The notes beneath the pieces are model-generated. The model saw only the letters and a program-made list of their open reading frames with translations. It did not search any database and was not told the origin of the DNA. The position numbers and the translations under genes are program-made. A stretch of 64,000 nucleotides of DNA. Source: an uncultured Gemmatimonadales bacterium (lineage in GTDB: Bacteria; Gemmatimonadota; Gemmatimonadetes; Gemmatimonadales; Gemmatimonadaceae). Numbering within the stretch: position 1 is the stretch's first letter; each line of letters begins with the position of its first letter. The stretch lies in assembly GCA_963701965.1 (NCBI GenBank), contig OY969695.1, forward strand, positions 864,001-928,000, given 5' to 3'. This document shows, piece after piece, positions 1 through 64,000 of this stretch.

Positions 1-17
1 GACGAGCCGAACCTTAC

Positions 18-70
18 ATTGGGCGCCGTGGTGAACTTCTGTATCCCACGCCGCCCAATCTTCATTTTTT
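18..70 (+). promoter_or_regulatory. Hairpin plus U-tract immediately upstream of lexA (terminator- or attenuator-like)
   Basis: attgggcg-c-cgtgg (18-31) pairs with ccacg-c-cgcccaat (46-59), followed by cttcatttttt. Confidence 0.45.
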
Positions 71-80
71 CGAGGCTCGC

Positions 81-791
81 ATGGCCGAACCCCTGACTCC
101 GATCGAACGAAAAGTCTATCACTACCTCATAGACTTTCTCGCCGAGAATACCTACCAACCCAGCATCCGCGAGATCGGAAAGCGGTTTCGGATCAAGTCG
201 ACTAAGACGGTGTCCGATCTGCTGCAGTCCCTCGCCGAGAAGGGCTACATCGAACGCGACCCCTCCCGGTCGCGTGGCGTACGACTCCTCGGCTTCGCCG
301 CCGCCGGTCGCACCCAGCCCGTTCCCGTGTATGGGAAGATCCACGCTGGCGAGCCCGCCCTCGTCCCCGAACATCGCGAAGGGTATCTCACCGTCGACCG
401 GCGCTTCGTGCCCAACGATGACGTGTACTTCCTGCGCATCAAAGGCGAGAGCATGGTCGGCCGTGGCATCCACGACGGCGACTACGTCCTGGTAAACCCC
501 TCCGTGCGCGCCACCGACGGCCAGATTGTCGCCGCGCGACTCGGCGGCGAGTCGACCGTCAAGACACTCACCCACCGCGGCGCGTCGATCGTCCTCGAGC
601 CGGCGAATAGCGGCGAGCGCGAGATCGTCGTCGGCCCCCACGAAGACTTCGCCGTGCTCGGCGTGCTGTGCGGCGTGTTCCGGCCGTTCTACGACGCCGA
701 GGCCAATCCCGAGACGGCCCACCGTCGGATGCGGGAAGATGAAGACGAAGAAATGGTGGCGGGAGCAGGAGCCCCGGCCGGCGTCGCCTGA
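81..791 (+). CDS. lexA: LexA SOS repressor
   Basis: N-terminal wHTH (PSIREIG), Ala-Gly cleavage site (KIHAGEP), catalytic Ser (GESM) and Lys (TVK). Confidence 0.95.
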   Translation: MAEPLTPIERKVYHYLIDFLAENTYQPSIREIGKRFRIKSTKTVSDLLQSLAEKGYIERDPSRSRGVRLLGFAAAGRTQPVPVYGKIHAGEPALVPEHREGYLTVDRRFVPNDDVYFLRIKGESMVGRGIHDGDYVLVNPSVRATDGQIVAARLGGESTVKTLTHRGASIVLEPANSGEREIVVGPHEDFAVLGVLCGVFRPFYDAEANPETAHRRMREDEDEEMVAGAGAPAGVA

Positions 792-812
792 GGGCAACGC
801 CTCACCCGCGGC

Positions 813-1688
813 CTATGGCTGCGGGATAACGGGTTGAGAGGAAGAGCCGTCGCTCGCCAGCGTCGGCTCTTTTTCTTGCGCCGGCTTGTCGGGATGCAAC
901 TGCTGCTGCCGCTCCCGCTCCTTCCGCTGGCGCAGCTCCTTCACCGCCTGGCGGAACTGATCTTCGTTGATCGCCTGATTGGCGTGGAACTGGATGTCCT
1001 GATGCATCGCGGTCAGTTGCGCCTCGCGCATCGACGTCACCGGATTCCCCGTCACGTTCAGCGGCAATATGCCCAACAACGCCGTCGGAATCGACACGGG
1101 GCCGAGCCGGATGTACTTCGGGTCGATCCCCCACTTGTTGTCGCCCTTGCCGAACGTCCAGTCCCCCGGCGTCCGCTCTGAGCCCATCGCCATCAACGAA
1201 TCGTTGTGCGCCTTCACGGCCGCCGCGACCGCCGCGTTCATCTGCTCCGGCACCGTCTTCGGCGCCGTCACCACTGGCGCGGCACCCACCCACACGCGCT
1301 TATCGTTGTACTTCGGCGCCACGCCCTCCGTCGCGCCACCCGCGCCGACGACCGGACCCGCGCCGGCGTCGACCGGCGCCGCGGACGGCGTCGTGGGCGC
1401 CGTCGGCAGAGCGCTCGGTACCGCCTGCGGCGCCACGAGAGGCTTGGGATGCGTGTTGGTGACCCGGCGGTTGTCGCCGCCGCTCTTACCCGGATTCGTC
1501 TCGGTGCTGTTCTGCGGCACGGCCACGAACCCAATGCGCTCGACTACCGGCTGCTTCCCCTGCAACGGCCGCAACCAATTGCTGCCCGGATGCGGCATCA
1601 ACAAGAGACGCAAGATCCCCGCGCCCACCAGAATGTGCAGGACAATGGAGAGCGCAAAGGAGGCCGACGGCCGCCGCCAGTTCCGCAT
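813..1688 (-). CDS. Hypothetical membrane-anchored Pro/Ala-rich protein
   Basis: ATG at 1688 just after the upstream stop; N-terminal TM (SFALSIVLHILVGAG) then a Pro-rich linker, TonB-like layout. Confidence 0.7.
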   Translation of the reverse strand: MRNWRRPSASFALSIVLHILVGAGILRLLLMPHPGSNWLRPLQGKQPVVERIGFVAVPQNSTETNPGKSGGDNRRVTNTHPKPLVAPQAVPSALPTAPTTPSAAPVDAGAGPVVGAGGATEGVAPKYNDKRVWVGAAPVVTAPKTVPEQMNAAVAAAVKAHNDSLMAMGSERTPGDWTFGKGDNKWGIDPKYIRLGPVSIPTALLGILPLNVTGNPVTSMREAQLTAMHQDIQFHANQAINEDQFRQAVKELRQRKERERQQQLHPDKPAQEKEPTLASDGSSSQPVIPQP

Positions 1689-1692
1689 ACGG

Positions 1693-2877
1693 CTACGCAG
1701 CACGCGCCTCGAATGACGCAAGCACCCGCCCGGTCCGCCGCGCCGCCTCACGAATCCGCTCCGGCGACGTGATGAACGATACGCGGAAGAATCCTTCGCC
1801 CCCCGGTCCAAACGCGGAGCCCGGCATTACGATCACGCCCTCCTCCTCCATCAACCGGTCACTGAACGCGGCGCTCGGCAATCCCTCTGGTAACGCGATC
1901 CACACGTACATTGTGGCCTGGGGCACGTCGCACGTAAGCCCCGCCGCGCGAAACGCCTCCACCGCCGCGTCCCGCCGCTCACGAAAGACCGCCACGTTGC
2001 CCGGCACGAACTGCGCCCAACTCTCGAGCGCGGCGACCCCGGCCGCCTGTACAGCCATGAACTGGCCGGTGTCGACAAAGGATTTCACCTTGGCCAACGC
2101 GCCCGCCACCTCGGGCTTGGCGACCGCCCACCCGCAGCGCCACCCGGTCATGTTGTACGTCTTCGACAACGAGTGGAACTCGATCGCCACATCGCGGGCT
2201 CCATCGATCTCGAAGATACTCGGCGGCACATACCCGTCGAACGCCAGCTCGCTGTAGGCGTTGTCGTACACCAGTAAAATGTCGAGTTCCCGACACCGCC
2301 GAACCACGTCCTCCAAATAAGACACTGGAGCGATCGCGGCCGTCGGATTATTGGGATAGTTCAAGTACAACACGCGCGTCCGCCGCAACACGTCCGGCGG
2401 AACGTCATCGAGGTCGACCAGAAACTGCGTGCGCGGGCGCAGGGCGTACGGATACTTCGTGGCGTCGCTCAAGAGCGTGCCGCCGAGATACGAGTTGTAA
2501 CCGGGCTCGGGAACGATGGCGACGTCCCCGCGGCCCAGGTAGGCCAGCGCCAGGTGCGACAGACCCTCCTTCGACCCGATCAGCGGCACCAGCTCCCTAT
2601 AGGGGTCGAAGCGCACGCCGAACCGCTGCTCCATCCACGCCGCCGCCGTTTCGCGGAACCGCGGCAACCCGAGACCGAACCCGTATCGATTGAGCGCCGG
2701 CTCGCCGACCGCCGTACGCAGCCGTTCCACGGCCGCCGCCGGCGCCGGCAGATCGGCGTCCCCCGCGCCCAGGTCGATCACATCGACCCCGCGGGCGAGG
2801 AGCTCACGCTTTCTCTGCGGAATGGTGGCCAACGGGTACTCCGGAAGCGTGACGAACCGTGCGCTGAACGGCGGCAT
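1693..2877 (-). CDS. Class I/II PLP aminotransferase (LL-diaminopimelate aminotransferase-like)
   Basis: NYPNNPT, YDNAY and SLSKTYNMTGWRCG PLP-lysine motifs. Confidence 0.9.
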   Translation of the reverse strand: MPPFSARFVTLPEYPLATIPQRKRELLARGVDVIDLGAGDADLPAPAAAVERLRTAVGEPALNRYGFGLGLPRFRETAAAWMEQRFGVRFDPYRELVPLIGSKEGLSHLALAYLGRGDVAIVPEPGYNSYLGGTLLSDATKYPYALRPRTQFLVDLDDVPPDVLRRTRVLYLNYPNNPTAAIAPVSYLEDVVRRCRELDILLVYDNAYSELAFDGYVPPSIFEIDGARDVAIEFHSLSKTYNMTGWRCGWAVAKPEVAGALAKVKSFVDTGQFMAVQAAGVAALESWAQFVPGNVAVFRERRDAAVEAFRAAGLTCDVPQATMYVWIALPEGLPSAAFSDRLMEEEGVIVMPGSAFGPGGEGFFRVSFITSPERIREAARRTGRVLASFEARAA

Positions 2878-2879
2878 AC

Positions 2880-3473
2880 TCAGGCGACGGGATTCCGCAC
2901 GCGGCTCACACCGACCACGTCCACTTCGACCACGTCGCCTGCATTCAAGCGACCGACGCCGGCCGGGGTTCCGGTGGCGATCAGGTCGCCAGATTCCAGG
3001 GTCATCACACTGGAAATGAACGCGATCAACCGCGGAATCGCAAATACCATGAGATCCGCCGTCCCGCGCTGGCGCTCGACCCCGTTGACCCGAGTGACCA
3101 CGGTAAGCGCCGACAGGTCACCGCGATATTCGTGAACGGGCCCGACCGGGCAAAACGTGTCGAACCCCTTGGCCCGCGTAAACTGGACGTCGAGCTTCTG
3201 GAGATCGCGGGCGGTCACGTCATTGATGGCGCAAATCCCGCCGATGACCGCGGCCGCATCGGACTCGGGCACGGCCTTGGCCCGGGTCCCGATCACGATG
3301 CCGATCTCGCCCTCGTATTCGACCTGTTGCGATCGCGCGGGGAGCACGATCCGGTCGCCATCGCCAATCCGCGCCGACGGCGGCTTGAGAAAGATCAAAG
3401 GCTCCGTGGGCACCTCGTTGCCCAGCTCCGCGGCGTGCGCCCGATAGTTCCGGCCGATGCAGACGATTTTCAT
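2880..3473 (-). CDS. Fumarylacetoacetate hydrolase family protein
   Basis: MKIVCIGRNY, FLKP, YEGE, NDVTARD, KGFDTF, GDLIATGTPAG; ATGA overlap with the dinG-like stop. Confidence 0.93.
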   Translation of the reverse strand: MKIVCIGRNYRAHAAELGNEVPTEPLIFLKPPSARIGDGDRIVLPARSQQVEYEGEIGIVIGTRAKAVPESDAAAVIGGICAINDVTARDLQKLDVQFTRAKGFDTFCPVGPVHEYRGDLSALTVVTRVNGVERQRGTADLMVFAIPRLIAFISSVMTLESGDLIATGTPAGVGRLNAGDVVEVDVVGVSRVRNPVA

Positions 3474-5968
3474 GGGATGGGGATGGGGGAATAAAATTCC
3501 TGCAGCGCGCTCCGCACCTGCGCCCAGGGCGCGATCAGCCGGCGGGCCGGCGGCAACGCGTCGAGCAGGACGCGACCGTAGGACTTGGTCGCCACGCGCG
3601 GGTCCGTAATGAGCACGACGCCGCGGTCCGTCGTCGAACGAATGAGCCGCCCGAAGCCTTGCTTCAACCGCAGCGAAGCGTGGGGCAGCATATACTCGGC
3701 GAACGGATCGCCGCCCCGCGCCGTGATGGCCTCGCACTGCGCGGCGGTGATCGGTTCCGTGGGCACGCGGAACGGGAGCTTGGCGATCACCAGCGCGCGC
3801 AATGCATTGCCGGGCACGTCGACGCCTTCCCAGAACGACGCCGTGCCCAGCAACACGGCGCGCCCGCACTCGCGAAACCGGTTCAACAGCACGTCGCGCG
3901 GCTCCTCGCCATGCACGAGCAACGGCCACGCCGATCCGCGTAACGACGCCGCGATGTCCCGGACGTCCCGGTGGCTCGTGCACAGCACGAACATCCCGCC
4001 ATCGGCGGCCGCGGCCAGATCCGCGGTCGCGCGGCACACGGCGGCGAAATGGCGCGCCGCGTCCACGTTCGGGGGCGGGATATCCGTGGGGACGGCGAGC
4101 AACGCCTGAGCGTCGTAGTCGAACGGCGAAGGGAACACCGCCGTCGCCGGCGGCGTAGCCAGGGCGTCGACACCGAGGCGATTGGCGAGAAACCCGAAGC
4201 CCGTGCTGCTGGTGAGCGTCGCGCTCGTCACCACGGTCGTGGTCAGCCGGCCGAACAGATCCTCTCGCAGGATGGGCGCCAGATCGAGCGGGACACTGGA
4301 GACCGCCACGTTGCGCTCCGGACGCTCGCCACCGCGCGGCGGCGCGCCGCGCAGCTCGACCCAGCGGACTCCCGGCGTGCTGTCCGGCGGCGGAATGAGC
4401 GACGACCGGAGCCCATCGGCCGCGACCTGCAAGCGGCGGCCAACGCCCCGGACCTCGTTGAACACCGGCGCCACGGCCTCGTCCGGCGCCGCCTCGCGCT
4501 CGTGCCGCTCGCGCACGATCCGCAGACTGTCGTTGAGCAACTCGATCTCCCGCAGGAGATCCGTCAGCGCCGAGCCGAGACCATCGGCCCAGATGTGATG
4601 CTGGGCAAACGCCTCGGTCAACCGGACCTGACCGCCGCCCTCGTCGGCGACGAACTGCTCCAAGAGCCCGAACACGCGCTCCGCGGTCTGCTTCGCGGCG
4701 GCGGCGGCGGGGACCAACCGCCCCTGCACCAGATCGAGCGACGCGGTGTTGAGCAGATCGCTCTTGCGGCTCAATCGCGCCACGAGGGCGGCCAGGAGAC
4801 CGCGGCCCCGGCGATCGAGACGGCCGAACAGCCGCTGCAGACCGCGCCGCGTCACGGTGGATCCCAAGTGGGCGGCCGCGGCGTCCTCGAGGTGATGGCC
4901 CTCGTCGACGACCAGCCGCGCGTAGGGCGGCAGGACGGCGGCCTCCTGCCAGTTCTGCTGCGCGCGCCGCACGGCGACGTCGGACATCAAGAGGTGATGA
5001 TTCACCACCACGATATCCGCTTGCGCCGCTTCGCGGCGTGCGCGGAAGAGAAAGCAATCGCCGAAATGCGGACACTGCATCCGCGGGCAAAGATCGGGCT
5101 CGGCGGCCACTTCATCCCACACTTCGGGGCGCGGCGGCGTAGGGAGATCGGCAAGCGAGCCATCGGCCGTGCGCTCCGCCCAGGCGGCGATCGCCCGCAG
5201 CTCGTCATCGGCCCCGCGGTCGAAGAGACTGGCGCCGCCGGCCTTCGCCTGCTCCAGGCGCGCCAGACACAGATAGTTGCGCCATCCCTTGAGCAGCGCG
5301 AACCGGACCGGCTGGTCGCCCAGCGCCCGCGCCAGGAATGGCAAATCCTTGCCGACGAGTTGCTCCTGCAGGTTGATCGTGTTGGTCGAGACGACGGTCC
5401 GCTCGGCGTTGGCGGCCGCCCAGCGCAGCGCCGGGACGAGATACGCCAGCGATTTCCCGACGCCGGTCCCCGCCTCCAGTAAGCCCACACCGCCCTCGTT
5501 GTAGAGGCGCGAGATGGACAGGACCATGTCCCGTTGACTGGCGCGATCCTCGTAGCGATTGAGCAATGACGCGACCGGTCCGTCGGGGCCCAAGGTGTCG
5601 GCGACGGCATCGGGATCCAGCGCCTTCCGCTCCACGGCCCGCGGCACTTCGACGACGACGTAGAGGGCGGTCGCCGTGTTGTCGACGATCCCGAACCCAA
5701 TGCCGCTCTGGTACACGCGGGCCGCGATGTCGAGATCGGCGTCGGACGGATCGAGACGGCCGGAGGGATGATTGTGCACCAGCATCTCGCCGCGCGCGGC
5801 GAATCCCGGCAAAGCCAGCACGCTCCCCACGTCGCCGCGGGCCACGACGCGCGCCGTGACTACGCGGGCTTCGTCGTCGATCGCGCAAGCGAAGCAGACC
5901 TCGCGCCCGCCGGCGAGCTGGATCGCCGCGCGCATCGCCGCCGCCGCGCTCGGGCTGAGACGGTTCAC
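3470..5968 (-). CDS. DinG-family Fe-S helicase with N-terminal JAB/MPN domain
   Basis: E...HNHPSG-x4-S-x2-D JAB motif; EAGTGVGKS, DEGHH, four Cys Fe-S ligands, QGFGRLIR; GTG start in a GTGA overlap. Confidence 0.9.
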   Translation of the reverse strand: MNRLSPSAAAAMRAAIQLAGGREVCFACAIDDEARVVTARVVARGDVGSVLALPGFAARGEMLVHNHPSGRLDPSDADLDIAARVYQSGIGFGIVDNTATALYVVVEVPRAVERKALDPDAVADTLGPDGPVASLLNRYEDRASQRDMVLSISRLYNEGGVGLLEAGTGVGKSLAYLVPALRWAAANAERTVVSTNTINLQEQLVGKDLPFLARALGDQPVRFALLKGWRNYLCLARLEQAKAGGASLFDRGADDELRAIAAWAERTADGSLADLPTPPRPEVWDEVAAEPDLCPRMQCPHFGDCFLFRARREAAQADIVVVNHHLLMSDVAVRRAQQNWQEAAVLPPYARLVVDEGHHLEDAAAAHLGSTVTRRGLQRLFGRLDRRGRGLLAALVARLSRKSDLLNTASLDLVQGRLVPAAAAAKQTAERVFGLLEQFVADEGGGQVRLTEAFAQHHIWADGLGSALTDLLREIELLNDSLRIVRERHEREAAPDEAVAPVFNEVRGVGRRLQVAADGLRSSLIPPPDSTPGVRWVELRGAPPRGGERPERNVAVSSVPLDLAPILREDLFGRLTTTVVTSATLTSSTGFGFLANRLGVDALATPPATAVFPSPFDYDAQALLAVPTDIPPPNVDAARHFAAVCRATADLAAAADGGMFVLCTSHRDVRDIAASLRGSAWPLLVHGEEPRDVLLNRFRECGRAVLLGTASFWEGVDVPGNALRALVIAKLPFRVPTEPITAAQCEAITARGGDPFAEYMLPHASLRLKQGFGRLIRSTTDRGVVLITDPRVATKSYGRVLLDALPPARRLIAPWAQVRSALQEFYSPIPIP

Positions 5969-7276
5969 GTCTTGAGCGGTTTCTTCTTGGCGGCGGGAAA
6001 CAGCACGTTGTTGAGGATCAACCGGTAGCCCGGCGAGTTCGGATGCAACGAGAGATCCGTCGACGGGTTTCCGATGGCGTGCTGCGGATCCTCGGGATCG
6101 TGCCCCCCCAAGAACGTCCACGATCCTTTCCCCGCGTCGCCGTGAATGTACTTGACCCACGGCGCGCCTTCCTCGTTGGCCAGCACCACGTCGGCGGACT
6201 TGAGCGTCGACTTGGCGAAGCTGGTCGTGACGCCGTAAAAATCAGGGACCACCGTGCGGTGGTTCTGCACGAGCATCGACGCCACGGGATCGAACTTGGC
6301 GGCGAACCCGAACAGCGTGAACGCGCCCAACGGCTGCTTGCGGGAAGGCACGTTGGCCTGGTGGCCGTCGATGTCGCTCATGGAGTTCACGAGCGGCGAC
6401 GTCTCCAGATGGGCGTTCTGAAACGCCAACGCCCGCGTCCAGTCCATCTTGGCGTCGGCGTCGGGATCCATCGGCGTGCCGTCGGAAAACGGTCCGTCAA
6501 TGTCGACATCATGGGACGCCAGCGCCAGGTCCAGGGTCTCCGTGGCGCCGCACATGGCGAACAAGAACCCGCCCTTCTGCACGAACTCGCGGACATTCTC
6601 GGCGACGGCCTTCTTGAGCGCCGGGACGGTGGGAAACCCGAGGCGTTTGGCGGCATCCTGGTCGCGGGTGACTTGATCCACGAACCACGGCGCGCCTCGC
6701 GAATTGATATAGAGCTTGTTGAACTGCCCCGTGAAATCCTCGTGAAACAGGTGCACCCAGTCGTACTTGGGCAGATCCCCGCCCACGACTTGCTCGTCCC
6801 ACACGTTGGTGAACGGAATCTCGGCGTACTGGAGCGCCAGCGTCACGGCGTCGTCCCACGGTGGCGACTTGGGAGGACTGTACACGGCGATCGTCGGCGC
6901 CTTCTCCAGCACAATGCTGTCCATGTTGCTGGCACTGATCTCGCCGCGCACCGACGACACGCCCCCATCGTCGAGCGGCGTGGCGCTCACGCCGGCCAGG
7001 GCCGCCCGCCGGCGCACTTCGGGGATATCGGGCAGCAGGAAGGAGCCCCCCCGATAGTTGAGGAGCCACTCGCCCTTCCCACCCGCCTTGAGCGTGTTGT
7101 AGGCGATCCCGTAGGCCTTGAGAATGATTTTGCTGATCATCGTCCATGGGGATGAGCAGCATCGGCGCCTGGATCGGCACGCGCAGCGCCGGCCACCCAA
7201 AGGAGGGGTTCCGGCCCGTCACGCGGGCCAGTGCCGCCGAGGCGGCGCCCGCCAACAATTCCCGTCGCGTCAGCAT
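5965..7276 (-). CDS. Exported class I glutamine-amidotransferase-like protein (the family often mislabelled asparagine synthetase B); frameshift near 7123
   Basis: LLIPMD..QQNH/LKAYG joins after removing one base at GAATG 7122-7126; HEDFTGQF, FLFAMC, GGHDPED; TRRELL Tat-like leader. Confidence 0.75.
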
Positions 7277-7288
7277 CCCGGACGAAAT

Positions 7289-9013
7289 CTACGAGGTCGC
7301 CGAGCCCCGTGCGGCTTCCAGCGCGCGCCGCGCTTGGGGCACCAGCGCGCTCGCGGGATACGTCAGGATGAGATGCTCCCACCGCGCCTGCGCGCCGGCG
7401 ACATCGTGATTCCGTGCCAGCGCGCGTCCCCACTCCAGGTCGGCCTCGGGCGCTTCGGGCGCGTCGGCATATTGCTCCACCACCGAGCGCCAGATCGGCA
7501 CCGCGAGTGCATCCTGATGGCGCGCGGTGTAGAGGCGCGCGGCGAACGCCAGCATGAGCGGCGCGGCATCGCGCACGACATCGCCCGCGGCCACGAACTG
7601 CTTGGCGGCCGACGTGCTGTCGCCGGTGGCCAACGCCACGAACGCTTGCCCGACCGACGGCGCGCTATCGGCGTGCGTCCGCGCCAGGAGGGCGAGCGCG
7701 GTCACGAGATCCGTCGATGGCGCGTCGGCCTGCCGGAGCGCCGTGCGCGCCGTGCGCAGGTCGCCAGCGTAGAGCGCGAGCCATCCGGCAAGCTCGCGGT
7801 CGTCGCCGAGACCGGACGCGGCCACGGCTTCGCGGGCCCGGGTGATGTTGCCCGACCGCACGTATCCCCAGGCCACGTCGCGCGACAGACGGGCGTGCGC
7901 CGAGTCGTCGAGATAGCGGCTATAGGCGCGGACGCTGCGGTCGGCGTCGTCGGCCCGCCCCAACACCGCCAACGCCCGCACGCGCAACGGCAGGAGCGTG
8001 CGGGCCGCGGTCGCCGAATCGACACCGGTCGCCACGGCGCGGTCGGTCAGCGCCAGTGCCGCGGCACCATCGCCGGCGCGGAGTGCCGCTTCGCCCGCCC
8101 GCGCCGCCAGTCGGGCCGTCGCCGGCGGCGGTCCATGCGAGGCATTCAGCACGGCCGTGAACGCGTCGCGAGCGGCGCGCCACTCGCCGGCGGCGTCGGC
8201 GGCGTCGCCGAACTCGTCCCAGGCGTTGAGGGTCGCGGAGTCCGGGTGGAGCGGCGCGAGCGCCTGCCACGCGTCGTGGGCGTCGCCCCAGGCCAGCGCC
8301 AGTGTGCCGTACGCGCGCCGGCTCCCGAGGGTCATCGGAGCACTCAGGAGCGCGGCTCCGACCTGGGCGCGCAATGCGGCGGGCGTCGGCCGGAGGGCGT
8401 AGGCGGCGCTCGGCGCCAGATCGGGCACGCTGTCGACCGCCGTGCGCCAGGCGCGGGCCGAAGCGTCCCACATGCCGAGCGTGGCGCGCAGCTGCGCGGT
8501 CTCGACGAGGAACTCGCGCCCGCTGCCGAACGTGCGCTGGGCGCGTTCCAGGACCGAGTCGGCGGCTTGGGGACGGCCTTCCTCCAGCAGAATGCGCGCG
8601 TAGTCGCGATAGGGCGTGGGATCACGCGGCGCGTCGCGCACCCAGCGCTCGAACGCGGCGCGCTCGTCGTCGGGACGACTCAGCATCCGGAGGGCCCGGA
8701 GCTGAACGGAACGGAACACGGCCTCGCGGGGACGCGCCGCGATCACCGTGTCCAGCAGCGGCAGCAGGGAGTCCGTGTGACTCAGCTCGGCGTAGACGCG
8801 CTCCAGCCCCAGCACGGCGGCCACCGTGTTGTTGCCCACGTGTAGCGCATTGCGATATGCCGCGGCCGCATCGGCCCAGTCGCCGCGCTGCTCGGCGTCG
8901 TAGGCCGCGGAGAGCGGCGACACATCCTGCGCGAGGGCCCGGGCCCCGGTCGCGACCAGCGCGACCCAGACCAGAACGGCGCGGCCCGCGACCCTAGGGC
9001 TGCTGCTGCGCAT
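7289..9013 (-). CDS. Exported tetratricopeptide repeat protein
   Basis: Signal peptide ending ALA-Q; Ala-rich helical repeats; C-terminal YPASALVPQAR TPR end. Confidence 0.8.
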   Translation of the reverse strand: MRSSSPRVAGRAVLVWVALVATGARALAQDVSPLSAAYDAEQRGDWADAAAAYRNALHVGNNTVAAVLGLERVYAELSHTDSLLPLLDTVIAARPREAVFRSVQLRALRMLSRPDDERAAFERWVRDAPRDPTPYRDYARILLEEGRPQAADSVLERAQRTFGSGREFLVETAQLRATLGMWDASARAWRTAVDSVPDLAPSAAYALRPTPAALRAQVGAALLSAPMTLGSRRAYGTLALAWGDAHDAWQALAPLHPDSATLNAWDEFGDAADAAGEWRAARDAFTAVLNASHGPPPATARLAARAGEAALRAGDGAAALALTDRAVATGVDSATAARTLLPLRVRALAVLGRADDADRSVRAYSRYLDDSAHARLSRDVAWGYVRSGNITRAREAVAASGLGDDRELAGWLALYAGDLRTARTALRQADAPSTDLVTALALLARTHADSAPSVGQAFVALATGDSTSAAKQFVAAGDVVRDAAPLMLAFAARLYTARHQDALAVPIWRSVVEQYADAPEAPEADLEWGRALARNHDVAGAQARWEHLILTYPASALVPQARRALEAARGSATS

Positions 9014-12000
9014 TGATCCGCTTGAAATAATCCAACACGAGCTGGCGATCCTCGGCGCTCAAGCCGCGCAGATCATTCCACGTAGGCTCGCGGAAGCGGG
9101 ATGTGCTCTTGCCCTCGACAGGCGCCGCGCCGGGGTTGAACCCGGGACGGTCGACCGCGGTCTGGGCCTCGCGCTTGCCCGTCGAGTCGCGCTCGTCCTG
9201 CTCCAGGGTGTGGCCGGCGTCGAGCAGCCGGTGGTAGAGGCGTTGTTGGCGGCTGAGCGTGGCCGGATCGGGGCCGCTCCGGGCCATCGCGGCCGCAATC
9301 TCCCGCGCTTCGCGCGCCAGGGCGTCGGCGCGGCCGCTGGCGTCGGCGCCGCCGATCGCATCGAGGGACTGGGCGACGCGGCGCTGACGCTCGGCCAAGG
9401 CCTGGGCATCGGCGCCGGGTTGTCCGCCGGCGCCCGGCACCAGCGACAGACCTTGGGACTGGGCGTTCAGCGCACCTTGCTGCTGCGCCAGCGATTGCAT
9501 CTGTTGGAGCATCTCGGCGAGGCCGGACGCCGATGACGCAGTGTTGGCGCGCTCGCGGTCGCGCACGAGGGCGGCCGCGGCCTGATTGAGCGCGCTGGCG
9601 GCATCGCGCATGGAGTTCGCGGCTTGTTGCGTCATCCCGCTCTGGCCTGACTGTGAGCCGCTCTGCATCTCGCCGGTCGCCTGGCTCACTTTGTTCCGGG
9701 CATCGCTCAAGGCCCGTTGGGCGGCGCCGGAGATGAGCGCCGACTGGCGGCCGGCACCCTGGAGGCGCGAGTTCGCTTGATCCACCCCCTGCTGGATCGC
9801 GCTCTGTTCGCTCTTCATGCTGTTGCCATCGCCGCCGGACTGCGCCTGCTTGGCCAGCGCATCCTCCTGCCGCGCCATTCTGCAGAGTTTCCTGGATGGA
9901 GCGATCGAGCTCGCCCGTCACGGCTTGCTTCCACTCGTTGATCTGGTTCTGACGCGCCTGCCCGAGCTGGTCGGCGGCCTGGGCCATCTCCTGCGCCGCC
10001 TGCTGCGCCGCCTGGCGCTGGTCCCCGGCCTGGCCGGGCTGCGTGCCACCCTGGGTACCGCCGGGCTGTTGGCCGGGCTGCTGACCCGCTTGCTGCCCGG
10101 GTTGCTGACCCGGTTGCTGCCCCGGTTGCTGGCCGGCTTGCTGTCCCGGCTGCGTGCCGGGCTGCGGACCCGGTTGCTGGCCTGGCTGCCGGCCCAGCTG
10201 CTGCGCCGACTGCTGCCCGGGCTGCGCAGCCTGCGGTTGCCCGGCTTGCTGTTGCCCGTCCGGCTGCGGCGACGGCTGGCCAGCTTGTGGTTGGCCCGAC
10301 TGCGGCTGCCCCGGTTGAGGCCGCGGCTGTCCGGACGGCGGCTGACCGGCCGAGCGCTCTTCCGGACCGGGCGGCCGCTGCGCCAGCTGTTGCTGCCGAC
10401 CGCCAGCGCTATCGCCGCGCCCCGCGGCGCGCTCCATGGCCTGCGCCGACGCGTCGACGTGGGGCTGCGCGGCCCCGACTTGGTGCGCGCCCGTCTCCGC
10501 CTTTTCGCGGGCCAGCCGTTTGGAGAGGCTATCCACCTGCCGCGACAGTTCGCGCGATCGATCGGCGAGCGACTTCGCGTCGTTGGGATTTGGCGCGGTG
10601 CGTTGTTGCGCCACGCTGCTGTCTTTGTGGGCCAGATCCCGCGCCTCGTCGTGCAACGTCTGCATGGCGCCTTCCAGCGCCGCGCGCTTGAGGATGTCGG
10701 CGCTCCGCTCCAACTGATCCCGCAGTTTCTGTTGTTCGCGCGCCAGGTCCCCGAGCGATTGCCGCGCGTCGCCGCCTTGCAGCGACTGCGCGCTCTTATC
10801 GAGTTTGTCCAACTCGGCCTTGAGCTCGGGCGTCATCGCATCCCGCAGCAGCTGCTGCGCCTGATGCAGCTGGTTCGCCAGTCCCGTATCCAGCGCGCCG
10901 GCTTGCTTGAGTTGCTGTTCGAGCTGCCTGGCTTGCTGCTCCAGCGCTTTGACTTTGTCGGCGAGTTGCCGCTGCTCTTGGGCCAGCGCCTTCGCCTGCT
11001 CCGCCGACGCGTACGACAGCGGCTGCGCGCCAGACGCGCCGGCGTTGGCGCCACTCGACTGCTGCTGACTCCCGCCGGACCGATTCGCGCCCGCGCGCTG
11101 GCCGCGCGTGCGCGCCGCGTCGTCGGTCCGCTGTTGGAGCGCCCGCTGGGCTTGCGCCACTTGCGCCGCGCCCGCGACCGCCGAGTCGGCCGTGGCGCGC
11201 GCCAGCGCGCGCTCCTCGGTGACGCTCGGCACCCGGAGGATGAGCTCGCGGCTCATGCCGGTCTGATGCCACGGCGACTCGTCGGTGGCGACGGCGATGA
11301 CGTGCATCGCATCGCCCTGCCCGAGCCCGCGCTGGCTCAGATCGAGCTCCGCGCCCCCGCTCCATTGCGCGGGCGATGCCCCGACGATGTTCTGCTCGAT
11401 GACGGGCGAGTTGCTCCACCCATTCCCGCTGCTGTTGGACCGCCACGACCGGACCACGACCGACGCCAGGCCGTGATCGTCCGACGCCGACAGCGCCAGC
11501 GTGATATGCCCGCCCGGCGTCACGATCGTATCGTGCGCCGGCGCGACAATCTCGATCCGGGGCGCCGAGTCGGGGACGACATCCAGCTCGATCGCGGTCG
11601 GGACATCGGCGATGGTGCCCGCCACGCCGCGCGCCGTCCATTCCCAGCGGCCACTCGTCATCGCCCGGAGCGATCCCGAGAAGCGATGTCCATCGACGCC
11701 GAATCGCGTCGTGTCCTTTCCCCGCGCCAGGGCCACGGAGGCCAACTCGGTGGAGGCCCGGCCATCGATCGAGATGCGCGTCCCGATCGGCACGCGCGCC
11801 ACCTCGCCGGCCGGCAGGGCTTCATCCGCGCGCTTGAGGTAGGCTGGGTAGATCGCCCGCAACGCGATACCGCCCAGAAACGGCTTGTCGGTGACGCGGA
11901 CCATGACGGTGTCGCTGGTCGCCCGTCCATCGGCCGCCACCAGTGAGAGATCGGCGTCGACCGGGCCCAGGGCCAGGCGAGCGGCGCCGTCGCTGACCGG

Positions 12001-12696
12001 ATACCATTGCGTCGACCACGGCGCGCCACGCGCGCGCGTGTACACCGCGATCCGGCGCCGGCCCGGCGCCGTCACCCGGACGGTGGTGCGTTCCCCGCGC
12101 AGCACGTCGCCCGGCGCATCGATCCCCAGCGGCGGCAGGAGCGTGCCGCGCCAGGCTCGGACGGGATGCAGCACGGCGCGCCATCCATCCGGCGCGTTGG
12201 ACGCGAGCGCCACGCACGTGACCGCGGCGGCGGCGGCCACGAGGGCCCAGGCCCCCGCGCGCCGGCGCGCGCTCCGCTGGGTCTCCGGCGCGAGCGCCGA
12301 TCCCCCGGAGCGACTGTCCTTGGCCAGACGCGCCACCAGATCGGCCGCGCCGCGGCGCCCAAGGGGGCCCGAGTGCTCGACCTCGAGCGCGCCTTGCAGG
12401 GCGCCAGCCCGGAGCGACCGCTCGCGCTCGATGGTCCGCGAAACCGCCGAGCGGGTGACAGCGCCCCGCAACCAAAAGGTGGTCAGAGCCGTCGCCGCGG
12501 CGATGACCGCGAGCGCGACGGCCCAAACGAAGAACGGCACCGCGGGCGACAGCGCGAGCCATCGCGCGTCACCCAGGAGCGCGACGGCCGCCGCCAGCAC
12601 CAAGGCCACGCCGGCGCACGCCAGCGCGACGCCGTGCGCCGCGGTCGCGCGTCCCAGACGCCCGCGCTCGCGATCGACGAGCTCGGCGACGGTCAC
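8994..12696 (-). CDS. DUF4175-like membrane protein with long Gln-rich coiled coil; frameshift near 9878
   Basis: N-terminal TMs, Ig-like region, DDHGL motif, Q-rich coils, YFKRI tail; frames join as ETLQ-MARQ after removing one base at CATTC 9876-9880. Confidence 0.8.
10020..10350 (-). repeat. Degenerate 12/15-bp tandem repeats encoding QQPG/GQPQ units
   Basis: QPGQQAGQQPGQQPGQQPGQQAGQQPGQQPG in the translation. Confidence 0.85.
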
Positions 12697-13415
12697 GTGA
12701 CGGGGCGGCTGGTCACGGCGTAGACGAACAGGTTCACGCCCATGCGGAGCGCCGCCTCGTGCAAAGCTGGCGGATCGTTGTACGTGCCCACGTCCTCCCA
12801 ACCGTTCCCCAGATCGCTGGAGAACGTGTAGTACACGGCGAGCCGGTTGCCGAGAAAGATGCCGAAGCCGCGCGCGGGTTTGCCATCGTGCTCGTGGATC
12901 TTGGGCACGCCGTTGGGGAAATCGTAGACGATGTGGTAGATCGGATGCGACAGCGGGACGTCGACCAAGGGCCGGTCGGGAAACACGCGCGCGATCTCCC
13001 GGCGGAAGCTCTCGTCGAGACCATAGTTGTCATCGACGTGCAGGAATCCGCCCCGCGTCAGGTAGTCGCGGAGGCGCACGATCTCTTCGTCGCTGAACCG
13101 GATGTTGCCGTGTCCCGTGACGTGCAGGAACGGATAGTCCCACAGACGATCGTCCATGAGCGTGGTGCGCGCCTCGGTGCGTTCCACCTTGAGCGTGGTC
13201 CGCGCCGCGATCGCGGCCAACAGATTCGGCAGGCTGGACGGATTCGCGTACCAATCGCCGCCGCCATCGTATTGCAGGCGGGCGATGGTCAGTCGTGTCT
13301 CGGCGCGGCCCGATCCGTGCCCCGCTCCGCGGAACGCGAAGCCGGTCGTCGCCGCGACCAGCGCGGCCGCCAGCCACCATCGAGCACGATGTCTTCCCGC
13401 CGGGCGATCATTCAC
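12693..13415 (-). CDS. DUF4159 domain protein (exported)
   Basis: ARLQYDGGGDWY, YPFLHVTGHG, GGFLHVDDNYG, DLGNGWED. Confidence 0.88.
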   Translation of the reverse strand: MNDRPAGRHRARWWLAAALVAATTGFAFRGAGHGSGRAETRLTIARLQYDGGGDWYANPSSLPNLLAAIAARTTLKVERTEARTTLMDDRLWDYPFLHVTGHGNIRFSDEEIVRLRDYLTRGGFLHVDDNYGLDESFRREIARVFPDRPLVDVPLSHPIYHIVYDFPNGVPKIHEHDGKPARGFGIFLGNRLAVYYTFSSDLGNGWEDVGTYNDPPALHEAALRMGVNLFVYAVTSRPVT

Positions 13416-14268
13416 GCTGTTCTGTCTCCTCCTCGCTGCGCGACTCGTCGCCGTGCGCGAGACGGTAGGCTCTGTTTCGTGAGACGCCGAACTCCTCGAT
13501 CAAGACACGCGTGATGTCGCGCGCGGGCATCCCTTGCCCGCGCAGAGCGCGGGCCTGGTCCAGGACGGCCGCCTCGTCCACCGGGGGCGGTGCGCCGCCA
13601 TCGACGAGCACGACCACCTCGCCCCGCGGATCCTTCTCCGCGTAGTACGCCGCGAGCGTGTCGACCGTTCCCCGCCGCATCTCCTCGTACTGCTTCGTCA
13701 ACTCCCGCGCCACGACGGCGCGGCGGGCGCCGCCGCCCGCGGCGCTGACGTCCGCCAGTGTATCGGCCACCCGGCCGGGCGCCTCATAGAAGATCGTGAG
13801 GTGCGGGCTCGTCGCAATCTGGACGACGACGCCCGCGCGATCCCGCCCCTTGCGGGGCAGAAATCCCAAAAATGTGAATCGGTCCGCGTCGAGCCCGGCT
13901 GCGACGAGGGCCGCGAGCAACGCCGATGCGCCCGGGACGGGCTCGACCGCGATGCCCGCGGCAATAGCGGCGTGCACGAGGCGCGCGCCCGGATCGGACA
14001 GCACCGGCGTACCGGCGTCGGACACGAGGGCCAGCACCGCTCCGTCCGCCAGCTCGGCGACCAGTCCGGGAGATGTCTTGGCTTCGTTATGCTCGTGATA
14101 GGCCGACGTCGCCGTGCGAATGGCGTAGTGATCGAGCAAGGTCCGCGTATGGCGCGTGTCTTCGCACAGAATGCGATCGACGGTTTTCAAGACGTCGACG
14201 GCGCGCAGGGACAGATCGGCCAAGTTGCCGATCGGCGTGCTCACGACGTAGAGGCGGCCCAGTCCCAT
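13408..14268 (-). CDS. rsmI: 16S rRNA C1402 2'-O-methyltransferase
   Basis: LYVVSTPIGNLAD, CEDTR, SDAGTPVLSDPG, ARELTKQYEE, RGE. Confidence 0.95.
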   Translation of the reverse strand: MGLGRLYVVSTPIGNLADLSLRAVDVLKTVDRILCEDTRHTRTLLDHYAIRTATSAYHEHNEAKTSPGLVAELADGAVLALVSDAGTPVLSDPGARLVHAAIAAGIAVEPVPGASALLAALVAAGLDADRFTFLGFLPRKGRDRAGVVVQIATSPHLTIFYEAPGRVADTLADVSAAGGGARRAVVARELTKQYEEMRRGTVDTLAAYYAEKDPRGEVVVLVDGGAPPPVDEAAVLDQARALRGQGMPARDITRVLIEEFGVSRNRAYRLAHGDESRSEEETEQRE

Positions 14269-14291
14269 GCGGGAATATGTGGCCTTCCCCA

Positions 14292-14328
14292 GACAAAAGC
14301 GGCCGGACGCCCCGCGTCCGGCCGCTTT
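14292..14328 (-). terminator. Rho-independent terminator after trxA
   Basis: Perfect 15-bp stem (14296-14310 with 14314-14328), 3-nt loop, ending in a U-run on the minus strand. Confidence 0.8.
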
Positions 14329-14347
14329 GCCTGAACGATCTATCCGT

Positions 14348-14674
14348 TCACGCCGCGTGCTGCTTGAACTTGGACTCCAACGCCACCTTCGGCACCGCGC
14401 CGACGACCTGGTCGACCAACTTCCCGTCCTTGAAGAACAGGATGGTCGGGATCGACCGCACGTTGAATCGGATGGCGGTGTTCTGATTGCTGTCGACATC
14501 GAGCTTGGCGACTTTCGCCTTGCCCGCGTACTCGATGGCCAGCTGATCGAGGATCGGCGCGATCATGCGGCACGGACCGCACCACGTCGCCCAGAAATCC
14601 ACGACCGCCAACCCCGCATGCTTCTCGATCTCCTTCTCGAAATCCGTGTCCGATACCGCTATCGCGTTCGACAT
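14348..14674 (-). CDS. trxA: Thioredoxin
   Basis: WATWCGPC active site, SIPT. Confidence 0.97.
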   Translation of the reverse strand: MSNAIAVSDTDFEKEIEKHAGLAVVDFWATWCGPCRMIAPILDQLAIEYAGKAKVAKLDVDSNQNTAIRFNVRSIPTILFFKDGKLVDQVVGAVPKVALESKFKQHAA

Positions 14675-14702
14675 CTCACACCCTCGTAGATTTACACTGC
14701 CT

Positions 14703-15110
14703 ATGGCCGACACTTCACGCAGCCCCCGCATCGCGCACATTGGCATCGCCGTGCGCGCGCTCGCCGACTCCTTGCCGTTCTACCGCGACGTGCTGGGACT
14801 CCCCACGGTACCGCTAGACAACGCCGACGGCGCCGACATCGCCGGACTGGCGGCGGGTGAGTCCCTCGTGGAACTGCTCGCCCCACGGGAACCCGACTCG
14901 CCGATCGCCAAGTTTCTGGGCGCGCGCGGGCCTGGTATTCATCACATTTGCTTTGCGGTCGACGACCTGGACGGCGCGCTCGAGCGCTGCCGGGCCGCCG
15001 GCATCCGGCTCGTTGACCAAACGCCCCGCATTGGTGCCGAAGGGAAACGGATTGCGTTCCTGCATCCGAGCGCCACTGGAGGCGTGTTGATTGAACTCAC
15101 CGAGAACTAA
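14703..15110 (+). CDS. mce: Methylmalonyl-CoA epimerase
   Basis: IAHIGIAV, GPGIHHICF, GAEG, FLHP..TGGVLIEL. Confidence 0.9.
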   Translation: MADTSRSPRIAHIGIAVRALADSLPFYRDVLGLPTVPLDNADGADIAGLAAGESLVELLAPREPDSPIAKFLGARGPGIHHICFAVDDLDGALERCRAAGIRLVDQTPRIGAEGKRIAFLHPSATGGVLIELTEN

Positions 15111-15153
15111 CCCCTTACAGGGCTTGGTAGTTCCCGCGTGAACCACTTACGGT

Positions 15154-15666
15154 TCAGTTCGAGTGTTTCTGGCAGAGCGCTTCGATCGGCCGGAGATCGA
15201 CCGTCTCGACGTACCAACGGGACGAAGGCCCCTGAATGGTCGTAACGGTGGTCCCGCGGGTGGTCGATCCCTGGGTCAGCCGCACGGGATACGTCATGCG
15301 GCTACCGGCGGCCGCGCTCGCCGTACCGATGCTATCCGAATCGTGCTTGAGGAAGCACATCATGATCAGTTCGCGCTTCTCGAAATCGTCGTGCCCGACC
15401 ATGTTGCGGAGTGGACCGTTGGTGCCACCCCATACGGCCGAGAACGCCTGGAGATCTTGCGCGCGGGCCGCATCCAGGAAGGCCCGGACGGCGGCGTGGC
15501 CATCGGCGGCGCCGGTCGCGTTGACATCCGTGGGGGCCGGAACGGGCGCGGACATAGGACCCGGCGGATTGGCCGGCGGCGGGCTGGCGGTCCCACCCGT
15601 CCCGCCCGAGGAGCAACCGGCGATCGTCGCCAGTGCTGCGATCCACATGCCCAGGTATGATTTCAC
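15154..15666 (-). CDS. Hypothetical lipoprotein
   Basis: Lipobox IAGC, Pro-rich linker, small NTF2-like-looking domain. Confidence 0.75.
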   Translation of the reverse strand: MKSYLGMWIAALATIAGCSSGGTGGTASPPPANPPGPMSAPVPAPTDVNATGAADGHAAVRAFLDAARAQDLQAFSAVWGGTNGPLRNMVGHDDFEKRELIMMCFLKHDSDSIGTASAAAGSRMTYPVRLTQGSTTRGTTVTTIQGPSSRWYVETVDLRPIEALCQKHSN

Positions 15667-15691
15667 GATGCGAAGCTAGCGAGCCAGTTGA

Positions 15692-16483
15692 ATGCCAGCA
15701 ACCCGACCCCAACCATATCAACGACTTTACATCAACATCGACCACGTCGCCACGCTCCGCCAGGCGCGGCGCGGCGCCGAGCCGGACCCGGTCGCCGCGG
15801 CGATGGTGTGCGAGGACGCGGGGGCCGATGGGATCACGGCCCACCTGCGGGAGGACCGCCGCCACATCCAGGATGCCAATGTCGAGCAGCTCATGGGGGG
15901 CCGGCGCACCGTGTTCAATCTCGAGCTGGCGTGCACCGATGAGATGATCGGGATCGCGGAGCGCCTGCGCCCATTCCAGGCGACCCTCGTTCCCGAGCGC
16001 CGCGAGGAGATCACGACCGAGGGGGGCCTCGACGTCAGCGCCGCTGGCGACCGGATCGCGGTCGCCGTGCGCCGGCTCAAGGCGGCGGGCATCCGGACCA
16101 GCCTGTTCATCGATCCGACCGTGGAAGCGGTCCGGGCATCGCGGGCGGCGGGCGCGGACGCCATCGAACTGCATACGGGTCGCTATGCGGAGAACGGCGA
16201 CGCGGGACCGCTGGTGCGGGCGGCCCGGGAAGGGGCGGCGCTCGGCCTGGCGGTGCACGCCGGTCACGGGCTCACCGTCGGAAACGTCGGACCGGTCGCG
16301 GCCGTCCCCGAGATCGAGGAGCTCAACATCGGACATTCGATCGTGAGCCGGGCGCTGTTCGTCGGTTTGGCCGAAGCGGTGCGCGAGATGCGGGTGGCGA
16401 TGGACCGGGCCCGCTCGTCACTCTCTGGCGGGACCGGGCGGGCTCCATTGGGCGCGGTCGCGCCGGCCGTTCGTCCCGATTAA
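15692..16483 (+). CDS. pdxJ: Pyridoxine 5'-phosphate synthase
   Basis: [40 protein letters not shown]. Confidence 0.97.
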
Positions 16484-16507
16484 CTTCGCGCCGTTGAGAC
16501 TACGCGC

Positions 16508-18184
16508 ATGAGCACGACGCACGATCCGCTGAATTTTTTCACGCTCGAGGCCAGCGAGTGCCTCGAACGGTTGGACGCCATCCTCCACGCGGCGGGTGCG
16601 GATCGTCCGGCTGCCGACGAGTTCGTCCGCGCGGCGCGCACGTTGCGCGGGGCGGCGACCATGCACCGGCTGTCGTCGATCGCCGATCTGGCCGCGGCGC
16701 TGGAGCGGGCCGGGCGCGCGGTGCGGACGGGCGAGTTGCCGTGGGCGGCGCCGCTGGCCGCGGCCCTCGTCGCGGCGGTCGATGATCTCAAGATCCTCGT
16801 GCACAAGGTCCGCTCCTGGAGCGCGACGGAAGACGCGCGCTCGGCGCGGCGCGTCGCGGATCTCGCGCGGTACGTGCCGGCCGGCGTGGACGCGGGCGGC
16901 GCGACGGCCGCGGCCGCGGGCGCCGGGGCCGATCAGTACTTCGCGGCCGAGACGACCGAGATCGCGGTGGCACTGGACGCGTTCACGGCGCGACCCGCGA
17001 CCCGGGGCACGCTGGGTGGGGCCCTCTCCCGGGTGCGCACTTTGCGCGGCGTCGCCGCGGTGCACGATCGGCCGCCCCTCCCCGAAGTGCTCGACGCCGT
17101 GGAGCGCGCCGGCCGATCGATCGAGCTGGACGTCGGGGCGCCCAGTGCGGCGGTCCTGACCTTGCTCATGGCCGCGTCGCAGCTGTTGCGGCGCGTGGCC
17201 GCCGAGCTGCGGGCGGGCAATGCCCGTCATGCGGCGGCGTCCGGCGAGTATCAGCGGTTCCTGAGCGCGCTGGCCGACGTGGAGCGCGTCGCCGAGGCCG
17301 CGGATCGGATCGTGCCGATCGATGAGTTGTTTCACGGCGATGGGTCCAATGGCGTGGTCGACGCGGCGCCGAGCCCGCCGACGACGCCGGCGGAGCGCTT
17401 TCGCCTCGAGGTCGTGAGCCAGGCCGAGCACGCGCGGGCATTGATCGCGGCGGCGGGAGCCGGCGGCCCGCGCGCCGCCGACGAGCTGCGGGCCGCGCTG
17501 CGCGCGATCCGGAATGCGGCGCACAGCTTCGGCGAGCGGGACCTGGCAGCCGCGATCGGGCGGTATGCCGACGGGGCCGAGCGGCAGCTGTTCGGTCCGG
17601 GCGAGCTCCGCGCGGTCGACGAGATCGTGCGCGGGCTGGCCGATACGTCCGCGGATATCCGCGACTTCGCGCCCCGGCCGGTAGACGCGGCGGACGGCGA
17701 AGCCGTGCACGGTCTGGAGAACGAAATCGGGTTGGGGTTCAGCGATACCGCGACGGTTCCCGCAGGATTGGAAACCGATCTTTCGCTGGAGCGCCTGCTG
17801 GGACTGGCCAAGCCGGCGAACGGGTTCGGGAGACCGGACGCCATGCTGACCGCCACGCCGGTCGCCACCCCGGAGAAGAAACCGGCGGCGAGCCCGGGGC
17901 GCGAGCGGACCTCGACGCCGACGGGACGCGAGTTGCACGCGTTCCTCCAGAACGGCATCCAGGAGATCGAGCGTCAGCCCATCGTCTTTGACGACGCGGG
18001 TGACGCCGACGCCGATGACGCCGTGGTGCCGATCGATGGCCTCTTGTATCGCGGCCGGGCCGCGCTCGATCGCGCGCGCCAGTTGCGGGACGAGATTCGC
18101 CGCGCCGAGAGCACGGGCGCCGCGCCCCGTCCCGAGACCCTCGCCGAGCTCCTCGATCTCATCGACCTTGCCGCGACGGCGTAA
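16508..18184 (+). CDS. Tandem Hpt-like (pseudo-Hpt) protein
   Basis: FFTLEASECLERL...ARTLRGAATM; YFAAE...VRTLRGVA; FRLE...LRAIRNAAHSFG. Confidence 0.7.
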   Translation: MSTTHDPLNFFTLEASECLERLDAILHAAGADRPAADEFVRAARTLRGAATMHRLSSIADLAAALERAGRAVRTGELPWAAPLAAALVAAVDDLKILVHKVRSWSATEDARSARRVADLARYVPAGVDAGGATAAAAGAGADQYFAAETTEIAVALDAFTARPATRGTLGGALSRVRTLRGVAAVHDRPPLPEVLDAVERAGRSIELDVGAPSAAVLTLLMAASQLLRRVAAELRAGNARHAAASGEYQRFLSALADVERVAEAADRIVPIDELFHGDGSNGVVDAAPSPPTTPAERFRLEVVSQAEHARALIAAAGAGGPRAADELRAALRAIRNAAHSFGERDLAAAIGRYADGAERQLFGPGELRAVDEIVRGLADTSADIRDFAPRPVDAADGEAVHGLENEIGLGFSDTATVPAGLETDLSLERLLGLAKPANGFGRPDAMLTATPVATPEKKPAASPGRERTSTPTGRELHAFLQNGIQEIERQPIVFDDAGDADADDAVVPIDGLLYRGRAALDRARQLRDEIRRAESTGAAPRPETLAELLDLIDLAATA

Positions 18185-18193
18185 TCCATCGGG

Positions 18194-19224
18194 TTGGCGA
18201 ACGTGAAGCTCGACTGGCGCGGTGCGGCCGGCATCGCGCTCAGCGCGGCGCTGCTGTGGTGGGTCTTCAGCAAGATCCCGTTCCATCAGGTGTGGACCAC
18301 GCTGTCCACGTCGAGCGTGCCGCTGTTCATCGCGGCCGCGTTCACGGCGACGATCTGCGTGCCGATCCGGGCCCGCCGCTGGCGGCCGATCCTCGACCCC
18401 GTCGCGCCGGACCTGCCGCTCGGCTCCCTGTGGCGGGCGACGGCGATCGGCATGATGATCAACAACGTCGTGCCGGTGCGCGTTGGCGAGGTGGCGCGGG
18501 CCTACGTCCTGACGCGCGAGGAGTCGCGGGTGCCGTTTCCCGCCTCACTGGCGTCGCTGGCCGTGGACCGGTTGTTCGATGCGCTGGTGGTGTTGCTCTT
18601 GACCGTGATTCCGATGCTGCTGCCCGATTTCCGAAGAACGCGGTCATCGGTGGGGTATCGGCGGCGCGCACCGCGATCATCGGCACGGTCTTCATGCTGG
18701 CGCTCATGACGGTGTTGTACGCGATCGTGTTCTTTCCGTCGTGGCTGATCGGCGTGTACGAGGCGTTTGCGCGGCGGGTGGCGCCGCGCTTCGAGGAGCC
18801 CGGCCGCCGCGCGCTCACGCATTTCGCCGCCGGTTTGAGCGTGCTGCGGAGTCCCGTGCGCTTCGCCAGCGTGTTGTTCTGGGCGACGCTGCACTGGCTC
18901 TGCAACGGCCTGGCGTTCTGGCTGGGGTTTCTGGCGGTGGGGATCCAGGTCCCGTTCGGCGCCGCGCTCTTCCTCCAGGGCGTGATCGCCCTTGGGGTCG
19001 CATTGCCGGCGGCGCCGGGATTCTTCGGGGTCTTCGAGTTCTTTGGGGTGCTGGGCCTCGGGTTGTACGGCGTGCCCAAGTCGCAGGCGGCGGCGTGGGC
19101 CATCGGATACCATGTCGTTTCGTTCCTGCCGATCACGCTGATCGGCGCCTGGTACTTCGCGCGCATGGGGCTGCATCTCAAGGACGTCAAAGCGGCGGAG
19201 GTCCCGTCGCCGGAGGCGACGTGA
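18194..19224 (+). CDS. UPF0104/lysylphosphatidylglycerol synthase TM (flippase-like) protein; frameshift near 18630
   Basis: RARRW, NNVVPVRVGEVAR, DRLFD, PAAPGFFGVFE; one base missing in tttcc 18628-18632. Confidence 0.82.
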
Positions 19225-20141
19225 CGGCCGGCCCGACCGCCGGCGTCCGATCGGCGCGCGTGGCGGCGCAGGCCAAGGTCAACATCTTCCTCCACGTGCT
19301 GGCGCGCGAGTCGGGCGGATACCACCAGCTGGAGACGGCGTTCTGCCGGCTGGCGTTGGCCGACAATGTGGTGGTGCACACGGCGCGGGCCGGCATGGGC
19401 GGCATGCGGACGATCGATTGCCGTGGCGCCGACGCGGGGCCGGCCGCGCGCAATCTCGCGTTTCGCGCGGCGGTGGCGTACGCCGAGGCGCGCGGGTGGC
19501 CGGCGGGATTCAAGATCGAGATCGAGAAGCGGATCCCCGTGGGTGGAGGGTTGGGCGGCGGCAGCGCGGACGCGGGCGCGGTGTTGCGCGCGCTGGCCGC
19601 GCTCGATCCGACGCCGCCGCCGCGCGAGTTGCTCCTGTCGTTGGCGCTGGCGCTGGGCGCCGACGTGCCGTACCTGACGCTCCGGTCGCCGTTGGCGCTG
19701 GCCTGGGGCCGGGGCGAGCGCCTGTTGCCGCTGCCGGCGCTCGCCGAGCGGCCGGTCGTGCTGGCGGCGATGCCGTTTGGGGTCGGCACCGCCGACGCCT
19801 ACGCGTGGCTGGCGGCGACGCGCAAAGGTCGGGGTCCGCGGCCGCGCATCGTGCCGCTCCACGCTTTTCGCGACTGGAACACCATCGCCGCGCTCGCGGT
19901 GAACGATTTCGAGCCCGTGGTCACGGCGCGCCATCCCGAGATCGCGCGCACGTTGTCGCATCTCGCGGGAGCGCCGGGCGTCGAACTTGCCCGCATGAGC
20001 GGCTCGGGCGCGACGGTCTTCGCCGTGCTCGCCGCGGGCGCCCAAGCGGACGCGATCGCCGCCGGCCTCCCTGCCCCGGCCCGCGGGATCACGACCACGA
20101 CCGCGTCCCGCGTGGCGCCGGTGGACGTGCTCGACGCCTGA
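19221..20141 (+). CDS. ispE: 4-(CDP)-2-C-methyl-D-erythritol kinase
   Basis: AKVNIFL, GYHQLET, KRIPVGGGLGGGSADA, LGADVP, MSGSG. Confidence 0.95.
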   Translation: MTAGPTAGVRSARVAAQAKVNIFLHVLARESGGYHQLETAFCRLALADNVVVHTARAGMGGMRTIDCRGADAGPAARNLAFRAAVAYAEARGWPAGFKIEIEKRIPVGGGLGGGSADAGAVLRALAALDPTPPPRELLLSLALALGADVPYLTLRSPLALAWGRGERLLPLPALAERPVVLAAMPFGVGTADAYAWLAATRKGRGPRPRIVPLHAFRDWNTIAALAVNDFEPVVTARHPEIARTLSHLAGAPGVELARMSGSGATVFAVLAAGAQADAIAAGLPAPARGITTTTASRVAPVDVLDA

Positions 20142-20179
20142 GACGAGGCGGCTATACTTCGCAGGCGGTGCCGGTCGTC

Positions 20180-20250
20180 TGCCCCTTCGTCCAATGGCAG
20201 GACATCAGACTTTGGATCTGAGAATGGTGGTTCGAATCCACCAGGGGCAA
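20180..20250 (+). tRNA. tRNA-Gln (anticodon TTG), CCA not encoded
   Basis: Acceptor stem TGCCCCT/AGGGGCA; anticodon arm TCAGA-CTTTGGA-TCTGA; T arm GGTGG-TTCGAAT-CCACC; TATACT at 20153-20158. Confidence 0.96.
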
Positions 20251-20259
20251 TCTCCCCCG

Positions 20260-21381
20260 CTACTCTGATGCCGGGCGGCCGCGCCGTTTGAGCCAGGCGT
20301 GGACCGACGCGGGTAAGAACAGGTTGTCGGATATCGCCGCGACTTCTTCCGCCTCCCGCCACGCCAAGAGGAGTGCGGCGAGCTCGCCCTCCATGGCGCG
20401 TCGTTCGCTCTCTTCGTGGAGCGCCATCTCCAACGCCATCCGGTTCGTGGCCTCCAATCCCGCCAGGGTATCGGCGTTGATCACGTCCGGGGGGACCCCG
20501 GACCACGCCGCGGACATCGACATGCTCCACACTGAAGGCGCCTTGCCCCTCACCGTGCGGGGCCGGGCCAACCGCGCCGCCGCTTGAGCGAGATACTGTT
20601 CCGGTCCGCCGGCGTTGGACAGCATACGGGTGGCAGCGACCACGCGGTCGCGGGGCCCTCCCGCCCAGTTGAGTCGCGTCAATATCGCTCCCGCCGCACG
20701 ACGCGCCGGGTCGCCCTGCAGGCGGATCGCGCCGCCCGAATGATGGAGACGCAACACCCACCCGTCGGGCGTCTCCTCGTCATCGGATGTGGGAAGGCGG
20801 AACGTCGCGTGCGATAGGTCCTTCTGTCGCACGTCCACCGTGCGCATCCCTACGCGTACGCGGGTAACGACCCGTCGCTCCCACCACTGGCGGCCACTGA
20901 CACCGACGACCGTCACACCGCCGCCGACGAGCATCGCCGCATGGAGTCCGATATGATCAAGAAACCCGGCGCCGGCTCCATAGGTGATAAAGCGCCAACC
21001 CCATCGGGCCGCCCCGACGGGCCAGAGGATTTTCCGGGCGCGTCGGCGTCGACTGACGAACTGATCGCCGTACCGCCAGGCGGCGAACTCGGGGCGCAAC
21101 GGCTGACCCACCCGGATGAGCTCCAACCCCTCGGCGAGTCGCGCCAGCCCGATCTCGTCGGTCGACACGCGGAGTCGGGTCCCCCGATAGCGGCGCTCAC
21201 AGTCCTCGATGGCCTCTCAGCGCGCCTCCAGCGGCGTGAGATTCCAACGTTGGCAGCGCGTACAGACAACCCAGAGTCGACCCTTGTTCGCGTCAAACGC
21301 CAAGCGACGCCCGACGGGGAACTGCTCGATGATCTCATTCGCGCCGAGGGACGCATGGCAGTACAGGCAGGTCGAGTACAC
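20260..21381 (-). pseudogene. Hypothetical protein with two N-terminal CxxC pairs, interrupted by an in-frame TGA at 21217-21219
   Basis: GTG 21381 gives MYSTCLYCHASLG...VVCTRCQRWNLTPLEAR*EAIEDCERR, in frame with ORF 20260..21168. Confidence 0.65.
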
Positions 21382-21423
21382 GGGATCGAATATTCGTCTT
21401 CGTCGGAGCGCCCACCAGTTGGC

Positions 21424-21831
21424 CTACGGCGCGTCCACCCACTCCGACGTCTTGTGGCGCACGAGTCGACCCGCCGAATCGAACGCGAAATCAATGTCGA
21501 TCGCGCCGGTCATGAGACCAAACACCCAGACGGCGCGCTCGCGGACCTCGATCGCCTCGGGCGGACCGGGCACGACACGGTGTTCGATGTGACGATGGCG
21601 GAGGTAGCCGATGACGCTATCGGCCATCGTCCCCGGCGGGAGCGCCCGCGCGATCGTGCGATCAACCGTGCCGACCGTACGACCCAGGGGGGCGGGTCCC
21701 CACAGAAAGGCATACGACAGGACGAGCGTCAGGAGGAGGAGGATGCCGATCGCGGCAGCCACGACCTTGAGTGCCGTTACACAGCCTCGCGTGCTGCCGC
21801 CGTAGATGTTGTCGTCGGGCATTGGACGCAT
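21424..21831 (-). CDS. Small membrane-anchored hypothetical protein
   Basis: Single TM (VVAAAIGILLLLTLVLSYAFLW) plus short soluble domain; start 21831 or 21822. Confidence 0.6.
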   Translation of the reverse strand: MRPMPDDNIYGGSTRGCVTALKVVAAAIGILLLLTLVLSYAFLWGPAPLGRTVGTVDRTIARALPPGTMADSVIGYLRHRHIEHRVVPGPPEAIEVRERAVWVFGLMTGAIDIDFAFDSAGRLVRHKTSEWVDAP

Positions 21832-21851
21832 GGGTCGAAGCGTAGTCGAGG

Positions 21852-21887
21852 TTGACCGCCCGTGTGCCACGCAACATATTTGTTGCG
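21852..21887 (+). promoter_or_regulatory. Toxin-antitoxin promoter with overlapping palindromic operator
   Basis: TTGACC-17-CATATT; palindrome CGCAACA-tatt-TGTTGCG at 21870-21887. Confidence 0.6.
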
Positions 21888-21935
21888 AGGATCCGGGCAT
21901 CGCCCGGATCTTGGCGACTGGCCACGGGAGCAGAT

Positions 21936-22307
21936 ATGGCACGGACGGCAGCGGCACGGCGAACGACGCAGCGGACGACGGACGTCGTGCGCGTCCGGTA
22001 CGCGTCGGCGCGTCGGGCGTTCCGGTCCGACGCCGAGCTGGCGGAGTGGCTGGGCGTGCATCGGAGTCGGGTCACCCGTTGGATGAAAGGCGAGGTGCCC
22101 GATGCCGATACGACGACACTCCTGCTCGGCGTCGATGTCGTGGTGTCGCTGCTCACCGACTTTCTCGACGAGAGCGCCGTGCCCGACTGGCTGTTCGGCG
22201 TCAACGCGCACTTGGGCGACCGCCGGCCGATCAATGTGCTTCGCGGCGGCCGCCTCGCCGACGTCGTGGCCGCGGTCGAAGCGGAGCGGGTCGGCTCCTT
22301 CGCGTGA
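21936..22307 (+). CDS. Xre/MbcA/ParS-type antitoxin
   Basis: HTH (ELAEWLGVHRSRVTRW) plus WL..VN..LGDRRPINVL toxin-binding domain. Confidence 0.85.
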   Translation: MARTAAARRTTQRTTDVVRVRYASARRAFRSDAELAEWLGVHRSRVTRWMKGEVPDADTTTLLLGVDVVVSLLTDFLDESAVPDWLFGVNAHLGDRRPINVLRGGRLADVVAAVEAERVGSFA

Positions 22308-22876
22308 CACTCGCCGACGGAACGCTGTGGCGAGCGTTCCCCTGGCGTCCCGAAGCACAGACCGGCGAGCCGTTCTCCCCGGGCTACATCCCGCCCGGCC
22401 AACACTCCGGCCGGTTCGATCTCCACGACGAGCCGCCGGTCCTCTATCTCGCCGAGACGCCGGAGCACGCCGTCGCCGAGATCATCCAGGCATTTCGCGG
22501 GCGCCAGATCGACGATAAGCATCTCGAACGGCACGGCCAGCCGCTCGCCCTGGCGCAGGCGTCCCTGCGGCGCCCGATGCGCGAACGCGTCCTCGATCTC
22601 ACGGCGCCGCCCGTCCTGGGATCCCTCGGCCTGCGCCCCGACATGCTGGCCAGTCAGTCCCGCGATCAGACCCAGGCCATTGCCCGACTGATCCACGATC
22701 GCCCGGCCCCAGGGTTTCGTTGGTGGTCCGCGCTCACCGGCGATTGGCACACCGTCGTGCTCTTCGCCGACGCGATCGCCCCGGACGATATCGACTGGCG
22801 CCCACCAGAGCTTCTCTCGATCGCGTCACCCGTCGTGCGGGAAGCCGCGGCGCAGATCGGGGTCCGCCTGCGATAG
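22304..22876 (+). CDS. RES-domain toxin (NAD+ phosphorylase family)
   Basis: GRFD, LYLAETPEHAVAE, GFRWWSA; GTGA coupling to the antitoxin. Confidence 0.85.
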   Translation: MTLADGTLWRAFPWRPEAQTGEPFSPGYIPPGQHSGRFDLHDEPPVLYLAETPEHAVAEIIQAFRGRQIDDKHLERHGQPLALAQASLRRPMRERVLDLTAPPVLGSLGLRPDMLASQSRDQTQAIARLIHDRPAPGFRWWSALTGDWHTVVLFADAIAPDDIDWRPPELLSIASPVVREAAAQIGVRLR

Positions 22877-22884
22877 ATCGCCGT

Positions 22885-25512
22885 CTACTGGAGGACGCGC
22901 ACCGGATCCACCCGCGTCGCGCGCCGCGCCGGGACCAGCGTCGCCACGCCGGCGACGATGACCAGCACCAAGACCACAGCCACGCCGGTCAACGGGTCGA
23001 TCGCGCCCACGCCGTAGAGTGAGCCGCGCAAAAGCCGCGAGGCGCCGGCCGCGACGACGCTGCCGATGATCACGCCGGCGAGAATCGGCCGCGCGCTCTG
23101 CCGGGCAAACAACGTCAGGATCTCCCCCGCCGTCGCGCCCAGCGCCAGCCGGACGCCGATCTCGTGCGTCCTCGCGGTGACGAAAAACGCGACCACGCTG
23201 GCGATCCCGGCGGCCGCCAGCACGAGCCCGATCAGCGCCAGCACAGTCAAGAGCATCGTGTCGAACCAATGCTCGGCCGTCGTGGCGCGGATCGCCTGCG
23301 GCATGGTCGCGATATCGTAGAGCGGCACCGTCGGATCCACGGAGCGGACCGCGTGCCGGACCCCGGCCACCGCCGGCGAGCCGTCGGTGCGGGCCACCAC
23401 CGACATGGTCTGTTGGATCCAACCCCACGCCGCGTCCGGCGCCTGCGCCATGGGGATGTAAAACTCGGGATAGAGCTCCGTCTCCGGCCCCACCGAATGC
23501 ACGTCGCCAGCCACGCCGATGACGGTCTTCCACCGGGGATCCTGGAGATCGCCCTCACAGCAGGCGATGCGTTTCCCGATGGGGTCCTGCCCCGGCCAGG
23601 CCCGCGCTGCCAGCGTGCGGCTCACGATCATGACGCGCGGCGCGCCGGCGACATCGCGGTCGGTGAACGCCCGCCCCGAGAGCAGCGGGATGCGCATGAC
23701 CGCGAGGTAGTCCGGCGACACCATGCGCATCCAGGAGTCGATCGCGCTCTTGAGCTCGAGCGTCCGCCCTTCGGGCACGAGCCCGTTCGACATGCGGCCC
23801 GCGCCCATCGGTGCCTGCGAGACCACGGCGGCGCCGCGGACACCCGGCTCCGCGCCCACGGCCTTGGCGATCTGGTCGAACGTGCGCTCCGCCTGCGCCG
23901 GCGCGCCGTACGTGGTGGCCGGCAGCGTCAACCGCGCCGTGAGCACGCCCGCGGGATCGAAGCCCAGCGGCGTCCGGTCGAGTTGGATCGCGCTGCGCAC
24001 GAGGAGGCCCGCACCATTGAGCAGCACGAGCGCCAGCGCGATCTCGGCGACCACGAGCCCCGCCCGCAGCCGGTCGCGGACCGAGCCCCCGCCGCGGCCG
24101 TCGGCCCGCAACGTCGCTTGCACGTCCGTGCGGGCGGCGCGGAGCGCCGGCGCCAGACCAAACAACACGGCGCTCACGGTCGTGATGACCACGGCGAACG
24201 CCAGGACCGGGCCGTCAATGCGCGTCGCGTCGAGTCGCGGAAATACGCCCGCCGGCGCGCTGGCCACGAAGACCTTGATGCCGACCCACGCCAGCGCCAG
24301 CCCGACAATGGCCGCGCCGATCGCTAGCACGAGGCTCTCGGTCAGGAGTTGCCGCACGATGCGCTCGCGCCGGGCGCCCAGCGCGCCGCGGATCGCGATC
24401 TCCTTGGCGCGCGCCGCCCCGCGGGCCAGGAGCAAGTTGGCCACGTTGCCGCAGGCGATGAGCAGCACAAACGACACCGCGCCCAACACCGCGAGGAGCC
24501 GGGGCCGCTCATTACCGATGATGACGTCGGCGAGCGGCAGCACGTGCACGCCGCGGATGCCGTCTTCCTGCGGATACTGCTTGGCCAATCGCTGGCCAAT
24601 CGCGTCCATCTCGGCGCGCGCCTGCGCCAGGGTTGCCGTAGGCTTCAACAGCCCGGCGACGAAGTAGCTGTGCTCGTCGTGCATGAGCTTCTGGGCTGGC
24701 GTCAGCGCCAGTGGCGTCCACAAGGCTTCGCCCGATGCCGACGGATCGAACGACTGCGGCATCACGCCAACGACCGTGACCATCAGCCCGTTCATCCGGG
24801 TCGGATGGTCGAGGATGTGGGGATCGCGCCCGAACCGGCGCGTCCACAGACCTTCGCCCAGCACCGTGACGCCATCGTGGCCCGGCACATCCTCGTCGGG
24901 ACGGAACGTGCGGCCGATGAGGGGCGGCACGCCGAACACGGTAAAGAAATCGCTGGACACGCGGCCCGCCATCACGCGCTCGGGGCTCGTGCCGTCCGTC
25001 AGGTTGACGGGCGAGAATTGCTCGGCGGCCATCGCCGAGAACGTCGTCGATTGGTCGCGCCAGTCCGTGAAGTTGCCGGCCGACACACTGCCGGGCAGGT
25101 TGTTCCACCACTCGACGACAGACACCACCCGGTCGGGATGCGCCCACGCGAACGGCCGCAGCACGACGCTATCGACGGCGCCAAAGATCGCGGCGGTTGC
25201 GCCAATGCCGAGCGCCAGGATCAACACGGCCGCGGCGGTGAACACCGGCGCGCCCAGAAGCTGCCGGATGGAGTGCCGGACGTCCTGCACCAACTCCTCG
25301 ACGTATGCGGTCCGGCGCAGCGTGCGGTCCCGATGCTCGGCCGCGTCCCGACTGGCGACCCGCTCCACCGCTCCGAACCGCCGCGTCGCCTCGGCCCGCG
25401 CCGCATCGGGCGCCATACCGCCCCGCACCAGCTCCTCCACGAGCATGTCGACGTGGAACCCGATCTCGGCGGACACTTGCTGATCGACGGTATCGCGACG
25501 CCAAATGCGCAT
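22885..25512 (-). CDS. ADOP-family duplicated MacB-like ABC permease
   Basis: EIGFH..RRFG prefix, LALGIGATAAIF, LLIACGNVANLLLAR, RTHEIGVRLALGA, PARRATRVDP. Confidence 0.92.
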   Translation of the reverse strand: MRIWRRDTVDQQVSAEIGFHVDMLVEELVRGGMAPDAARAEATRRFGAVERVASRDAAEHRDRTLRRTAYVEELVQDVRHSIRQLLGAPVFTAAAVLILALGIGATAAIFGAVDSVVLRPFAWAHPDRVVSVVEWWNNLPGSVSAGNFTDWRDQSTTFSAMAAEQFSPVNLTDGTSPERVMAGRVSSDFFTVFGVPPLIGRTFRPDEDVPGHDGVTVLGEGLWTRRFGRDPHILDHPTRMNGLMVTVVGVMPQSFDPSASGEALWTPLALTPAQKLMHDEHSYFVAGLLKPTATLAQARAEMDAIGQRLAKQYPQEDGIRGVHVLPLADVIIGNERPRLLAVLGAVSFVLLIACGNVANLLLARGAARAKEIAIRGALGARRERIVRQLLTESLVLAIGAAIVGLALAWVGIKVFVASAPAGVFPRLDATRIDGPVLAFAVVITTVSAVLFGLAPALRAARTDVQATLRADGRGGGSVRDRLRAGLVVAEIALALVLLNGAGLLVRSAIQLDRTPLGFDPAGVLTARLTLPATTYGAPAQAERTFDQIAKAVGAEPGVRGAAVVSQAPMGAGRMSNGLVPEGRTLELKSAIDSWMRMVSPDYLAVMRIPLLSGRAFTDRDVAGAPRVMIVSRTLAARAWPGQDPIGKRIACCEGDLQDPRWKTVIGVAGDVHSVGPETELYPEFYIPMAQAPDAAWGWIQQTMSVVARTDGSPAVAGVRHAVRSVDPTVPLYDIATMPQAIRATTAEHWFDTMLLTVLALIGLVLAAAGIASVVAFFVTARTHEIGVRLALGATAGEILTLFARQSARPILAGVIIGSVVAAGASRLLRGSLYGVGAIDPLTGVAVVLVLVIVAGVATLVPARRATRVDPVRVLQ

Positions 25513-25519
25513 GCCCGCC

Positions 25520-25850
25520 TCAGGTCAGCAAGAATGGGCGACACGGCAGCCACGAACTCGCGAAATCGCGCGATCTCGGCCGCCAACTGCTGCCGCCCCC
25601 GCGCCGTGAGCCGGTAGAACCGCGCATTGCGCCCCTGGTCGCTCACACCCCACTCGGCCGTGATCCATCCCCGACGCTCCAGACGATACAGCGCCGGATA
25701 GAGCGACCCTTCTTCGACCTGGATCGCGTCGGTGCTCGACTCGCGGAGCCACCGGATGATGGCGTAGCCATGCCGCGGCCCCCACGTGAGCGTGCGCAGG
25801 ATCAGCGCGTCGAGCGTGCCGTGCAGTTTGTCCAATGGTCCAGCGGCCAC
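25520..25850 (-). CDS. PadR-family regulator; extra base near 25533 hides its stop
   Basis: GTLDALIL, HGYAI, EEGSLYPALYRLE; removing one base at GAATG 25532-25536 gives VSPILLT-TGA (25520) followed by an SD and the permease ATG. Confidence 0.88.
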
Positions 25851-25857
25851 GTCGTCC

Positions 25858-25911
25858 CCTAGGTGCCTGGGTATGGCCCTACAGTCGCGCAGGCATACCT
25901 AAATGTCAAGG
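25858..25911 (-). promoter_or_regulatory. Two CCTAG-N4-CTAGG-like operators and a TTGACA -35 upstream of padR
   Basis: cctaggtgcctggg 25858-25871 and cctaaatgtcaagg 25898-25911. Confidence 0.6.
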
Positions 25912-25928
25912 GGAGTGAGTGCCGCCGG

Positions 25929-26696
25929 CTACGCGACGCGCGGGGCGAACGCCGTGGGACGCGTCAGCTCGAAGACGTACGCATACGTCTCCCACTCCCC
26001 GTCCGGGGCCTGGAAGATCGTGATGAGGCCCGTGGCCGCCAGCGCCTGGTAGAACTCGATCTGCTCGACGACAAAAGACTTGGCCGGCAGCGCGGCGAAA
26101 TCGATCAGGCGGACCGCGAAGCGATCCAGCGCGGCGCGCAACGTGCCGTGATAGTCGGTGAGGGAGTGGACGCCGAGATAGAGGCGCGATGCCGCGTGCA
26201 TGTGGCGGTCGGCGACCGCCAGCAGGTCCAGCAGACGCGCGTTGCCGTGCTCCCCGCCGGCGAACGTCTGCGCGTCCTCGGGCGCCAGCCCCTCGAGCGC
26301 CGCCGGCGCCACGATCTCGTTCGGGAGGTTGGCCAGGATCACGTCGAACGGCCCGGGAAAGGGGCCGAAGAGCGAGCCGAGACGACAGTCGACAAACACG
26401 CCGTTGAGCTGTGCGTTGCGCTCCGTCGCCGCCACGGCCCGTGGATCAATGTCCGTCGCCGAGACAATGGCGCCGGCCTTCGCCGCCCCGACCGCCAACA
26501 CCCCGGAGCCCGTACCGATATCGATGATGCGTTCACCGCGGTTGATCGGGATCGACCGCGAGTAGAACATCCCGTGCGACGTCGGAGCGAAAACCCCTTC
26601 GGGTAACTCGACGCCAATCGACGCCCCGAAGACCGTAACGATCGACGCGGTCGGCATCCAACCTCCCGCATGACGGGTGAGGTCGATCGATGACAC
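25929..26696 (-). CDS. Class I SAM methyltransferase (HemK/PrmA-like)
   Basis: GVFAP, IDIGTGSG, TDID, DVILANLP; start uncertain (26696 or 26657). Confidence 0.8.
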   Translation of the reverse strand: MSSIDLTRHAGGWMPTASIVTVFGASIGVELPEGVFAPTSHGMFYSRSIPINRGERIIDIGTGSGVLAVGAAKAGAIVSATDIDPRAVAATERNAQLNGVFVDCRLGSLFGPFPGPFDVILANLPNEIVAPAALEGLAPEDAQTFAGGEHGNARLLDLLAVADRHMHAASRLYLGVHSLTDYHGTLRAALDRFAVRLIDFAALPAKSFVVEQIEFYQALAATGLITIFQAPDGEWETYAYVFELTRPTAFAPRVA

Positions 26697-26750
26697 GCCT
26701 GCGTTGACGATACATATACGGTATCGGAGCGTCGAGCGCTGGGCGAGCCC

Positions 26751-27119
26751 TCAGCGGTCGGACCACACGGCCAGCTCGTTCCCTCCCGGGTCCGTGAAAT
26801 GGAACCGGCGACCGCCCGGAAACGCGAACGTGGGTTTCACGATCGTGCCGCCGGCCTTTCGCACCCGGGCCTCGAGGGCCGCGAGATCGAGCCCGAAGAT
26901 CACGACGAGCGTAGTGCCCGGCACCACGCGGTCGACCTTCGTGAGCCCGCCGGCGATCCGGCCGTCGGCGAAGCTCGTGTAATCCGGCCCGTAGTCCGTG
27001 AACTGCCAGCCAAACACATCGGTGTAGAACCGTTTTGCCGCCGCCACATCGGTCTCGGAGATCTCAATGTAGTCGATGCGGCGGTCGTGCTCCGCGGAAT
27101 AAAGAGTCGGTGTCGTCAT
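26751..27119 (-). CDS. VOC/glyoxalase family protein
   Basis: IDYIE, FYTDVFGWQFTDYGPDY, FPGGRRFHFTDPGGNELAVWS. Confidence 0.9.
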   Translation of the reverse strand: MTTPTLYSAEHDRRIDYIEISETDVAAAKRFYTDVFGWQFTDYGPDYTSFADGRIAGGLTKVDRVVPGTTLVVIFGLDLAALEARVRKAGGTIVKPTFAFPGGRRFHFTDPGGNELAVWSDR

Positions 27120-27129
27120 GGCGGGCAAC

Positions 27130-27471
27130 CTAGCCGCCCGCGTCGTCCCCGGATTGAAGGAATCGGACACGCCCATACTCGGCCGCGTACTGCGCCGGCG
27201 TCACGCCGGAAAGCGCGCGGAACTCGCGAATCAGGTGGGGCTGATCGGCATAACCGGTCTCGAAGGCGAGCCCCGCCCACGACGGCGGCTCGCCGCGCTG
27301 AATCGCGCGGGCCACCTGCCGGAATCGCATCACCCGGGCGAAGGCCTTGGGCGAGAGCCCGACCCATCGGTCGAAGGCGCGCGACAAGCGACGCTCCCCG
27401 ACGCCGATCGCCGCGGCGACCGCGCTCACGGCGACGCCACCGCGGGCGCGGCGGAAATGCGAGGACCGCAC
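27130..27471 (-). pseudogene. AraC HTH-only fragment
   Basis: ERRLSRAF..WVGLSPK, GYADQPHLIREFR...G.TP; no room for an N-terminal sensor domain. Confidence 0.6.
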
Positions 27472-27472
27472 G

Positions 27473-28276
27473 TCAGCGCGCCCAGGCGGTCATGCCGCCA
27501 TCGCAGATCAACGCGCTCCCGGTCACGTACGACGAAGCGTCCGCGCACAGCCACGCCGCCGCCGCGGCCGCTTCCTCGGCCTCCCCAATGCGCGCCAGCG
27601 GCACCATCCGGACGTACGCGTTCTCAATGGCGTGCACCGCCTCGGCCTTCGCGGCCGCCGTGTCGCCCGTGGCCTGACTCTCGATCGTGCGCCGCAAGAG
27701 CGGCGTCTCGAACGCGCCGAGGACCAGGGCGTTCACTCGAATGCCATCGCGCGCGTACTCCAACGCCGCGGACTTGGCCAGCGCCACGATTCCCGCCTTG
27801 GCGGCCGCGTACGGCGCCGCGCCGGGCACGCCACCGAGCCCGTTCACCGAAGACACATTCACGATCGCGCCGCCCGTCCCCTGGACGACCATCTGCGCGA
27901 TCTCGTGCTTCATACAGAGCCAGATGCTCCGAAAATTGAGCGCCATGGCGCGATCCCACTCCTCCTCGGAGAGGTCGGCGGTGCGCTTCCGGAAGCCCGC
28001 CTCGTCCGACGCCGCGCTGTTGACCGCGCAATCCAACCGCCCAAACCGCTCGACCGTGGCCCGCACCAGCCGCTCGACGTGATCGCCCCGCGACACATCC
28101 GTCGGGATGAACTCGGCGGTGCCGCCCGCATCCTGGATCGTGCGCAACGCGTGAGCGCCGCGTTCGGCGTCCCGGCCGGCGACCACCACGGAGGCGCCAG
28201 ACCGGACCAGTGCCACCGCGGTCGCGAGGCCAACGCCGGACGTGCCTCCGGCGACCAGCGCGACGCGCCCGCTCAC
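27473..28276 (-). CDS. SDR oxidoreductase
   Basis: GGTSGVG, IVNVSS, YAAAK, GIRVNAL. Confidence 0.93.
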   Translation of the reverse strand: MSGRVALVAGGTSGVGLATAVALVRSGASVVVAGRDAERGAHALRTIQDAGGTAEFIPTDVSRGDHVERLVRATVERFGRLDCAVNSAASDEAGFRKRTADLSEEEWDRAMALNFRSIWLCMKHEIAQMVVQGTGGAIVNVSSVNGLGGVPGAAPYAAAKAGIVALAKSAALEYARDGIRVNALVLGAFETPLLRRTIESQATGDTAAAKAEAVHAIENAYVRMVPLARIGEAEEAAAAAAWLCADASSYVTGSALICDGGMTAWAR

Positions 28277-29175
28277 CGGCTCGCCTCGTACACCAACCGG
28301 GCGGCGGCCAGATCCTCGACAGCCAGCCCGAGCGACTTGAAGATGATGCGACCCGCCGTCGACACCGACCGCGTCCCCGCGACGACCTCGCCCAGCTCGG
28401 CGCCGATCGTGGCGCCGCTCAGCAGAATGTCACCGGCCTCCACCGCGGCCGCCGCGCGCGAGTCGACCACGACGGCGCCCACCATGGCATCGTCGTCGAG
28501 CTCCCGGGTCGTGGGCCCGACGGCGCCCACCGCGATGACCAGCCCGCGATCCGGCAGCCAGGCGCCCCGCAGCACCGGCGTTGGCGCGTGCGTCACCGTC
28601 ACCACGACATCCGCGTCCCCAACCGCCTTTTCGGCGGACATCGCCTCGGCGCCGATCTCATCCGCGCACCGGCGCGCATGGTCGGGGTTGCGACTCCAGA
28701 TCCGGATGCGATCGAACGGCCGGACGGTGCGCAAGGCTTCGGCGTGGGCCCGGGCCTGCACACCGCTGCCCAGAATCGCCAGCGTGCGCGCACCCGGCGG
28801 CGCCAGCTGTTGCACCGCCACCGCCGACACGGCGGCCGTCCGACGCTCGGTGATCAGCCGGCCATCCAACAGCGCGACCGGCTCACCGGTCGTGGCACTG
28901 AACAGCTGGATCACGCCCTGGTGCGTGGGCGCCCCGCGCGCGCCGTTGTCCGGGAACACCGTCACCAACTTCGCGCCCAGCACGTCGCCATAGACGCCTG
29001 GCATGATCCCAAAGAACGCGCGATGCTCCGGAATACCAACAATGCCGCGTACGGGCTGCGTCACCCGCCCTGCGGAGAAGTCCGCCAGCGCGCGCGCCAT
29101 CGCCGGAATGAGCGCGTCGTAACCGAGTCGTGGACGAAGCGCGGCTTCGTCGAGCAGGACGAGCATGTCGGACAA
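28273..29175 (-). CDS. Ornithine cyclodeaminase/mu-crystallin family
   Basis: KLVTVFPDN, ITERRTAAVS, GSGVQA, FKSLGLAVEDL. Confidence 0.92.
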   Translation of the reverse strand: MSDMLVLLDEAALRPRLGYDALIPAMARALADFSAGRVTQPVRGIVGIPEHRAFFGIMPGVYGDVLGAKLVTVFPDNGARGAPTHQGVIQLFSATTGEPVALLDGRLITERRTAAVSAVAVQQLAPPGARTLAILGSGVQARAHAEALRTVRPFDRIRIWSRNPDHARRCADEIGAEAMSAEKAVGDADVVVTVTHAPTPVLRGAWLPDRGLVIAVGAVGPTTRELDDDAMVGAVVVDSRAAAAVEAGDILLSGATIGAELGEVVAGTRSVSTAGRIIFKSLGLAVEDLAAARLVYEASR

Positions 29176-29224
29176 TGTATGATCTTGGGCGAACTTCTTC
29201 CCGAACAGACGGCGCGCCCGTACA

Positions 29225-29253
29225 TTGACGCCTCGGTTGGCATGGTCTAGCTT
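29225..29253 (+). promoter_or_regulatory. Sigma70 promoter for the prs operon
   Basis: TTGACG-17-TAGCTT. Confidence 0.7.
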
Positions 29254-29267
29254 ATAGGGCTCTAGAT

Positions 29268-30221
29268 ATGGACGGCACTGGGGTACCGCGGCAGGGGTTC
29301 AAGCTGCTCTCGGGGACGGCAAACCGCCCCTTGGCCAATGAGATCGCCCGCTGCCTCGGCGTCGAGATGTGCAAGGTCACCGCGTCGCGCTTTACCGACG
29401 GGGAGATCTTTGTACGGATCGACGAGAACATTCGAGGCTCGGACATATTCATCGTCCAGCCGACGAACCCGCCGGCCGACAATGTGCTCGAATTGATGCT
29501 CTTGATCGATGCCGCCCGGCGTGCCTCGGCGGCGCGGATCACGTGCGTCATGCCGTATTATGGGTACTCGCGACAGGATCGAAAGGATCAGCCGCGGGTG
29601 GCGATTGGCGCCAAGCTGATGGCGAACATGATCCAGACCGCCGGTGCGGACCGGCTGTTGGGGATCGACTTCCATCAGCACCAGCTGCAAGGGTTTTTCG
29701 ACGTCCCGGTCGACCATTTGTACGCGGCGCCGGTGTTCGTCTCGCACTATCGGAAGAAGCAGCTCAAGGACTTGGTAGTCGTCGCGCCGGATGTGGGCGC
29801 GGCGAAGATGGCGCGAGGGTTCGCCAAACGGCTCGATGGCACCCTGGCGATCATCGACAAGCGGCGACCGCGGGCCAATGTCGCCGAAGTCGTAAATGTC
29901 GTCGGTGAGGTCGAAGAGCGGGACTGCCTCATCGTCGACGACATGATCGACACGGCGGGGACGGTCACGGAGGCGGCGCGGGCGCTCAAGCGGCTCGGCG
30001 CCAACGATGTGTACGTTTGCGCCACGCACGCGTTGTTCTCGGGGCCGGCCCCGGAGCGGTTCGCGAACGCGCCGATCACCGAAGTCACGGTGACCGACAC
30101 GATCGCCATGACGCCCGAGCGGCGGTTCCCGTCGTTGAAAGTGCTTTCGGTGGGCGAGCTGCTGGCGAAGGCGATTCGGTACACGCATTCGGACCAGTCG
30201 GTGAGCTCGCTGTTCGATTAA
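29268..30221 (+). CDS. prs: Ribose-phosphate pyrophosphokinase
   Basis: FTDGE, PYYGYSRQDRK, DDMIDTAGT. Confidence 0.97.
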   Translation: MDGTGVPRQGFKLLSGTANRPLANEIARCLGVEMCKVTASRFTDGEIFVRIDENIRGSDIFIVQPTNPPADNVLELMLLIDAARRASAARITCVMPYYGYSRQDRKDQPRVAIGAKLMANMIQTAGADRLLGIDFHQHQLQGFFDVPVDHLYAAPVFVSHYRKKQLKDLVVVAPDVGAAKMARGFAKRLDGTLAIIDKRRPRANVAEVVNVVGEVEERDCLIVDDMIDTAGTVTEAARALKRLGANDVYVCATHALFSGPAPERFANAPITEVTVTDTIAMTPERRFPSLKVLSVGELLAKAIRYTHSDQSVSSLFD

Positions 30222-30236
30222 CTTCAGGATACAGAT

Positions 30237-30902
30237 ATGGCTACGGCACAACTCTCCGCGACACCCCGGTCCGAGACCGGCAAAGGCGTCGCCCGTAAAC
30301 TCCGGCAGTCCGGGCAGATCCCCGGCGTCATCTATGGTCACGCCCGGGAACCACAGGCGCTGGCGATCAACACGCGCGACTTCGAGCGACTGCTCGAGCA
30401 CATCTCGGCCGAGAACACGGTCATTGAGCTGGCGCTCGGCGGCAAGACGTCGCGGACCCTGATCCGCGAGATCCAGCGGCATCCGTTCAAGCGCGAATGC
30501 CTCCACGTCGACTTCCAGGAACTGGTCGCCGGCGAGACGGTCTCCGTGCGCATTCCGCTGGTGCTCGTCGGAACGTCCGAGGGCGTGCGGCTCGAAGGCG
30601 GCGTGCTGGACCAGACGATGCGCGATCTGGAGATCGAAGTCGATCCGGCGAACATGCCGAACCACATCGACATCGATGTCACGAACCTCAAGATCGGCGA
30701 GTCGATCCACGTGCGCGACATCGTCCTGCCCGCGGGCGTGACGCCGCTGGCGGACCCCGACACCACGATCGCCGTGTGCGCCGCGCCGCGCGCCGCGATC
30801 GAGGAAGCGGCCGCCGCGCCGGTCGAAGGTGCGGAGGCGGCACCGGCTGAGCCCGAAGTGATCCGGGCCAAGAAGACCGACGAGGAGACCGAGGAGAAGT
30901 AA
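30237..30902 (+). CDS. rplY: 50S ribosomal protein L25/Ctc
   Basis: GKGVARKLR, IPGVIYG, HVDF, GVRLEGG. Confidence 0.96.
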   Translation: MATAQLSATPRSETGKGVARKLRQSGQIPGVIYGHAREPQALAINTRDFERLLEHISAENTVIELALGGKTSRTLIREIQRHPFKRECLHVDFQELVAGETVSVRIPLVLVGTSEGVRLEGGVLDQTMRDLEIEVDPANMPNHIDIDVTNLKIGESIHVRDIVLPAGVTPLADPDTTIAVCAAPRAAIEEAAAAPVEGAEAAPAEPEVIRAKKTDEETEEK

Positions 30903-30904
30903 GC

Positions 30905-31477
30905 CTGAAAGTCATCCTCGGCCTCGGCAACCCGGGTCGGGAATACGAGGCGACGCGTCACAACGTCGGCTGGTGGGTGGTCGACCACCTCGCCGACGTT
31001 TGGCGTTTCGACCCGTGGAAAAAGGATGGCGAAGCCATGGTGACGACCGGGACGGTCGGTCCCGTCAAGACGCGGCTCGTCAAGCCACAGACGTACATGA
31101 ACCTGAGCGGTGCGGTGCTCAAGCCCTACGTGCGGCGCCCGTTCTGGGCGCCGGCGACTGACCTGCTCGTCGTGGTCGACGAGGTCCAATTGCCGTTGGC
31201 CAAGATGCGGTTTCGACCCGATGGGAGCGCCGGGGGCCACAATGGCCTCAAGAGCATTGAGCACGCGCTGGGGACGCGGGAGTACACGCGACTCCGGATC
31301 GGGATCGCGCCGGTCGACGAACGACACGAGCGTGGGGACCTCGCCGATTTCGTGCTGGGTCCCTTCGGGAAAATCGAGCGGGCGGCCATCGCGGAGCGCA
31401 TGGGCGACTATACGGCGGCGGTAGAGACCTGGCTGCGCGAAGGCGTCGCGGTGGCCATGAACCGATACAACAGCTGA
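30905..31477 (+). CDS. pth: Peptidyl-tRNA hydrolase (CTG start)
   Basis: CTG-KVILGLGNPG..Y..TRHNVG, KPQTYMNLSG, GGHNGLKS; GAGGAG SD at 30891-30896. Confidence 0.95.
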   Translation: MKVILGLGNPGREYEATRHNVGWWVVDHLADVWRFDPWKKDGEAMVTTGTVGPVKTRLVKPQTYMNLSGAVLKPYVRRPFWAPATDLLVVVDEVQLPLAKMRFRPDGSAGGHNGLKSIEHALGTREYTRLRIGIAPVDERHERGDLADFVLGPFGKIERAAIAERMGDYTAAVETWLREGVAVAMNRYNS

Positions 31478-31478
31478 T

Positions 31479-32579
31479 ATGCTCAAACTGGCAATCGTCG
31501 GGCTGCCGAACGTCGGCAAGTCGACGCTGTTCAACGCGCTGACGGCCGCCAAGGCCGAGGCTGCGAACTATCCGTTCTGCACCGTGGAGCCCAACGTCGG
31601 CATGGTCGAAGTGCCGGATCGGCGGCTTGGCACCCTTGCAGACATCGTGCACCCCAAGAAAGTGGTGCCCGCGGTAGTGCAGTTCGTCGACATTGCCGGC
31701 TTGGTGAAAGGCGCGGCGGAAGGCGAAGGCCTGGGCAACAAGTTCCTGGCCACCATCCGCGAGACGGACGCGATCGTCCACGTGGTGCGCTGCTTCGAGG
31801 ATCCCGACGTGACGCACGTCATGGGCGCCGTCGATCCCGTGCGCGATCGCGAGGTGATCGAGTTCGAATTGGCCCTCGCCGATCTCGCGGTCGTCGAGAA
31901 GCGTCTCGACAAGACCCGGCGCAGCGCCAAATCGCACGACAAAACCGCCCTCGCCGAGCTGCCGACGCTGGAAGCGGCCGCCGCCGTGCTGCAGGAGGGC
32001 AAGCCGCTCTGGGAAGCGACCCTCAGCGCCGGGCAGCGCGAGGTCCTGGCTCCGCTCGCGCTGCTCACGGCCAAGCCCGTGCTCTATGCGGCGAACGTCA
32101 CCGACGCCGAGTTGGCCGGGCGTGAGGGCAAATACGTCACGGCCCTACGGGAGGCCGTGCGGCAGTCGGGAGAGCATGCGCAGGTCGTGCCATTTTCGGC
32201 GCGCATCGAGGCCGAGCTGGCCGAGTTGCCGCCCGAAGAGCGGGCCGAGTTCCTGGCGTCATTGGGCCTCGAGTCCGCCGGCCTCGACCGGTTGATCCGG
32301 GCAGGATACGAGCTCCTGGGGCTCGAGACTTATTTCACGGCCGGTGAGCAGGAAGTGCGGGCCTGGACCATCGACGAGGGCGACACCGCGCCCAAGGCGG
32401 CCGGTGTCATCCATACCGACTTCGAGCGCGGGTTCATTCGCGCCGAGACGGTGGGCTTTGACGATTTTGTGGCGAATCAGGGATGGAAAGGCGCCCGCGA
32501 GCGCGGTGTGGTGCGCTCCGAAGGCAAGGAGTACGTTGTGAAGGACGGCGACGTGCTGCTCTTTCGCTTCAACGTGTAG
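31479..32579 (+). CDS. ychF: Ribosome-binding ATPase YchF
   Basis: [25 protein letters not shown] end. Confidence 0.97.
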
Positions 32580-32708
32580 GCGCTTCGCGCCTCACGTTGA
32601 ACGCAGTCGGTTGCGTACTTCGCACGGCCGACGAGGAGTGGCGGCGCAGCCGCCACGACGGGCAACCGACAAGTTCAACACGGGACGCGGAGCGTCCCAT
32701 TGTTGAAC
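32568..32708. other. Highly structured intergenic element (candidate ncRNA or REP-like doublet)
   Basis: Two related hairpins in inverted orientation flanking a three-way junction; see findings. Confidence 0.5.
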
Positions 32709-32731
32709 ACGTGACGGTGATCGGTTAAGAT
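32703..32731 (+). promoter_or_regulatory. Sigma70 promoter for the rpsF operon
   Basis: TTGAAC-17-TAAGAT. Confidence 0.7.
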
Positions 32732-32747
32732 TCGGTGCACCGACAAC

Positions 32748-32806
32748 TTACCCTCCTCTCGCGGTTACGAGCCCGCGAGGGGCGGCACTCAAGACCATAG
32801 GGAGGC
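32748..32806 (+). promoter_or_regulatory. Probable S6:S18 autoregulatory leader RNA
   Basis: CCCTCC anti-SD, hairpin ctcgcgg/ccgcgag, then AGACCATAGGGAGG before rpsF, resembling known rpsF leaders. Confidence 0.6.
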
Positions 32807-32813
32807 TCGCCGA

Positions 32814-33176
32814 ATGCCCCGTCAGTACGAGGCGGTCTACATCTTCGATTCGACGCTCGAAGACCCCGCGATCGCCGAGAAGCTCACCCGCCTGCACGGC
32901 TTGTTGCACGCCGAAGGCGAGATCAAAGCGGATCATTGGGGACGCCGTCAGTTGGCGTACACGATCGGTCCCCGCGAAACCGGATACTACGTCGTCGCCC
33001 GCTTTGCCGCCGAGCCCGCCGCGCTGCCCGAATTCGAGCGCGCCCTTCGGCTGGATGAGGGCGTCGTACGTTACCTGATCACGTTGTTCGAGCACGAAGT
33101 CGGCGCGCCACCGATGTCCGAGGAGGACATGGTGACCGCCCGGCGCCGTGATGACGACGACGACGACGAGGAATAG
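32814..33176 (+). CDS. rpsF: 30S ribosomal protein S6
   Basis: [24 protein letters not shown]. Confidence 0.96.
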
Positions 33177-33178
33177 CG

Positions 33179-33400
33179 ATGCGCCGGCCACAGAAATCCT
33201 GTCCGTTCTGCGAGACCCGCGTCCGGTTCGTCGACTACAAGGATGACCGGACCCTCGGCCGCTTCATTACCGACCACGGCAAGATCCTGCCGAGTCGTTT
33301 GAGCGGCACGTGCGCCCGCCATCAGCGGCAGCTGTCGACCGCGATCAAACGCGCGCGGTTCCTCGCGCTCATCCCGTACATCAAGGGGCACACGGCTTAG
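33179..33400 (+). CDS. rpsR: 30S ribosomal protein S18 (Cys-containing type)
   Basis: [31 protein letters not shown]. Confidence 0.97.
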
Positions 33401-33404
33401 CCGC

Positions 33405-34457
33405 ATGAGCACCGGCGAGGCGGCCGCCGCCCCGCGCGAGCACGGGTGGGCGTTGTATCTGTCCGCGCTGGCCAGCTTTCTTCTGCTGCCAGCGACCCCG
33501 GTGCTGCAAATCCTGGCGCCGGTGACGCAGCCGCTGATCCTGGTGCTGCCAATGCTCGCCGTCTGCGCCCTCGTGGGCTGGGCGGCGGGCGGCCACTGGT
33601 GGGTGGCGCTAGCCTGGGTCGCCCTGGCGGCCTGGGCGGTCTTGTTGGCGCCCGGACCGCCGGGGGCGAGCACGGCCTACGTCTCCCTGGAACGCGGGTG
33701 GGCCGTGTTGCTCGCAGCGGGGTTTGGGCTCGTGTCGATGGCGGTGGCGAGCGAGGTGCGCCTCTTCTCGCGCGCCCTGGTCGCGATCGTGATCGCCGGC
33801 GTACTGGCCATTGGGGCATTCGCCGGGTCGCCGCTCCCGGCCAGCACTGTGATGCGCACGATCGACCGCGACATCGCGCGGCGCTCGGCCCTCGCGCAAT
33901 CCGCCTGGAGCCAGACCACCGCGATGCCGCAGTACAAGAGCATGTCCGGTACGATCAGTGATCCCGCCGAGCGGGTCGAGTTCGAGCGCGCCGGGCAGAG
34001 CATGATGGTCGATATGCCCACGCGCGAGGGACGGCGGTTCTTCCCCGCCCTGCTGGGCTTGGAATCGTTGTGCGCGCTGGCGCTGGGGTGGGCGCTCTAC
34101 CACCGTTTGAGCCGCACCCGGATCGGGCTGCCGTTGGCGCGACTGCGGGATTTCCGGTTCAACGATCAGTTGGTGTGGGGCGTGATCGTCGGTGCCGTCT
34201 TTCTGGTCACCCCGCACCTGGGCGCGTGGCGAACCGTGGGCGCGAATCTCACGCTCTTTTTCGGCACGTTGTACGCAGTGCGGGGGATGGGAGTGTTGGC
34301 GTGGTTTCTTCGGTCCGTGAAGCTGGGCGTCCTGACGCTGATCGCCGTGGCATTACTCGCGGGGATGCTGGCGCCGGCGCTCGCGCTCGGGCTCGGACTG
34401 ATCGGACTCGGCGATACGTGGGAAGATTGGCGCGCAAAGGCGCGTCCTACTACCTGA
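33405..34457 (+). CDS. DUF2232/YybS-like membrane protein
   Basis: Multi-TM; FRFNDQLVW, GLGDTW; located between rpsR and rplI. Confidence 0.75.
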   Translation: MSTGEAAAAPREHGWALYLSALASFLLLPATPVLQILAPVTQPLILVLPMLAVCALVGWAAGGHWWVALAWVALAAWAVLLAPGPPGASTAYVSLERGWAVLLAAGFGLVSMAVASEVRLFSRALVAIVIAGVLAIGAFAGSPLPASTVMRTIDRDIARRSALAQSAWSQTTAMPQYKSMSGTISDPAERVEFERAGQSMMVDMPTREGRRFFPALLGLESLCALALGWALYHRLSRTRIGLPLARLRDFRFNDQLVWGVIVGAVFLVTPHLGAWRTVGANLTLFFGTLYAVRGMGVLAWFLRSVKLGVLTLIAVALLAGMLAPALALGLGLIGLGDTWEDWRAKARPTT

Positions 34458-34474
34458 CAGGGAGAGCATCGTAC

Positions 34475-34918
34475 ATGGAAGTCATTCTGCGCCAAGCGGT
34501 AGAGAACGTAGGCCACCCAGGCGACATCGTGAAAGTGTCCGACGGCTTCGGCCGGAATTACTTGCTACCCCGCGGTCTCGCCTATCCGGCCACGACCGGG
34601 TACAAGAAGCGGATCGAGCAGGAGCGGCAGCGGCTCGAGGCCGCGGAATCCTCGCGGCGGGACTCCGCCCAGGTCATCGCCGACCGGTTGGCCCAAGTGT
34701 CACTGACGTTCTCGGCCCGCGTGGGCGAAGAGGGCAAGTTGTTCGGCTCGGTGACGACGAGCGACATCGTGCACCAGCTCGAGGGCCAGGGGTTCACGAT
34801 CGAGAAGCGGCAGGTCGACCTGCACGAGCCCATCCGGGCCCTCGGCGTCTACCGGGTGCCGATCCGACTCCACGCCGATGTCCGGCCGGAAATCAAAGTG
34901 TGGGTCATCAAGGCGTAG
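34475..34918 (+). CDS. rplI: 50S ribosomal protein L9
   Basis: MEVIL, GFGRNYLLP, GKLFGSVT. Confidence 0.97.
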   Translation: MEVILRQAVENVGHPGDIVKVSDGFGRNYLLPRGLAYPATTGYKKRIEQERQRLEAAESSRRDSAQVIADRLAQVSLTFSARVGEEGKLFGSVTTSDIVHQLEGQGFTIEKRQVDLHEPIRALGVYRVPIRLHADVRPEIKVWVIKA

Positions 34919-34919
34919 C

Positions 34920-35282
34920 GTGTCGCAGGCCGAACCCTCCGCGCGGCGCGCTGCCGCCCTCTGTCTCGATCGGAAGGCCCAGGATGTCGTAATCCTCAAT
35001 CTTCAGCCCGTCTCGGACATGACGGACTTCTTCGTCATTGCCAGCGGCACGTCGGACGTGCACGTCCGCAGTGTCGCGGAGCACGTGATGGCGGAGCTCA
35101 AGAAGGAGGGTGTCACCGTCTACCACGTCGAAGGCATGCAACAGGGCCAATGGGTGCTGCTCGACTACGTGGATTTCGTCGTCCACGTCTTTCATCCCTC
35201 GGTCCGGTCGTTCTATCAACTGGAACGGCTGTGGGGTGACGCCGAAGCGGTACCCGCGGCGGCCGAGCAGGGAGCGCCCTGA
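34920..35282 (+). CDS. rsfS: Ribosome silencing factor
   Basis: KAQDV, DFFVIASG, WVLLDY, YQLERLW. Confidence 0.95.
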   Translation: MSQAEPSARRAAALCLDRKAQDVVILNLQPVSDMTDFFVIASGTSDVHVRSVAEHVMAELKKEGVTVYHVEGMQQGQWVLLDYVDFVVHVFHPSVRSFYQLERLWGDAEAVPAAAEQGAP

Positions 35283-35306
35283 CCGCGGGCGAGCTATACC
35301 TTGTAA

Positions 35307-36878
35307 GTGCTTGAGTCGAGGCGTACTTTGACCCCCGTGCGCACCTCGCTTGCGGCGGTGGCGCTCGTGATCGTCGCATGCGGTCGATCGGACCGGAGCG
35401 CCGCACGATCGGCGGCGACGCCCGGCGACCGCACACCCGCCCCGCCTGCCACACCGCCCGGCGTTGATAACGTCGTCCTGCGCGTCGCGCGCACGGGCGG
35501 TCCCGTCCGCGCCTACGCCTACGCGGCACTGGACACGGCCGTCTGGTCCTCGACCGACAAAGCGCCCGCGATCGGTCGCGTCCTGGCCTTCGACGATGAC
35601 ATTGGATCGATCGCCGTCGTCGACAGCCGCGGTGCGTTGCGCCGGCTGAACCTGCGCCAGGGGCAGGTCACTCCCCCGCCCACGGTCAAGCTCACTGGAC
35701 TGACGTCGGGCGACGGCTCCGCGGTCTATGGCGTGGACGCCCATGGCGCCGTCGCGCGCCTCACCGAGACCGATGCCACGCCGTGGACGTTTACGGCGCC
35801 CGCCGAGGTGCGCGACATCGCGCCGCGGCCGGATGGCTCGATCATCGTGGTCGGCATCCCGCGGCCCATGGGGACCGTGCTGTGGCACCTCCGGCCGCCC
35901 GAGGCCCGCGTGCTCGATTCGACGGTCCTCCCGCCGCCGGCCGCCGAACGCGTCGTGCGGACCCAACTCGGAGACCGCGTCTACTTCGTCGCCGACTCCT
36001 CGATCGAGGGTGTCCGCGGCCGCGATCTCACCCCCATCGCGCCGATCCGGTTTCCGCGCCGCGTCCGGGCCGTCGCCGCGACACCCAGCGGCGATCGCCT
36101 CTACGTCGCCCTCGACTCGACGACGACGCTCCAGATCATCGACCGCTATACCGACCGGCCCACCGGCAGCGTCGAGCTCCCGGGAGCGGCCAGCGACATG
36201 CGCATGGACCCGCTCGGCCGATACCTGCTGGTGCGACCCCTGGGCGGCGACTCGGCCTGGGTCATCGCGGTCGGCACCGACCATGTGGCCGCGACCATCC
36301 GGACGTGGTGGTCCGCCGATCTCCCGTTCGTCGGACCGGATGGCCAGATCGCGACGGTCGGCCGGACCAACGTGGTATTCGTCGATCCCAGCACCGGCGC
36401 GGCACGGCGCACCATCCCCGGCGGCGCTAGTGATTTCTGGATTCCCATCCGGTGGAACGGCTTTCGTCCCCGCCCGGCGAACCTGGACCGGCCGGTCACG
36501 TTCAGCGACGTGACCCCGGATACGACCGACACGATCGGGAAGATCATCCAGAACAGCCAAAAGGACACCGCCACCCACACCGGTGCCACACCGAACCCGG
36601 CGTCGCACGCGGTCGTCGATACGGCCCACGGGAACATCGCGCCGCGCGGCGCGATCGAGTACACCGTGCAATTCGCGGCGGGCCTCAACGGCGACGCGGC
36701 CCGCGCCACGGCGGCGGCGCTGGCCGCGCCGGGCCGTACGCCGCGCGTCACGGAAACCCAACGCGACGGCACGACGATCTATCACGTCGTCCTCGGGCCG
36801 TTCACCTCGAAGGCCCAGGCCGACGCCGCGGGCCACGCCGCGGGCCACGCGTACTACGTGTACGAGGGACGCCCGTGA
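35307..36878 (+). CDS. Lipoprotein with beta-propeller-like region and C-terminal SPOR domain
   Basis: Lipobox IVAC; repeated beta strands; YTVQFAA...YHVVLGPFTSKAQA. Confidence 0.75.
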   Translation: MLESRRTLTPVRTSLAAVALVIVACGRSDRSAARSAATPGDRTPAPPATPPGVDNVVLRVARTGGPVRAYAYAALDTAVWSSTDKAPAIGRVLAFDDDIGSIAVVDSRGALRRLNLRQGQVTPPPTVKLTGLTSGDGSAVYGVDAHGAVARLTETDATPWTFTAPAEVRDIAPRPDGSIIVVGIPRPMGTVLWHLRPPEARVLDSTVLPPPAAERVVRTQLGDRVYFVADSSIEGVRGRDLTPIAPIRFPRRVRAVAATPSGDRLYVALDSTTTLQIIDRYTDRPTGSVELPGAASDMRMDPLGRYLLVRPLGGDSAWVIAVGTDHVAATIRTWWSADLPFVGPDGQIATVGRTNVVFVDPSTGAARRTIPGGASDFWIPIRWNGFRPRPANLDRPVTFSDVTPDTTDTIGKIIQNSQKDTATHTGATPNPASHAVVDTAHGNIAPRGAIEYTVQFAAGLNGDAARATAAALAAPGRTPRVTETQRDGTTIYHVVLGPFTSKAQADAAGHAAGHAYYVYEGRP

Positions 36879-38104
36879 CCTTGACGCTCCTCGAGAACGG
36901 AGCGGCGCCGCGCACCGGCTTCGCCAGCGTCGCCGACAGTCTGGTGGGCATCACGTCGGCCGTGGTTGTCGGCGAGAGCACCCCGGGAACGGCGTTGGCG
37001 GCGATCGCCACCGCGCGCGTCATCGCGCAGAGCCGGATCGTGACCATCGTCGATCTGATCGGCAACATTGCTCCATTGCGAGCGCTGGCCGAGGACGACG
37101 ACCCGCACGGGGTGTCCGATTGCTTCGTGTATGGCATCTCGCCCAAAGCGGTCACGCGCCGGACGCACGCCAGCGATCAGCTGTTCGTGATCCCGGCCGG
37201 TACGGAGCCGATCGAGCACGAGCCGGTGCTGTCCAGCGCCCGGTGGGGTCGCCTGATCGGCGAGTATCGGAACGCCGGAGCGCTCCTGCTGTTCGTCGCG
37301 GTCGCGCGGAGCGCCGGCCTGTCCGAGCTGATCGCCCAGACCGAGGGCGTCGTCGCCGTCGGCGCCGTCGAAGCGCTCCTCCCGTCCGGCACGCACGTCC
37401 TGGTGAATGCCACGCCGCCGCTGCGTCGCGTGGTGACGCGCCGGCTCGACGAGCAAACCATGCAGGGACAGCGCATCGGGCGCCGCATCGCCGCCGTGCT
37501 GGCGACGGCCGCCGCCATCGCGATCGCGGCATGGGTCGGCGTCGCCAAGCCCTTTCGGCCGGCGCCCGTCGCGTTGGCCGCGGTCCGCGCCGACACGGTG
37601 ACGACGAGCGCCAGCGCGCAGCTGGCCCCATCGCCCGGTGCGACCGCCGCGCCTGTCGCGGACGCGCGCGCCGAGTACGCGGTGCTCGTGGCGACGGGCC
37701 CGACGTACGCCGCCGCGCTCCGCACGCTGCGCGACACGGCGGCCGTCCTCGGCGCCCGCACCATCTCGCCCCTGGACTCGACCCATTTCGCGGTCCTGGC
37801 GGGAGCGTACGGCGATAGTTCGACCGCGGGCGCGGGCGCGGCGGCCGCCGGAGGCGGCGCCGTCGTCGCCCGCGTGCCGCTCGCGCTCCGACTCGCCGAT
37901 TCGCTCGCGGTGGATTCGGCGCAGGCGCTGGCCCGGCGCCTGCTCGCGCGGGGGATCCCCGCTTACGTCCTGCGCGGCACGTCCGGGAACGCGGCGGTAT
38001 ACGCCGGCGCGTTCGCGACTTCCGCCGATGCGGGCTCGCTCACCACGTCTTTGCGCCGCGCCGGCCTCTCCCCGGTATTGACGGCTCGCACTGGTCGACC
38101 ATAG
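36875..38104 (+). CDS. Single-pass membrane protein: degenerate ParA/MinD-like N-terminus and tandem SPOR-like C-terminus
   Basis: VTIVDL..GVSD..LFVIPAG; TM IAAVLATAAAIAIAAWVGV; VLAGAY and VYAGAF SPOR strands. Confidence 0.65.
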   Translation: MTLTLLENGAAPRTGFASVADSLVGITSAVVVGESTPGTALAAIATARVIAQSRIVTIVDLIGNIAPLRALAEDDDPHGVSDCFVYGISPKAVTRRTHASDQLFVIPAGTEPIEHEPVLSSARWGRLIGEYRNAGALLLFVAVARSAGLSELIAQTEGVVAVGAVEALLPSGTHVLVNATPPLRRVVTRRLDEQTMQGQRIGRRIAAVLATAAAIAIAAWVGVAKPFRPAPVALAAVRADTVTTSASAQLAPSPGATAAPVADARAEYAVLVATGPTYAAALRTLRDTAAVLGARTISPLDSTHFAVLAGAYGDSSTAGAGAAAAGGGAVVARVPLALRLADSLAVDSAQALARRLLARGIPAYVLRGTSGNAAVYAGAFATSADAGSLTTSLRRAGLSPVLTARTGRP

Positions 38105-38119
38105 GGGAATACGCAGTAG

Positions 38120-41100
38120 ATGCGATTGACCAAGCTGGAGTTGCACGGGTTCAAGAGCTTCGCCGACCCGACGAACATGCTCTTCGAGCCCGGTGTCACT
38201 GCCATCGTCGGGCCCAACGGATGCGGGAAATCGAACGTCTCCGATGCCGTCCGCTGGGTGCTGGGCGAGCAGCGTATTCGTACGCTCCGCGGCGGCGCGA
38301 AGATGGACGAAGTCATCTTCCAGGGCTCGTCGGCGCGGCGCGCCGTCAACGTCGCCGAAGTGTCGTTGCACTTCGACAACACGGACGGGCAGCTCCCGAT
38401 CGCGTTTCGCGAGGTCGTGATCACGCGCCGGCTGAGCCGGTCGGGCGAGAGCGACTACTTCCTCAATCGGGCGCCCTGCCGCCTGCGCGACATCCAGGAC
38501 GTGCTGCGCGGCACGGGCCTGGCCGCCGATGCCGGCGTCGTCATCGAGAGCAAGATGATCGACGCCTTGTTGTCGGACCGGCCGGACGAGCGCCGCGAGC
38601 TGTTCGAGGAAGCGGCGGGCATCGGATTGTACCGCGACCGGCGGCGCAGCACCGAGCGGCGCCTGGAGGAGACGGCGGTCGATCTCAAGCGGCTCGACGA
38701 TCTGCTGAGCGAGGTGCAGACCCACGTGCGGTCGCTGGCCCGGCAACGACGCCGCGCAGAGCGGCACGCCGAGCTCATGGCGCGCCGACTCACGGTCGAG
38801 GTGACGCTGGCGCTGGGTGATCTCGAGGCCGCGGACGCCGGATTGGGCGCGATCGCGGCGACCTTGGAGCGCTTGGCCGACGCCGTGCCAGCGGCGCAAC
38901 AGGCGGTGACGGACGCCGAGCGCCGGCGCGAAGAGGCGCACGCGGCGCGCGCCGAGGCCGAGGGTCGCCGCACCGAGTTGGCGCGATTGGTCGGCGGTCT
39001 GCAGCAACGCGTGGCCGAGCGGCGCGGCGAAATCGCCGTCGCTGAAGAACGGCAGCGGAACACGGCGACGCGCCGCCAGCGCGCCGAAGATGAGCGGCGC
39101 GACGGCGACGTGTTGGGCCGCAAGGTTCGCGCGGATCGCGAGCAGGCCGACATCGACCGGTCGGCCGCCGAGGGCGACCTGTCCCGCGTGCGCGCCGAGC
39201 TGGCGTCGGCCGTGGCCGACGAAGAGCGTGCGCGGGCCGCCGTCGTCGCCGCGCGCGATGCGCTCGACCGCGGCGAAAAGGAATTGCGCGAGTTGCGCGA
39301 CCGCGTCGGACGGTTGGCGATCGAGCAGGCCGCGGCTCAGCGGGAGCATGGGGACGTTGGCGAGCGGGTGCGAGCCCTGGAGACGGAGCGCGAGTCGCTA
39401 CGCGACCGCGCGGCCGCGGTTTCGCGGGAGCTGGCCTCGGCGGCCGACGATTTGGCCGGGGTGACCGACACGGCCGCGCGCGCCGATACGGAGCTGGCGA
39501 CCGCGCGCGAAGCGCTGCACGTGGCGCAGTCCGCGGACGAGCGGTGCCGCGCGGCTGCCGCCCGCGGCGCCGACGCCGTGACGGCGCTCGGCGGCAAACT
39601 CTCGGCTCTGGAAGCGCTGGAGCGCGAGCGGGTCGGACTGGCCCCCGCGGCGGCGAAACTCCTGGGCGAGCGCGGGGGACGGTTTGGCGACGGCGCGGTG
39701 CTGGGTCCCCTCAGCGACTTCATCGTCGCCGATCAGGAAGCGGCGGTCGTGGTCGAGCGATTCCTGGGAGCGACGCTCCACGCGGTGGTCGTGCGCGATC
39801 GGAGCGTCGCCGACGCCGTGCGCGCGTGGCACGCCGAGACCAACCCGGGGCCGTTGCTCCTGTTGCCACTGGATGGCGCGGGCGCGGGCACCGACGCGTC
39901 GGGCCTCGCAGGTCGCGTGCGCGCCGAATCGGCCGTCGCCCAGTGGATCCGGGTCTTGTTGGGCGGTACGCGCGACTTGGGCGATGGGGCCGCGTTCGAG
40001 GATGGGCGGGGCGCGATCTGGCTGCCCGGCAGCGCCACGGGGCCGGGGCTCCTGCGGCGGCGCGGCGAGATCGCCGCGTCGCGCGAGGCATTGGCGGTCG
40101 CCGAGCGCGAGCGCGACGCCGCGGTGCAGGAGGCCGGCGCGGCGAGGGCCGTGTGGACCGATGCGCAGGCGCGGGCGGCCGCGGCCGCGGAGACGGCGTC
40201 GGCCGCACAGCAGGCGGCGCGGCGGGCCCACGAACATCGGGACGAGTGCGACCGTCGCCGGCAGCGCGCCGAGCGCGACCTGAGCGACGCCGCGACGCTC
40301 GCCGAGTGGCTGGACCAGCGCGCGCACGTGCTCGCCGAGCGGCTGGCGGCGCTGGCCGCGCAGACGGCGCAAGAACAAACCGCCCTCGTGGAGCGGGAAG
40401 GCGCGACCGGCGGCGCACGCTCGGCGGTCGATGCCGCTGTCGCCGAGCAGGAAGTGATCCGCGAGCGGCGGACGGCGGCGCAGGTCGCGGTCGCGCAGGC
40501 CGAGGCGCGGCTGCACGTCGCGGGCGACCGCGCGCGCCGGTTGACCGAGGAGCACACCGCCGCCGCCGGACGGCTGGAGGCGCTCGACGTGGAGTTGGCC
40601 GCCCTCTCGTCGGCCGACGCCGAGCTGGCGGCGCAGTTGGAAGCATGGCGCGTCGATCTCGCGGCGCGGGAGGGAACGCTGGCCGAGGCCCACGCGCAGC
40701 TCGCCGGCGCCGAGGGCGCGGTGGCGGCGGCCGACGAGGCGCTGTCCGGCGCCGAGCGCGCGTTGCACGATGGGCGCTTGACCGCCGATGCGTTGGCGAC
40801 CGATGCCCATCGCGCCGAGTTGGGGCGCGCCGAGTTGGTCGCGCGGCGCGCCGCTGTCCAGGATCGCATCGAGAGCGAGTGGCGGCGGCCCCTCGATGAG
40901 CTGAGGGCCCAGGTCGCGGCTGCCGAGGCGCCCGCGGAGATCGAGACGTTGCGCGCCGAGTCCGGGGAGCTGCGCGAGCAGTTGGCGGCGCTGGGACCGG
41001 TGAACATTCTGGCGATCGAGGAGCACGACGAGGAGCTCAAGCGTCTCGAGTTCCTGACCAAGCAGCGCACCGATCTCGCCGACGCGAAGAATTCGCTCCA

Positions 41101-41617
41101 ACAGGCGATCCGGGAGATCGACACCACGGCGCGCGGGCTCTTCCTCGACACCTTCACGCAGGTGCGGGAGAACTTCCGGCAGATCTTCATGACCCTGTTT
41201 GGCGGGGGCGAGTGCGATCTGCGTCTGGAGAATCCCGACGCCCCGCTCGACTGCGACATCGAGGTCCATGCGTCGCCCCGCGGCAAGCGCACCCAGCGCA
41301 TTCATCTCCTGTCGAGCGGCGAGCGGGCGCTGGTCGCCTTGTCGTTGCTGTTCGGTATATTTCTGACGAAACCAAGCCCGTTCTGCCTGCTGGACGAGGT
41401 CGACGCGCCTCTCGACGACCAGAACATTGGCCGCTTCGTGCGGATGCTGGTCGAGTTCAAGTCGAAGACGCAGTTCATCGTCATCACGCACAATCCGCGG
41501 ACGACGACCGAGGCGGCGGATGCCGTGTACGGCATCACGATGCAGGAACCGGGCGTGTCCTCGCTGGTCGGGGTACGCTTACGTCAGGAGGCCGCGCTCG
41601 ACAGCGCGGCGGACTAG
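38120..41617 (+). CDS. smc: Chromosome partition protein Smc
   Basis: GFKSF, GPNGCGKSN, coiled coils and hinge, LSSGE, LLDEVDAPLD, ITH. Confidence 0.96.
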   Translation: MRLTKLELHGFKSFADPTNMLFEPGVTAIVGPNGCGKSNVSDAVRWVLGEQRIRTLRGGAKMDEVIFQGSSARRAVNVAEVSLHFDNTDGQLPIAFREVVITRRLSRSGESDYFLNRAPCRLRDIQDVLRGTGLAADAGVVIESKMIDALLSDRPDERRELFEEAAGIGLYRDRRRSTERRLEETAVDLKRLDDLLSEVQTHVRSLARQRRRAERHAELMARRLTVEVTLALGDLEAADAGLGAIAATLERLADAVPAAQQAVTDAERRREEAHAARAEAEGRRTELARLVGGLQQRVAERRGEIAVAEERQRNTATRRQRAEDERRDGDVLGRKVRADREQADIDRSAAEGDLSRVRAELASAVADEERARAAVVAARDALDRGEKELRELRDRVGRLAIEQAAAQREHGDVGERVRALETERESLRDRAAAVSRELASAADDLAGVTDTAARADTELATAREALHVAQSADERCRAAAARGADAVTALGGKLSALEALERERVGLAPAAAKLLGERGGRFGDGAVLGPLSDFIVADQEAAVVVERFLGATLHAVVVRDRSVADAVRAWHAETNPGPLLLLPLDGAGAGTDASGLAGRVRAESAVAQWIRVLLGGTRDLGDGAAFEDGRGAIWLPGSATGPGLLRRRGEIAASREALAVAERERDAAVQEAGAARAVWTDAQARAAAAAETASAAQQAARRAHEHRDECDRRRQRAERDLSDAATLAEWLDQRAHVLAERLAALAAQTAQEQTALVEREGATGGARSAVDAAVAEQEVIRERRTAAQVAVAQAEARLHVAGDRARRLTEEHTAAAGRLEALDVELAALSSADAELAAQLEAWRVDLAAREGTLAEAHAQLAGAEGAVAAADEALSGAERALHDGRLTADALATDAHRAELGRAELVARRAAVQDRIESEWRRPLDELRAQVAAAEAPAEIETLRAESGELREQLAALGPVNILAIEEHDEELKRLEFLTKQRTDLADAKNSLQQAIREIDTTARGLFLDTFTQVRENFRQIFMTLFGGGECDLRLENPDAPLDCDIEVHASPRGKRTQRIHLLSSGERALVALSLLFGIFLTKPSPFCLLDEVDAPLDDQNIGRFVRMLVEFKSKTQFIVITHNPRTTTEAADAVYGITMQEPGVSSLVGVRLRQEAALDSAAD

Positions 41618-41623
41618 GGGACC

Positions 41624-42649
41624 ATGCTCGTCGTCATGAAGCACGGCGCGCCACAGGTCGACATCGACCGCGTGGTGCGCACGATCGAAGAGATGGGGTA
41701 CCAGGCGGCGCCGATGCCGGGCGCGCAGCGCACGGCCGTCGGGCTCGTCGGCAACGATGGGCGCGTCGACAGCTCGCGCATCGAGGCGTTGCCCGGGGTG
41801 GCACAGGTCATCCACGTCACCCAACCGTACAAACAGGTCTCGCGCGAGTGGCGGCCGGAGAACACCCTGGTGACCATCGCGCCCGGCGTTGTCGTGGGCG
41901 GGCCGGCGGTGGTGGTCATCGCGGGCCCGTGCTCCGTCGAGAACGAAGACCAGATCATCGCGGCCGCGCGCGCCGTCCGCGCCGGCGGCGCGACGGCGTT
42001 GCGGGGGGGCGCCTTCAAGCCGCGCAGCTCGCCCTATGCGTTTCAAGGACTCGGCAAGAAGGGACTCGAGCTGTTGGCGCTGGCCAAACAGGAGACCGGG
42101 TTGCCGATCGTCACGGAAGCGATGGACGACGAGGGCGCCCATTTGGTGGCCGAGTACGGCGATTGCATTCAGATCGGTGCCCGCAACATGCAGAACTACT
42201 CGTTGCTCAAGACAGTGGGGCGGCTCGGCAAGCCCGTGTTGCTCAAACGCGGCATGGCGGCCACGGTGGCCGATTTGCTGCTCAGCGCCGAGTACGTTCT
42301 GGCCGAGGGGAATGGCCAAGTGATCCTGTGCGAGCGGGGCGTGCGGACCTTCGATCCGGCGGCACGAAATATGTTTGACTTGACGGCAGTGCCCACGGTC
42401 CATTCGCAGTCCCACCTGCCGATCATCGCCGATCCGAGCCACGGAACGGGCGCGCGCGACAAGGTCATCCCAATGGCCCGCGCCGCGCTGGCGGCCGGCG
42501 CCGACGGGATCATGGTCGAAGTCCACCCGACGCCGGACCGGGCCCTGTCGGACGGGGCCCAGTCGCTCTATCCCGAGCAATTCGCATCGTTGGTCGCCGA
42601 GCTGCGCCAGATCGCGCCGGCGATCGGCCGGACGGTCGCATGTCTGTAA
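41624..42649 (+). CDS. aroF: DAHP synthase type I-beta
   Basis: AGPCSVE, GGAFKPRSSPY, IGARNMQN, DPSHGTG. Confidence 0.95.
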   Translation: MLVVMKHGAPQVDIDRVVRTIEEMGYQAAPMPGAQRTAVGLVGNDGRVDSSRIEALPGVAQVIHVTQPYKQVSREWRPENTLVTIAPGVVVGGPAVVVIAGPCSVENEDQIIAAARAVRAGGATALRGGAFKPRSSPYAFQGLGKKGLELLALAKQETGLPIVTEAMDDEGAHLVAEYGDCIQIGARNMQNYSLLKTVGRLGKPVLLKRGMAATVADLLLSAEYVLAEGNGQVILCERGVRTFDPAARNMFDLTAVPTVHSQSHLPIIADPSHGTGARDKVIPMARAALAAGADGIMVEVHPTPDRALSDGAQSLYPEQFASLVAELRQIAPAIGRTVACL

Positions 42650-43320
42650 TCCGCACGGTCGTCGCGCTGGCCCTCGTCACGGGCGTCGCCCGCGGACAAT
42701 CCGTCGACGAAATTCTCAATCACGCCACGACGGCGTACCAGAAAGTCACGACGATCCGCGCCTCGTTCGACCAGACGCTCACCAGCGGACTGACCGGAGA
42801 TACGACGGCGGGCAAGGGTGAGATGACACAGCTCCGACCCAATTTTCTGTCGGTGCGCTTTACGGAACCGGCGGGCGATCGGATCGTCGCCGACGGCACC
42901 TGGCTCTGGGTCTACGCCCCGAGCGCCACGCCGGGGCAAGTCATCAAAATGCCGCTGGCCGCCAACAACGACGAGCCCAATGCGCCGGCGGTCGATTTCG
43001 TGCAGACCTTCATCTCGTCGCCGCGGGCCCACTTCGACGTCTCGCCCGGCAAGGCGGACAGCGTGGAGGGACACAAAGCACATACCGTCGTCCTCGTGCC
43101 CAGGAAACCCGGGCAGTATACCAAGGCGACGGTCTGGATCGACGACGACGACGGCGTGATCCGGCAGTTCGAGGTGGTGGATGGCACCGGAACGACCCGG
43201 CGTATCCGGTTCACGAAGCTGGCGTTCAATACGCCCGTCGACAAATCGGTGTTCGTCTACCGGCCGCCGAACGGCGTCAAAGTCGTCGATCGGCAGACCA
43301 TGCTCAACGGCTCGGGCTAA
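42640..43320 (+). CDS. lolA: Outer-membrane lipoprotein carrier LolA family
   Basis: Signal peptide, ASFDQ, RP, IVADGTWLWVY, F.YRPP.GV.VVD. Confidence 0.85.
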   Translation: MSVIRTVVALALVTGVARGQSVDEILNHATTAYQKVTTIRASFDQTLTSGLTGDTTAGKGEMTQLRPNFLSVRFTEPAGDRIVADGTWLWVYAPSATPGQVIKMPLAANNDEPNAPAVDFVQTFISSPRAHFDVSPGKADSVEGHKAHTVVLVPRKPGQYTKATVWIDDDDGVIRQFEVVDGTGTTRRIRFTKLAFNTPVDKSVFVYRPPNGVKVVDRQTMLNGSG

Positions 43321-44135
43321 CGCGGATCTCGGCGAGCGCGCGTTCGACTTCGTCGAATTGCGCGACGCTCGCCGTGCCGGCGCCGCGCGCCACCTCCAGC
43401 GCCACCCGCGAAGCGGCGACGTAGAGGTCCTGCAGCAGCGGATCCGAGGCCAGCGCCGCCGCGTTGCGGCGCACCGTGCCCGCGTCACCGCGCGACACCG
43501 GACCCACCAGCGCGCGTTCGGCCCCGAGTGCCGCCACGTTGGCCACGGACGCGAGCAGGAGGTGCAGCGCGGCGCCGTCCGCCGCCTCGGGTTCGACGCC
43601 CAGCTGTCGCAACTTTTCCTCGGCGGCGGCGAGCAACACCGCGGGGAAGTTCGACGCGAAGACAGCCGCGGCGTGGTAGCCCGCCTTGGCGCCCGGCGGA
43701 ATACGCAGCACGCGCGCGCCCAGCACCCGGGCCAGGCACTCCGCGGCCGCCACGGCCGGCGCATCGCCGTCCACGCCAATCCAGCCGCCCTTGAGTGTGG
43801 CGGCCGCGCGCTCGGGCGCGGCCAAGGGCGCGATCGGATGAAACGTCCCCGCCGGATGTCCGGCGGCGCGAAGGGCCTGCATCGCCTCGACGGGGTCCGT
43901 CGCGCCGCTGGCATGCAGGACCACGGCTCCAGGCTTCATCCCCGCCGCGCATCACATCGCCCAGGGCACCGGGCAGATCTCCGTCGCGTACCGTGACGAG
44001 CACGATGTCCGCGCGCGCGAAGCGCGCCGGGGGATCGTCGGGAGAGGGGCGGCCGAACAGGTCCACGGGCATCGCCGCGGCCCGCAGGGCCGCGGCGAGC
44101 GCCCGGCCGGCCCGGCCGGCGCCGAGGATCGCGAT
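43304..44135 (-). CDS. Rossmann-like plus DUF2520 protein (PanG-like); non-canonical start and frameshift near 43941
   Basis: IAILGAGRAG, LVTVRD, VLHASGA, FHP, YHAAAVFASNF, GPVSRGD. Confidence 0.8.
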
Positions 44136-45754
44136 TACTTGAGCGACGGTTTCCGCGCCTCGGCGCGCCGGAGCAGGTCCGCGGGTGAGGAGGATTGGCC
44201 GGCGAGATCGGCGGCCACAACGAAGACGGAGTCCCGTTTCGTCGCCCGCTCGAAGAGCCCGTCGGCGCCGAACACGTACCGCGTCACCTCGGTCCCCAGT
44301 TGCTGGTCGACGTACGCCGAGGCGGCGTCGTACGTCGGCCGGTCGAGCGTCACGCCCCGCGCGCGCAACCGGCGGAACAACTCCTCGCGCATGGCGGGCG
44401 TGACATCGAAATCGGGCGACGACAGCGCGTGCGTCCCCTCGAGCGACAGCGCGTACGCGGTCAGCGCGTCGCGGAACGCCGGCACCTTCGATCCGAGCGC
44501 GCTCTCGAACGCGGCCTGGGTCGCCGAGACGGCGGTGTCGCCGACGATCACATCCGGGGTGATGCCACCGCCGCCATAGACCGTGCGGCCGCCGGAGGTC
44601 CGGTACATCACGCGCGCCTTGGTCGTGTCGCCCGCCGTCGAGTCGCTGCCGCCATCGCCATCGTCATCCGGCTTGACGCGCGGCCGGTTGATGCTGCGTC
44701 CGGACGGCGTGTACCAGAGGGCCGTCGTCAGCTTGAGCGCTCCCCCGCCGACTTTGAACAGGGATTGCGCGCTGCCCTTCCCATACGTCGGCGTGCCGAC
44801 CAGGACCGCGCGGTCGTGATCCTGGAGCGCCCCCGCGACGATCTCCGCGGCGCTGGCCGTGCCCCGGTCGACGAGCAGCACGACCGGCATGCCCGGCCAG
44901 TGTTCCGGCGCGTGGTCGACGTACTGCTGGGTGGCGCCATCGGCGCGCCCGCGCAGACTGACCGTCGTATCGCTGGGCGAGAGGAACAGGTCGGAGACCT
45001 CGACTCCTTGGGCGAGGAGACCACCGGGGTCGTTCCGCAGATCAACCACCAGGGACCGCGCCCCGCGCGCGCGCAGGGAGTCCACGGCCCGTGTCAGCTC
45101 GCGCGCCGTGGAGTCGCTGAAGACGGTGACGTGCACGTACGCGACGCCGGGCTTGAGGAACGCCGCCCGCGGCACCGCCCGCACGTGGATCGCGCGGCGG
45201 GTGACGGTGAACGGGATGTGCGCCTCGACTCCGGGCCGCTCTACCGTGAGACGCACGGTCGACCCCGGGGCGCCGCGCATCGCCTTCGACGCCTCGTCCT
45301 GCGTCCACCCCTGGGTGCCCTGCCCGTCGACCTCGATCAGCCGGTCGCCGGTGCGAATGCCGGCGCGGTCGGCCGGGGAGCCCGGCACGGGAGCCAGGAT
45401 CGTGATCCACCCATCGCGGATGTCGATCTGCACGCCCAGCCCGACATACGACCCGTTGGTCGTTTCGTTGAGGCGCTCCAGGCGGTCGGCCGAGAGATAG
45501 GACGTGTGCGGGTCGCCGAGCTCGTACAACATGCCGGTCACCGCGGCGTGGTACACCGAGTCGTCGCCGACCGAGTCGACGAAGTCGCGGCGTACGTGAT
45601 CCGCGACCTGATCGAACAAGACGGCGCCGACGCGGGCACCGGGGCCGCGGGACAACGGACCGGCGCCCTGGCGCAGACCGTTCTCCAGGAACCACCCGCC
45701 GCACACCACGCCCAAGCCCAGCGTGCCGATGACCACCACTGCCCGTGACCGCAC
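44135..45754 (-). CDS. S41 C-terminal processing protease
   Basis: DPHT, PDZ domain, DLRNDPGG, TASAAEIVAGALQD, TYGKGSAQ. Confidence 0.95.
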   Translation of the reverse strand: MRSRAVVVIGTLGLGVVCGGWFLENGLRQGAGPLSRGPGARVGAVLFDQVADHVRRDFVDSVGDDSVYHAAVTGMLYELGDPHTSYLSADRLERLNETTNGSYVGLGVQIDIRDGWITILAPVPGSPADRAGIRTGDRLIEVDGQGTQGWTQDEASKAMRGAPGSTVRLTVERPGVEAHIPFTVTRRAIHVRAVPRAAFLKPGVAYVHVTVFSDSTARELTRAVDSLRARGARSLVVDLRNDPGGLLAQGVEVSDLFLSPSDTTVSLRGRADGATQQYVDHAPEHWPGMPVVLLVDRGTASAAEIVAGALQDHDRAVLVGTPTYGKGSAQSLFKVGGGALKLTTALWYTPSGRSINRPRVKPDDDGDGGSDSTAGDTTKARVMYRTSGGRTVYGGGGITPDVIVGDTAVSATQAAFESALGSKVPAFRDALTAYALSLEGTHALSSPDFDVTPAMREELFRRLRARGVTLDRPTYDAASAYVDQQLGTEVTRYVFGADGLFERATKRDSVFVVAADLAGQSSSPADLLRRAEARKPSLK

Positions 45755-46396
45755 TTACGCTCCCTCCCCGTCGGCTACCGCGGCCCAGATGCGGCCGGTG
45801 ACGTCGTCCACTGTCCCGCGGGCATCGATGCCGACGATCCGCCCGCATTCGGGATGTTCGCGCTGCCAAGCCTTCGTCAGAAACATACTGAATGCCGCGC
45901 CCACGCGTTCGTGGAAATCAATCCCCGAGCGCTCGATTCGGTCCCCGGCAGGCGGCGCGTCCGCGCGGCCCTCGCGTCGCGACTGCGCATCGCCGCCCGG
46001 CAACGCGAGCACGAGCGTAAGGTCTGGCACGATCCCGCGCGTGGCAAACGCGTTGATCCGCCGCACGTCGTCCTCCGGCAGCCCCCGGCCCGCGACCTGA
46101 TAGGCGTACGTGGACAGGAAATACCGGTCGAGCACGACGGTCCGTCCCGCGGCACGGTGCGCTGCCAACTCGGGGGTGAGCTGCGCCCGCGCCGCGAGAA
46201 AGAGCAACAGCTCGGCGCGGTCGTTGACCGCGCCGTCCGCGAGATGCAGCAACTCGACGCGAATGCGCTCGCCCAGCGGCGTCCCGCCCGGCTCCCGCAG
46301 CGAGACCGCGGGAACACTGCACTGCTGCAGACGATCGACGAGTCGGTGGGCCTGCGTCGTCTTCCCGACGCCGTCGGCCCCCTCGAGGACGATCAG
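45755..46396 (-). CDS. tmk: Thymidylate kinase (CTG start)
   Basis: CTG-IVLEGADGVGKTTQ, REPGGT, DRY..ST.AYQ; CTGA overlap with the ylbF-like stop. Confidence 0.93.
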   Translation of the reverse strand: MIVLEGADGVGKTTQAHRLVDRLQQCSVPAVSLREPGGTPLGERIRVELLHLADGAVNDRAELLLFLAARAQLTPELAAHRAAGRTVVLDRYFLSTYAYQVAGRGLPEDDVRRINAFATRGIVPDLTLVLALPGGDAQSRREGRADAPPAGDRIERSGIDFHERVGAAFSMFLTKAWQREHPECGRIVGIDARGTVDDVTGRIWAAVADGEGA

Positions 46397-46749
46397 CCGA
46401 GCGTGATGATGGAGCTGGTCGCGCCCTTGCGTATGCCGTCCAGGATCCAGTTGTTCACCCGCAACATGATCTTGTCGAAGTTCTCTTGCGCGGACACGGC
46501 ACGCTGATACACCGGCTTGCTCTGAATGGAGCCAAGCAATTCGTCCAACTGATGCTCCATCTCGGGCGTCGGGCTCTCGCCGCGCTCGATCAGTTGCTGG
46601 GCGTCCTGTCGGACGCGTTCCATCTGCTGCAACTGCGTCACCGCTTCGCGGTCGAGGTTCAGCGCTTCGTTGGCGCGCTTGACCGCTTGGTATTCCGAGC
46701 TCTGGCCGATCAGGCGGCCCAGCTCGACGGCTCTCTCTTCAAGATTCAT
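46393..46749 (-). CDS. YlbF/YmcA-like regulator
   Basis: A.ELGRLI.QSSEY pattern, all-helical, 118 aa. Confidence 0.7.
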   Translation of the reverse strand: MNLEERAVELGRLIGQSSEYQAVKRANEALNLDREAVTQLQQMERVRQDAQQLIERGESPTPEMEHQLDELLGSIQSKPVYQRAVSAQENFDKIMLRVNNWILDGIRKGATSSIITLG

Positions 46750-47614
46750 GGTTCGATCCCGTATGTGTTCGTCGCGCCAGCACGAACCGCTCCCGTCCCG
46801 CCAGATCCAGCCGCACGCGAATGCGCTCGTAACGTCCGTCCGCCAGCACGGTCTCGGCAGCGAGCGATGCCCGTCGCGCGTCGACCTCCAGCGCCAACAG
46901 CCCGCCGGGCTCCAAGAGGATCGCCGCATCCCGGACGATCGTCCGAATCGCCGCCATCCCCCCGTCACCGCTCAACAACGCGACGGGAGGCTCCCAGTCG
47001 CGCACCGACCGCTCCAGCGTGCGGGCTTCCTCGTAGGAAATGTAGGGCGGATTGGAGACGATCGCTGTCGCCCGGATGTCCTGAACGGGGGTCAGGAACG
47101 CGCCGATCCGCCACTCGACCGCGGCCCCAATCGCCTGTCCGTTCGCCGCCGCCACGTCCACGGCGCCCGTCGAGATATCGGTGCCCACGATCCGCTCAAA
47201 CCTCCCCTCGGCCGCCAGCGCCAGCGCGATCGCACCGGACCCGGTCCCGACATCGATCGCCGTGCCGCCCGGTTTTTCGCCCAACACGAGGTCCACCAGG
47301 AGCTCGGTCTCGGGCCGCGGAATCAGCACCCGTTCGTCGACCGCTAGCGTCAGGTGCCGGAATGCGGCCCGTCCCACCGCATACGCAAGCGGAGCGCCCG
47401 CGCGACGTTTGCGCCCGGCGGCCCGGGCGCGGGCCACCAACTCGGCCGGGGCCGGGTCCGCGGCGTGCGTCACGGGCCAGTGGCGCGGTTGGTCGACCAG
47501 AGCGGCCACGATGTCGCGCGCCTCGGCCTTGCCCACGTCCCGGGCCAGCGCATCGACGAGCGCGCCGATGCCAAGCGACTCAGCAACGGCGTCACCCATT
47601 CTCACCTGCGCCAT
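46739..47614 (-). CDS. prmC: Release factor glutamine methyltransferase
   Basis: [21 protein letters not shown]. Confidence 0.95.
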
Positions 47615-48672
47615 TGAGCCGCTCCTCGACGCTGGCGATCGAGAGTGCATTGACGAACGGATCGATCTCTCCATTCAGCACGTTGGTGACGTCATGCAGG
47701 GTGAGATTGACGCGATGATCGGTGACACGATTCTGCTGAAAGTTGTACGTCCGGATCTTCGCCGACCGGTCACCGGTGCCCACCTGCGTCTTCCGCATGC
47801 GCGACCGCGCGGCTTCCTGCTCCGCGATCCTGGCGTCGAGCAACCGCGCCCGCAGGACTTCCATCGCTTTGAGCTTGTTCTGGAGCTGCGACTTCTGGTC
47901 CTGCTGGCTGACGACAATACCGGACGGTAAGTGCGTGATCCGCACGGCCGAGTCGGTCGTATTCACACTCTGCCCGCCAGGCCCCGACGAGCGGAAGACG
48001 TCGATCCGAAGATCCTTGTCTTCGATCTTGATGTCGATCTCTTCGGCCTCGGGCAGCACGGCCACGGTCGCGGCCGACGTGTGGATGCGCCCCTGGGCCT
48101 CCGTGGCGGGCACCCGCTGCACGCGGTGCACGCCAGACTCCCAGCGCAGGGCGCCGAAGGCGCCCGTGCCGTCGACTTTCATGACGGCCTCTTTGATCCC
48201 CCCGAGCGTGCCTTCCGACAGCGACAGATACTCGGCACGCCAGCCACGGCGCTCGAATGTACCGGGTGTACATACGTTGCAGATCCGCGGCAAACAACGC
48301 CGCTTCGTCGCCCCCGGTGCCGGCCCGGATCTCGACGATCGCGGGGCGATCATCGAGCGGATCCGGGGGGACCAGGAGCGGCTGGAGGTCGGTCTCGATC
48401 GCCGGAATCGCCTCCTCGAGGCGGGCGACCTCCGTCCGGGCGAACGCCGCCATTTCGGGGTCCTCATTGGAAACGAGCTCGCGCGCCTGCACGAGCTCGT
48501 CATCCAATTTTTCGAGCCGATCCGCCAAAGCAACCACGGCGCTCAGCCGTTGGTGCTCCCGGCCCAGCGAACGCCGGGCGTTGGCGTCTCGCATGGTCTG
48601 CGGATCGAGTAACTCGCGCTCGACTTGAACCGCCCGGTCGAGCGCCTCCGCTAGACGGTCGCGGAGGCTCAG
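47592..48672 (-). CDS. prfA: Peptide chain release factor 1 (CTG start; frameshift near 48256)
   Basis: [17 protein letters not shown] (PxT), GGQ, IRTYNF; frames join as MYTRYIERRGW after removing one base at GAATG 48255-48259. Confidence 0.93.
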
Positions 48673-48872
48673 CTCGTCTTCCCGTACTTCTGCCGGAAGC
48701 GCTCAATGCGCCCGGCGGTATCCACGAGCTTCTGCTTGCCAGTATAGAACGGGTGGCAGTTCCCGCAAATATCGGTATGGATCTCCGCCTGGGTCGAGCG
48801 CGTCTCGAACGTGTTGCCGCACGCGCACGTGACCGTGGCGGTCGCGTATTCAGGATGAATATCGGTTTTCAT
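48669..48872 (-). CDS. rpmE: 50S ribosomal protein L31 (Zn-binding type)
   Basis: [19 protein letters not shown]. Confidence 0.97.
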
Positions 48873-48938
48873 GGCAATGTCCTGTGGAAGCCGTCTGTAG
48901 CCGACGTAGCCGGTAATAATACCCAAAAGCCTGGCTAT

Positions 48939-48967
48939 TTGACAGTACTTCCGGCCGCTCGTATGTT
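48939..48967 (+). promoter_or_regulatory. Sigma70 promoter for crp-like gene
   Basis: TTGACA-17-TATGTT, ATG 11 nt downstream. Confidence 0.75.
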
Positions 48968-48977
48968 CCCGCCCAGC

Positions 48978-49649
48978 ATGGAAATAGCCGACTTCCTTGC
49001 GACGGTCCCCCTGCTTGGTCAGATCCCGACCGAGGAGCTGGGGCGGTTCGCGGAAGTAACCCGGGAAAAGCAGTACCCCAGAGGCAGCGTCATCCTGTTC
49101 GAGGATGACCCGGGCGACTCGCTTTTCATCGTGCGGGACGGCCGGGTCAAGGTCGTGCTCGTCGGTGAAGACGGGCGCGAGGTCATCCTCGGCGTCTTGG
49201 GGGTTGGCGAGCACTTCGGCGAGCTGTCCTTGATTGATGACCAGCCGAGGTCGGCCCACGTCATCGCCATGGAAGACTCGAATCTGCTCGTGCTCCGACG
49301 CAATGATTTTCGCCGCCGCGTCGAGGCGACGCCGGCCGTCGCCTGGGCGCTGTTGTCGGAGCTGTCGCGGCGCCTGCGGCGGGCGGACGGGAAGATCGGC
49401 GGGCTCGTGCTGCTCGACGTGCCGGGACGCATCGCGCGCCTGCTGCTGGACTTCGCCGAGGAAGGCGGCGGGACGATCGAAAAGCCCTTGACCCACCAGA
49501 CCATCGCCCAGATGATCGGCGCCAGCCGCGAGACCGTGTCGCGGGCGATGCGGGAATTTCAGGACGCGGGTTGGATCGGCGTCGAGCGGCGAAAGATCTC
49601 GGTGACCGACCGCGCCGCCCTCCTGGCCCGGGCCCAGGCTCGCGAGTGA
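48978..49649 (+). CDS. Crp-family cyclic-nucleotide-binding transcription factor
   Basis: FGELSL..PRSA cNMP pocket; [12 protein letters not shown]. Confidence 0.93.
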
Positions 49650-49687
49650 TGGGGATCACGCCGCGCGGCGCACCGTAGGGGCACATT
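49645..49687 (+). promoter_or_regulatory. CRP box plus -10 element (class II geometry)
   Basis: aGTGA-tgggga-TCACg at 49645-49660; CACATT at 49682-49687. Confidence 0.55.
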
Positions 49688-49697
49688 TGCACGTATC

Positions 49698-50572
49698 ATG
49701 ACGCTCACTGTGCGCTTCTGGGGCACGCGGGGCTCGATCCCGAGCCCCGGGGCTCAAACGGTGCGATACGGCGGCAACACGCCGTGCGTCGAGTTGCGGA
49801 CGGCCGACGACCAGCTCGTGGTCCTCGACGCGGGCACGGGCATCCGCGAGTTGGGCCGGTCCTTGATCGACCGCGCGCACGGGATGCCGATTCGCGGCGA
49901 CATCTTTCTGACCCACGCCCACTGGGATCACATCCAGGGGCTGCCGTTCTTCGCGCCGGTCTTTCGCGAAGGCAATCACTTCACGATTTGGGGCTCCAAA
50001 GCGATGGAGACGAGCATCGGCCGCGTGCTGCGCGACCAATGTCACCCGTCGTCTTTCCCATCACGTTCGACCAGCTCGCGGCGTCGATCGAGGTGCGGGA
50101 GCTGTCGGATCGCCTCTCCCTCAAGCGCGCGCTCAATGTACGGGCGTTTCCGGTCCAACACCCCGGCGGGGCCCTGGGCTATCGCTTTACGCCCAACGGA
50201 AACGTCGCGGCAGAGTCCCTCGTCTACATATCGGACAACGAGTTGAGCCCGGCTGGTATCTATGAGTCACCCGCTACCTGGCAGCGCGACTTGATCGCGT
50301 TCTGCCGTGGGGCGGGCGTTTTGGTGCATGACTCAATGTTCACGACCGAGGAGTACCAGCAGCACGTGGGCTGGGGCCACTCGACGTACGAAGACGCAGT
50401 CGCGTTGGCGCTGGAGGCCGAGGTGGAACGGCTGGTCCTGTTCCACCACAAGCCGGAGCGTACGGATGACGAAGTCGATCGCCGGACCGACGAGTGCCGG
50501 GCACTCGTCGCGCAGCGCGGTGGCCGGCTGGAAATCCTGGCGGCCGCCGAGGGACTCACGTTGACGGTTTGA
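49698..50572 (+). CDS. MBL-fold metallohydrolase (putative cyclic phosphodiesterase); frameshift near 50039
   Basis: FWGTRGS, YGGNT.C, DAGTG, THAHWDHIQG, GWGHS, LFHH.P. Confidence 0.88.
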
Positions 50573-50594
50573 CTCCCCGATAGGAGGAGTGCGC

Positions 50595-51290
50595 ATGTAT
50601 CGCCAGACGCTCGCCGTTCTCTCCGCAGTCGCGGTCGCCCTTCCCGCCTTGGCTCAGACGACCGATACCCGCCCGACGGTCGCCGTGATGTACTTCGACA
50701 ACGGCGCCATGGGGAAGCAGCACGAGGACTTCGATCCGCTCACCAAAGGCATGGCCGACCTGCTCATCACCGAGTTCTCGGCCGACACCGCGATTCGCGT
50801 CGTGGAGCGCGATCAGCTGCAGAAGCTGATGGATGAGCAGAACATCGATCCGAAACGGGTCTCGCAAGAGACCATCGTGCATCTCGGGAAGTTGCTCGGC
50901 GCGCACCACATGATCTTCGGCGGGTTCGTCGCCGACCAGAGCGGCAAGATGATCCTGACCAGCCGCGCCGTCGACGTCGAGACATCCCAGGTCGAGTACA
51001 CGGCCCGCGTCAACGGCAACACGAACAACGCGCTGAGCATGGTCACGCAGCTCGCCGACACCATGATCCGCGGGATGCGGCTCCCGCAGTTGGACGTCAA
51101 AGCCCGCTCGGCGCGCGCCGACGAAGCCAAGAAAGTCCCGTTCGAGACCGTGATGCTGTATTCGCGCGGCCTGGCCGAGGAAGACAAAGGCAACAAGGGC
51201 AAAGCCGTCGAGTACTACAAGGCGTCGTTGAACAAGTTTCCCGAGTACGAACCCTCCAAGAAGCGCCTGGCCACGCTCAGCTCCGGCTGA
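50595..51290 (+). CDS. Exported CsgG/HfaB/FlgO-like protein with C-terminal TPR
   Basis: Signal peptide ALA-Q; TVAVMYFDN, RVVER.QL, LGKLLGA, VDVETS; TPR helix pair. Confidence 0.8.
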   Translation: MYRQTLAVLSAVAVALPALAQTTDTRPTVAVMYFDNGAMGKQHEDFDPLTKGMADLLITEFSADTAIRVVERDQLQKLMDEQNIDPKRVSQETIVHLGKLLGAHHMIFGGFVADQSGKMILTSRAVDVETSQVEYTARVNGNTNNALSMVTQLADTMIRGMRLPQLDVKARSARADEAKKVPFETVMLYSRGLAEEDKGNKGKAVEYYKASLNKFPEYEPSKKRLATLSSG

Positions 51291-51299
51291 GCCGGTGCC

Positions 51300-53178
51300 G
51301 TGCACGCGCTCCTGATCGTCGCCGGCACCGGGATCGACCTTCCCCGGCTGCCGGAGGAAATCGAAGTGCGGCGGGTGCGGGCGTTTCCGTTGATGGAGAC
51401 GCTGGAACCCGAGCGCCCGACCGTGATACTGGTCGCCACCGAGACGAAGCCCGAACTGATCGCCGCCGCCGCTGACGCGGCGGCGATCGTCGTTCTGGGC
51501 GGTCCGACGCCCCCGCCCGACCTCCCCATCGCCGGGTATCTGCCTCCCGGAGCCGAGCCGGCGCTTGTCGTGACGCAGATCCGGGCGGGATTCCGCCACG
51601 CGGGCGCGCTGTGCGCCGCGTCGGCGGCGCGCGCGGCCGAAGCCCGCCGCTATCGGGAGCTGACCGAGCTGACACATATCGGCGTCGCCTTGTCGACGGA
51701 GCGCAACCTGCTGACGCTCCTCGACAAGATCCTGACGCAGGCCCGCCGCATCGCGGACAGCGACGCGGGCTCACTCTACCTGCTGGAGCGCGGCGAGGAC
51801 GGCGGGCCCTCGGCGCTCCGGTTCAAGTTGTCCCAGAACTTCACGCTGCCGAACCTGCCGCTGAGCGAGTTCACGGTGCCGCTCGACCACGCGAGCCTGG
51901 CCGGCTACGCAGCGTCCACGGGCGAACCGCTGGTCATCGACAATGTGTACCAGCTGCCCGCCGACGTGCCCTATCGGCAGAACCGCAGCTTCGACGACAA
52001 GTTCGGCTATCGCACGAAATCCACGCTCGTGCTGCCGATGAAGACGCACAAGGACGAAGTCGTCGGCGTGCTGCAGCTGATCAACCGCAAGCCCACCCAC
52101 GACAGCCCGCTGCGGGAAGCCATTGCGTACGACCAGCGATCGGTGGAGCTGGTGACGGCGCTGGCCTCGCAGGCCGCGGTGGCCATTGAGAACAGCCAGC
52201 TGTACGAGAATATCGAACGGTTGTTCGAGGGATTCGTCACGGCCGCCGTAACGGCGATCGAGTCCCGCGACCCGACGACGTACGGACACTCGGCCCGTGT
52301 GGCGGCCCTGAGCGTGGCGCTGGCCGAAGTCGTCGATCGCGGCGGCGGCGAAGGCGCCTACCGCGTCACGCGATTCTCCCGGGCGCAGTTGCGGGAATTA
52401 CGGTACGCGGGCCTGCTGCACGACTTCGGAAAAGTGGGCGTGCGCGAGCAGGTGCTGATCAAGCAGAAGAAGCTCTACCCGCTCAACGCCGATCTCATCC
52501 GCCTACGCTTCGCCGTCCTGGCGCAGGCCGCGGAAGCGCAATTCGAGCGGGCGCGCGCCGACTACCTCATGCAACCCCGCGAAGGGATCGACTACGACGC
52601 GTTCGTCGAGAGGATCCAGCGCGAGCTCGAATGACACCCGGAGCCAACTGGAGCGCCTCTACCAGGCCGTGCGGTCCGCGAATGAACCGGCGCTGGACGT
52701 GGAGAAGAGCGCCGAGCCGCTCTCCACCTTGGCCGGGCTCATGTTCAACGATCTCGATGGCGAGTGCCGCCCGGTCCTGACCGACGACGAGCAGCGGTGG
52801 CTGTCGATCCGGCGCGGAAACCTGGACGACGAAGAGCGGCGCGAGATCGAATCCCACGTCACGCACACGTTCCGGTTTCTGCGACAGATTCCCTGGACGC
52901 GGGAGCTGCGGCACGTGCCGGACATCGCCTTCGCCCATCACGAGAAGCTCAACGGGCGTGGCTATCCGCGGGCGTTGGACGCCCAGGCGATCCCGGTCCA
53001 GGCGCGCATCATGACGATCGCCGACATCTACGACGCCTTGACGGCGGCGGATCGTCCCTACAAGCGCGCGGTCAGCGCCGAGCGGGCGCTCGAGATCTTG
53101 AACGACGAGATGCGCGCGGGGGCCATCGACCCTGACCTGCTGCGCACGTTCATCGCCGCGCGCGTCTACGCGACGTGA
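51300..53178 (+). CDS. GAF plus HD-GYP phosphodiesterase; frameshift near 52630
   Basis: DAGSLYL, FD.KFGYRTKS, VLQLIN, LLHDFGK, HHEKLNGRGYP, IADIYDAL, RPYK; frames join as ELDDTRSQL after removing one base at GAATG 52629-52633. Confidence 0.9.
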
Positions 53179-54694
53179 GGTAGCCGGCGACCAGCGCCAA
53201 CGTGGACACGGCGGCCACACCGCCGATCCAGTCGCCCCATCGCACGTACGGTGTGATCACCGACGTCGTCTGCGCGTCGTACGTGCGCGCGGCCGGCACA
53301 AAGAGATCCGTGGCGCCGTGCACGCGGCCGAGGGGATCGACATACTCGGAGATGCCGGTGTTCGCCGCCCGCACAATGCCGATGCGATTTTCAATGGCGC
53401 GGAGCCGCAGATGGGCCACGTGTTGATAGGGCGCCATGCTGCGGCCGAACCACGCATCGTTGGTGATGTTGGCCAGCACGTCGGCGCCCGAGCGGCGATA
53501 GTGGCGGGCGAGATCGGGAAAGATCGACTCATAGCAAATGAGCACTCCCAGTCGCCCGAACGGCAGCTGGAAGGGCTCCGGGTCGACGCCACGCCCGAAG
53601 CCGCCGAAGTACTTGAGCCCCTCGAACCATCGCGGGTTCACGAACGGCACGCGCTCGACGATCGGGACCAGGTATTCTTTGTGATACGCGGGCTGGGCGC
53701 CGAGCTGTCCCGTCGAATCGGCCAGTTCGGCCGCGTTGAAATAGTCGTAGGACACCGGCGATAGCCAAGTCACGTCGAGCACGCCGAAGAGCAGCGGCGT
53801 ATGCGTCTCCGCGGCCAACGCCCGCAGGGAGTCGCGCCACTCGCCGTGGTTCGACAGAAAGTCCGGCAGCGACGCCTCGGGCCACACGATGAGCGCCGGC
53901 TTGGGCCCTCGAACCAGACCGGCCCGCGTGGCGCTGGCCATGATTCCCATGAAGCGCGGCCGGTTCGCCTCTTGGATCTTCTCGTCCTCGGGCACGTTCG
54001 GTTGGATCACGGCGATCGGCGCCAACGCGCGGAGCGGCGTAGTCGCGAGGCGCCACGTCCCATAGGCGTAGACCCCCGCGCCGAGCGCGAGGATGCCCGC
54101 TACTCGAACGGCCACGCGCCGTCGCGTGAGTATGGCATCCGCGATAAGCCCGTTGGTTATCGCGATCCAGGCCGTGAGACCGTGCACGCCGCTCAGATCA
54201 GCGAGTTGCGCGAAGTGGGGGAACGTGGAGACGGCGAGGCCCAGCGTGAGCCAGGGAAACGCCAGGTCGCCCAGATGCAGGAGGACGAGCTCGGAGCACA
54301 CCCAGACCGTGGGCAGGAGCACGGCGAAGGGCCAGCCCGTGAAGCGGCGGGCAGCCCAGAGCGCGGCGGTGGTCAGCGCGAACCAGGGCGCCAGCCAGAC
54401 CAACGCGGCCACGTAGCCCAGGCTCGCCAGCCACGTAAAGATCGACAGCGCGACCGCGATCCAGTAGAGATTGGCGCCGTACCCGAGGAGACCAAACCAC
54501 AGCCCCACGCGCGCCGCGCTGCCCGCCGTCGGCGCCCGATCCACGGCGACCGCCAGCGGCACGAGGCACACGAACGCCGGCACGAACAGGCGGAGCGGCG
54601 GAAACGCGAGCGCGAACAGCAGTGATGCGCCCACGGCCGCCGTGAGCTCCGCGCGCGACGGCCGGAGGACGCGACGCCGGGAGAGGCCGGTCAC
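53150..54694 (-). CDS. lnt: Apolipoprotein N-acyltransferase
   Basis: FPW, QPN, WPEA, K..LVP..E, ICYESIFP, TNDAWF, ANTGIS. Confidence 0.94.
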   Translation of the reverse strand: MTGLSRRRVLRPSRAELTAAVGASLLFALAFPPLRLFVPAFVCLVPLAVAVDRAPTAGSAARVGLWFGLLGYGANLYWIAVALSIFTWLASLGYVAALVWLAPWFALTTAALWAARRFTGWPFAVLLPTVWVCSELVLLHLGDLAFPWLTLGLAVSTFPHFAQLADLSGVHGLTAWIAITNGLIADAILTRRRVAVRVAGILALGAGVYAYGTWRLATTPLRALAPIAVIQPNVPEDEKIQEANRPRFMGIMASATRAGLVRGPKPALIVWPEASLPDFLSNHGEWRDSLRALAAETHTPLLFGVLDVTWLSPVSYDYFNAAELADSTGQLGAQPAYHKEYLVPIVERVPFVNPRWFEGLKYFGGFGRGVDPEPFQLPFGRLGVLICYESIFPDLARHYRRSGADVLANITNDAWFGRSMAPYQHVAHLRLRAIENRIGIVRAANTGISEYVDPLGRVHGATDLFVPAARTYDAQTTSVITPYVRWGDWIGGVAAVSTLALVAGYLTSRRRARR

Positions 54695-55707
54695 AATTTG
54701 ATCTCTTTCTCCTCGTCCGCCGACCGGTAGATCGCTTCGACGATCCGGTGTACCGTGAGCTGATCCGTCGGCGCCTCGTGCTTGATCTCGCCGCGCACGA
54801 CGGCCACGAGATGCGCCAGCTCGGCGCGATACGACTGGATGAACACACTCTCGCGGGCGGCGGCTCCGGTGGGGGAGACGTCCGTCGGCCGGCCATTGAG
54901 GGACTTGATGACGCGGAGCGGCGACAAACGCGCGCTGCCGCGCGTCGACAGCACCTCGAACCACCACCGCTCTTCTTCACCCACGTAATTCCACGACAGA
55001 TCGAACGAGAGCGACACGCCCTGCGTGCACTCCAGGTGCACGAGCATGGTGTCCTCTACGGTGTGGACGCCGCGGCCGCGCTCCATATGGGCCGTCACCC
55101 GCACCGGATCGGGAAAATCCGCCAACCACAGGGCCAGATCCAGCAGCGGCACGCCGTGCTCGAAGAACACGCCGCCCCCGGCCTCGGCCCGCCGCGAACG
55201 CCAGCCGTCGGTCGGCCGCGCCAGCTGGTAGGATCCGGAGCGAACGCCGAAGAGGCGGCCCAACTCGCCACCCGCCATGAAGCAATGCAGCGCTTGGACA
55301 TCGCTCCGGAATCAATGGTTGTTGGCGACGACGATCGCCCGGTCGGCGCGGTCCGACGCGGCCAGGATCCGCTCCACGCCACGGGCCGTGAGGGCCAGCG
55401 GGCGTTCGCAGAGCACGTGCACCTTGGCCGCCAACGCCCGGAGGACGTGCGGCTCGTGCAGGTGGTTCGGCGTCGCGATGATGACCGCGTCCAGCTCGTC
55501 GAACTCCAGCAAGTCGTCGATATCCGTGAAGACGTCGCGGACTTGAAAGCGGTCGGCGAGCGCGCGGGCCTTGGGTCCATCGCTGTCGCACAAGGCGACG
55601 ACTTCGACGCCGCGCATCTTGGCCAGGACCGGCAGGTGGGCCAGCTGGGCGATGGCGCCGACGCCGAGAAGGGCAATGCGGGTCGGTGCGGGGGTCGTCG
55701 GGCTCAC
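54691..55707 (-). CDS. Gfo/Idh/MocA oxidoreductase with in-frame TGA at 55312-55314
   Basis: GVGAIA, ATPNHLH, HVLCERP, NNH*FRSD (Arg expected), GGGVFFEHG; both ORFs share a frame. Confidence 0.85.
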
Positions 55708-56450
55708 CGTTGCCGCTCCGGTCCGAAGAGATAGCGTCCGCCGGCGCGCAGTGTGCCGAAGCGGTCCCCGCTCAGGAGATCATAGCGGGCCTGGCCGTCG
55801 GCAATGAGCCACGAGGCGAGCCGCACCTCGAGGCCGACGGCGCCGGCCACCCCTGGTGAAAAGCCATCCAACGTGTGCTCGACGATCGTGCCGCGGATCG
55901 CCGCACCGGATGCGTCCTGCACATGCGTGGCGACGCCGGCCGTGAGGTACGGCCGGAGGAAGCTCTGCGCGCGCAACGGCGAGAACCGGAGGTCGATGCT
56001 CAGGACCACGTCGGAAATCGAGATCTTCTGATAGCGCAGCGAGTCAGTCGGGCTCGGGTTGATCACACTGTTCCGGTAGATGGTGTTGATCAAGGTGTGC
56101 ACGGCCGCATCGGTGTACCGCGAGGACCATACGGCCGCTCCGACGAACAACCGCCAGTGCGGGATGATCTCACCGTAGTCGGCCTCCACGGAATATGTCG
56201 CGGCGGGCTCGATTTGCAGGGGCGAGACCACCCCTCCGGTCACCCCAATGCCATCCAGGCGGAGCTTGTCCAGGTTCAGGTACTGGATCAGCGACGGCTT
56301 TTTGTGCGCCGTGGTATCCCTGGCGGTCGTGTCGCGGGCCGTCGTGTCGCGCCGCGCTACGCTGTCGCGATGGCTGGTGGTGTCCTGCGCGCCGGCCACC
56401 CTCGTGAGCACGCAAACGGCGCCAAGCGACAGGCTAGTCCACAGTCGCAA
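55704..56450 (-). CDS. Exported, probably outer-membrane beta-barrel protein with N-terminal RDTTA repeats
   Basis: Signal-like N-terminus, RPYLTAG and alternating strands, GRYLF near the C-terminus; start uncertain. Confidence 0.6.
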   Translation of the reverse strand: MRLWTSLSLGAVCVLTRVAGAQDTTSHRDSVARRDTTARDTTARDTTAHKKPSLIQYLNLDKLRLDGIGVTGGVVSPLQIEPAATYSVEADYGEIIPHWRLFVGAAVWSSRYTDAAVHTLINTIYRNSVINPSPTDSLRYQKISISDVVLSIDLRFSPLRAQSFLRPYLTAGVATHVQDASGAAIRGTIVEHTLDGFSPGVAGAVGLEVRLASWLIADGQARYDLLSGDRFGTLRAGGRYLFGPERQR

Positions 56451-57639
56451 GCGTCGTCCCCGGGTAGTACGTCGCGAGGATCGTCTCGTAGCCCTGACCG
56501 GCGCGCGCGCGTCCGATGGCCCCGGCCTGGCACATGCCGACCCCGTGGCCGTTGCCGAACCCACGCAGGGTGAGCGAAGCGACATGATTGTCGGCGCCCA
56601 AGTCGGTCTCCGCGACAAAGTAGGTGCTGTTCAGAATCTCGCCGCCCGGCGACCGCAGCACAAAGCGAATATCGTTGCCGCGGAACCGGTACCGGTCGTG
56701 GTCCGTGATGACGGTCAGCGCCGGGATGCGGCCGGAGACACCGGGCGATTCAGCGACCACGGTACGCACCGCACCGACGACGGACGGCCGTTGATGGAGG
56801 TACTGCGCGAGAAGGTTCGCGAGCTCCCTCCCGCTGAACTGACGGGTCCACCGGAACTTGGACGAGCCATCGCAATAGAACCGATCGGTGCCCGGCACCC
56901 GGTCACTGACCGGCCGCAAGTAGGGCTGGTCGCCCTCCTTCCAGACTTCCGACGCCGCGGCCGTGCTGCCGCCGCAGGCGGCGAAATACGGCGCGTTGAC
57001 AATGCGGCCGCCGTACGAGATCACCTCCCGCGCCGTCGCCCGCACGGCCTCGTCACCGAGGCGGGACTCGCCGCTGACCCCGCCGTAGACCTGGTCGGTG
57101 GTCGTCGCGACGAGGTCGAACGGCCGACGGACCAGATCCGGGTCGGCGAGCCGGACGTAGGTATAGCTGCGGGCGGCCACGGCCTGGGCTTCCATCGCCG
57201 CCAGCTCGCCGTCGGTGATCACCCCCAGCTCGAGCGGGATGACGCCGCGCAGGTAGTCCTCGACCGGGAGACGGTTGACGACGAGGAGGCCCTCGCTGGT
57301 CGCGCGGATCTCGAGCTCGCCGCGATAGCGGTGGCCGTCCCACGTGATGAACACGTCATCGGTGGCGGGCCGCGCGATGAGGGGGCCGCTCCGCGTGGCC
57401 GTCTCCCCGCTTTCGTTCGTGACGCGGAGTTTGCCGCCGCGCCGGGTCACGGTCCAGACGCCGCGGCCTGTTCCCCGCACCAGCGTCTTGGTGCCGCCAG
57501 ACTGCAGCAGGAGCCACGTCCCGGTGGCCGAGACGGTGCCCTCACGCGCTCCATTGGCCAGCGCAATGCGCACCAGGTGCTGGGCGGCGGGCGCCGGGGC
57601 CGTGCTGACCGCCCAGGCGAGTGCGGCTACGGCGCGCAC
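56434..57639 (-). CDS. SpoIID/LytB peptidoglycan lytic transglycosylase
   Basis: YRGEL, EDYLRGV..E, AQAVAARSY, DQVYGG, GHGVGMCQ, YYPGT. Confidence 0.92.
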   Translation of the reverse strand: MRAVAALAWAVSTAPAPAAQHLVRIALANGAREGTVSATGTWLLLQSGGTKTLVRGTGRGVWTVTRRGGKLRVTNESGETATRSGPLIARPATDDVFITWDGHRYRGELEIRATSEGLLVVNRLPVEDYLRGVIPLELGVITDGELAAMEAQAVAARSYTYVRLADPDLVRRPFDLVATTTDQVYGGVSGESRLGDEAVRATAREVISYGGRIVNAPYFAACGGSTAAASEVWKEGDQPYLRPVSDRVPGTDRFYCDGSSKFRWTRQFSGRELANLLAQYLHQRPSVVGAVRTVVAESPGVSGRIPALTVITDHDRYRFRGNDIRFVLRSPGGEILNSTYFVAETDLGADNHVASLTLRGFGNGHGVGMCQAGAIGRARAGQGYETILATYYPGTTLATVD

Positions 57640-58913
57640 ATAGCAGCGTCGAAGCGATCCAGCGTTTCGCCGATCTCGTCGGGACCATGCGCCGCCGAAA
57701 CGAAACCGGCCTCGAAGGCCGAAGGCGCCAAATAGACGCCACGATCCAGCAACGCGTGGAACACGCGCGCGTAGCGTGCGGTGTCCGACTGCTTCGCGTC
57801 GGCGAACGAGCGCACGGGTCCCTGGTGAAAGAAGAATCCCCACATCGACCCGGCGGCACCCACCGTGAACGGTACGCCGTGCCGGGCGGCGACCTCGCCG
57901 AGGCCCCGGACCAAGTCCGCGGTGCGCCGCGCGATCCGCTCGTGGAGCGCGGGGGTCAACGCGCGGAGCGTCGCGAGGCCCGCGGCCATGGCCAGCGGAT
58001 TCCCCGAGAGCGTCCCCGCCTGGTACATGGGCCCCGATGGGGCGACGCGCTCCATGAGATCCCGTTTGCCGCCGAAGACAGCGACGGGAAGGCCGCCGCC
58101 AATGACTTTGCCCAGCGTGGTGAGATCGGCGGTGACGCCGAACCGTTCGCGGGCGCCGCCGGGCGCGATGCGAAACCCGGTCATGACTTCGTCGAAGATG
58201 AGCACGGCGTCCGTGCGGTCGGCGATCGCGCGCAGACCCGGGAGAAATTCCGGCAGCGGCTCGATGTAGCCGGCGTTCCCCACCACGGGCTCGACGATGA
58301 TCGCGGCCAGCGAGTCCGCGTAGCGCGCGGCCAACGCCTCCACGGCCGGCAGGTCATTGAACGGCGCGGTCAACGTCAGCTCGGCCAGCGCGGCGGGCAC
58401 GCCGGGGGAGTTGGGAAGACCGAGCGTGGCGACGCCCGATCCGGCCTTCACCAGAAAAGAGTCGGCATGGCCGTGGTAGCACCCGTCGAACTTGAGCACG
58501 CGATCCCGGCCCGTCGCGGCGCGGGCCAGCCGCAGGGCCGACATGGTCGCTTCGGTGCCGCTGGAGACGAAACGCAGCATCTCGAGGTGGGGCATCCGCT
58601 CCCGAATGAGGAGCGCCAGGTCGAGCTCGAGCCCCGTGGGGATGCCAAAGCTTGTCCCCCGCGCCATCACGTCCGCCAACGCATCCAACACTACCGGCGG
58701 CGCGTGGCCGAGTACGAGCGGTCCCCAGGACAGCACGAAGTCGATATAGGAGCGCCCGTCGACGTCCCAGATTCTCGGACCTTCGCCCCTGGCCACGACA
58801 AAGGGCTCGCCGCCTACCCCGCGAAACGCACGCACCGGGGAGTTCACGCCGCCGGGGAAAATCTCCCGCGCGCGGGCCATCAACTCGGCCGAGCGACGAC
58901 CCGCCTCGCTCAC
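57627..58913 (-). CDS. hemL: Glutamate-1-semialdehyde aminotransferase
   Basis: PGGVNSPVRAF, SSGTEATM, FDEVMTGFR, GKVIGGGLP. Confidence 0.97.
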   Translation of the reverse strand: MSEAGRRSAELMARAREIFPGGVNSPVRAFRGVGGEPFVVARGEGPRIWDVDGRSYIDFVLSWGPLVLGHAPPVVLDALADVMARGTSFGIPTGLELDLALLIRERMPHLEMLRFVSSGTEATMSALRLARAATGRDRVLKFDGCYHGHADSFLVKAGSGVATLGLPNSPGVPAALAELTLTAPFNDLPAVEALAARYADSLAAIIVEPVVGNAGYIEPLPEFLPGLRAIADRTDAVLIFDEVMTGFRIAPGGARERFGVTADLTTLGKVIGGGLPVAVFGGKRDLMERVAPSGPMYQAGTLSGNPLAMAAGLATLRALTPALHERIARRTADLVRGLGEVAARHGVPFTVGAAGSMWGFFFHQGPVRSFADAKQSDTARYARVFHALLDRGVYLAPSAFEAGFVSAAHGPDEIGETLDRFDAAMCAP

Positions 58914-60286
58914 CGGCCCCAGCTCCCGAGCGTCGGCAGTGCCCGCCCCAGGCGGGGCGCGCTCGCCGCCTCCGGCGGCGCCGCGTCGAGTACGCGTGTC
59001 ATCGTGGCGGCGAAATCATAGTCGTCCACGACCTCGTCGACCCGCACCTCAATGATCGTCCCGGGCGCCATCGGTTCCGGGATCGAGACACTGGTCCCAC
59101 CGTCGATATCATCCGCCTGCCAGGGGAGACGCGCGGAGACGGCGGAGCCGTCGACGCGATCCACGATCGCGGCGACCGTCCGGCCCAGCCGCCGCTCGTA
59201 TCGCTCCCCGGTGAGCGCCCGTTGCAGCTCCGTGAGGCGCTCCAGCCGCTCGCGTTTGAGCGCATCGGGGACATCGTCCGGCAGCTCCGCGGCGCGCGTG
59301 CCTTCTTGGGCCGAATACGTGAACGCACCCACGCGTTCGAACTGCACGTCCTCCAGCAGGTCGAGCAGACGCTGGAAGTCGTCGTCCGTCTCTCCGGGAA
59401 ATCCCACGATGCACGTGGTCCGGATCGCGACGTCGGGCACCGCTTCGCGGGCCCGGCCGACGGTGCGCCGGATGCTCTCCGCGCGCTCGGGCCGCCGCAT
59501 GCGCGCCAGCACGGCGTCGGAGCCGTGCTGGATGGGCATGTCGAGATACGGCACGATGCGCCCGTGCCGCGCCACCCGTTCGAGCAGCGCGGGCGTGATG
59601 CCGGCCGAGTAGAGATACAGCATCCGGATCCACGGCACGCCGGTCTCGTCGACCAGGGCGTCGAGCAGTTCCGGCAGGCGCACGCCGTCCCGCCGGTCGC
59701 GTCCGTAGTGCGCCAGATCCTGGGCGACCAGGTTGATCTCGCGGGCGCCTTGCAGCTCCAGCAACTGCGCCTCGCGTATCACATCGGCCAGCGCGAAGGA
59801 TCGGTGCCGGCCGCGCATGAGCGGGATGGCGCAGAAGGCGCACCCGTGATCGCATCCCTCGCTGGCTTTGAGGTACCGGACGTGCGGCAGCTCCCCGGTG
59901 AATATCCGCTCGCCCGGATGGTCGGCGGCGTCCAGCAGACCGCGCGCCTTGAGCTCCGGCACCAGGCGCTCGGATTCGCCGGCGCCCAAGAACAGATCCA
60001 CTTCCGGCAGGGCTTCGATCAGCTCGGCCTTGTGGCGTTGGACCATGCAACCAACGGCGATGACGGCTTGGCAGGTCCCGGCGGATTTTTGGTGCGAGGC
60101 GGCGACGATGGCGTCGATCGACTCTTTCTTGGCGGCGTCAATGAACCCGCAGGTATTGACGATGATCACATCGGCGTCGGCCGGCGACGCGACGATCTCG
60201 GCGCCATGGGCCACGAGCTCGCCCAGATACCGCTCGCTGTCGACCGTGTTCTTGTCGCAGCCGAGCGTGACTAACCCGACTCGCAT
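58910..60286 (-). CDS. rimO: Ribosomal protein S12 methylthiotransferase
   Basis: LGCDKN, NTCGFI, CDHGCAFCAIP radical SAM motif, TRAM domain. Confidence 0.95.
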   Translation of the reverse strand: MRVGLVTLGCDKNTVDSERYLGELVAHGAEIVASPADADVIIVNTCGFIDAAKKESIDAIVAASHQKSAGTCQAVIAVGCMVQRHKAELIEALPEVDLFLGAGESERLVPELKARGLLDAADHPGERIFTGELPHVRYLKASEGCDHGCAFCAIPLMRGRHRSFALADVIREAQLLELQGAREINLVAQDLAHYGRDRRDGVRLPELLDALVDETGVPWIRMLYLYSAGITPALLERVARHGRIVPYLDMPIQHGSDAVLARMRRPERAESIRRTVGRAREAVPDVAIRTTCIVGFPGETDDDFQRLLDLLEDVQFERVGAFTYSAQEGTRAAELPDDVPDALKRERLERLTELQRALTGERYERRLGRTVAAIVDRVDGSAVSARLPWQADDIDGGTSVSIPEPMAPGTIIEVRVDEVVDDYDFAATMTRVLDAAPPEAASAPRLGRALPTLGSWGR

Positions 60287-60790
60287 TCAGCGGTAGTTTC
60301 CGAACTTGAGCTCGACGCCGAATTCCTTGCCGCGCAGGAGCGCGATCGCTTCCTGCAGCTCGTCCTTGGACGGCGACGAGATGCGCACCTGGTCCCCTTG
60401 AATCGACGCCTGGACTTTTTTCATCTTGGCGTCTTTGATGACGGCCACGACTTTCTTCGCCGTGTCGCTATCGAGGACCGTCTTGAGCTTGATCTCGCGA
60501 CGGACCGTATCGTTGCCCGCCGGTTTGACTTCGCCAATGTCGAGGTTCTTCACGGGCACGCCGCGCTTGATGAGCTTGGACTGGAGCACGTCGAAGAGCG
60601 CCGTCATCCGGAAGTCATCGTCGGCCACCAGGACCAACATGTTCTCGGCGCGCTTGAACGCGATCGAGACCTTGGTGCCCTTGAAGTCGTAGCGCTGCGC
60701 GATCTCTTTCTGCGTCTGGTTGACGGCGTTGTCGACCTCTTGCAGGTCGACGCCGGTCGTCACGTCGAACGAGCTCGCGGTCGACGCCAC
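60287..60790 (-). CDS. yajQ: YajQ family nucleotide-binding protein
   Basis: SFDV, QEVDNA, RYDFKG, IQGDQVR, F.NYR. Confidence 0.95.
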   Translation of the reverse strand: MASTASSFDVTTGVDLQEVDNAVNQTQKEIAQRYDFKGTKVSIAFKRAENMLVLVADDDFRMTALFDVLQSKLIKRGVPVKNLDIGEVKPAGNDTVRREIKLKTVLDSDTAKKVVAVIKDAKMKKVQASIQGDQVRISSPSKDELQEAIALLRGKEFGVELKFGNYR

Positions 60791-60792
60791 GG

Positions 60793-61650
60793 TCAGCCCA
60801 GATACGATTCGAGCGCGCGGGCGCGGCTCACGTGCCGCAACCGCGAGAGCGCCTTCTCCTTGATCTGCCGCACCCGCTCGCGGGTGATCCCCATCAACGA
60901 GCCGATCTGCTCCAGCGTCATCGGCTCCTCCCCATCCAGACCGAAATACAGACGAAGAATCTTCGACTCGCGCTCCTTGAGGCCGGCCAGGGCCTCTTCA
61001 ATGGATTCGGTGAGGGCTTTCTCGAACGTCTGCTCGTCGGGCGTCGGATTGAGGGTGTCCGGCAGATAGTCGAGCAGCCGGTTGTCCTCGCCCGGAGTGA
61101 GCGGCGCATCCAGCGAGAGGTGCGTCTGCGAGATCGCCATCGTCTTCGCGACTTCCTCTTCCGTGATGTCCATGCCCTCGGCGATCTCTTCGTGCGTGGG
61201 CTCGCGTCCCAGCTCCTGCAGCAACGCGCTGGCCCGCTTGCCAATGCGGTGCAGCGTGCCGGCGCGATTGAGCGGCACGCGCACGATGCGGGACTGCTCG
61301 GCCAGGGCTTGCAGGATCGCCTGCCGGATCCACCACACGGCGTAGGAGATGAACTTGATGCCCTTCGTCTCGTCGAACTTGTGCGCGGCGCGGATCAAGC
61401 CGAGGTTGCCCTCGTTGATCAGGTCGGACAGGGCCACGCCCTGGTTCTGATATTTCTTGGCCACCGACACGACGAACCGCAGATTGGACCGCACGAGCTT
61501 GTCGAGCGCGTCCTGATCGTCCTTCCGGATGGCCTGCGCGAGTCGCACTTCGTCGTCACGCGAGATCAGCGGATAGACGCTGATGTCGCGGAGATACTGA
61601 TCGAGCGACCCCTCTTCGTACGACGTTTTCTTGTTCTTCGTCGCTGCCAT
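60793..61650 (-). CDS. RpoD/SigA-family sigma factor lacking region 1.1
   Basis: YLRDI, NLRFVVSVAKKY, FISYAVWWIRQAI, TRERVRQI. Confidence 0.93.
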   Translation of the reverse strand: MAATKNKKTSYEEGSLDQYLRDISVYPLISRDDEVRLAQAIRKDDQDALDKLVRSNLRFVVSVAKKYQNQGVALSDLINEGNLGLIRAAHKFDETKGIKFISYAVWWIRQAILQALAEQSRIVRVPLNRAGTLHRIGKRASALLQELGREPTHEEIAEGMDITEEEVAKTMAISQTHLSLDAPLTPGEDNRLLDYLPDTLNPTPDEQTFEKALTESIEEALAGLKERESKILRLYFGLDGEEPMTLEQIGSLMGITRERVRQIKEKALSRLRHVSRARALESYLG

Positions 61651-61681
61651 ACTGCCAACCGCTCCTTGATGCGTCGCGTCC

Positions 61682-62434
61682 TCAGTCGATCCGTTCACCG
61701 ATCCGCCGCCAGCGAATGCGCGTCAACCACGCGAACGCCCGTGCCGTGTCCGGCTGATAGCTGTAGTAGACAAAAATCGGCCGCCCGCGGATCAGTGAGT
61801 CAGGCACGAATCCCCAGAACCGGCTGTCCAGCGAGTTGTCGCGGTTGTCCCCGAGCACGAAGTAGCTCTTCTCGGGGACGACTATGGGACCCCAGTTGTT
61901 ACTCGACGGGTGGTCGATGGCGCCACCCTCGGCAGTCTTCACCAAGTAGCTTGCCTGCCACTTGAAATCTCGGTCATCGTTGTCCGCGCCCGGCTCTTCG
62001 TGCACGACGTACGATTCAGTGACAGCCTTACTGTCCCGATACAACACACCGTCCTTCATCGCCAGCGTGTCGCCCGGGATACCGACGAGGCGTTTCACGA
62101 AATTCTTCGACGGATCGACCGGATATTGGAAAACGATCACTTCGCCGCGCGCGGGCTTCTGTAACGCGGGGAGGCGCTTGCTGGTGAGCGGGACTTCGGC
62201 CCCGTAGACCAGCTTGTTGACGAGCAGGAAGTCACCCACGAGCAGGGTGTGCTCCATACTCCCCGTGGGGATCTTGAAGGCTTCGACGAAGAACTGGCGA
62301 ACGATCAGGAAGAGAAAAACCGCGATGATGAAGGAACGGGCCCAGTCCCACGCCAGGCGCCACGGCAATCCCTTCCTATTGAGGCGGCGCAGCGCTTCCT
62401 GGCGCATCTGGGGAGAGATCGCACGCTCGCTCAC
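61682..62434 (-). CDS. lepB: Signal peptidase I
   Basis: IPTGSMEHTL, FVKRL, GDNRDNSLDSR; GGAGG SD before GTG. Confidence 0.95.
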   Translation of the reverse strand: MSERAISPQMRQEALRRLNRKGLPWRLAWDWARSFIIAVFLFLIVRQFFVEAFKIPTGSMEHTLLVGDFLLVNKLVYGAEVPLTSKRLPALQKPARGEVIVFQYPVDPSKNFVKRLVGIPGDTLAMKDGVLYRDSKAVTESYVVHEEPGADNDDRDFKWQASYLVKTAEGGAIDHPSSNNWGPIVVPEKSYFVLGDNRDNSLDSRFWGFVPDSLIRGRPIFVYYSYQPDTARAFAWLTRIRWRRIGERID

Positions 62435-62488
62435 TGCACCTCCATCATGGCTCAATTAATCCGACGCCTCTGGCAAATTCAAGTGAAC

Positions 62489-63985
62489 TCAATCGGGCGT
62501 ACCCAGATACGTGTCGATCTGCGCGCGCTGCAGCGTGCCGGAAAAGTCGACGTAGCCGACTTTCGTCTCCGAATAAAAGTCGTACACCTCCCAGCCGCCT
62601 TCCCGATGGCCGTTCCCGGTCTGCTTGACCCCGCCGAATGGCAGGTGCGCCTCGGCGCCGATGGTCGGGGCATTGATGTACGTGATCCCGTTGTCCAACT
62701 CCGACAACGCCCGGAAGGCCAAGTTCACATCCCGTGTGTACAACGATGAGGACAGGCCGTAGGCCACGTCGTTATTGACCGCAAAGGCGTCATCCGCGGT
62801 CTCCACCCGAATCACCGAGAGCACGGGCCCGAAAATCTCCTCCTGCTCCAAGCGCGTCCCCGGTTTGACGCCCACGAATATCGTCGGACGATAGAACCAC
62901 CCGCAGTCGAGCCCTGCGCCGTCGGCCCGCTCCCCGCCCAGCGCCAGCTCAGCGCCCTGATCCCTGCCGATCTGAACGTACCGCTCGACCTTCTCGCGCG
63001 ACGCGGCGTGAATCAGCGGGCCGACGTCGGTGCCCTTCGTGCGACCGTCCCCCAGCACCAACTTCCCGGCCTGCTCGGCCAACCGGGCCACGAACCGGTC
63101 GTGAATGCCCCGCTGCAGAATGAGGCGCGACGTCGCCGTGCATCGCTGACCAGTGGTCCCGAACGCGCCCCACAGGACACCCTCGAGCGCCAGGTCCAGG
63201 TCGGCATCGTCGAGCACGATCTGGGCGTTCTTGCCCCCCATCTCCAGCGAGAGCCGCTTATGCATCCGCCCGCACGTCTCGCCGACGATCCGGCCGGTCT
63301 CGGTCGAGCCGGTGAACGACACCGCGGCCACCGCGGGGTGATTGACAATGGCGGCCCCGACATCCCCCTCCCCGTGCACGAGCTGGATGACATCGGGCGG
63401 CAGCCCGGCTTCCAGCAGGATCTCGACCAGCATGGTCGCCGTGTGCGGCACATCCTCGGCGGGCTTGAAGACGCAGGCATTTCCGCACAGGAACGCCGGA
63501 AACATCTTCCAGGTCGGGATCGCCATCGGGAAGTTGAACGGCGTGATGATGCCGACGACGCCGATGGGGCGCCGGTAGCTCATCGCCCACTTGGCTTTGA
63601 GCTCGCTGGGCACGGTGCGACCGAACAGCTGCCGCCCCATGGTCGCCGCGTAGTACGCGGTGTCGATGCCCTCTTGGACATCGCCCCGCGTCTCGGTCAG
63701 CGGCTTGCCCATCTCCCGGGTCATGAGATTGGCGATGTGCTCTTTCTTCCCGGTCATGAGATCGCCGACCCGCCGCAGCACGTCCCCACGCGCCGGCGCC
63801 GGCGTCTTGGACCACGCGGCGAAGCCACGCTGGGCCGATTGCACGGCGCGCTCGACGTCACCGGCCGTCGACTTGGGAAACCGCCCCACCACGTCGCGCG
63901 TGTCGGCGGGGTTCACATCGTCGAACGTCGCGCCGCCCGTGGCGTCGCGCCATTCGCCCGCGATGAAATTCTTGAATGCCTTCAT
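62489..63985 (-). CDS. Aldehyde dehydrogenase
   Basis: PFNFP, FTGS, LEMGGKN, GQRCTA, EEIFGPV. Confidence 0.95.
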   Translation of the reverse strand: MKAFKNFIAGEWRDATGGATFDDVNPADTRDVVGRFPKSTAGDVERAVQSAQRGFAAWSKTPAPARGDVLRRVGDLMTGKKEHIANLMTREMGKPLTETRGDVQEGIDTAYYAATMGRQLFGRTVPSELKAKWAMSYRRPIGVVGIITPFNFPMAIPTWKMFPAFLCGNACVFKPAEDVPHTATMLVEILLEAGLPPDVIQLVHGEGDVGAAIVNHPAVAAVSFTGSTETGRIVGETCGRMHKRLSLEMGGKNAQIVLDDADLDLALEGVLWGAFGTTGQRCTATSRLILQRGIHDRFVARLAEQAGKLVLGDGRTKGTDVGPLIHAASREKVERYVQIGRDQGAELALGGERADGAGLDCGWFYRPTIFVGVKPGTRLEQEEIFGPVLSVIRVETADDAFAVNNDVAYGLSSSLYTRDVNLAFRALSELDNGITYINAPTIGAEAHLPFGGVKQTGNGHREGGWEVYDFYSETKVGYVDFSGTLQRAQIDTYLGTPD

Positions 63986-64000
63986 GAACAGCTCCAAAGG

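What the first reader, a model, noticed from the sequence alone, without database searches (positions are those of the whole stretch)
7289..56450. Bacteroidota-type O-glycosylation sequons enriched in exported proteins
Seen, by hand count of D-(S/T)-(A/V/L/I/T): TPR 9 in 574 aa, S41 protease 9 in 539, SPOR lipoprotein 8 in 523, barrel protein 6 in ~250. Cytoplasmic controls: Smc 3 in 1165, DinG 3 in ~830, RimO 0, HD-GYP 0. Known: this is the sequon of the general protein O-glycosylation system of Bacteroidota. Inference: this lineage runs a similar periplasmic glycosylation pathway, which I do not know to be described for it.
Basis: partly seen in the sequence, partly recalled or inferred. Interest (0 to 1): 0.7.

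Follow-up and report, generated by a model that had tools for sequence, protein, structure and literature searches.

The report
Bacteroidota-style protein glycosylation in Gemmatimonadaceae
Exported proteins of this Gemmatimonadaceae bacterium carry the three-residue signal that Bacteroides and its relatives use to attach sugars, at twice the rate chance predicts, so it likely sugar-tags its envelope proteins too, and a membrane enzyme related to human TMEM260 is a predicted, untested candidate for the long-missing enzyme that would attach the first sugar.

Summary
The counts are correct and the effect is genome-wide. In this Gemmatimonadaceae genome, D-S/T-(A/V/L/I/T/M) is 2.1-fold enriched in predicted exported proteins (1163 vs 559 expected) and about 1.06-fold in cytoplasmic ones. 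It is Asp-specific, holds for both serine codon families, follows membrane topology within single proteins, and is absent from GC-matched alphaproteobacteria (41 vs 44.5). Two of the window's nine S41-protease sites align with glycopeptides identified in Porphyromonas gingivalis. Best reading: a Bacteroidota-type periplasmic O-glycosylation pathway inherited across the FCB group (about 0.78; no glycopeptide seen here). Candidate initiating enzyme: a TMEM260-like (DUF2723) GT-C with intact catalytic residues, found in 150/151 Gemmatimonadota and 261/261 Bacteroidota genomes and called essential in B. fragilis (about 0.55). YfhO, proposed in a 2026 preprint, is about as widespread and also essential (about 0.3). 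Against: two related families carry both enzymes yet show no bulk enrichment. A 2025 review already notes enrichment in Fibrobacterota; I found no paper naming Gemmatimonadota or DUF2723 in this role. The scan reported the same idea earlier in two other genomes.

The parts
7289..9013 (-). Exported TPR-like protein, 574 aa, 9 sequons (D81, D88, D152, D194, D258, D332, D370, D449, D465)
   Evidence: (P=0.0008)
9073..12801 (-). DUF4175-like membrane protein reading frame (apparently frameshifted near its 3' end), 7 sequons, all after the N-terminal membrane segments
   Evidence: (first 985 aa, P=0.004)
35307..36878 (+). SPOR-domain protein with a lipobox-like N-terminus, 523 aa, 8 sequons
   Evidence: (P=0.005)
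36875..38104 (+).
   Evidence: (P=0.0002)
42640..43320 (+). LolA, 2 sequons (not significant on its own)
44135..45754 (-). S41 C-terminal processing protease, 539 aa, 9 sequons
   Evidence: (P=0.0004)
45569..45577 (-). S41 site D60-S61-V62; sequon kept in 114/120 homologs with free S/T and V/I/L exchange; same position as the DSV glycopeptide of P. gingivalis PGN_1788
44531..44539 (-). S41 site D406-T407-A408; kept in 88/120 homologs and in several other FCB lineages, absent in 4/4 alphaproteobacterial S41; same place (one-residue offset) as the DTA glycopeptide of P. gingivalis PGN_1788
53150..54694 (-). Lnt; 2 sequons, both in the nitrilase domain (periplasmic by established knowledge)
55704..56456 (-). 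Probable small outer-membrane barrel, about 250 aa, 6 sequons, 5 of them in an N-terminal repeat stretch
   Evidence: (P=0.0014)
61682..62407 (-). Signal peptidase I; 3 sequons in the soluble domain

Best explanation
Exported proteins of this Gemmatimonadaceae genome are enriched about twofold for D-S/T-(A/V/L/I/T/M), and these triplets are likely acceptor sites of a periplasmic O-glycosylation pathway of the Bacteroidota type. Inferred mechanism: a sugar, most likely mannose, is loaded on a polyprenyl phosphate by the DPM1/Ppm1-like GT2 (genome C1:5057103-5057825) and flipped across the inner membrane. An inner-membrane GT-C then transfers it to the Ser/Thr of the triplet in extended polypeptides on the periplasmic side. 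The TMEM260-like DUF2723 protein (C1:3398783-3401002; a second, frameshifted copy lies at C1:836430-838829, about 25 kb before the window) is the most likely enzyme for that first step (about 0.55). The YfhO-like GT-C beside the GT2 (C1:5054663-5057110) would then extend the glycan or ligate an outer glycan. Shown here: the enrichment, its specificity and topology, site conservation, enzyme presence and the catalytic residues. Inferred: every chemical step and the sugar identity. The confidence figure is for glycosylation at the sequon, not for the enzyme assignment.
For: Genome-wide O/E against per-protein shuffles: signal-peptide 588/317, lipoprotein 339/133, N-anchored 266/108, cytoplasmic 2141/2013; still 1.67-2.06 after counting clustered sites once and 1.73-2.43 against 10-residue local shuffles. 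Whole-genome 1163/559 = 2.08, 95% CI 1.94-2.24, 501 proteins. Asp-specific (E 0.86, N 0.93), Ser/Thr-specific, third residue A/L/T/V/I/M high and D/E/Q/K low, reversed motif 447/433; this matches the Bacteroidota preference in the 2025 review. Topology within proteins: 14 single-TM Ser/Thr kinases, kinase part 11/12.8 vs C-terminal part 45/16.7; 9 two-TM sensors, loop 16/5.1 vs tail 6/8.4. Protein-level: TCN-Ser 3.02, AGY-Ser 2.77, shifted frames and antisense 0.96 or less. Negative control 41/44.5 in 58 exported proteins from 600 kb of 65-70% GC alphaproteobacteria; Bacteroidota pool 1.49. S41 homologs 655/286 with sequon-preserving substitutions; two sites match P. gingivalis glycopeptides. 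TMEM260-like: E 1.3e-14 to human TMEM260; D33/H48/D477 align with D52/H67/D441, which are required for activity in the human enzyme. Model pLDDT 94.5 with best fold matches PglB/STT3/AglB/ArnT/Pmt4, TM 0.36-0.41. Present in 150/151 and 261/261 genomes and in 1 of 14 controls, B. thetaiotaomicron. Quick tree follows FCB phyla. HMM-essential in B. fragilis P207. No STT3 found here; PMT_2 did not ring in the B. thetaiotaomicron control.
Against: No glycopeptide data were seen for any Gemmatimonadota. Families f6 and f7 (same class, other order) carry both enzymes but show no bulk enrichment (31/31.9 and 52/52.7); f11 gave 7/9.2; small samples of Latescibacterota, Calditrichota, Rhodothermales and three further Bacteroidota genomes (G319, G323, G371) were also near 1. 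Enzyme presence therefore does not predict site density. Both enzymes are so widespread in the FCB group that co-occurrence cannot be told from shared ancestry. TMEM260-like clusters also exist in Myxococcota and eukaryotes, and the human enzyme uses a long Pro/Gly signature, not D-S/T. metG is not followed by a wzx/GT locus here, unlike the Bacteroides LFG locus. One 97%-complete genome (G116) had no TMEM260-like match by two searches. Localisation came from my own heuristic classifier and gene caller, and mis-started exported proteins fall in the cytoplasmic class.
Confidence: 0.78

Rival explanations
1. Same pathway, other enzyme: YfhO is the protein-linking transferase, as the 2026 Comstock-lab preprint predicts, and the TMEM260-like protein adds a later sugar or serves another envelope polymer.
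For: The preprint cites Pmt4 similarity, conservation and essentiality. YfhO-like genes were found in 101/101 Gemmatimonadota and 260/261 Bacteroidota genomes once a group-specific profile was used. It is essential by both Tn-seq calls in B. fragilis P207. In this genome and in G067 it lies beside a flippase-like gene and a polyprenol-P-mannose-synthase-like GT2. P. gingivalis has an annotated YfhO/PMT-family protein, PGN_1968, which removes the gap the preprint itself noted.
Against: Characterised YfhO proteins glycosylate teichoic acids, that is polymers and not proteins (abstract), and the family rings in B. subtilis and L. lactis. The only characterised member of the DUF2723 family that I found is a protein Ser/Thr O-mannosyltransferase, and the Bacteroidota core begins with a hexose reported as mannose.
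Confidence: 0.3
2. No modification: D-S/T-hydrophobic is a folding preference (helix N-caps, turn-strand starts, Ser/Thr-rich linkers) of periplasmic proteins in a GC-rich, Ala-rich proteome.
For: In the S41 model S215 sits just before a helix, and D65 and D508 lie at helix starts or junctions. Five of the six barrel sites are one repeat stretch. Some FCB lineages show no excess.
Against: Cytoplasmic proteins, the cytoplasmic halves of the same proteins and GC-matched alphaproteobacterial exported proteins show no excess. The other S41 sites lie in loops, a disordered linker, mid-helix and a strand start. The excess survives declustering and local shuffles. E-S/T and N-S/T are not enriched.
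Confidence: 0.07
3. The triplet is recognised by a periplasmic enzyme, but the adduct in this lineage is not a Bacteroidota-like glycan (for example a phosphodiester-linked group), or the sites are relics of a pathway that has decayed.
For: Sequence statistics cannot identify the adduct. There is no LFG-like locus behind metG. One of the two TMEM260-like copies is frameshifted.
Against: The second copy is intact with all catalytic residues. The assembly has several other frameshifts in ordinary genes, so the broken copy may be an assembly error. Site density here exceeds the Bacteroidota pool, and sites appear in fast-evolving linkers (96/120 S41 homologs have a linker site), which points to ongoing selection.
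Confidence: 0.1

Closest known systems
[quoted passage not shown]
   Same: Same triplet and third-residue preference, restriction to extracytoplasmic segments, two S41 sites at positions glycosylated in P. gingivalis, shared near-universal DUF2723 and YfhO GT-C genes.
   Different: Different phylum; no glycan data; no metG-wzx LFG locus; here DSA, DST and DSL lead, whereas P. intermedia prefers DSL/DSI/DSV; the glycan may be shorter or different.
Human TMEM260 protein O-mannosyltransferase (PMC10214176; bioRxiv 10.64898/2026.03.17.711096; PDB 9rql)
   Same: Pfam PF11028; GT-C fold; D52, H67 and D441 equivalents aligned directly; the R-x-x-Y and R-D-Y motifs (my match to R264, Y267, R355) are invariant in 71/71 bacterial homologs.
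   Different: The human enzyme serves IPT domains through a long Pro/Gly signature and adds a single unextended mannose; no activity is shown for any bacterial homolog in the papers I searched.
YfhO/CsbB three-component glycosylation of teichoic acids (PMC5836110) and the YfhO-as-OTase proposal (bioRxiv 10.64898/2026.07.27.740950)
   Same: YfhO-like GT-C next to a flippase-like gene and a GT2 in this genome.
   Different: Known substrates are teichoic acids; the protein-transferase role is only a prediction.
Fibrobacterota sequon enrichment noted in PMC12871550
   Same: Statistical evidence that the system extends beyond Bacteroidota; reproduced here at 65/32.5.
   Different: The review text does not name Gemmatimonadota, WOR-3 or Marinisomatota and proposes no enzyme; its Fig. 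2A could not be seen.

Membership tests
Bacteroidota general O-glycosylation | D-S/T-(A/I/L/V/M/T) enriched over chance in non-cytoplasmic proteins | tested here: met
   2.08 (CI 1.94-2.24) vs about 1.06 cytoplasmic
Bacteroidota general O-glycosylation | Strict Asp at -1, Ser preferred over Thr, hydrophobic or small residue at +1 | tested here: met
   D 2.08, E 0.86, N 0.93; DS 2.82, DT 1.45
Bacteroidota general O-glycosylation | Sites on the periplasmic face of membrane proteins | tested here: met
   45/16.7 vs 11/12.8; 16/5.1 vs 6/8.4; a weaker 1.21 vs 0.97 for 253 multi-TM proteins oriented by the positive-inside rule
Bacteroidota general O-glycosylation | Glycan covalently attached at the sequon, with a conserved Hex-dHex core | not testable with these tools
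   needs glycoproteomics; only positional homology to P. gingivalis glycopeptides
Bacteroidota general O-glycosylation | LFG-type outer-glycan locus (metG, wzx, GTs) | tested here: not met
   no wzx or GT after metG; the review says this locus is not conserved phylum-wide and is scattered in P. gingivalis, so it is a weak criterion
Bacteroidota general O-glycosylation | Orthologous initiating transferase | tested here: inconclusive
   the enzyme is unidentified in Bacteroidota itself; both candidates are present
TMEM260-like O-mannosyltransferase (PF11028) | Family match, GT-C fold and catalytic residues | tested here: met
   the WD, HPPG and GDND columns were partly selected by the search patterns
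TMEM260-like O-mannosyltransferase (PF11028) | Transfer of mannose from a lipid-phosphate donor to protein Ser/Thr | not testable with these tools
   no assay
STT3/PglB N-glycosylation | STT3 gene and N-x-S/T enrichment | tested here: not met
   no STT3 in this 95%-complete genome; N-x-S/T 518/526

The most novel reading that the evidence does not exclude
The D-S/T O-glycosylation system dates to the ancestor of the FCB group. Its long-missing initiating transferase is the bacterial TMEM260 ortholog (DUF2723), and YfhO is the second missing enzyme (elongase or outer-glycan ligase). Human TMEM260 O-mannosylation and Bacteroides protein glycosylation would then be run by one enzyme family.
Probability: 0.42. 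Interest if true: 0.85.

Novelty: new member of a known kind. Interest (0 to 1): 0.62.

Why it matters
A sequon-driven O-glycosylation system was held to be special to Bacteroidota, with a hint in Fibrobacterota. Showing it in Gemmatimonadaceae would extend it across much of the FCB group and imply that a large share of this family's envelope proteins are glycoproteins (354 of 485 predicted exported proteins carry a site). The transferase and the ligase of the pathway are still unidentified. This work narrows them to two near-universal GT-C genes, both called essential in B. fragilis, which two depletion strains and one glycoproteomics run could tell apart.

Tried and rejected
1. YfhO absence as a discriminator. 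Pfam PF09586 missed 13/261 Bacteroidota and 8/101 Gemmatimonadota genomes, and G316 looked like a YfhO-negative genome with O/E 3.05. A five-sequence profile recovered YfhO in 12 of the 13 and 8 of the 8, and 67 of G316's 119 sites came from one repeat protein. Rejected. The preprint's statement that P. gingivalis lacks YfhO conflicts with a supplementary annotation, so that argument was dropped too.
2. DNA-level motif: rejected.
3. N-glycosylation: rejected.
4. PMT_2/PMT and Wzy_C proteins (9, 2 and 4 matches here). PMT_2 and PMT did not ring in B. thetaiotaomicron; Wzy_C rang in 9 of 14 controls and its conservation was not followed.
5. Per-phylum rates from 20-kb loci alone were too sparse. 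Larger samples remain noisy: confidence intervals include 1 for KSB1, Zixibacteria, Latescibacterota, Calditrichota and Rhodothermales.
6. C-terminal depletion as a sign of co-translocational transfer was uneven (2.55, 2.15, 1.26, 1.84) and is not used.
7. The careful tree did not finish; only the quick, midpoint-drawn tree is cited, with L047, L051 and L076 left out.
8. Human TMEM260 did not appear in the Foldseek list; the link rests on the sequence match.
9. No complex prediction and no read mapping were run.
10. Coyne 2013 (PMC3656502) was not held.
Full report
Setting. The window is C1:864001-928000 of a single-contig 5.12 Mb genome, 67% GC, 95% complete. Named best homologs of two proteins are Gemmatimonadaceae. 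I called 4641 genes with a self-trained model and sorted 4104 of them (at least 80 aa, score at least 25) by a heuristic into signal-peptide (282), lipoprotein (108), N-anchored (95), membrane (919), ambiguous (424) and cytoplasmic (2276) classes. These are not SignalP calls, and mis-started exported proteins leak into the cytoplasmic class.

Observation. All eight hand counts are right. Shuffle P values are 0.0008 (TPR), 0.0004 (S41), 0.005 (SPOR) and 0.0014 (barrel-like), with the four controls at chance. A second SPOR protein (36875-38104, 6 sites) and a DUF4175 frame (7 sites) fit too; DUF4159 and SpoIID have none and LolA has 2. Five of the six barrel sites lie in one repeat stretch. Over all window genes, 9 exported-class proteins hold 28 sites vs 8.8 expected and 40 cytoplasmic-class proteins 34 vs 29.2.

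Genome-wide test. For D-[ST]-[AVLITM] against per-protein shuffles: 588/317, 339/133 and 266/108 in the three exported classes, 2141/2013 in the cytoplasmic class. Declustered ratios are 1.67, 1.99, 2.06 and 1.03; ratios against 10-residue local shuffles are 1.73, 2.43, 2.38 and 1.05. Only Asp is enriched at the first position (2.08; Glu 0.86, Asn 0.93) and mainly Ser and Thr at the second (2.82, 1.45). After D-S the third position favours T, L, A, V, I, M and disfavours D, E, Q, K. The reversed motif is 447/433 and N-x-S/T is 518/526. Both serine codon families are enriched (3.02, 2.77) and other frames are not. Inside single proteins the excess is on the presumed periplasmic side: 14 kinases 45/16.7 vs 11/12.8, and 9 sensors 16/5.1 vs 6/8.4. 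It is weaker, 1.21 vs 0.97, in 253 multi-pass proteins.

Other organisms, same pipeline, protein bootstrap with a cap on repeat proteins. This genome 2.08 (1.94-2.24, n=501). Twelve named Gemmatimonadota loci plus 150 kb of a Gemmatirosa replicon 1.63. Bacteroidota pool 1.49 (n=104). Alphaproteobacteria of 65-70% GC 0.92 (n=58). WOR-3 2.22, Fibrobacterota 2.00, Marinisomatota 1.57, Gemmatimonadota families f10 1.67 and f12 1.65, all with intervals above 1. KSB1 1.54 and Zixibacteria 1.34 have intervals that include 1. Against a uniform picture: f6 31/31.9, f7 52/52.7, f11 7/9.2, Latescibacterota 1.11, Calditrichota 0.86, Rhodothermales 1.09, and three Bacteroidota genomes (G319, G323, G371) 5/5.0. 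Samples are 8-104 proteins from a few genomes each, kin are not independent, and the negative control is one class only.

Site-level evidence. In 120 S41 homologs there are 655 sites vs 286 expected. D60 is kept as a sequon in 114/120 with DSV, DSI, DTV, DTL, DSL and DTI interchanging; D406 is kept in 88/120; 96/120 have a site somewhere in the variable linker. In the model (pLDDT 83.5) sites fall in loops, a disordered linker, mid-helix, a strand start and up to three helix starts. S41 orthologs of f6/f7 have few sites (24/19.5 in 11 proteins), but all 11 keep the D406-equivalent, as do the Rhodothermales, one of two Calditrichota and the Prevotella protein; f11, f12, f5, f8, f9 and the G319 protein lack it, and four alphaproteobacterial S41s have no site at all. 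Table S2 of the P. gingivalis glycoproteome lists glycopeptides of S41 protease PGN_1788 with a DSV motif in a Y-V-D-S-V context and a DTA motif just after V-Y-G-G-G-G-I-x-P-D. By eye these are the positions of D60 and, with a one-residue offset, D406.

Machinery. The genome encodes two TMEM260-like (PF11028) proteins, one intact (739 aa) and one with two frameshifts about 25 kb before the window. The intact one matches human TMEM260 at E 1.3e-14, with D33, H48 and D477 on D52, H67 and D441, residues required in the human enzyme. It models at pLDDT 94.5 and matches GT-C folds (PglB, STT3, AglB, ArnT, Pmt4; TM 0.36-0.41). The family was found in 150/151 Gemmatimonadota genomes, 261/261 Bacteroidota genomes and 1/14 controls. 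A scan of GTDB kept the best 80 of 746 matches as 70 loci; all 60 with organism names are lineages I place in the FCB group from my own knowledge, but the ranking was biased by an FCB-type query, and Atlas clusters exist in Myxococcota and eukaryotes. A quick tree of 71 sequences follows the phyla, with 13 Gemmatimonadota rows on one side of a branch (SH-aLRT 98); one further record labelled Gemmatimonadetes (L085) fell elsewhere. Seven checked columns are invariant, three of them partly by selection. A YfhO-like GT-C lies between a flippase-like gene and a Ppm1/DPM1-like GT2 (labels from my reading of the sequence). It is equally widespread: 101/101, 260/261, and 47/50 of the genomes behind the scanned loci. 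In B. fragilis P207 Tn-seq, DUF2723 is HMM-essential and Gumbel-uncertain; YfhO is essential by both calls. P. gingivalis and P. intermedia have both. No STT3 was found, and there is no LFG-like locus after metG.

Mechanism. The likeliest reading is lipid-linked sugar synthesis, flipping, and GT-C transfer to the sequon on the periplasmic side (0.78). The published model lacks two enzymes, a transferase and a ligase, and there are two universal GT-C genes. I assign the first step to the TMEM260-like protein (about 0.55) because its one characterised relative is a protein O-mannosyltransferase, whereas known YfhOs act on polymers. YfhO first is about 0.3, and another enzyme about 0.15. Distribution cannot separate them.

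Literature seen. PMC12871550: parts 1-3 of 4 of the text; figure not visible; supplement listed, not read. It reports enrichment mainly in Bacteroidota and similarly in Fibrobacterota, calls the OTase undiscovered, and suggests seeking homologs of eukaryotic O-mannosylation. bioRxiv 10.64898/2026.07.27.740950: passages; its Table S1 was not seen. PMC10214176 and bioRxiv 10.64898/2026.03.17.711096: passages. PMC10897501 and PMC8729774: passages and supplement rows. PMC12645811: passages. PMC10790697: supplement rows only. PMC5836110: abstract. Nine searches listed no paper linking Gemmatimonadota to this system or DUF2723/TMEM260 to Bacteroidota glycosylation; DUF2723 occurred in one paper and TMEM260 with Bacteroid in none. 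Most subscription journals are outside the library, and Fig. 2A of the review may already show Gemmatimonadota.

Earlier scan notes. Two notes on other genomes reach the same idea. I had written it down before looking and tested it here; they are not independent evidence.

Verdict. Interest 0.62.

Noticed in passing
window 3470-5968 (-): DinG-type helicase with an N-terminal RadC-like JAB domain fused to it (PF04002, residues 11-94, E 5e-7).
   Followed up: no
window 8994-12801, 18203-19224, 46739-48182, 51300-53178, 54691-55707; genome C1:836430-838829: Several genes appear split by frameshifts (DUF4175 protein, LPG-synthase-type flippase, a release factor, HD-GYP, an oxidoreductase, the second TMEM260-like copy), which suggests assembly indels rather than decay.
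   Followed up: partly
window 20180-22876: A tRNA followed by a small antitoxin-like and RES-like gene pair (21987-22876), labelled from my reading of the sequence only; possibly an integration site.
   Followed up: no
window 35307-41617 (+): Two tandem SPOR-domain genes directly upstream of smc; the second has an N-terminal domain of unknown type, a hydrophobic segment and a sequon-rich C-terminal part.
   Followed up: partly
genome C1:5042947-5057825; L188:2177-6503: The yfhO-like gene, flippase-like gene and Ppm1-like GT2 lie downstream of lptC/lptA-like and rpoN genes; the same three genes are adjacent in G067.
   Followed up: partly
PMC8729774 Table S3: P. gingivalis PGN_1968 is annotated as a putative YfhO/PMT-family glycosyltransferase, in conflict with the 2026 preprint's statement that this species lacks YfhO; both it and the DUF2723 protein PGN_0192 are themselves listed as glycoproteins.
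   Followed up: partly
G316 loci L155-L160: A 2306-aa exported repeat protein with 67 sequons.
   Followed up: no
genome-wide, exported proteins: Acidic residues are depleted on both sides of the sequon and basic residues mildly enriched just after it, which may be a wider recognition context.
   Followed up: no
Gemmatimonadota families f6 and f7 (L198-L222, L243-L256): No bulk sequon enrichment despite both enzymes, yet one S41 site is kept in 11/11 orthologs; site density is lineage-specific and unexplained.
   Followed up: partly
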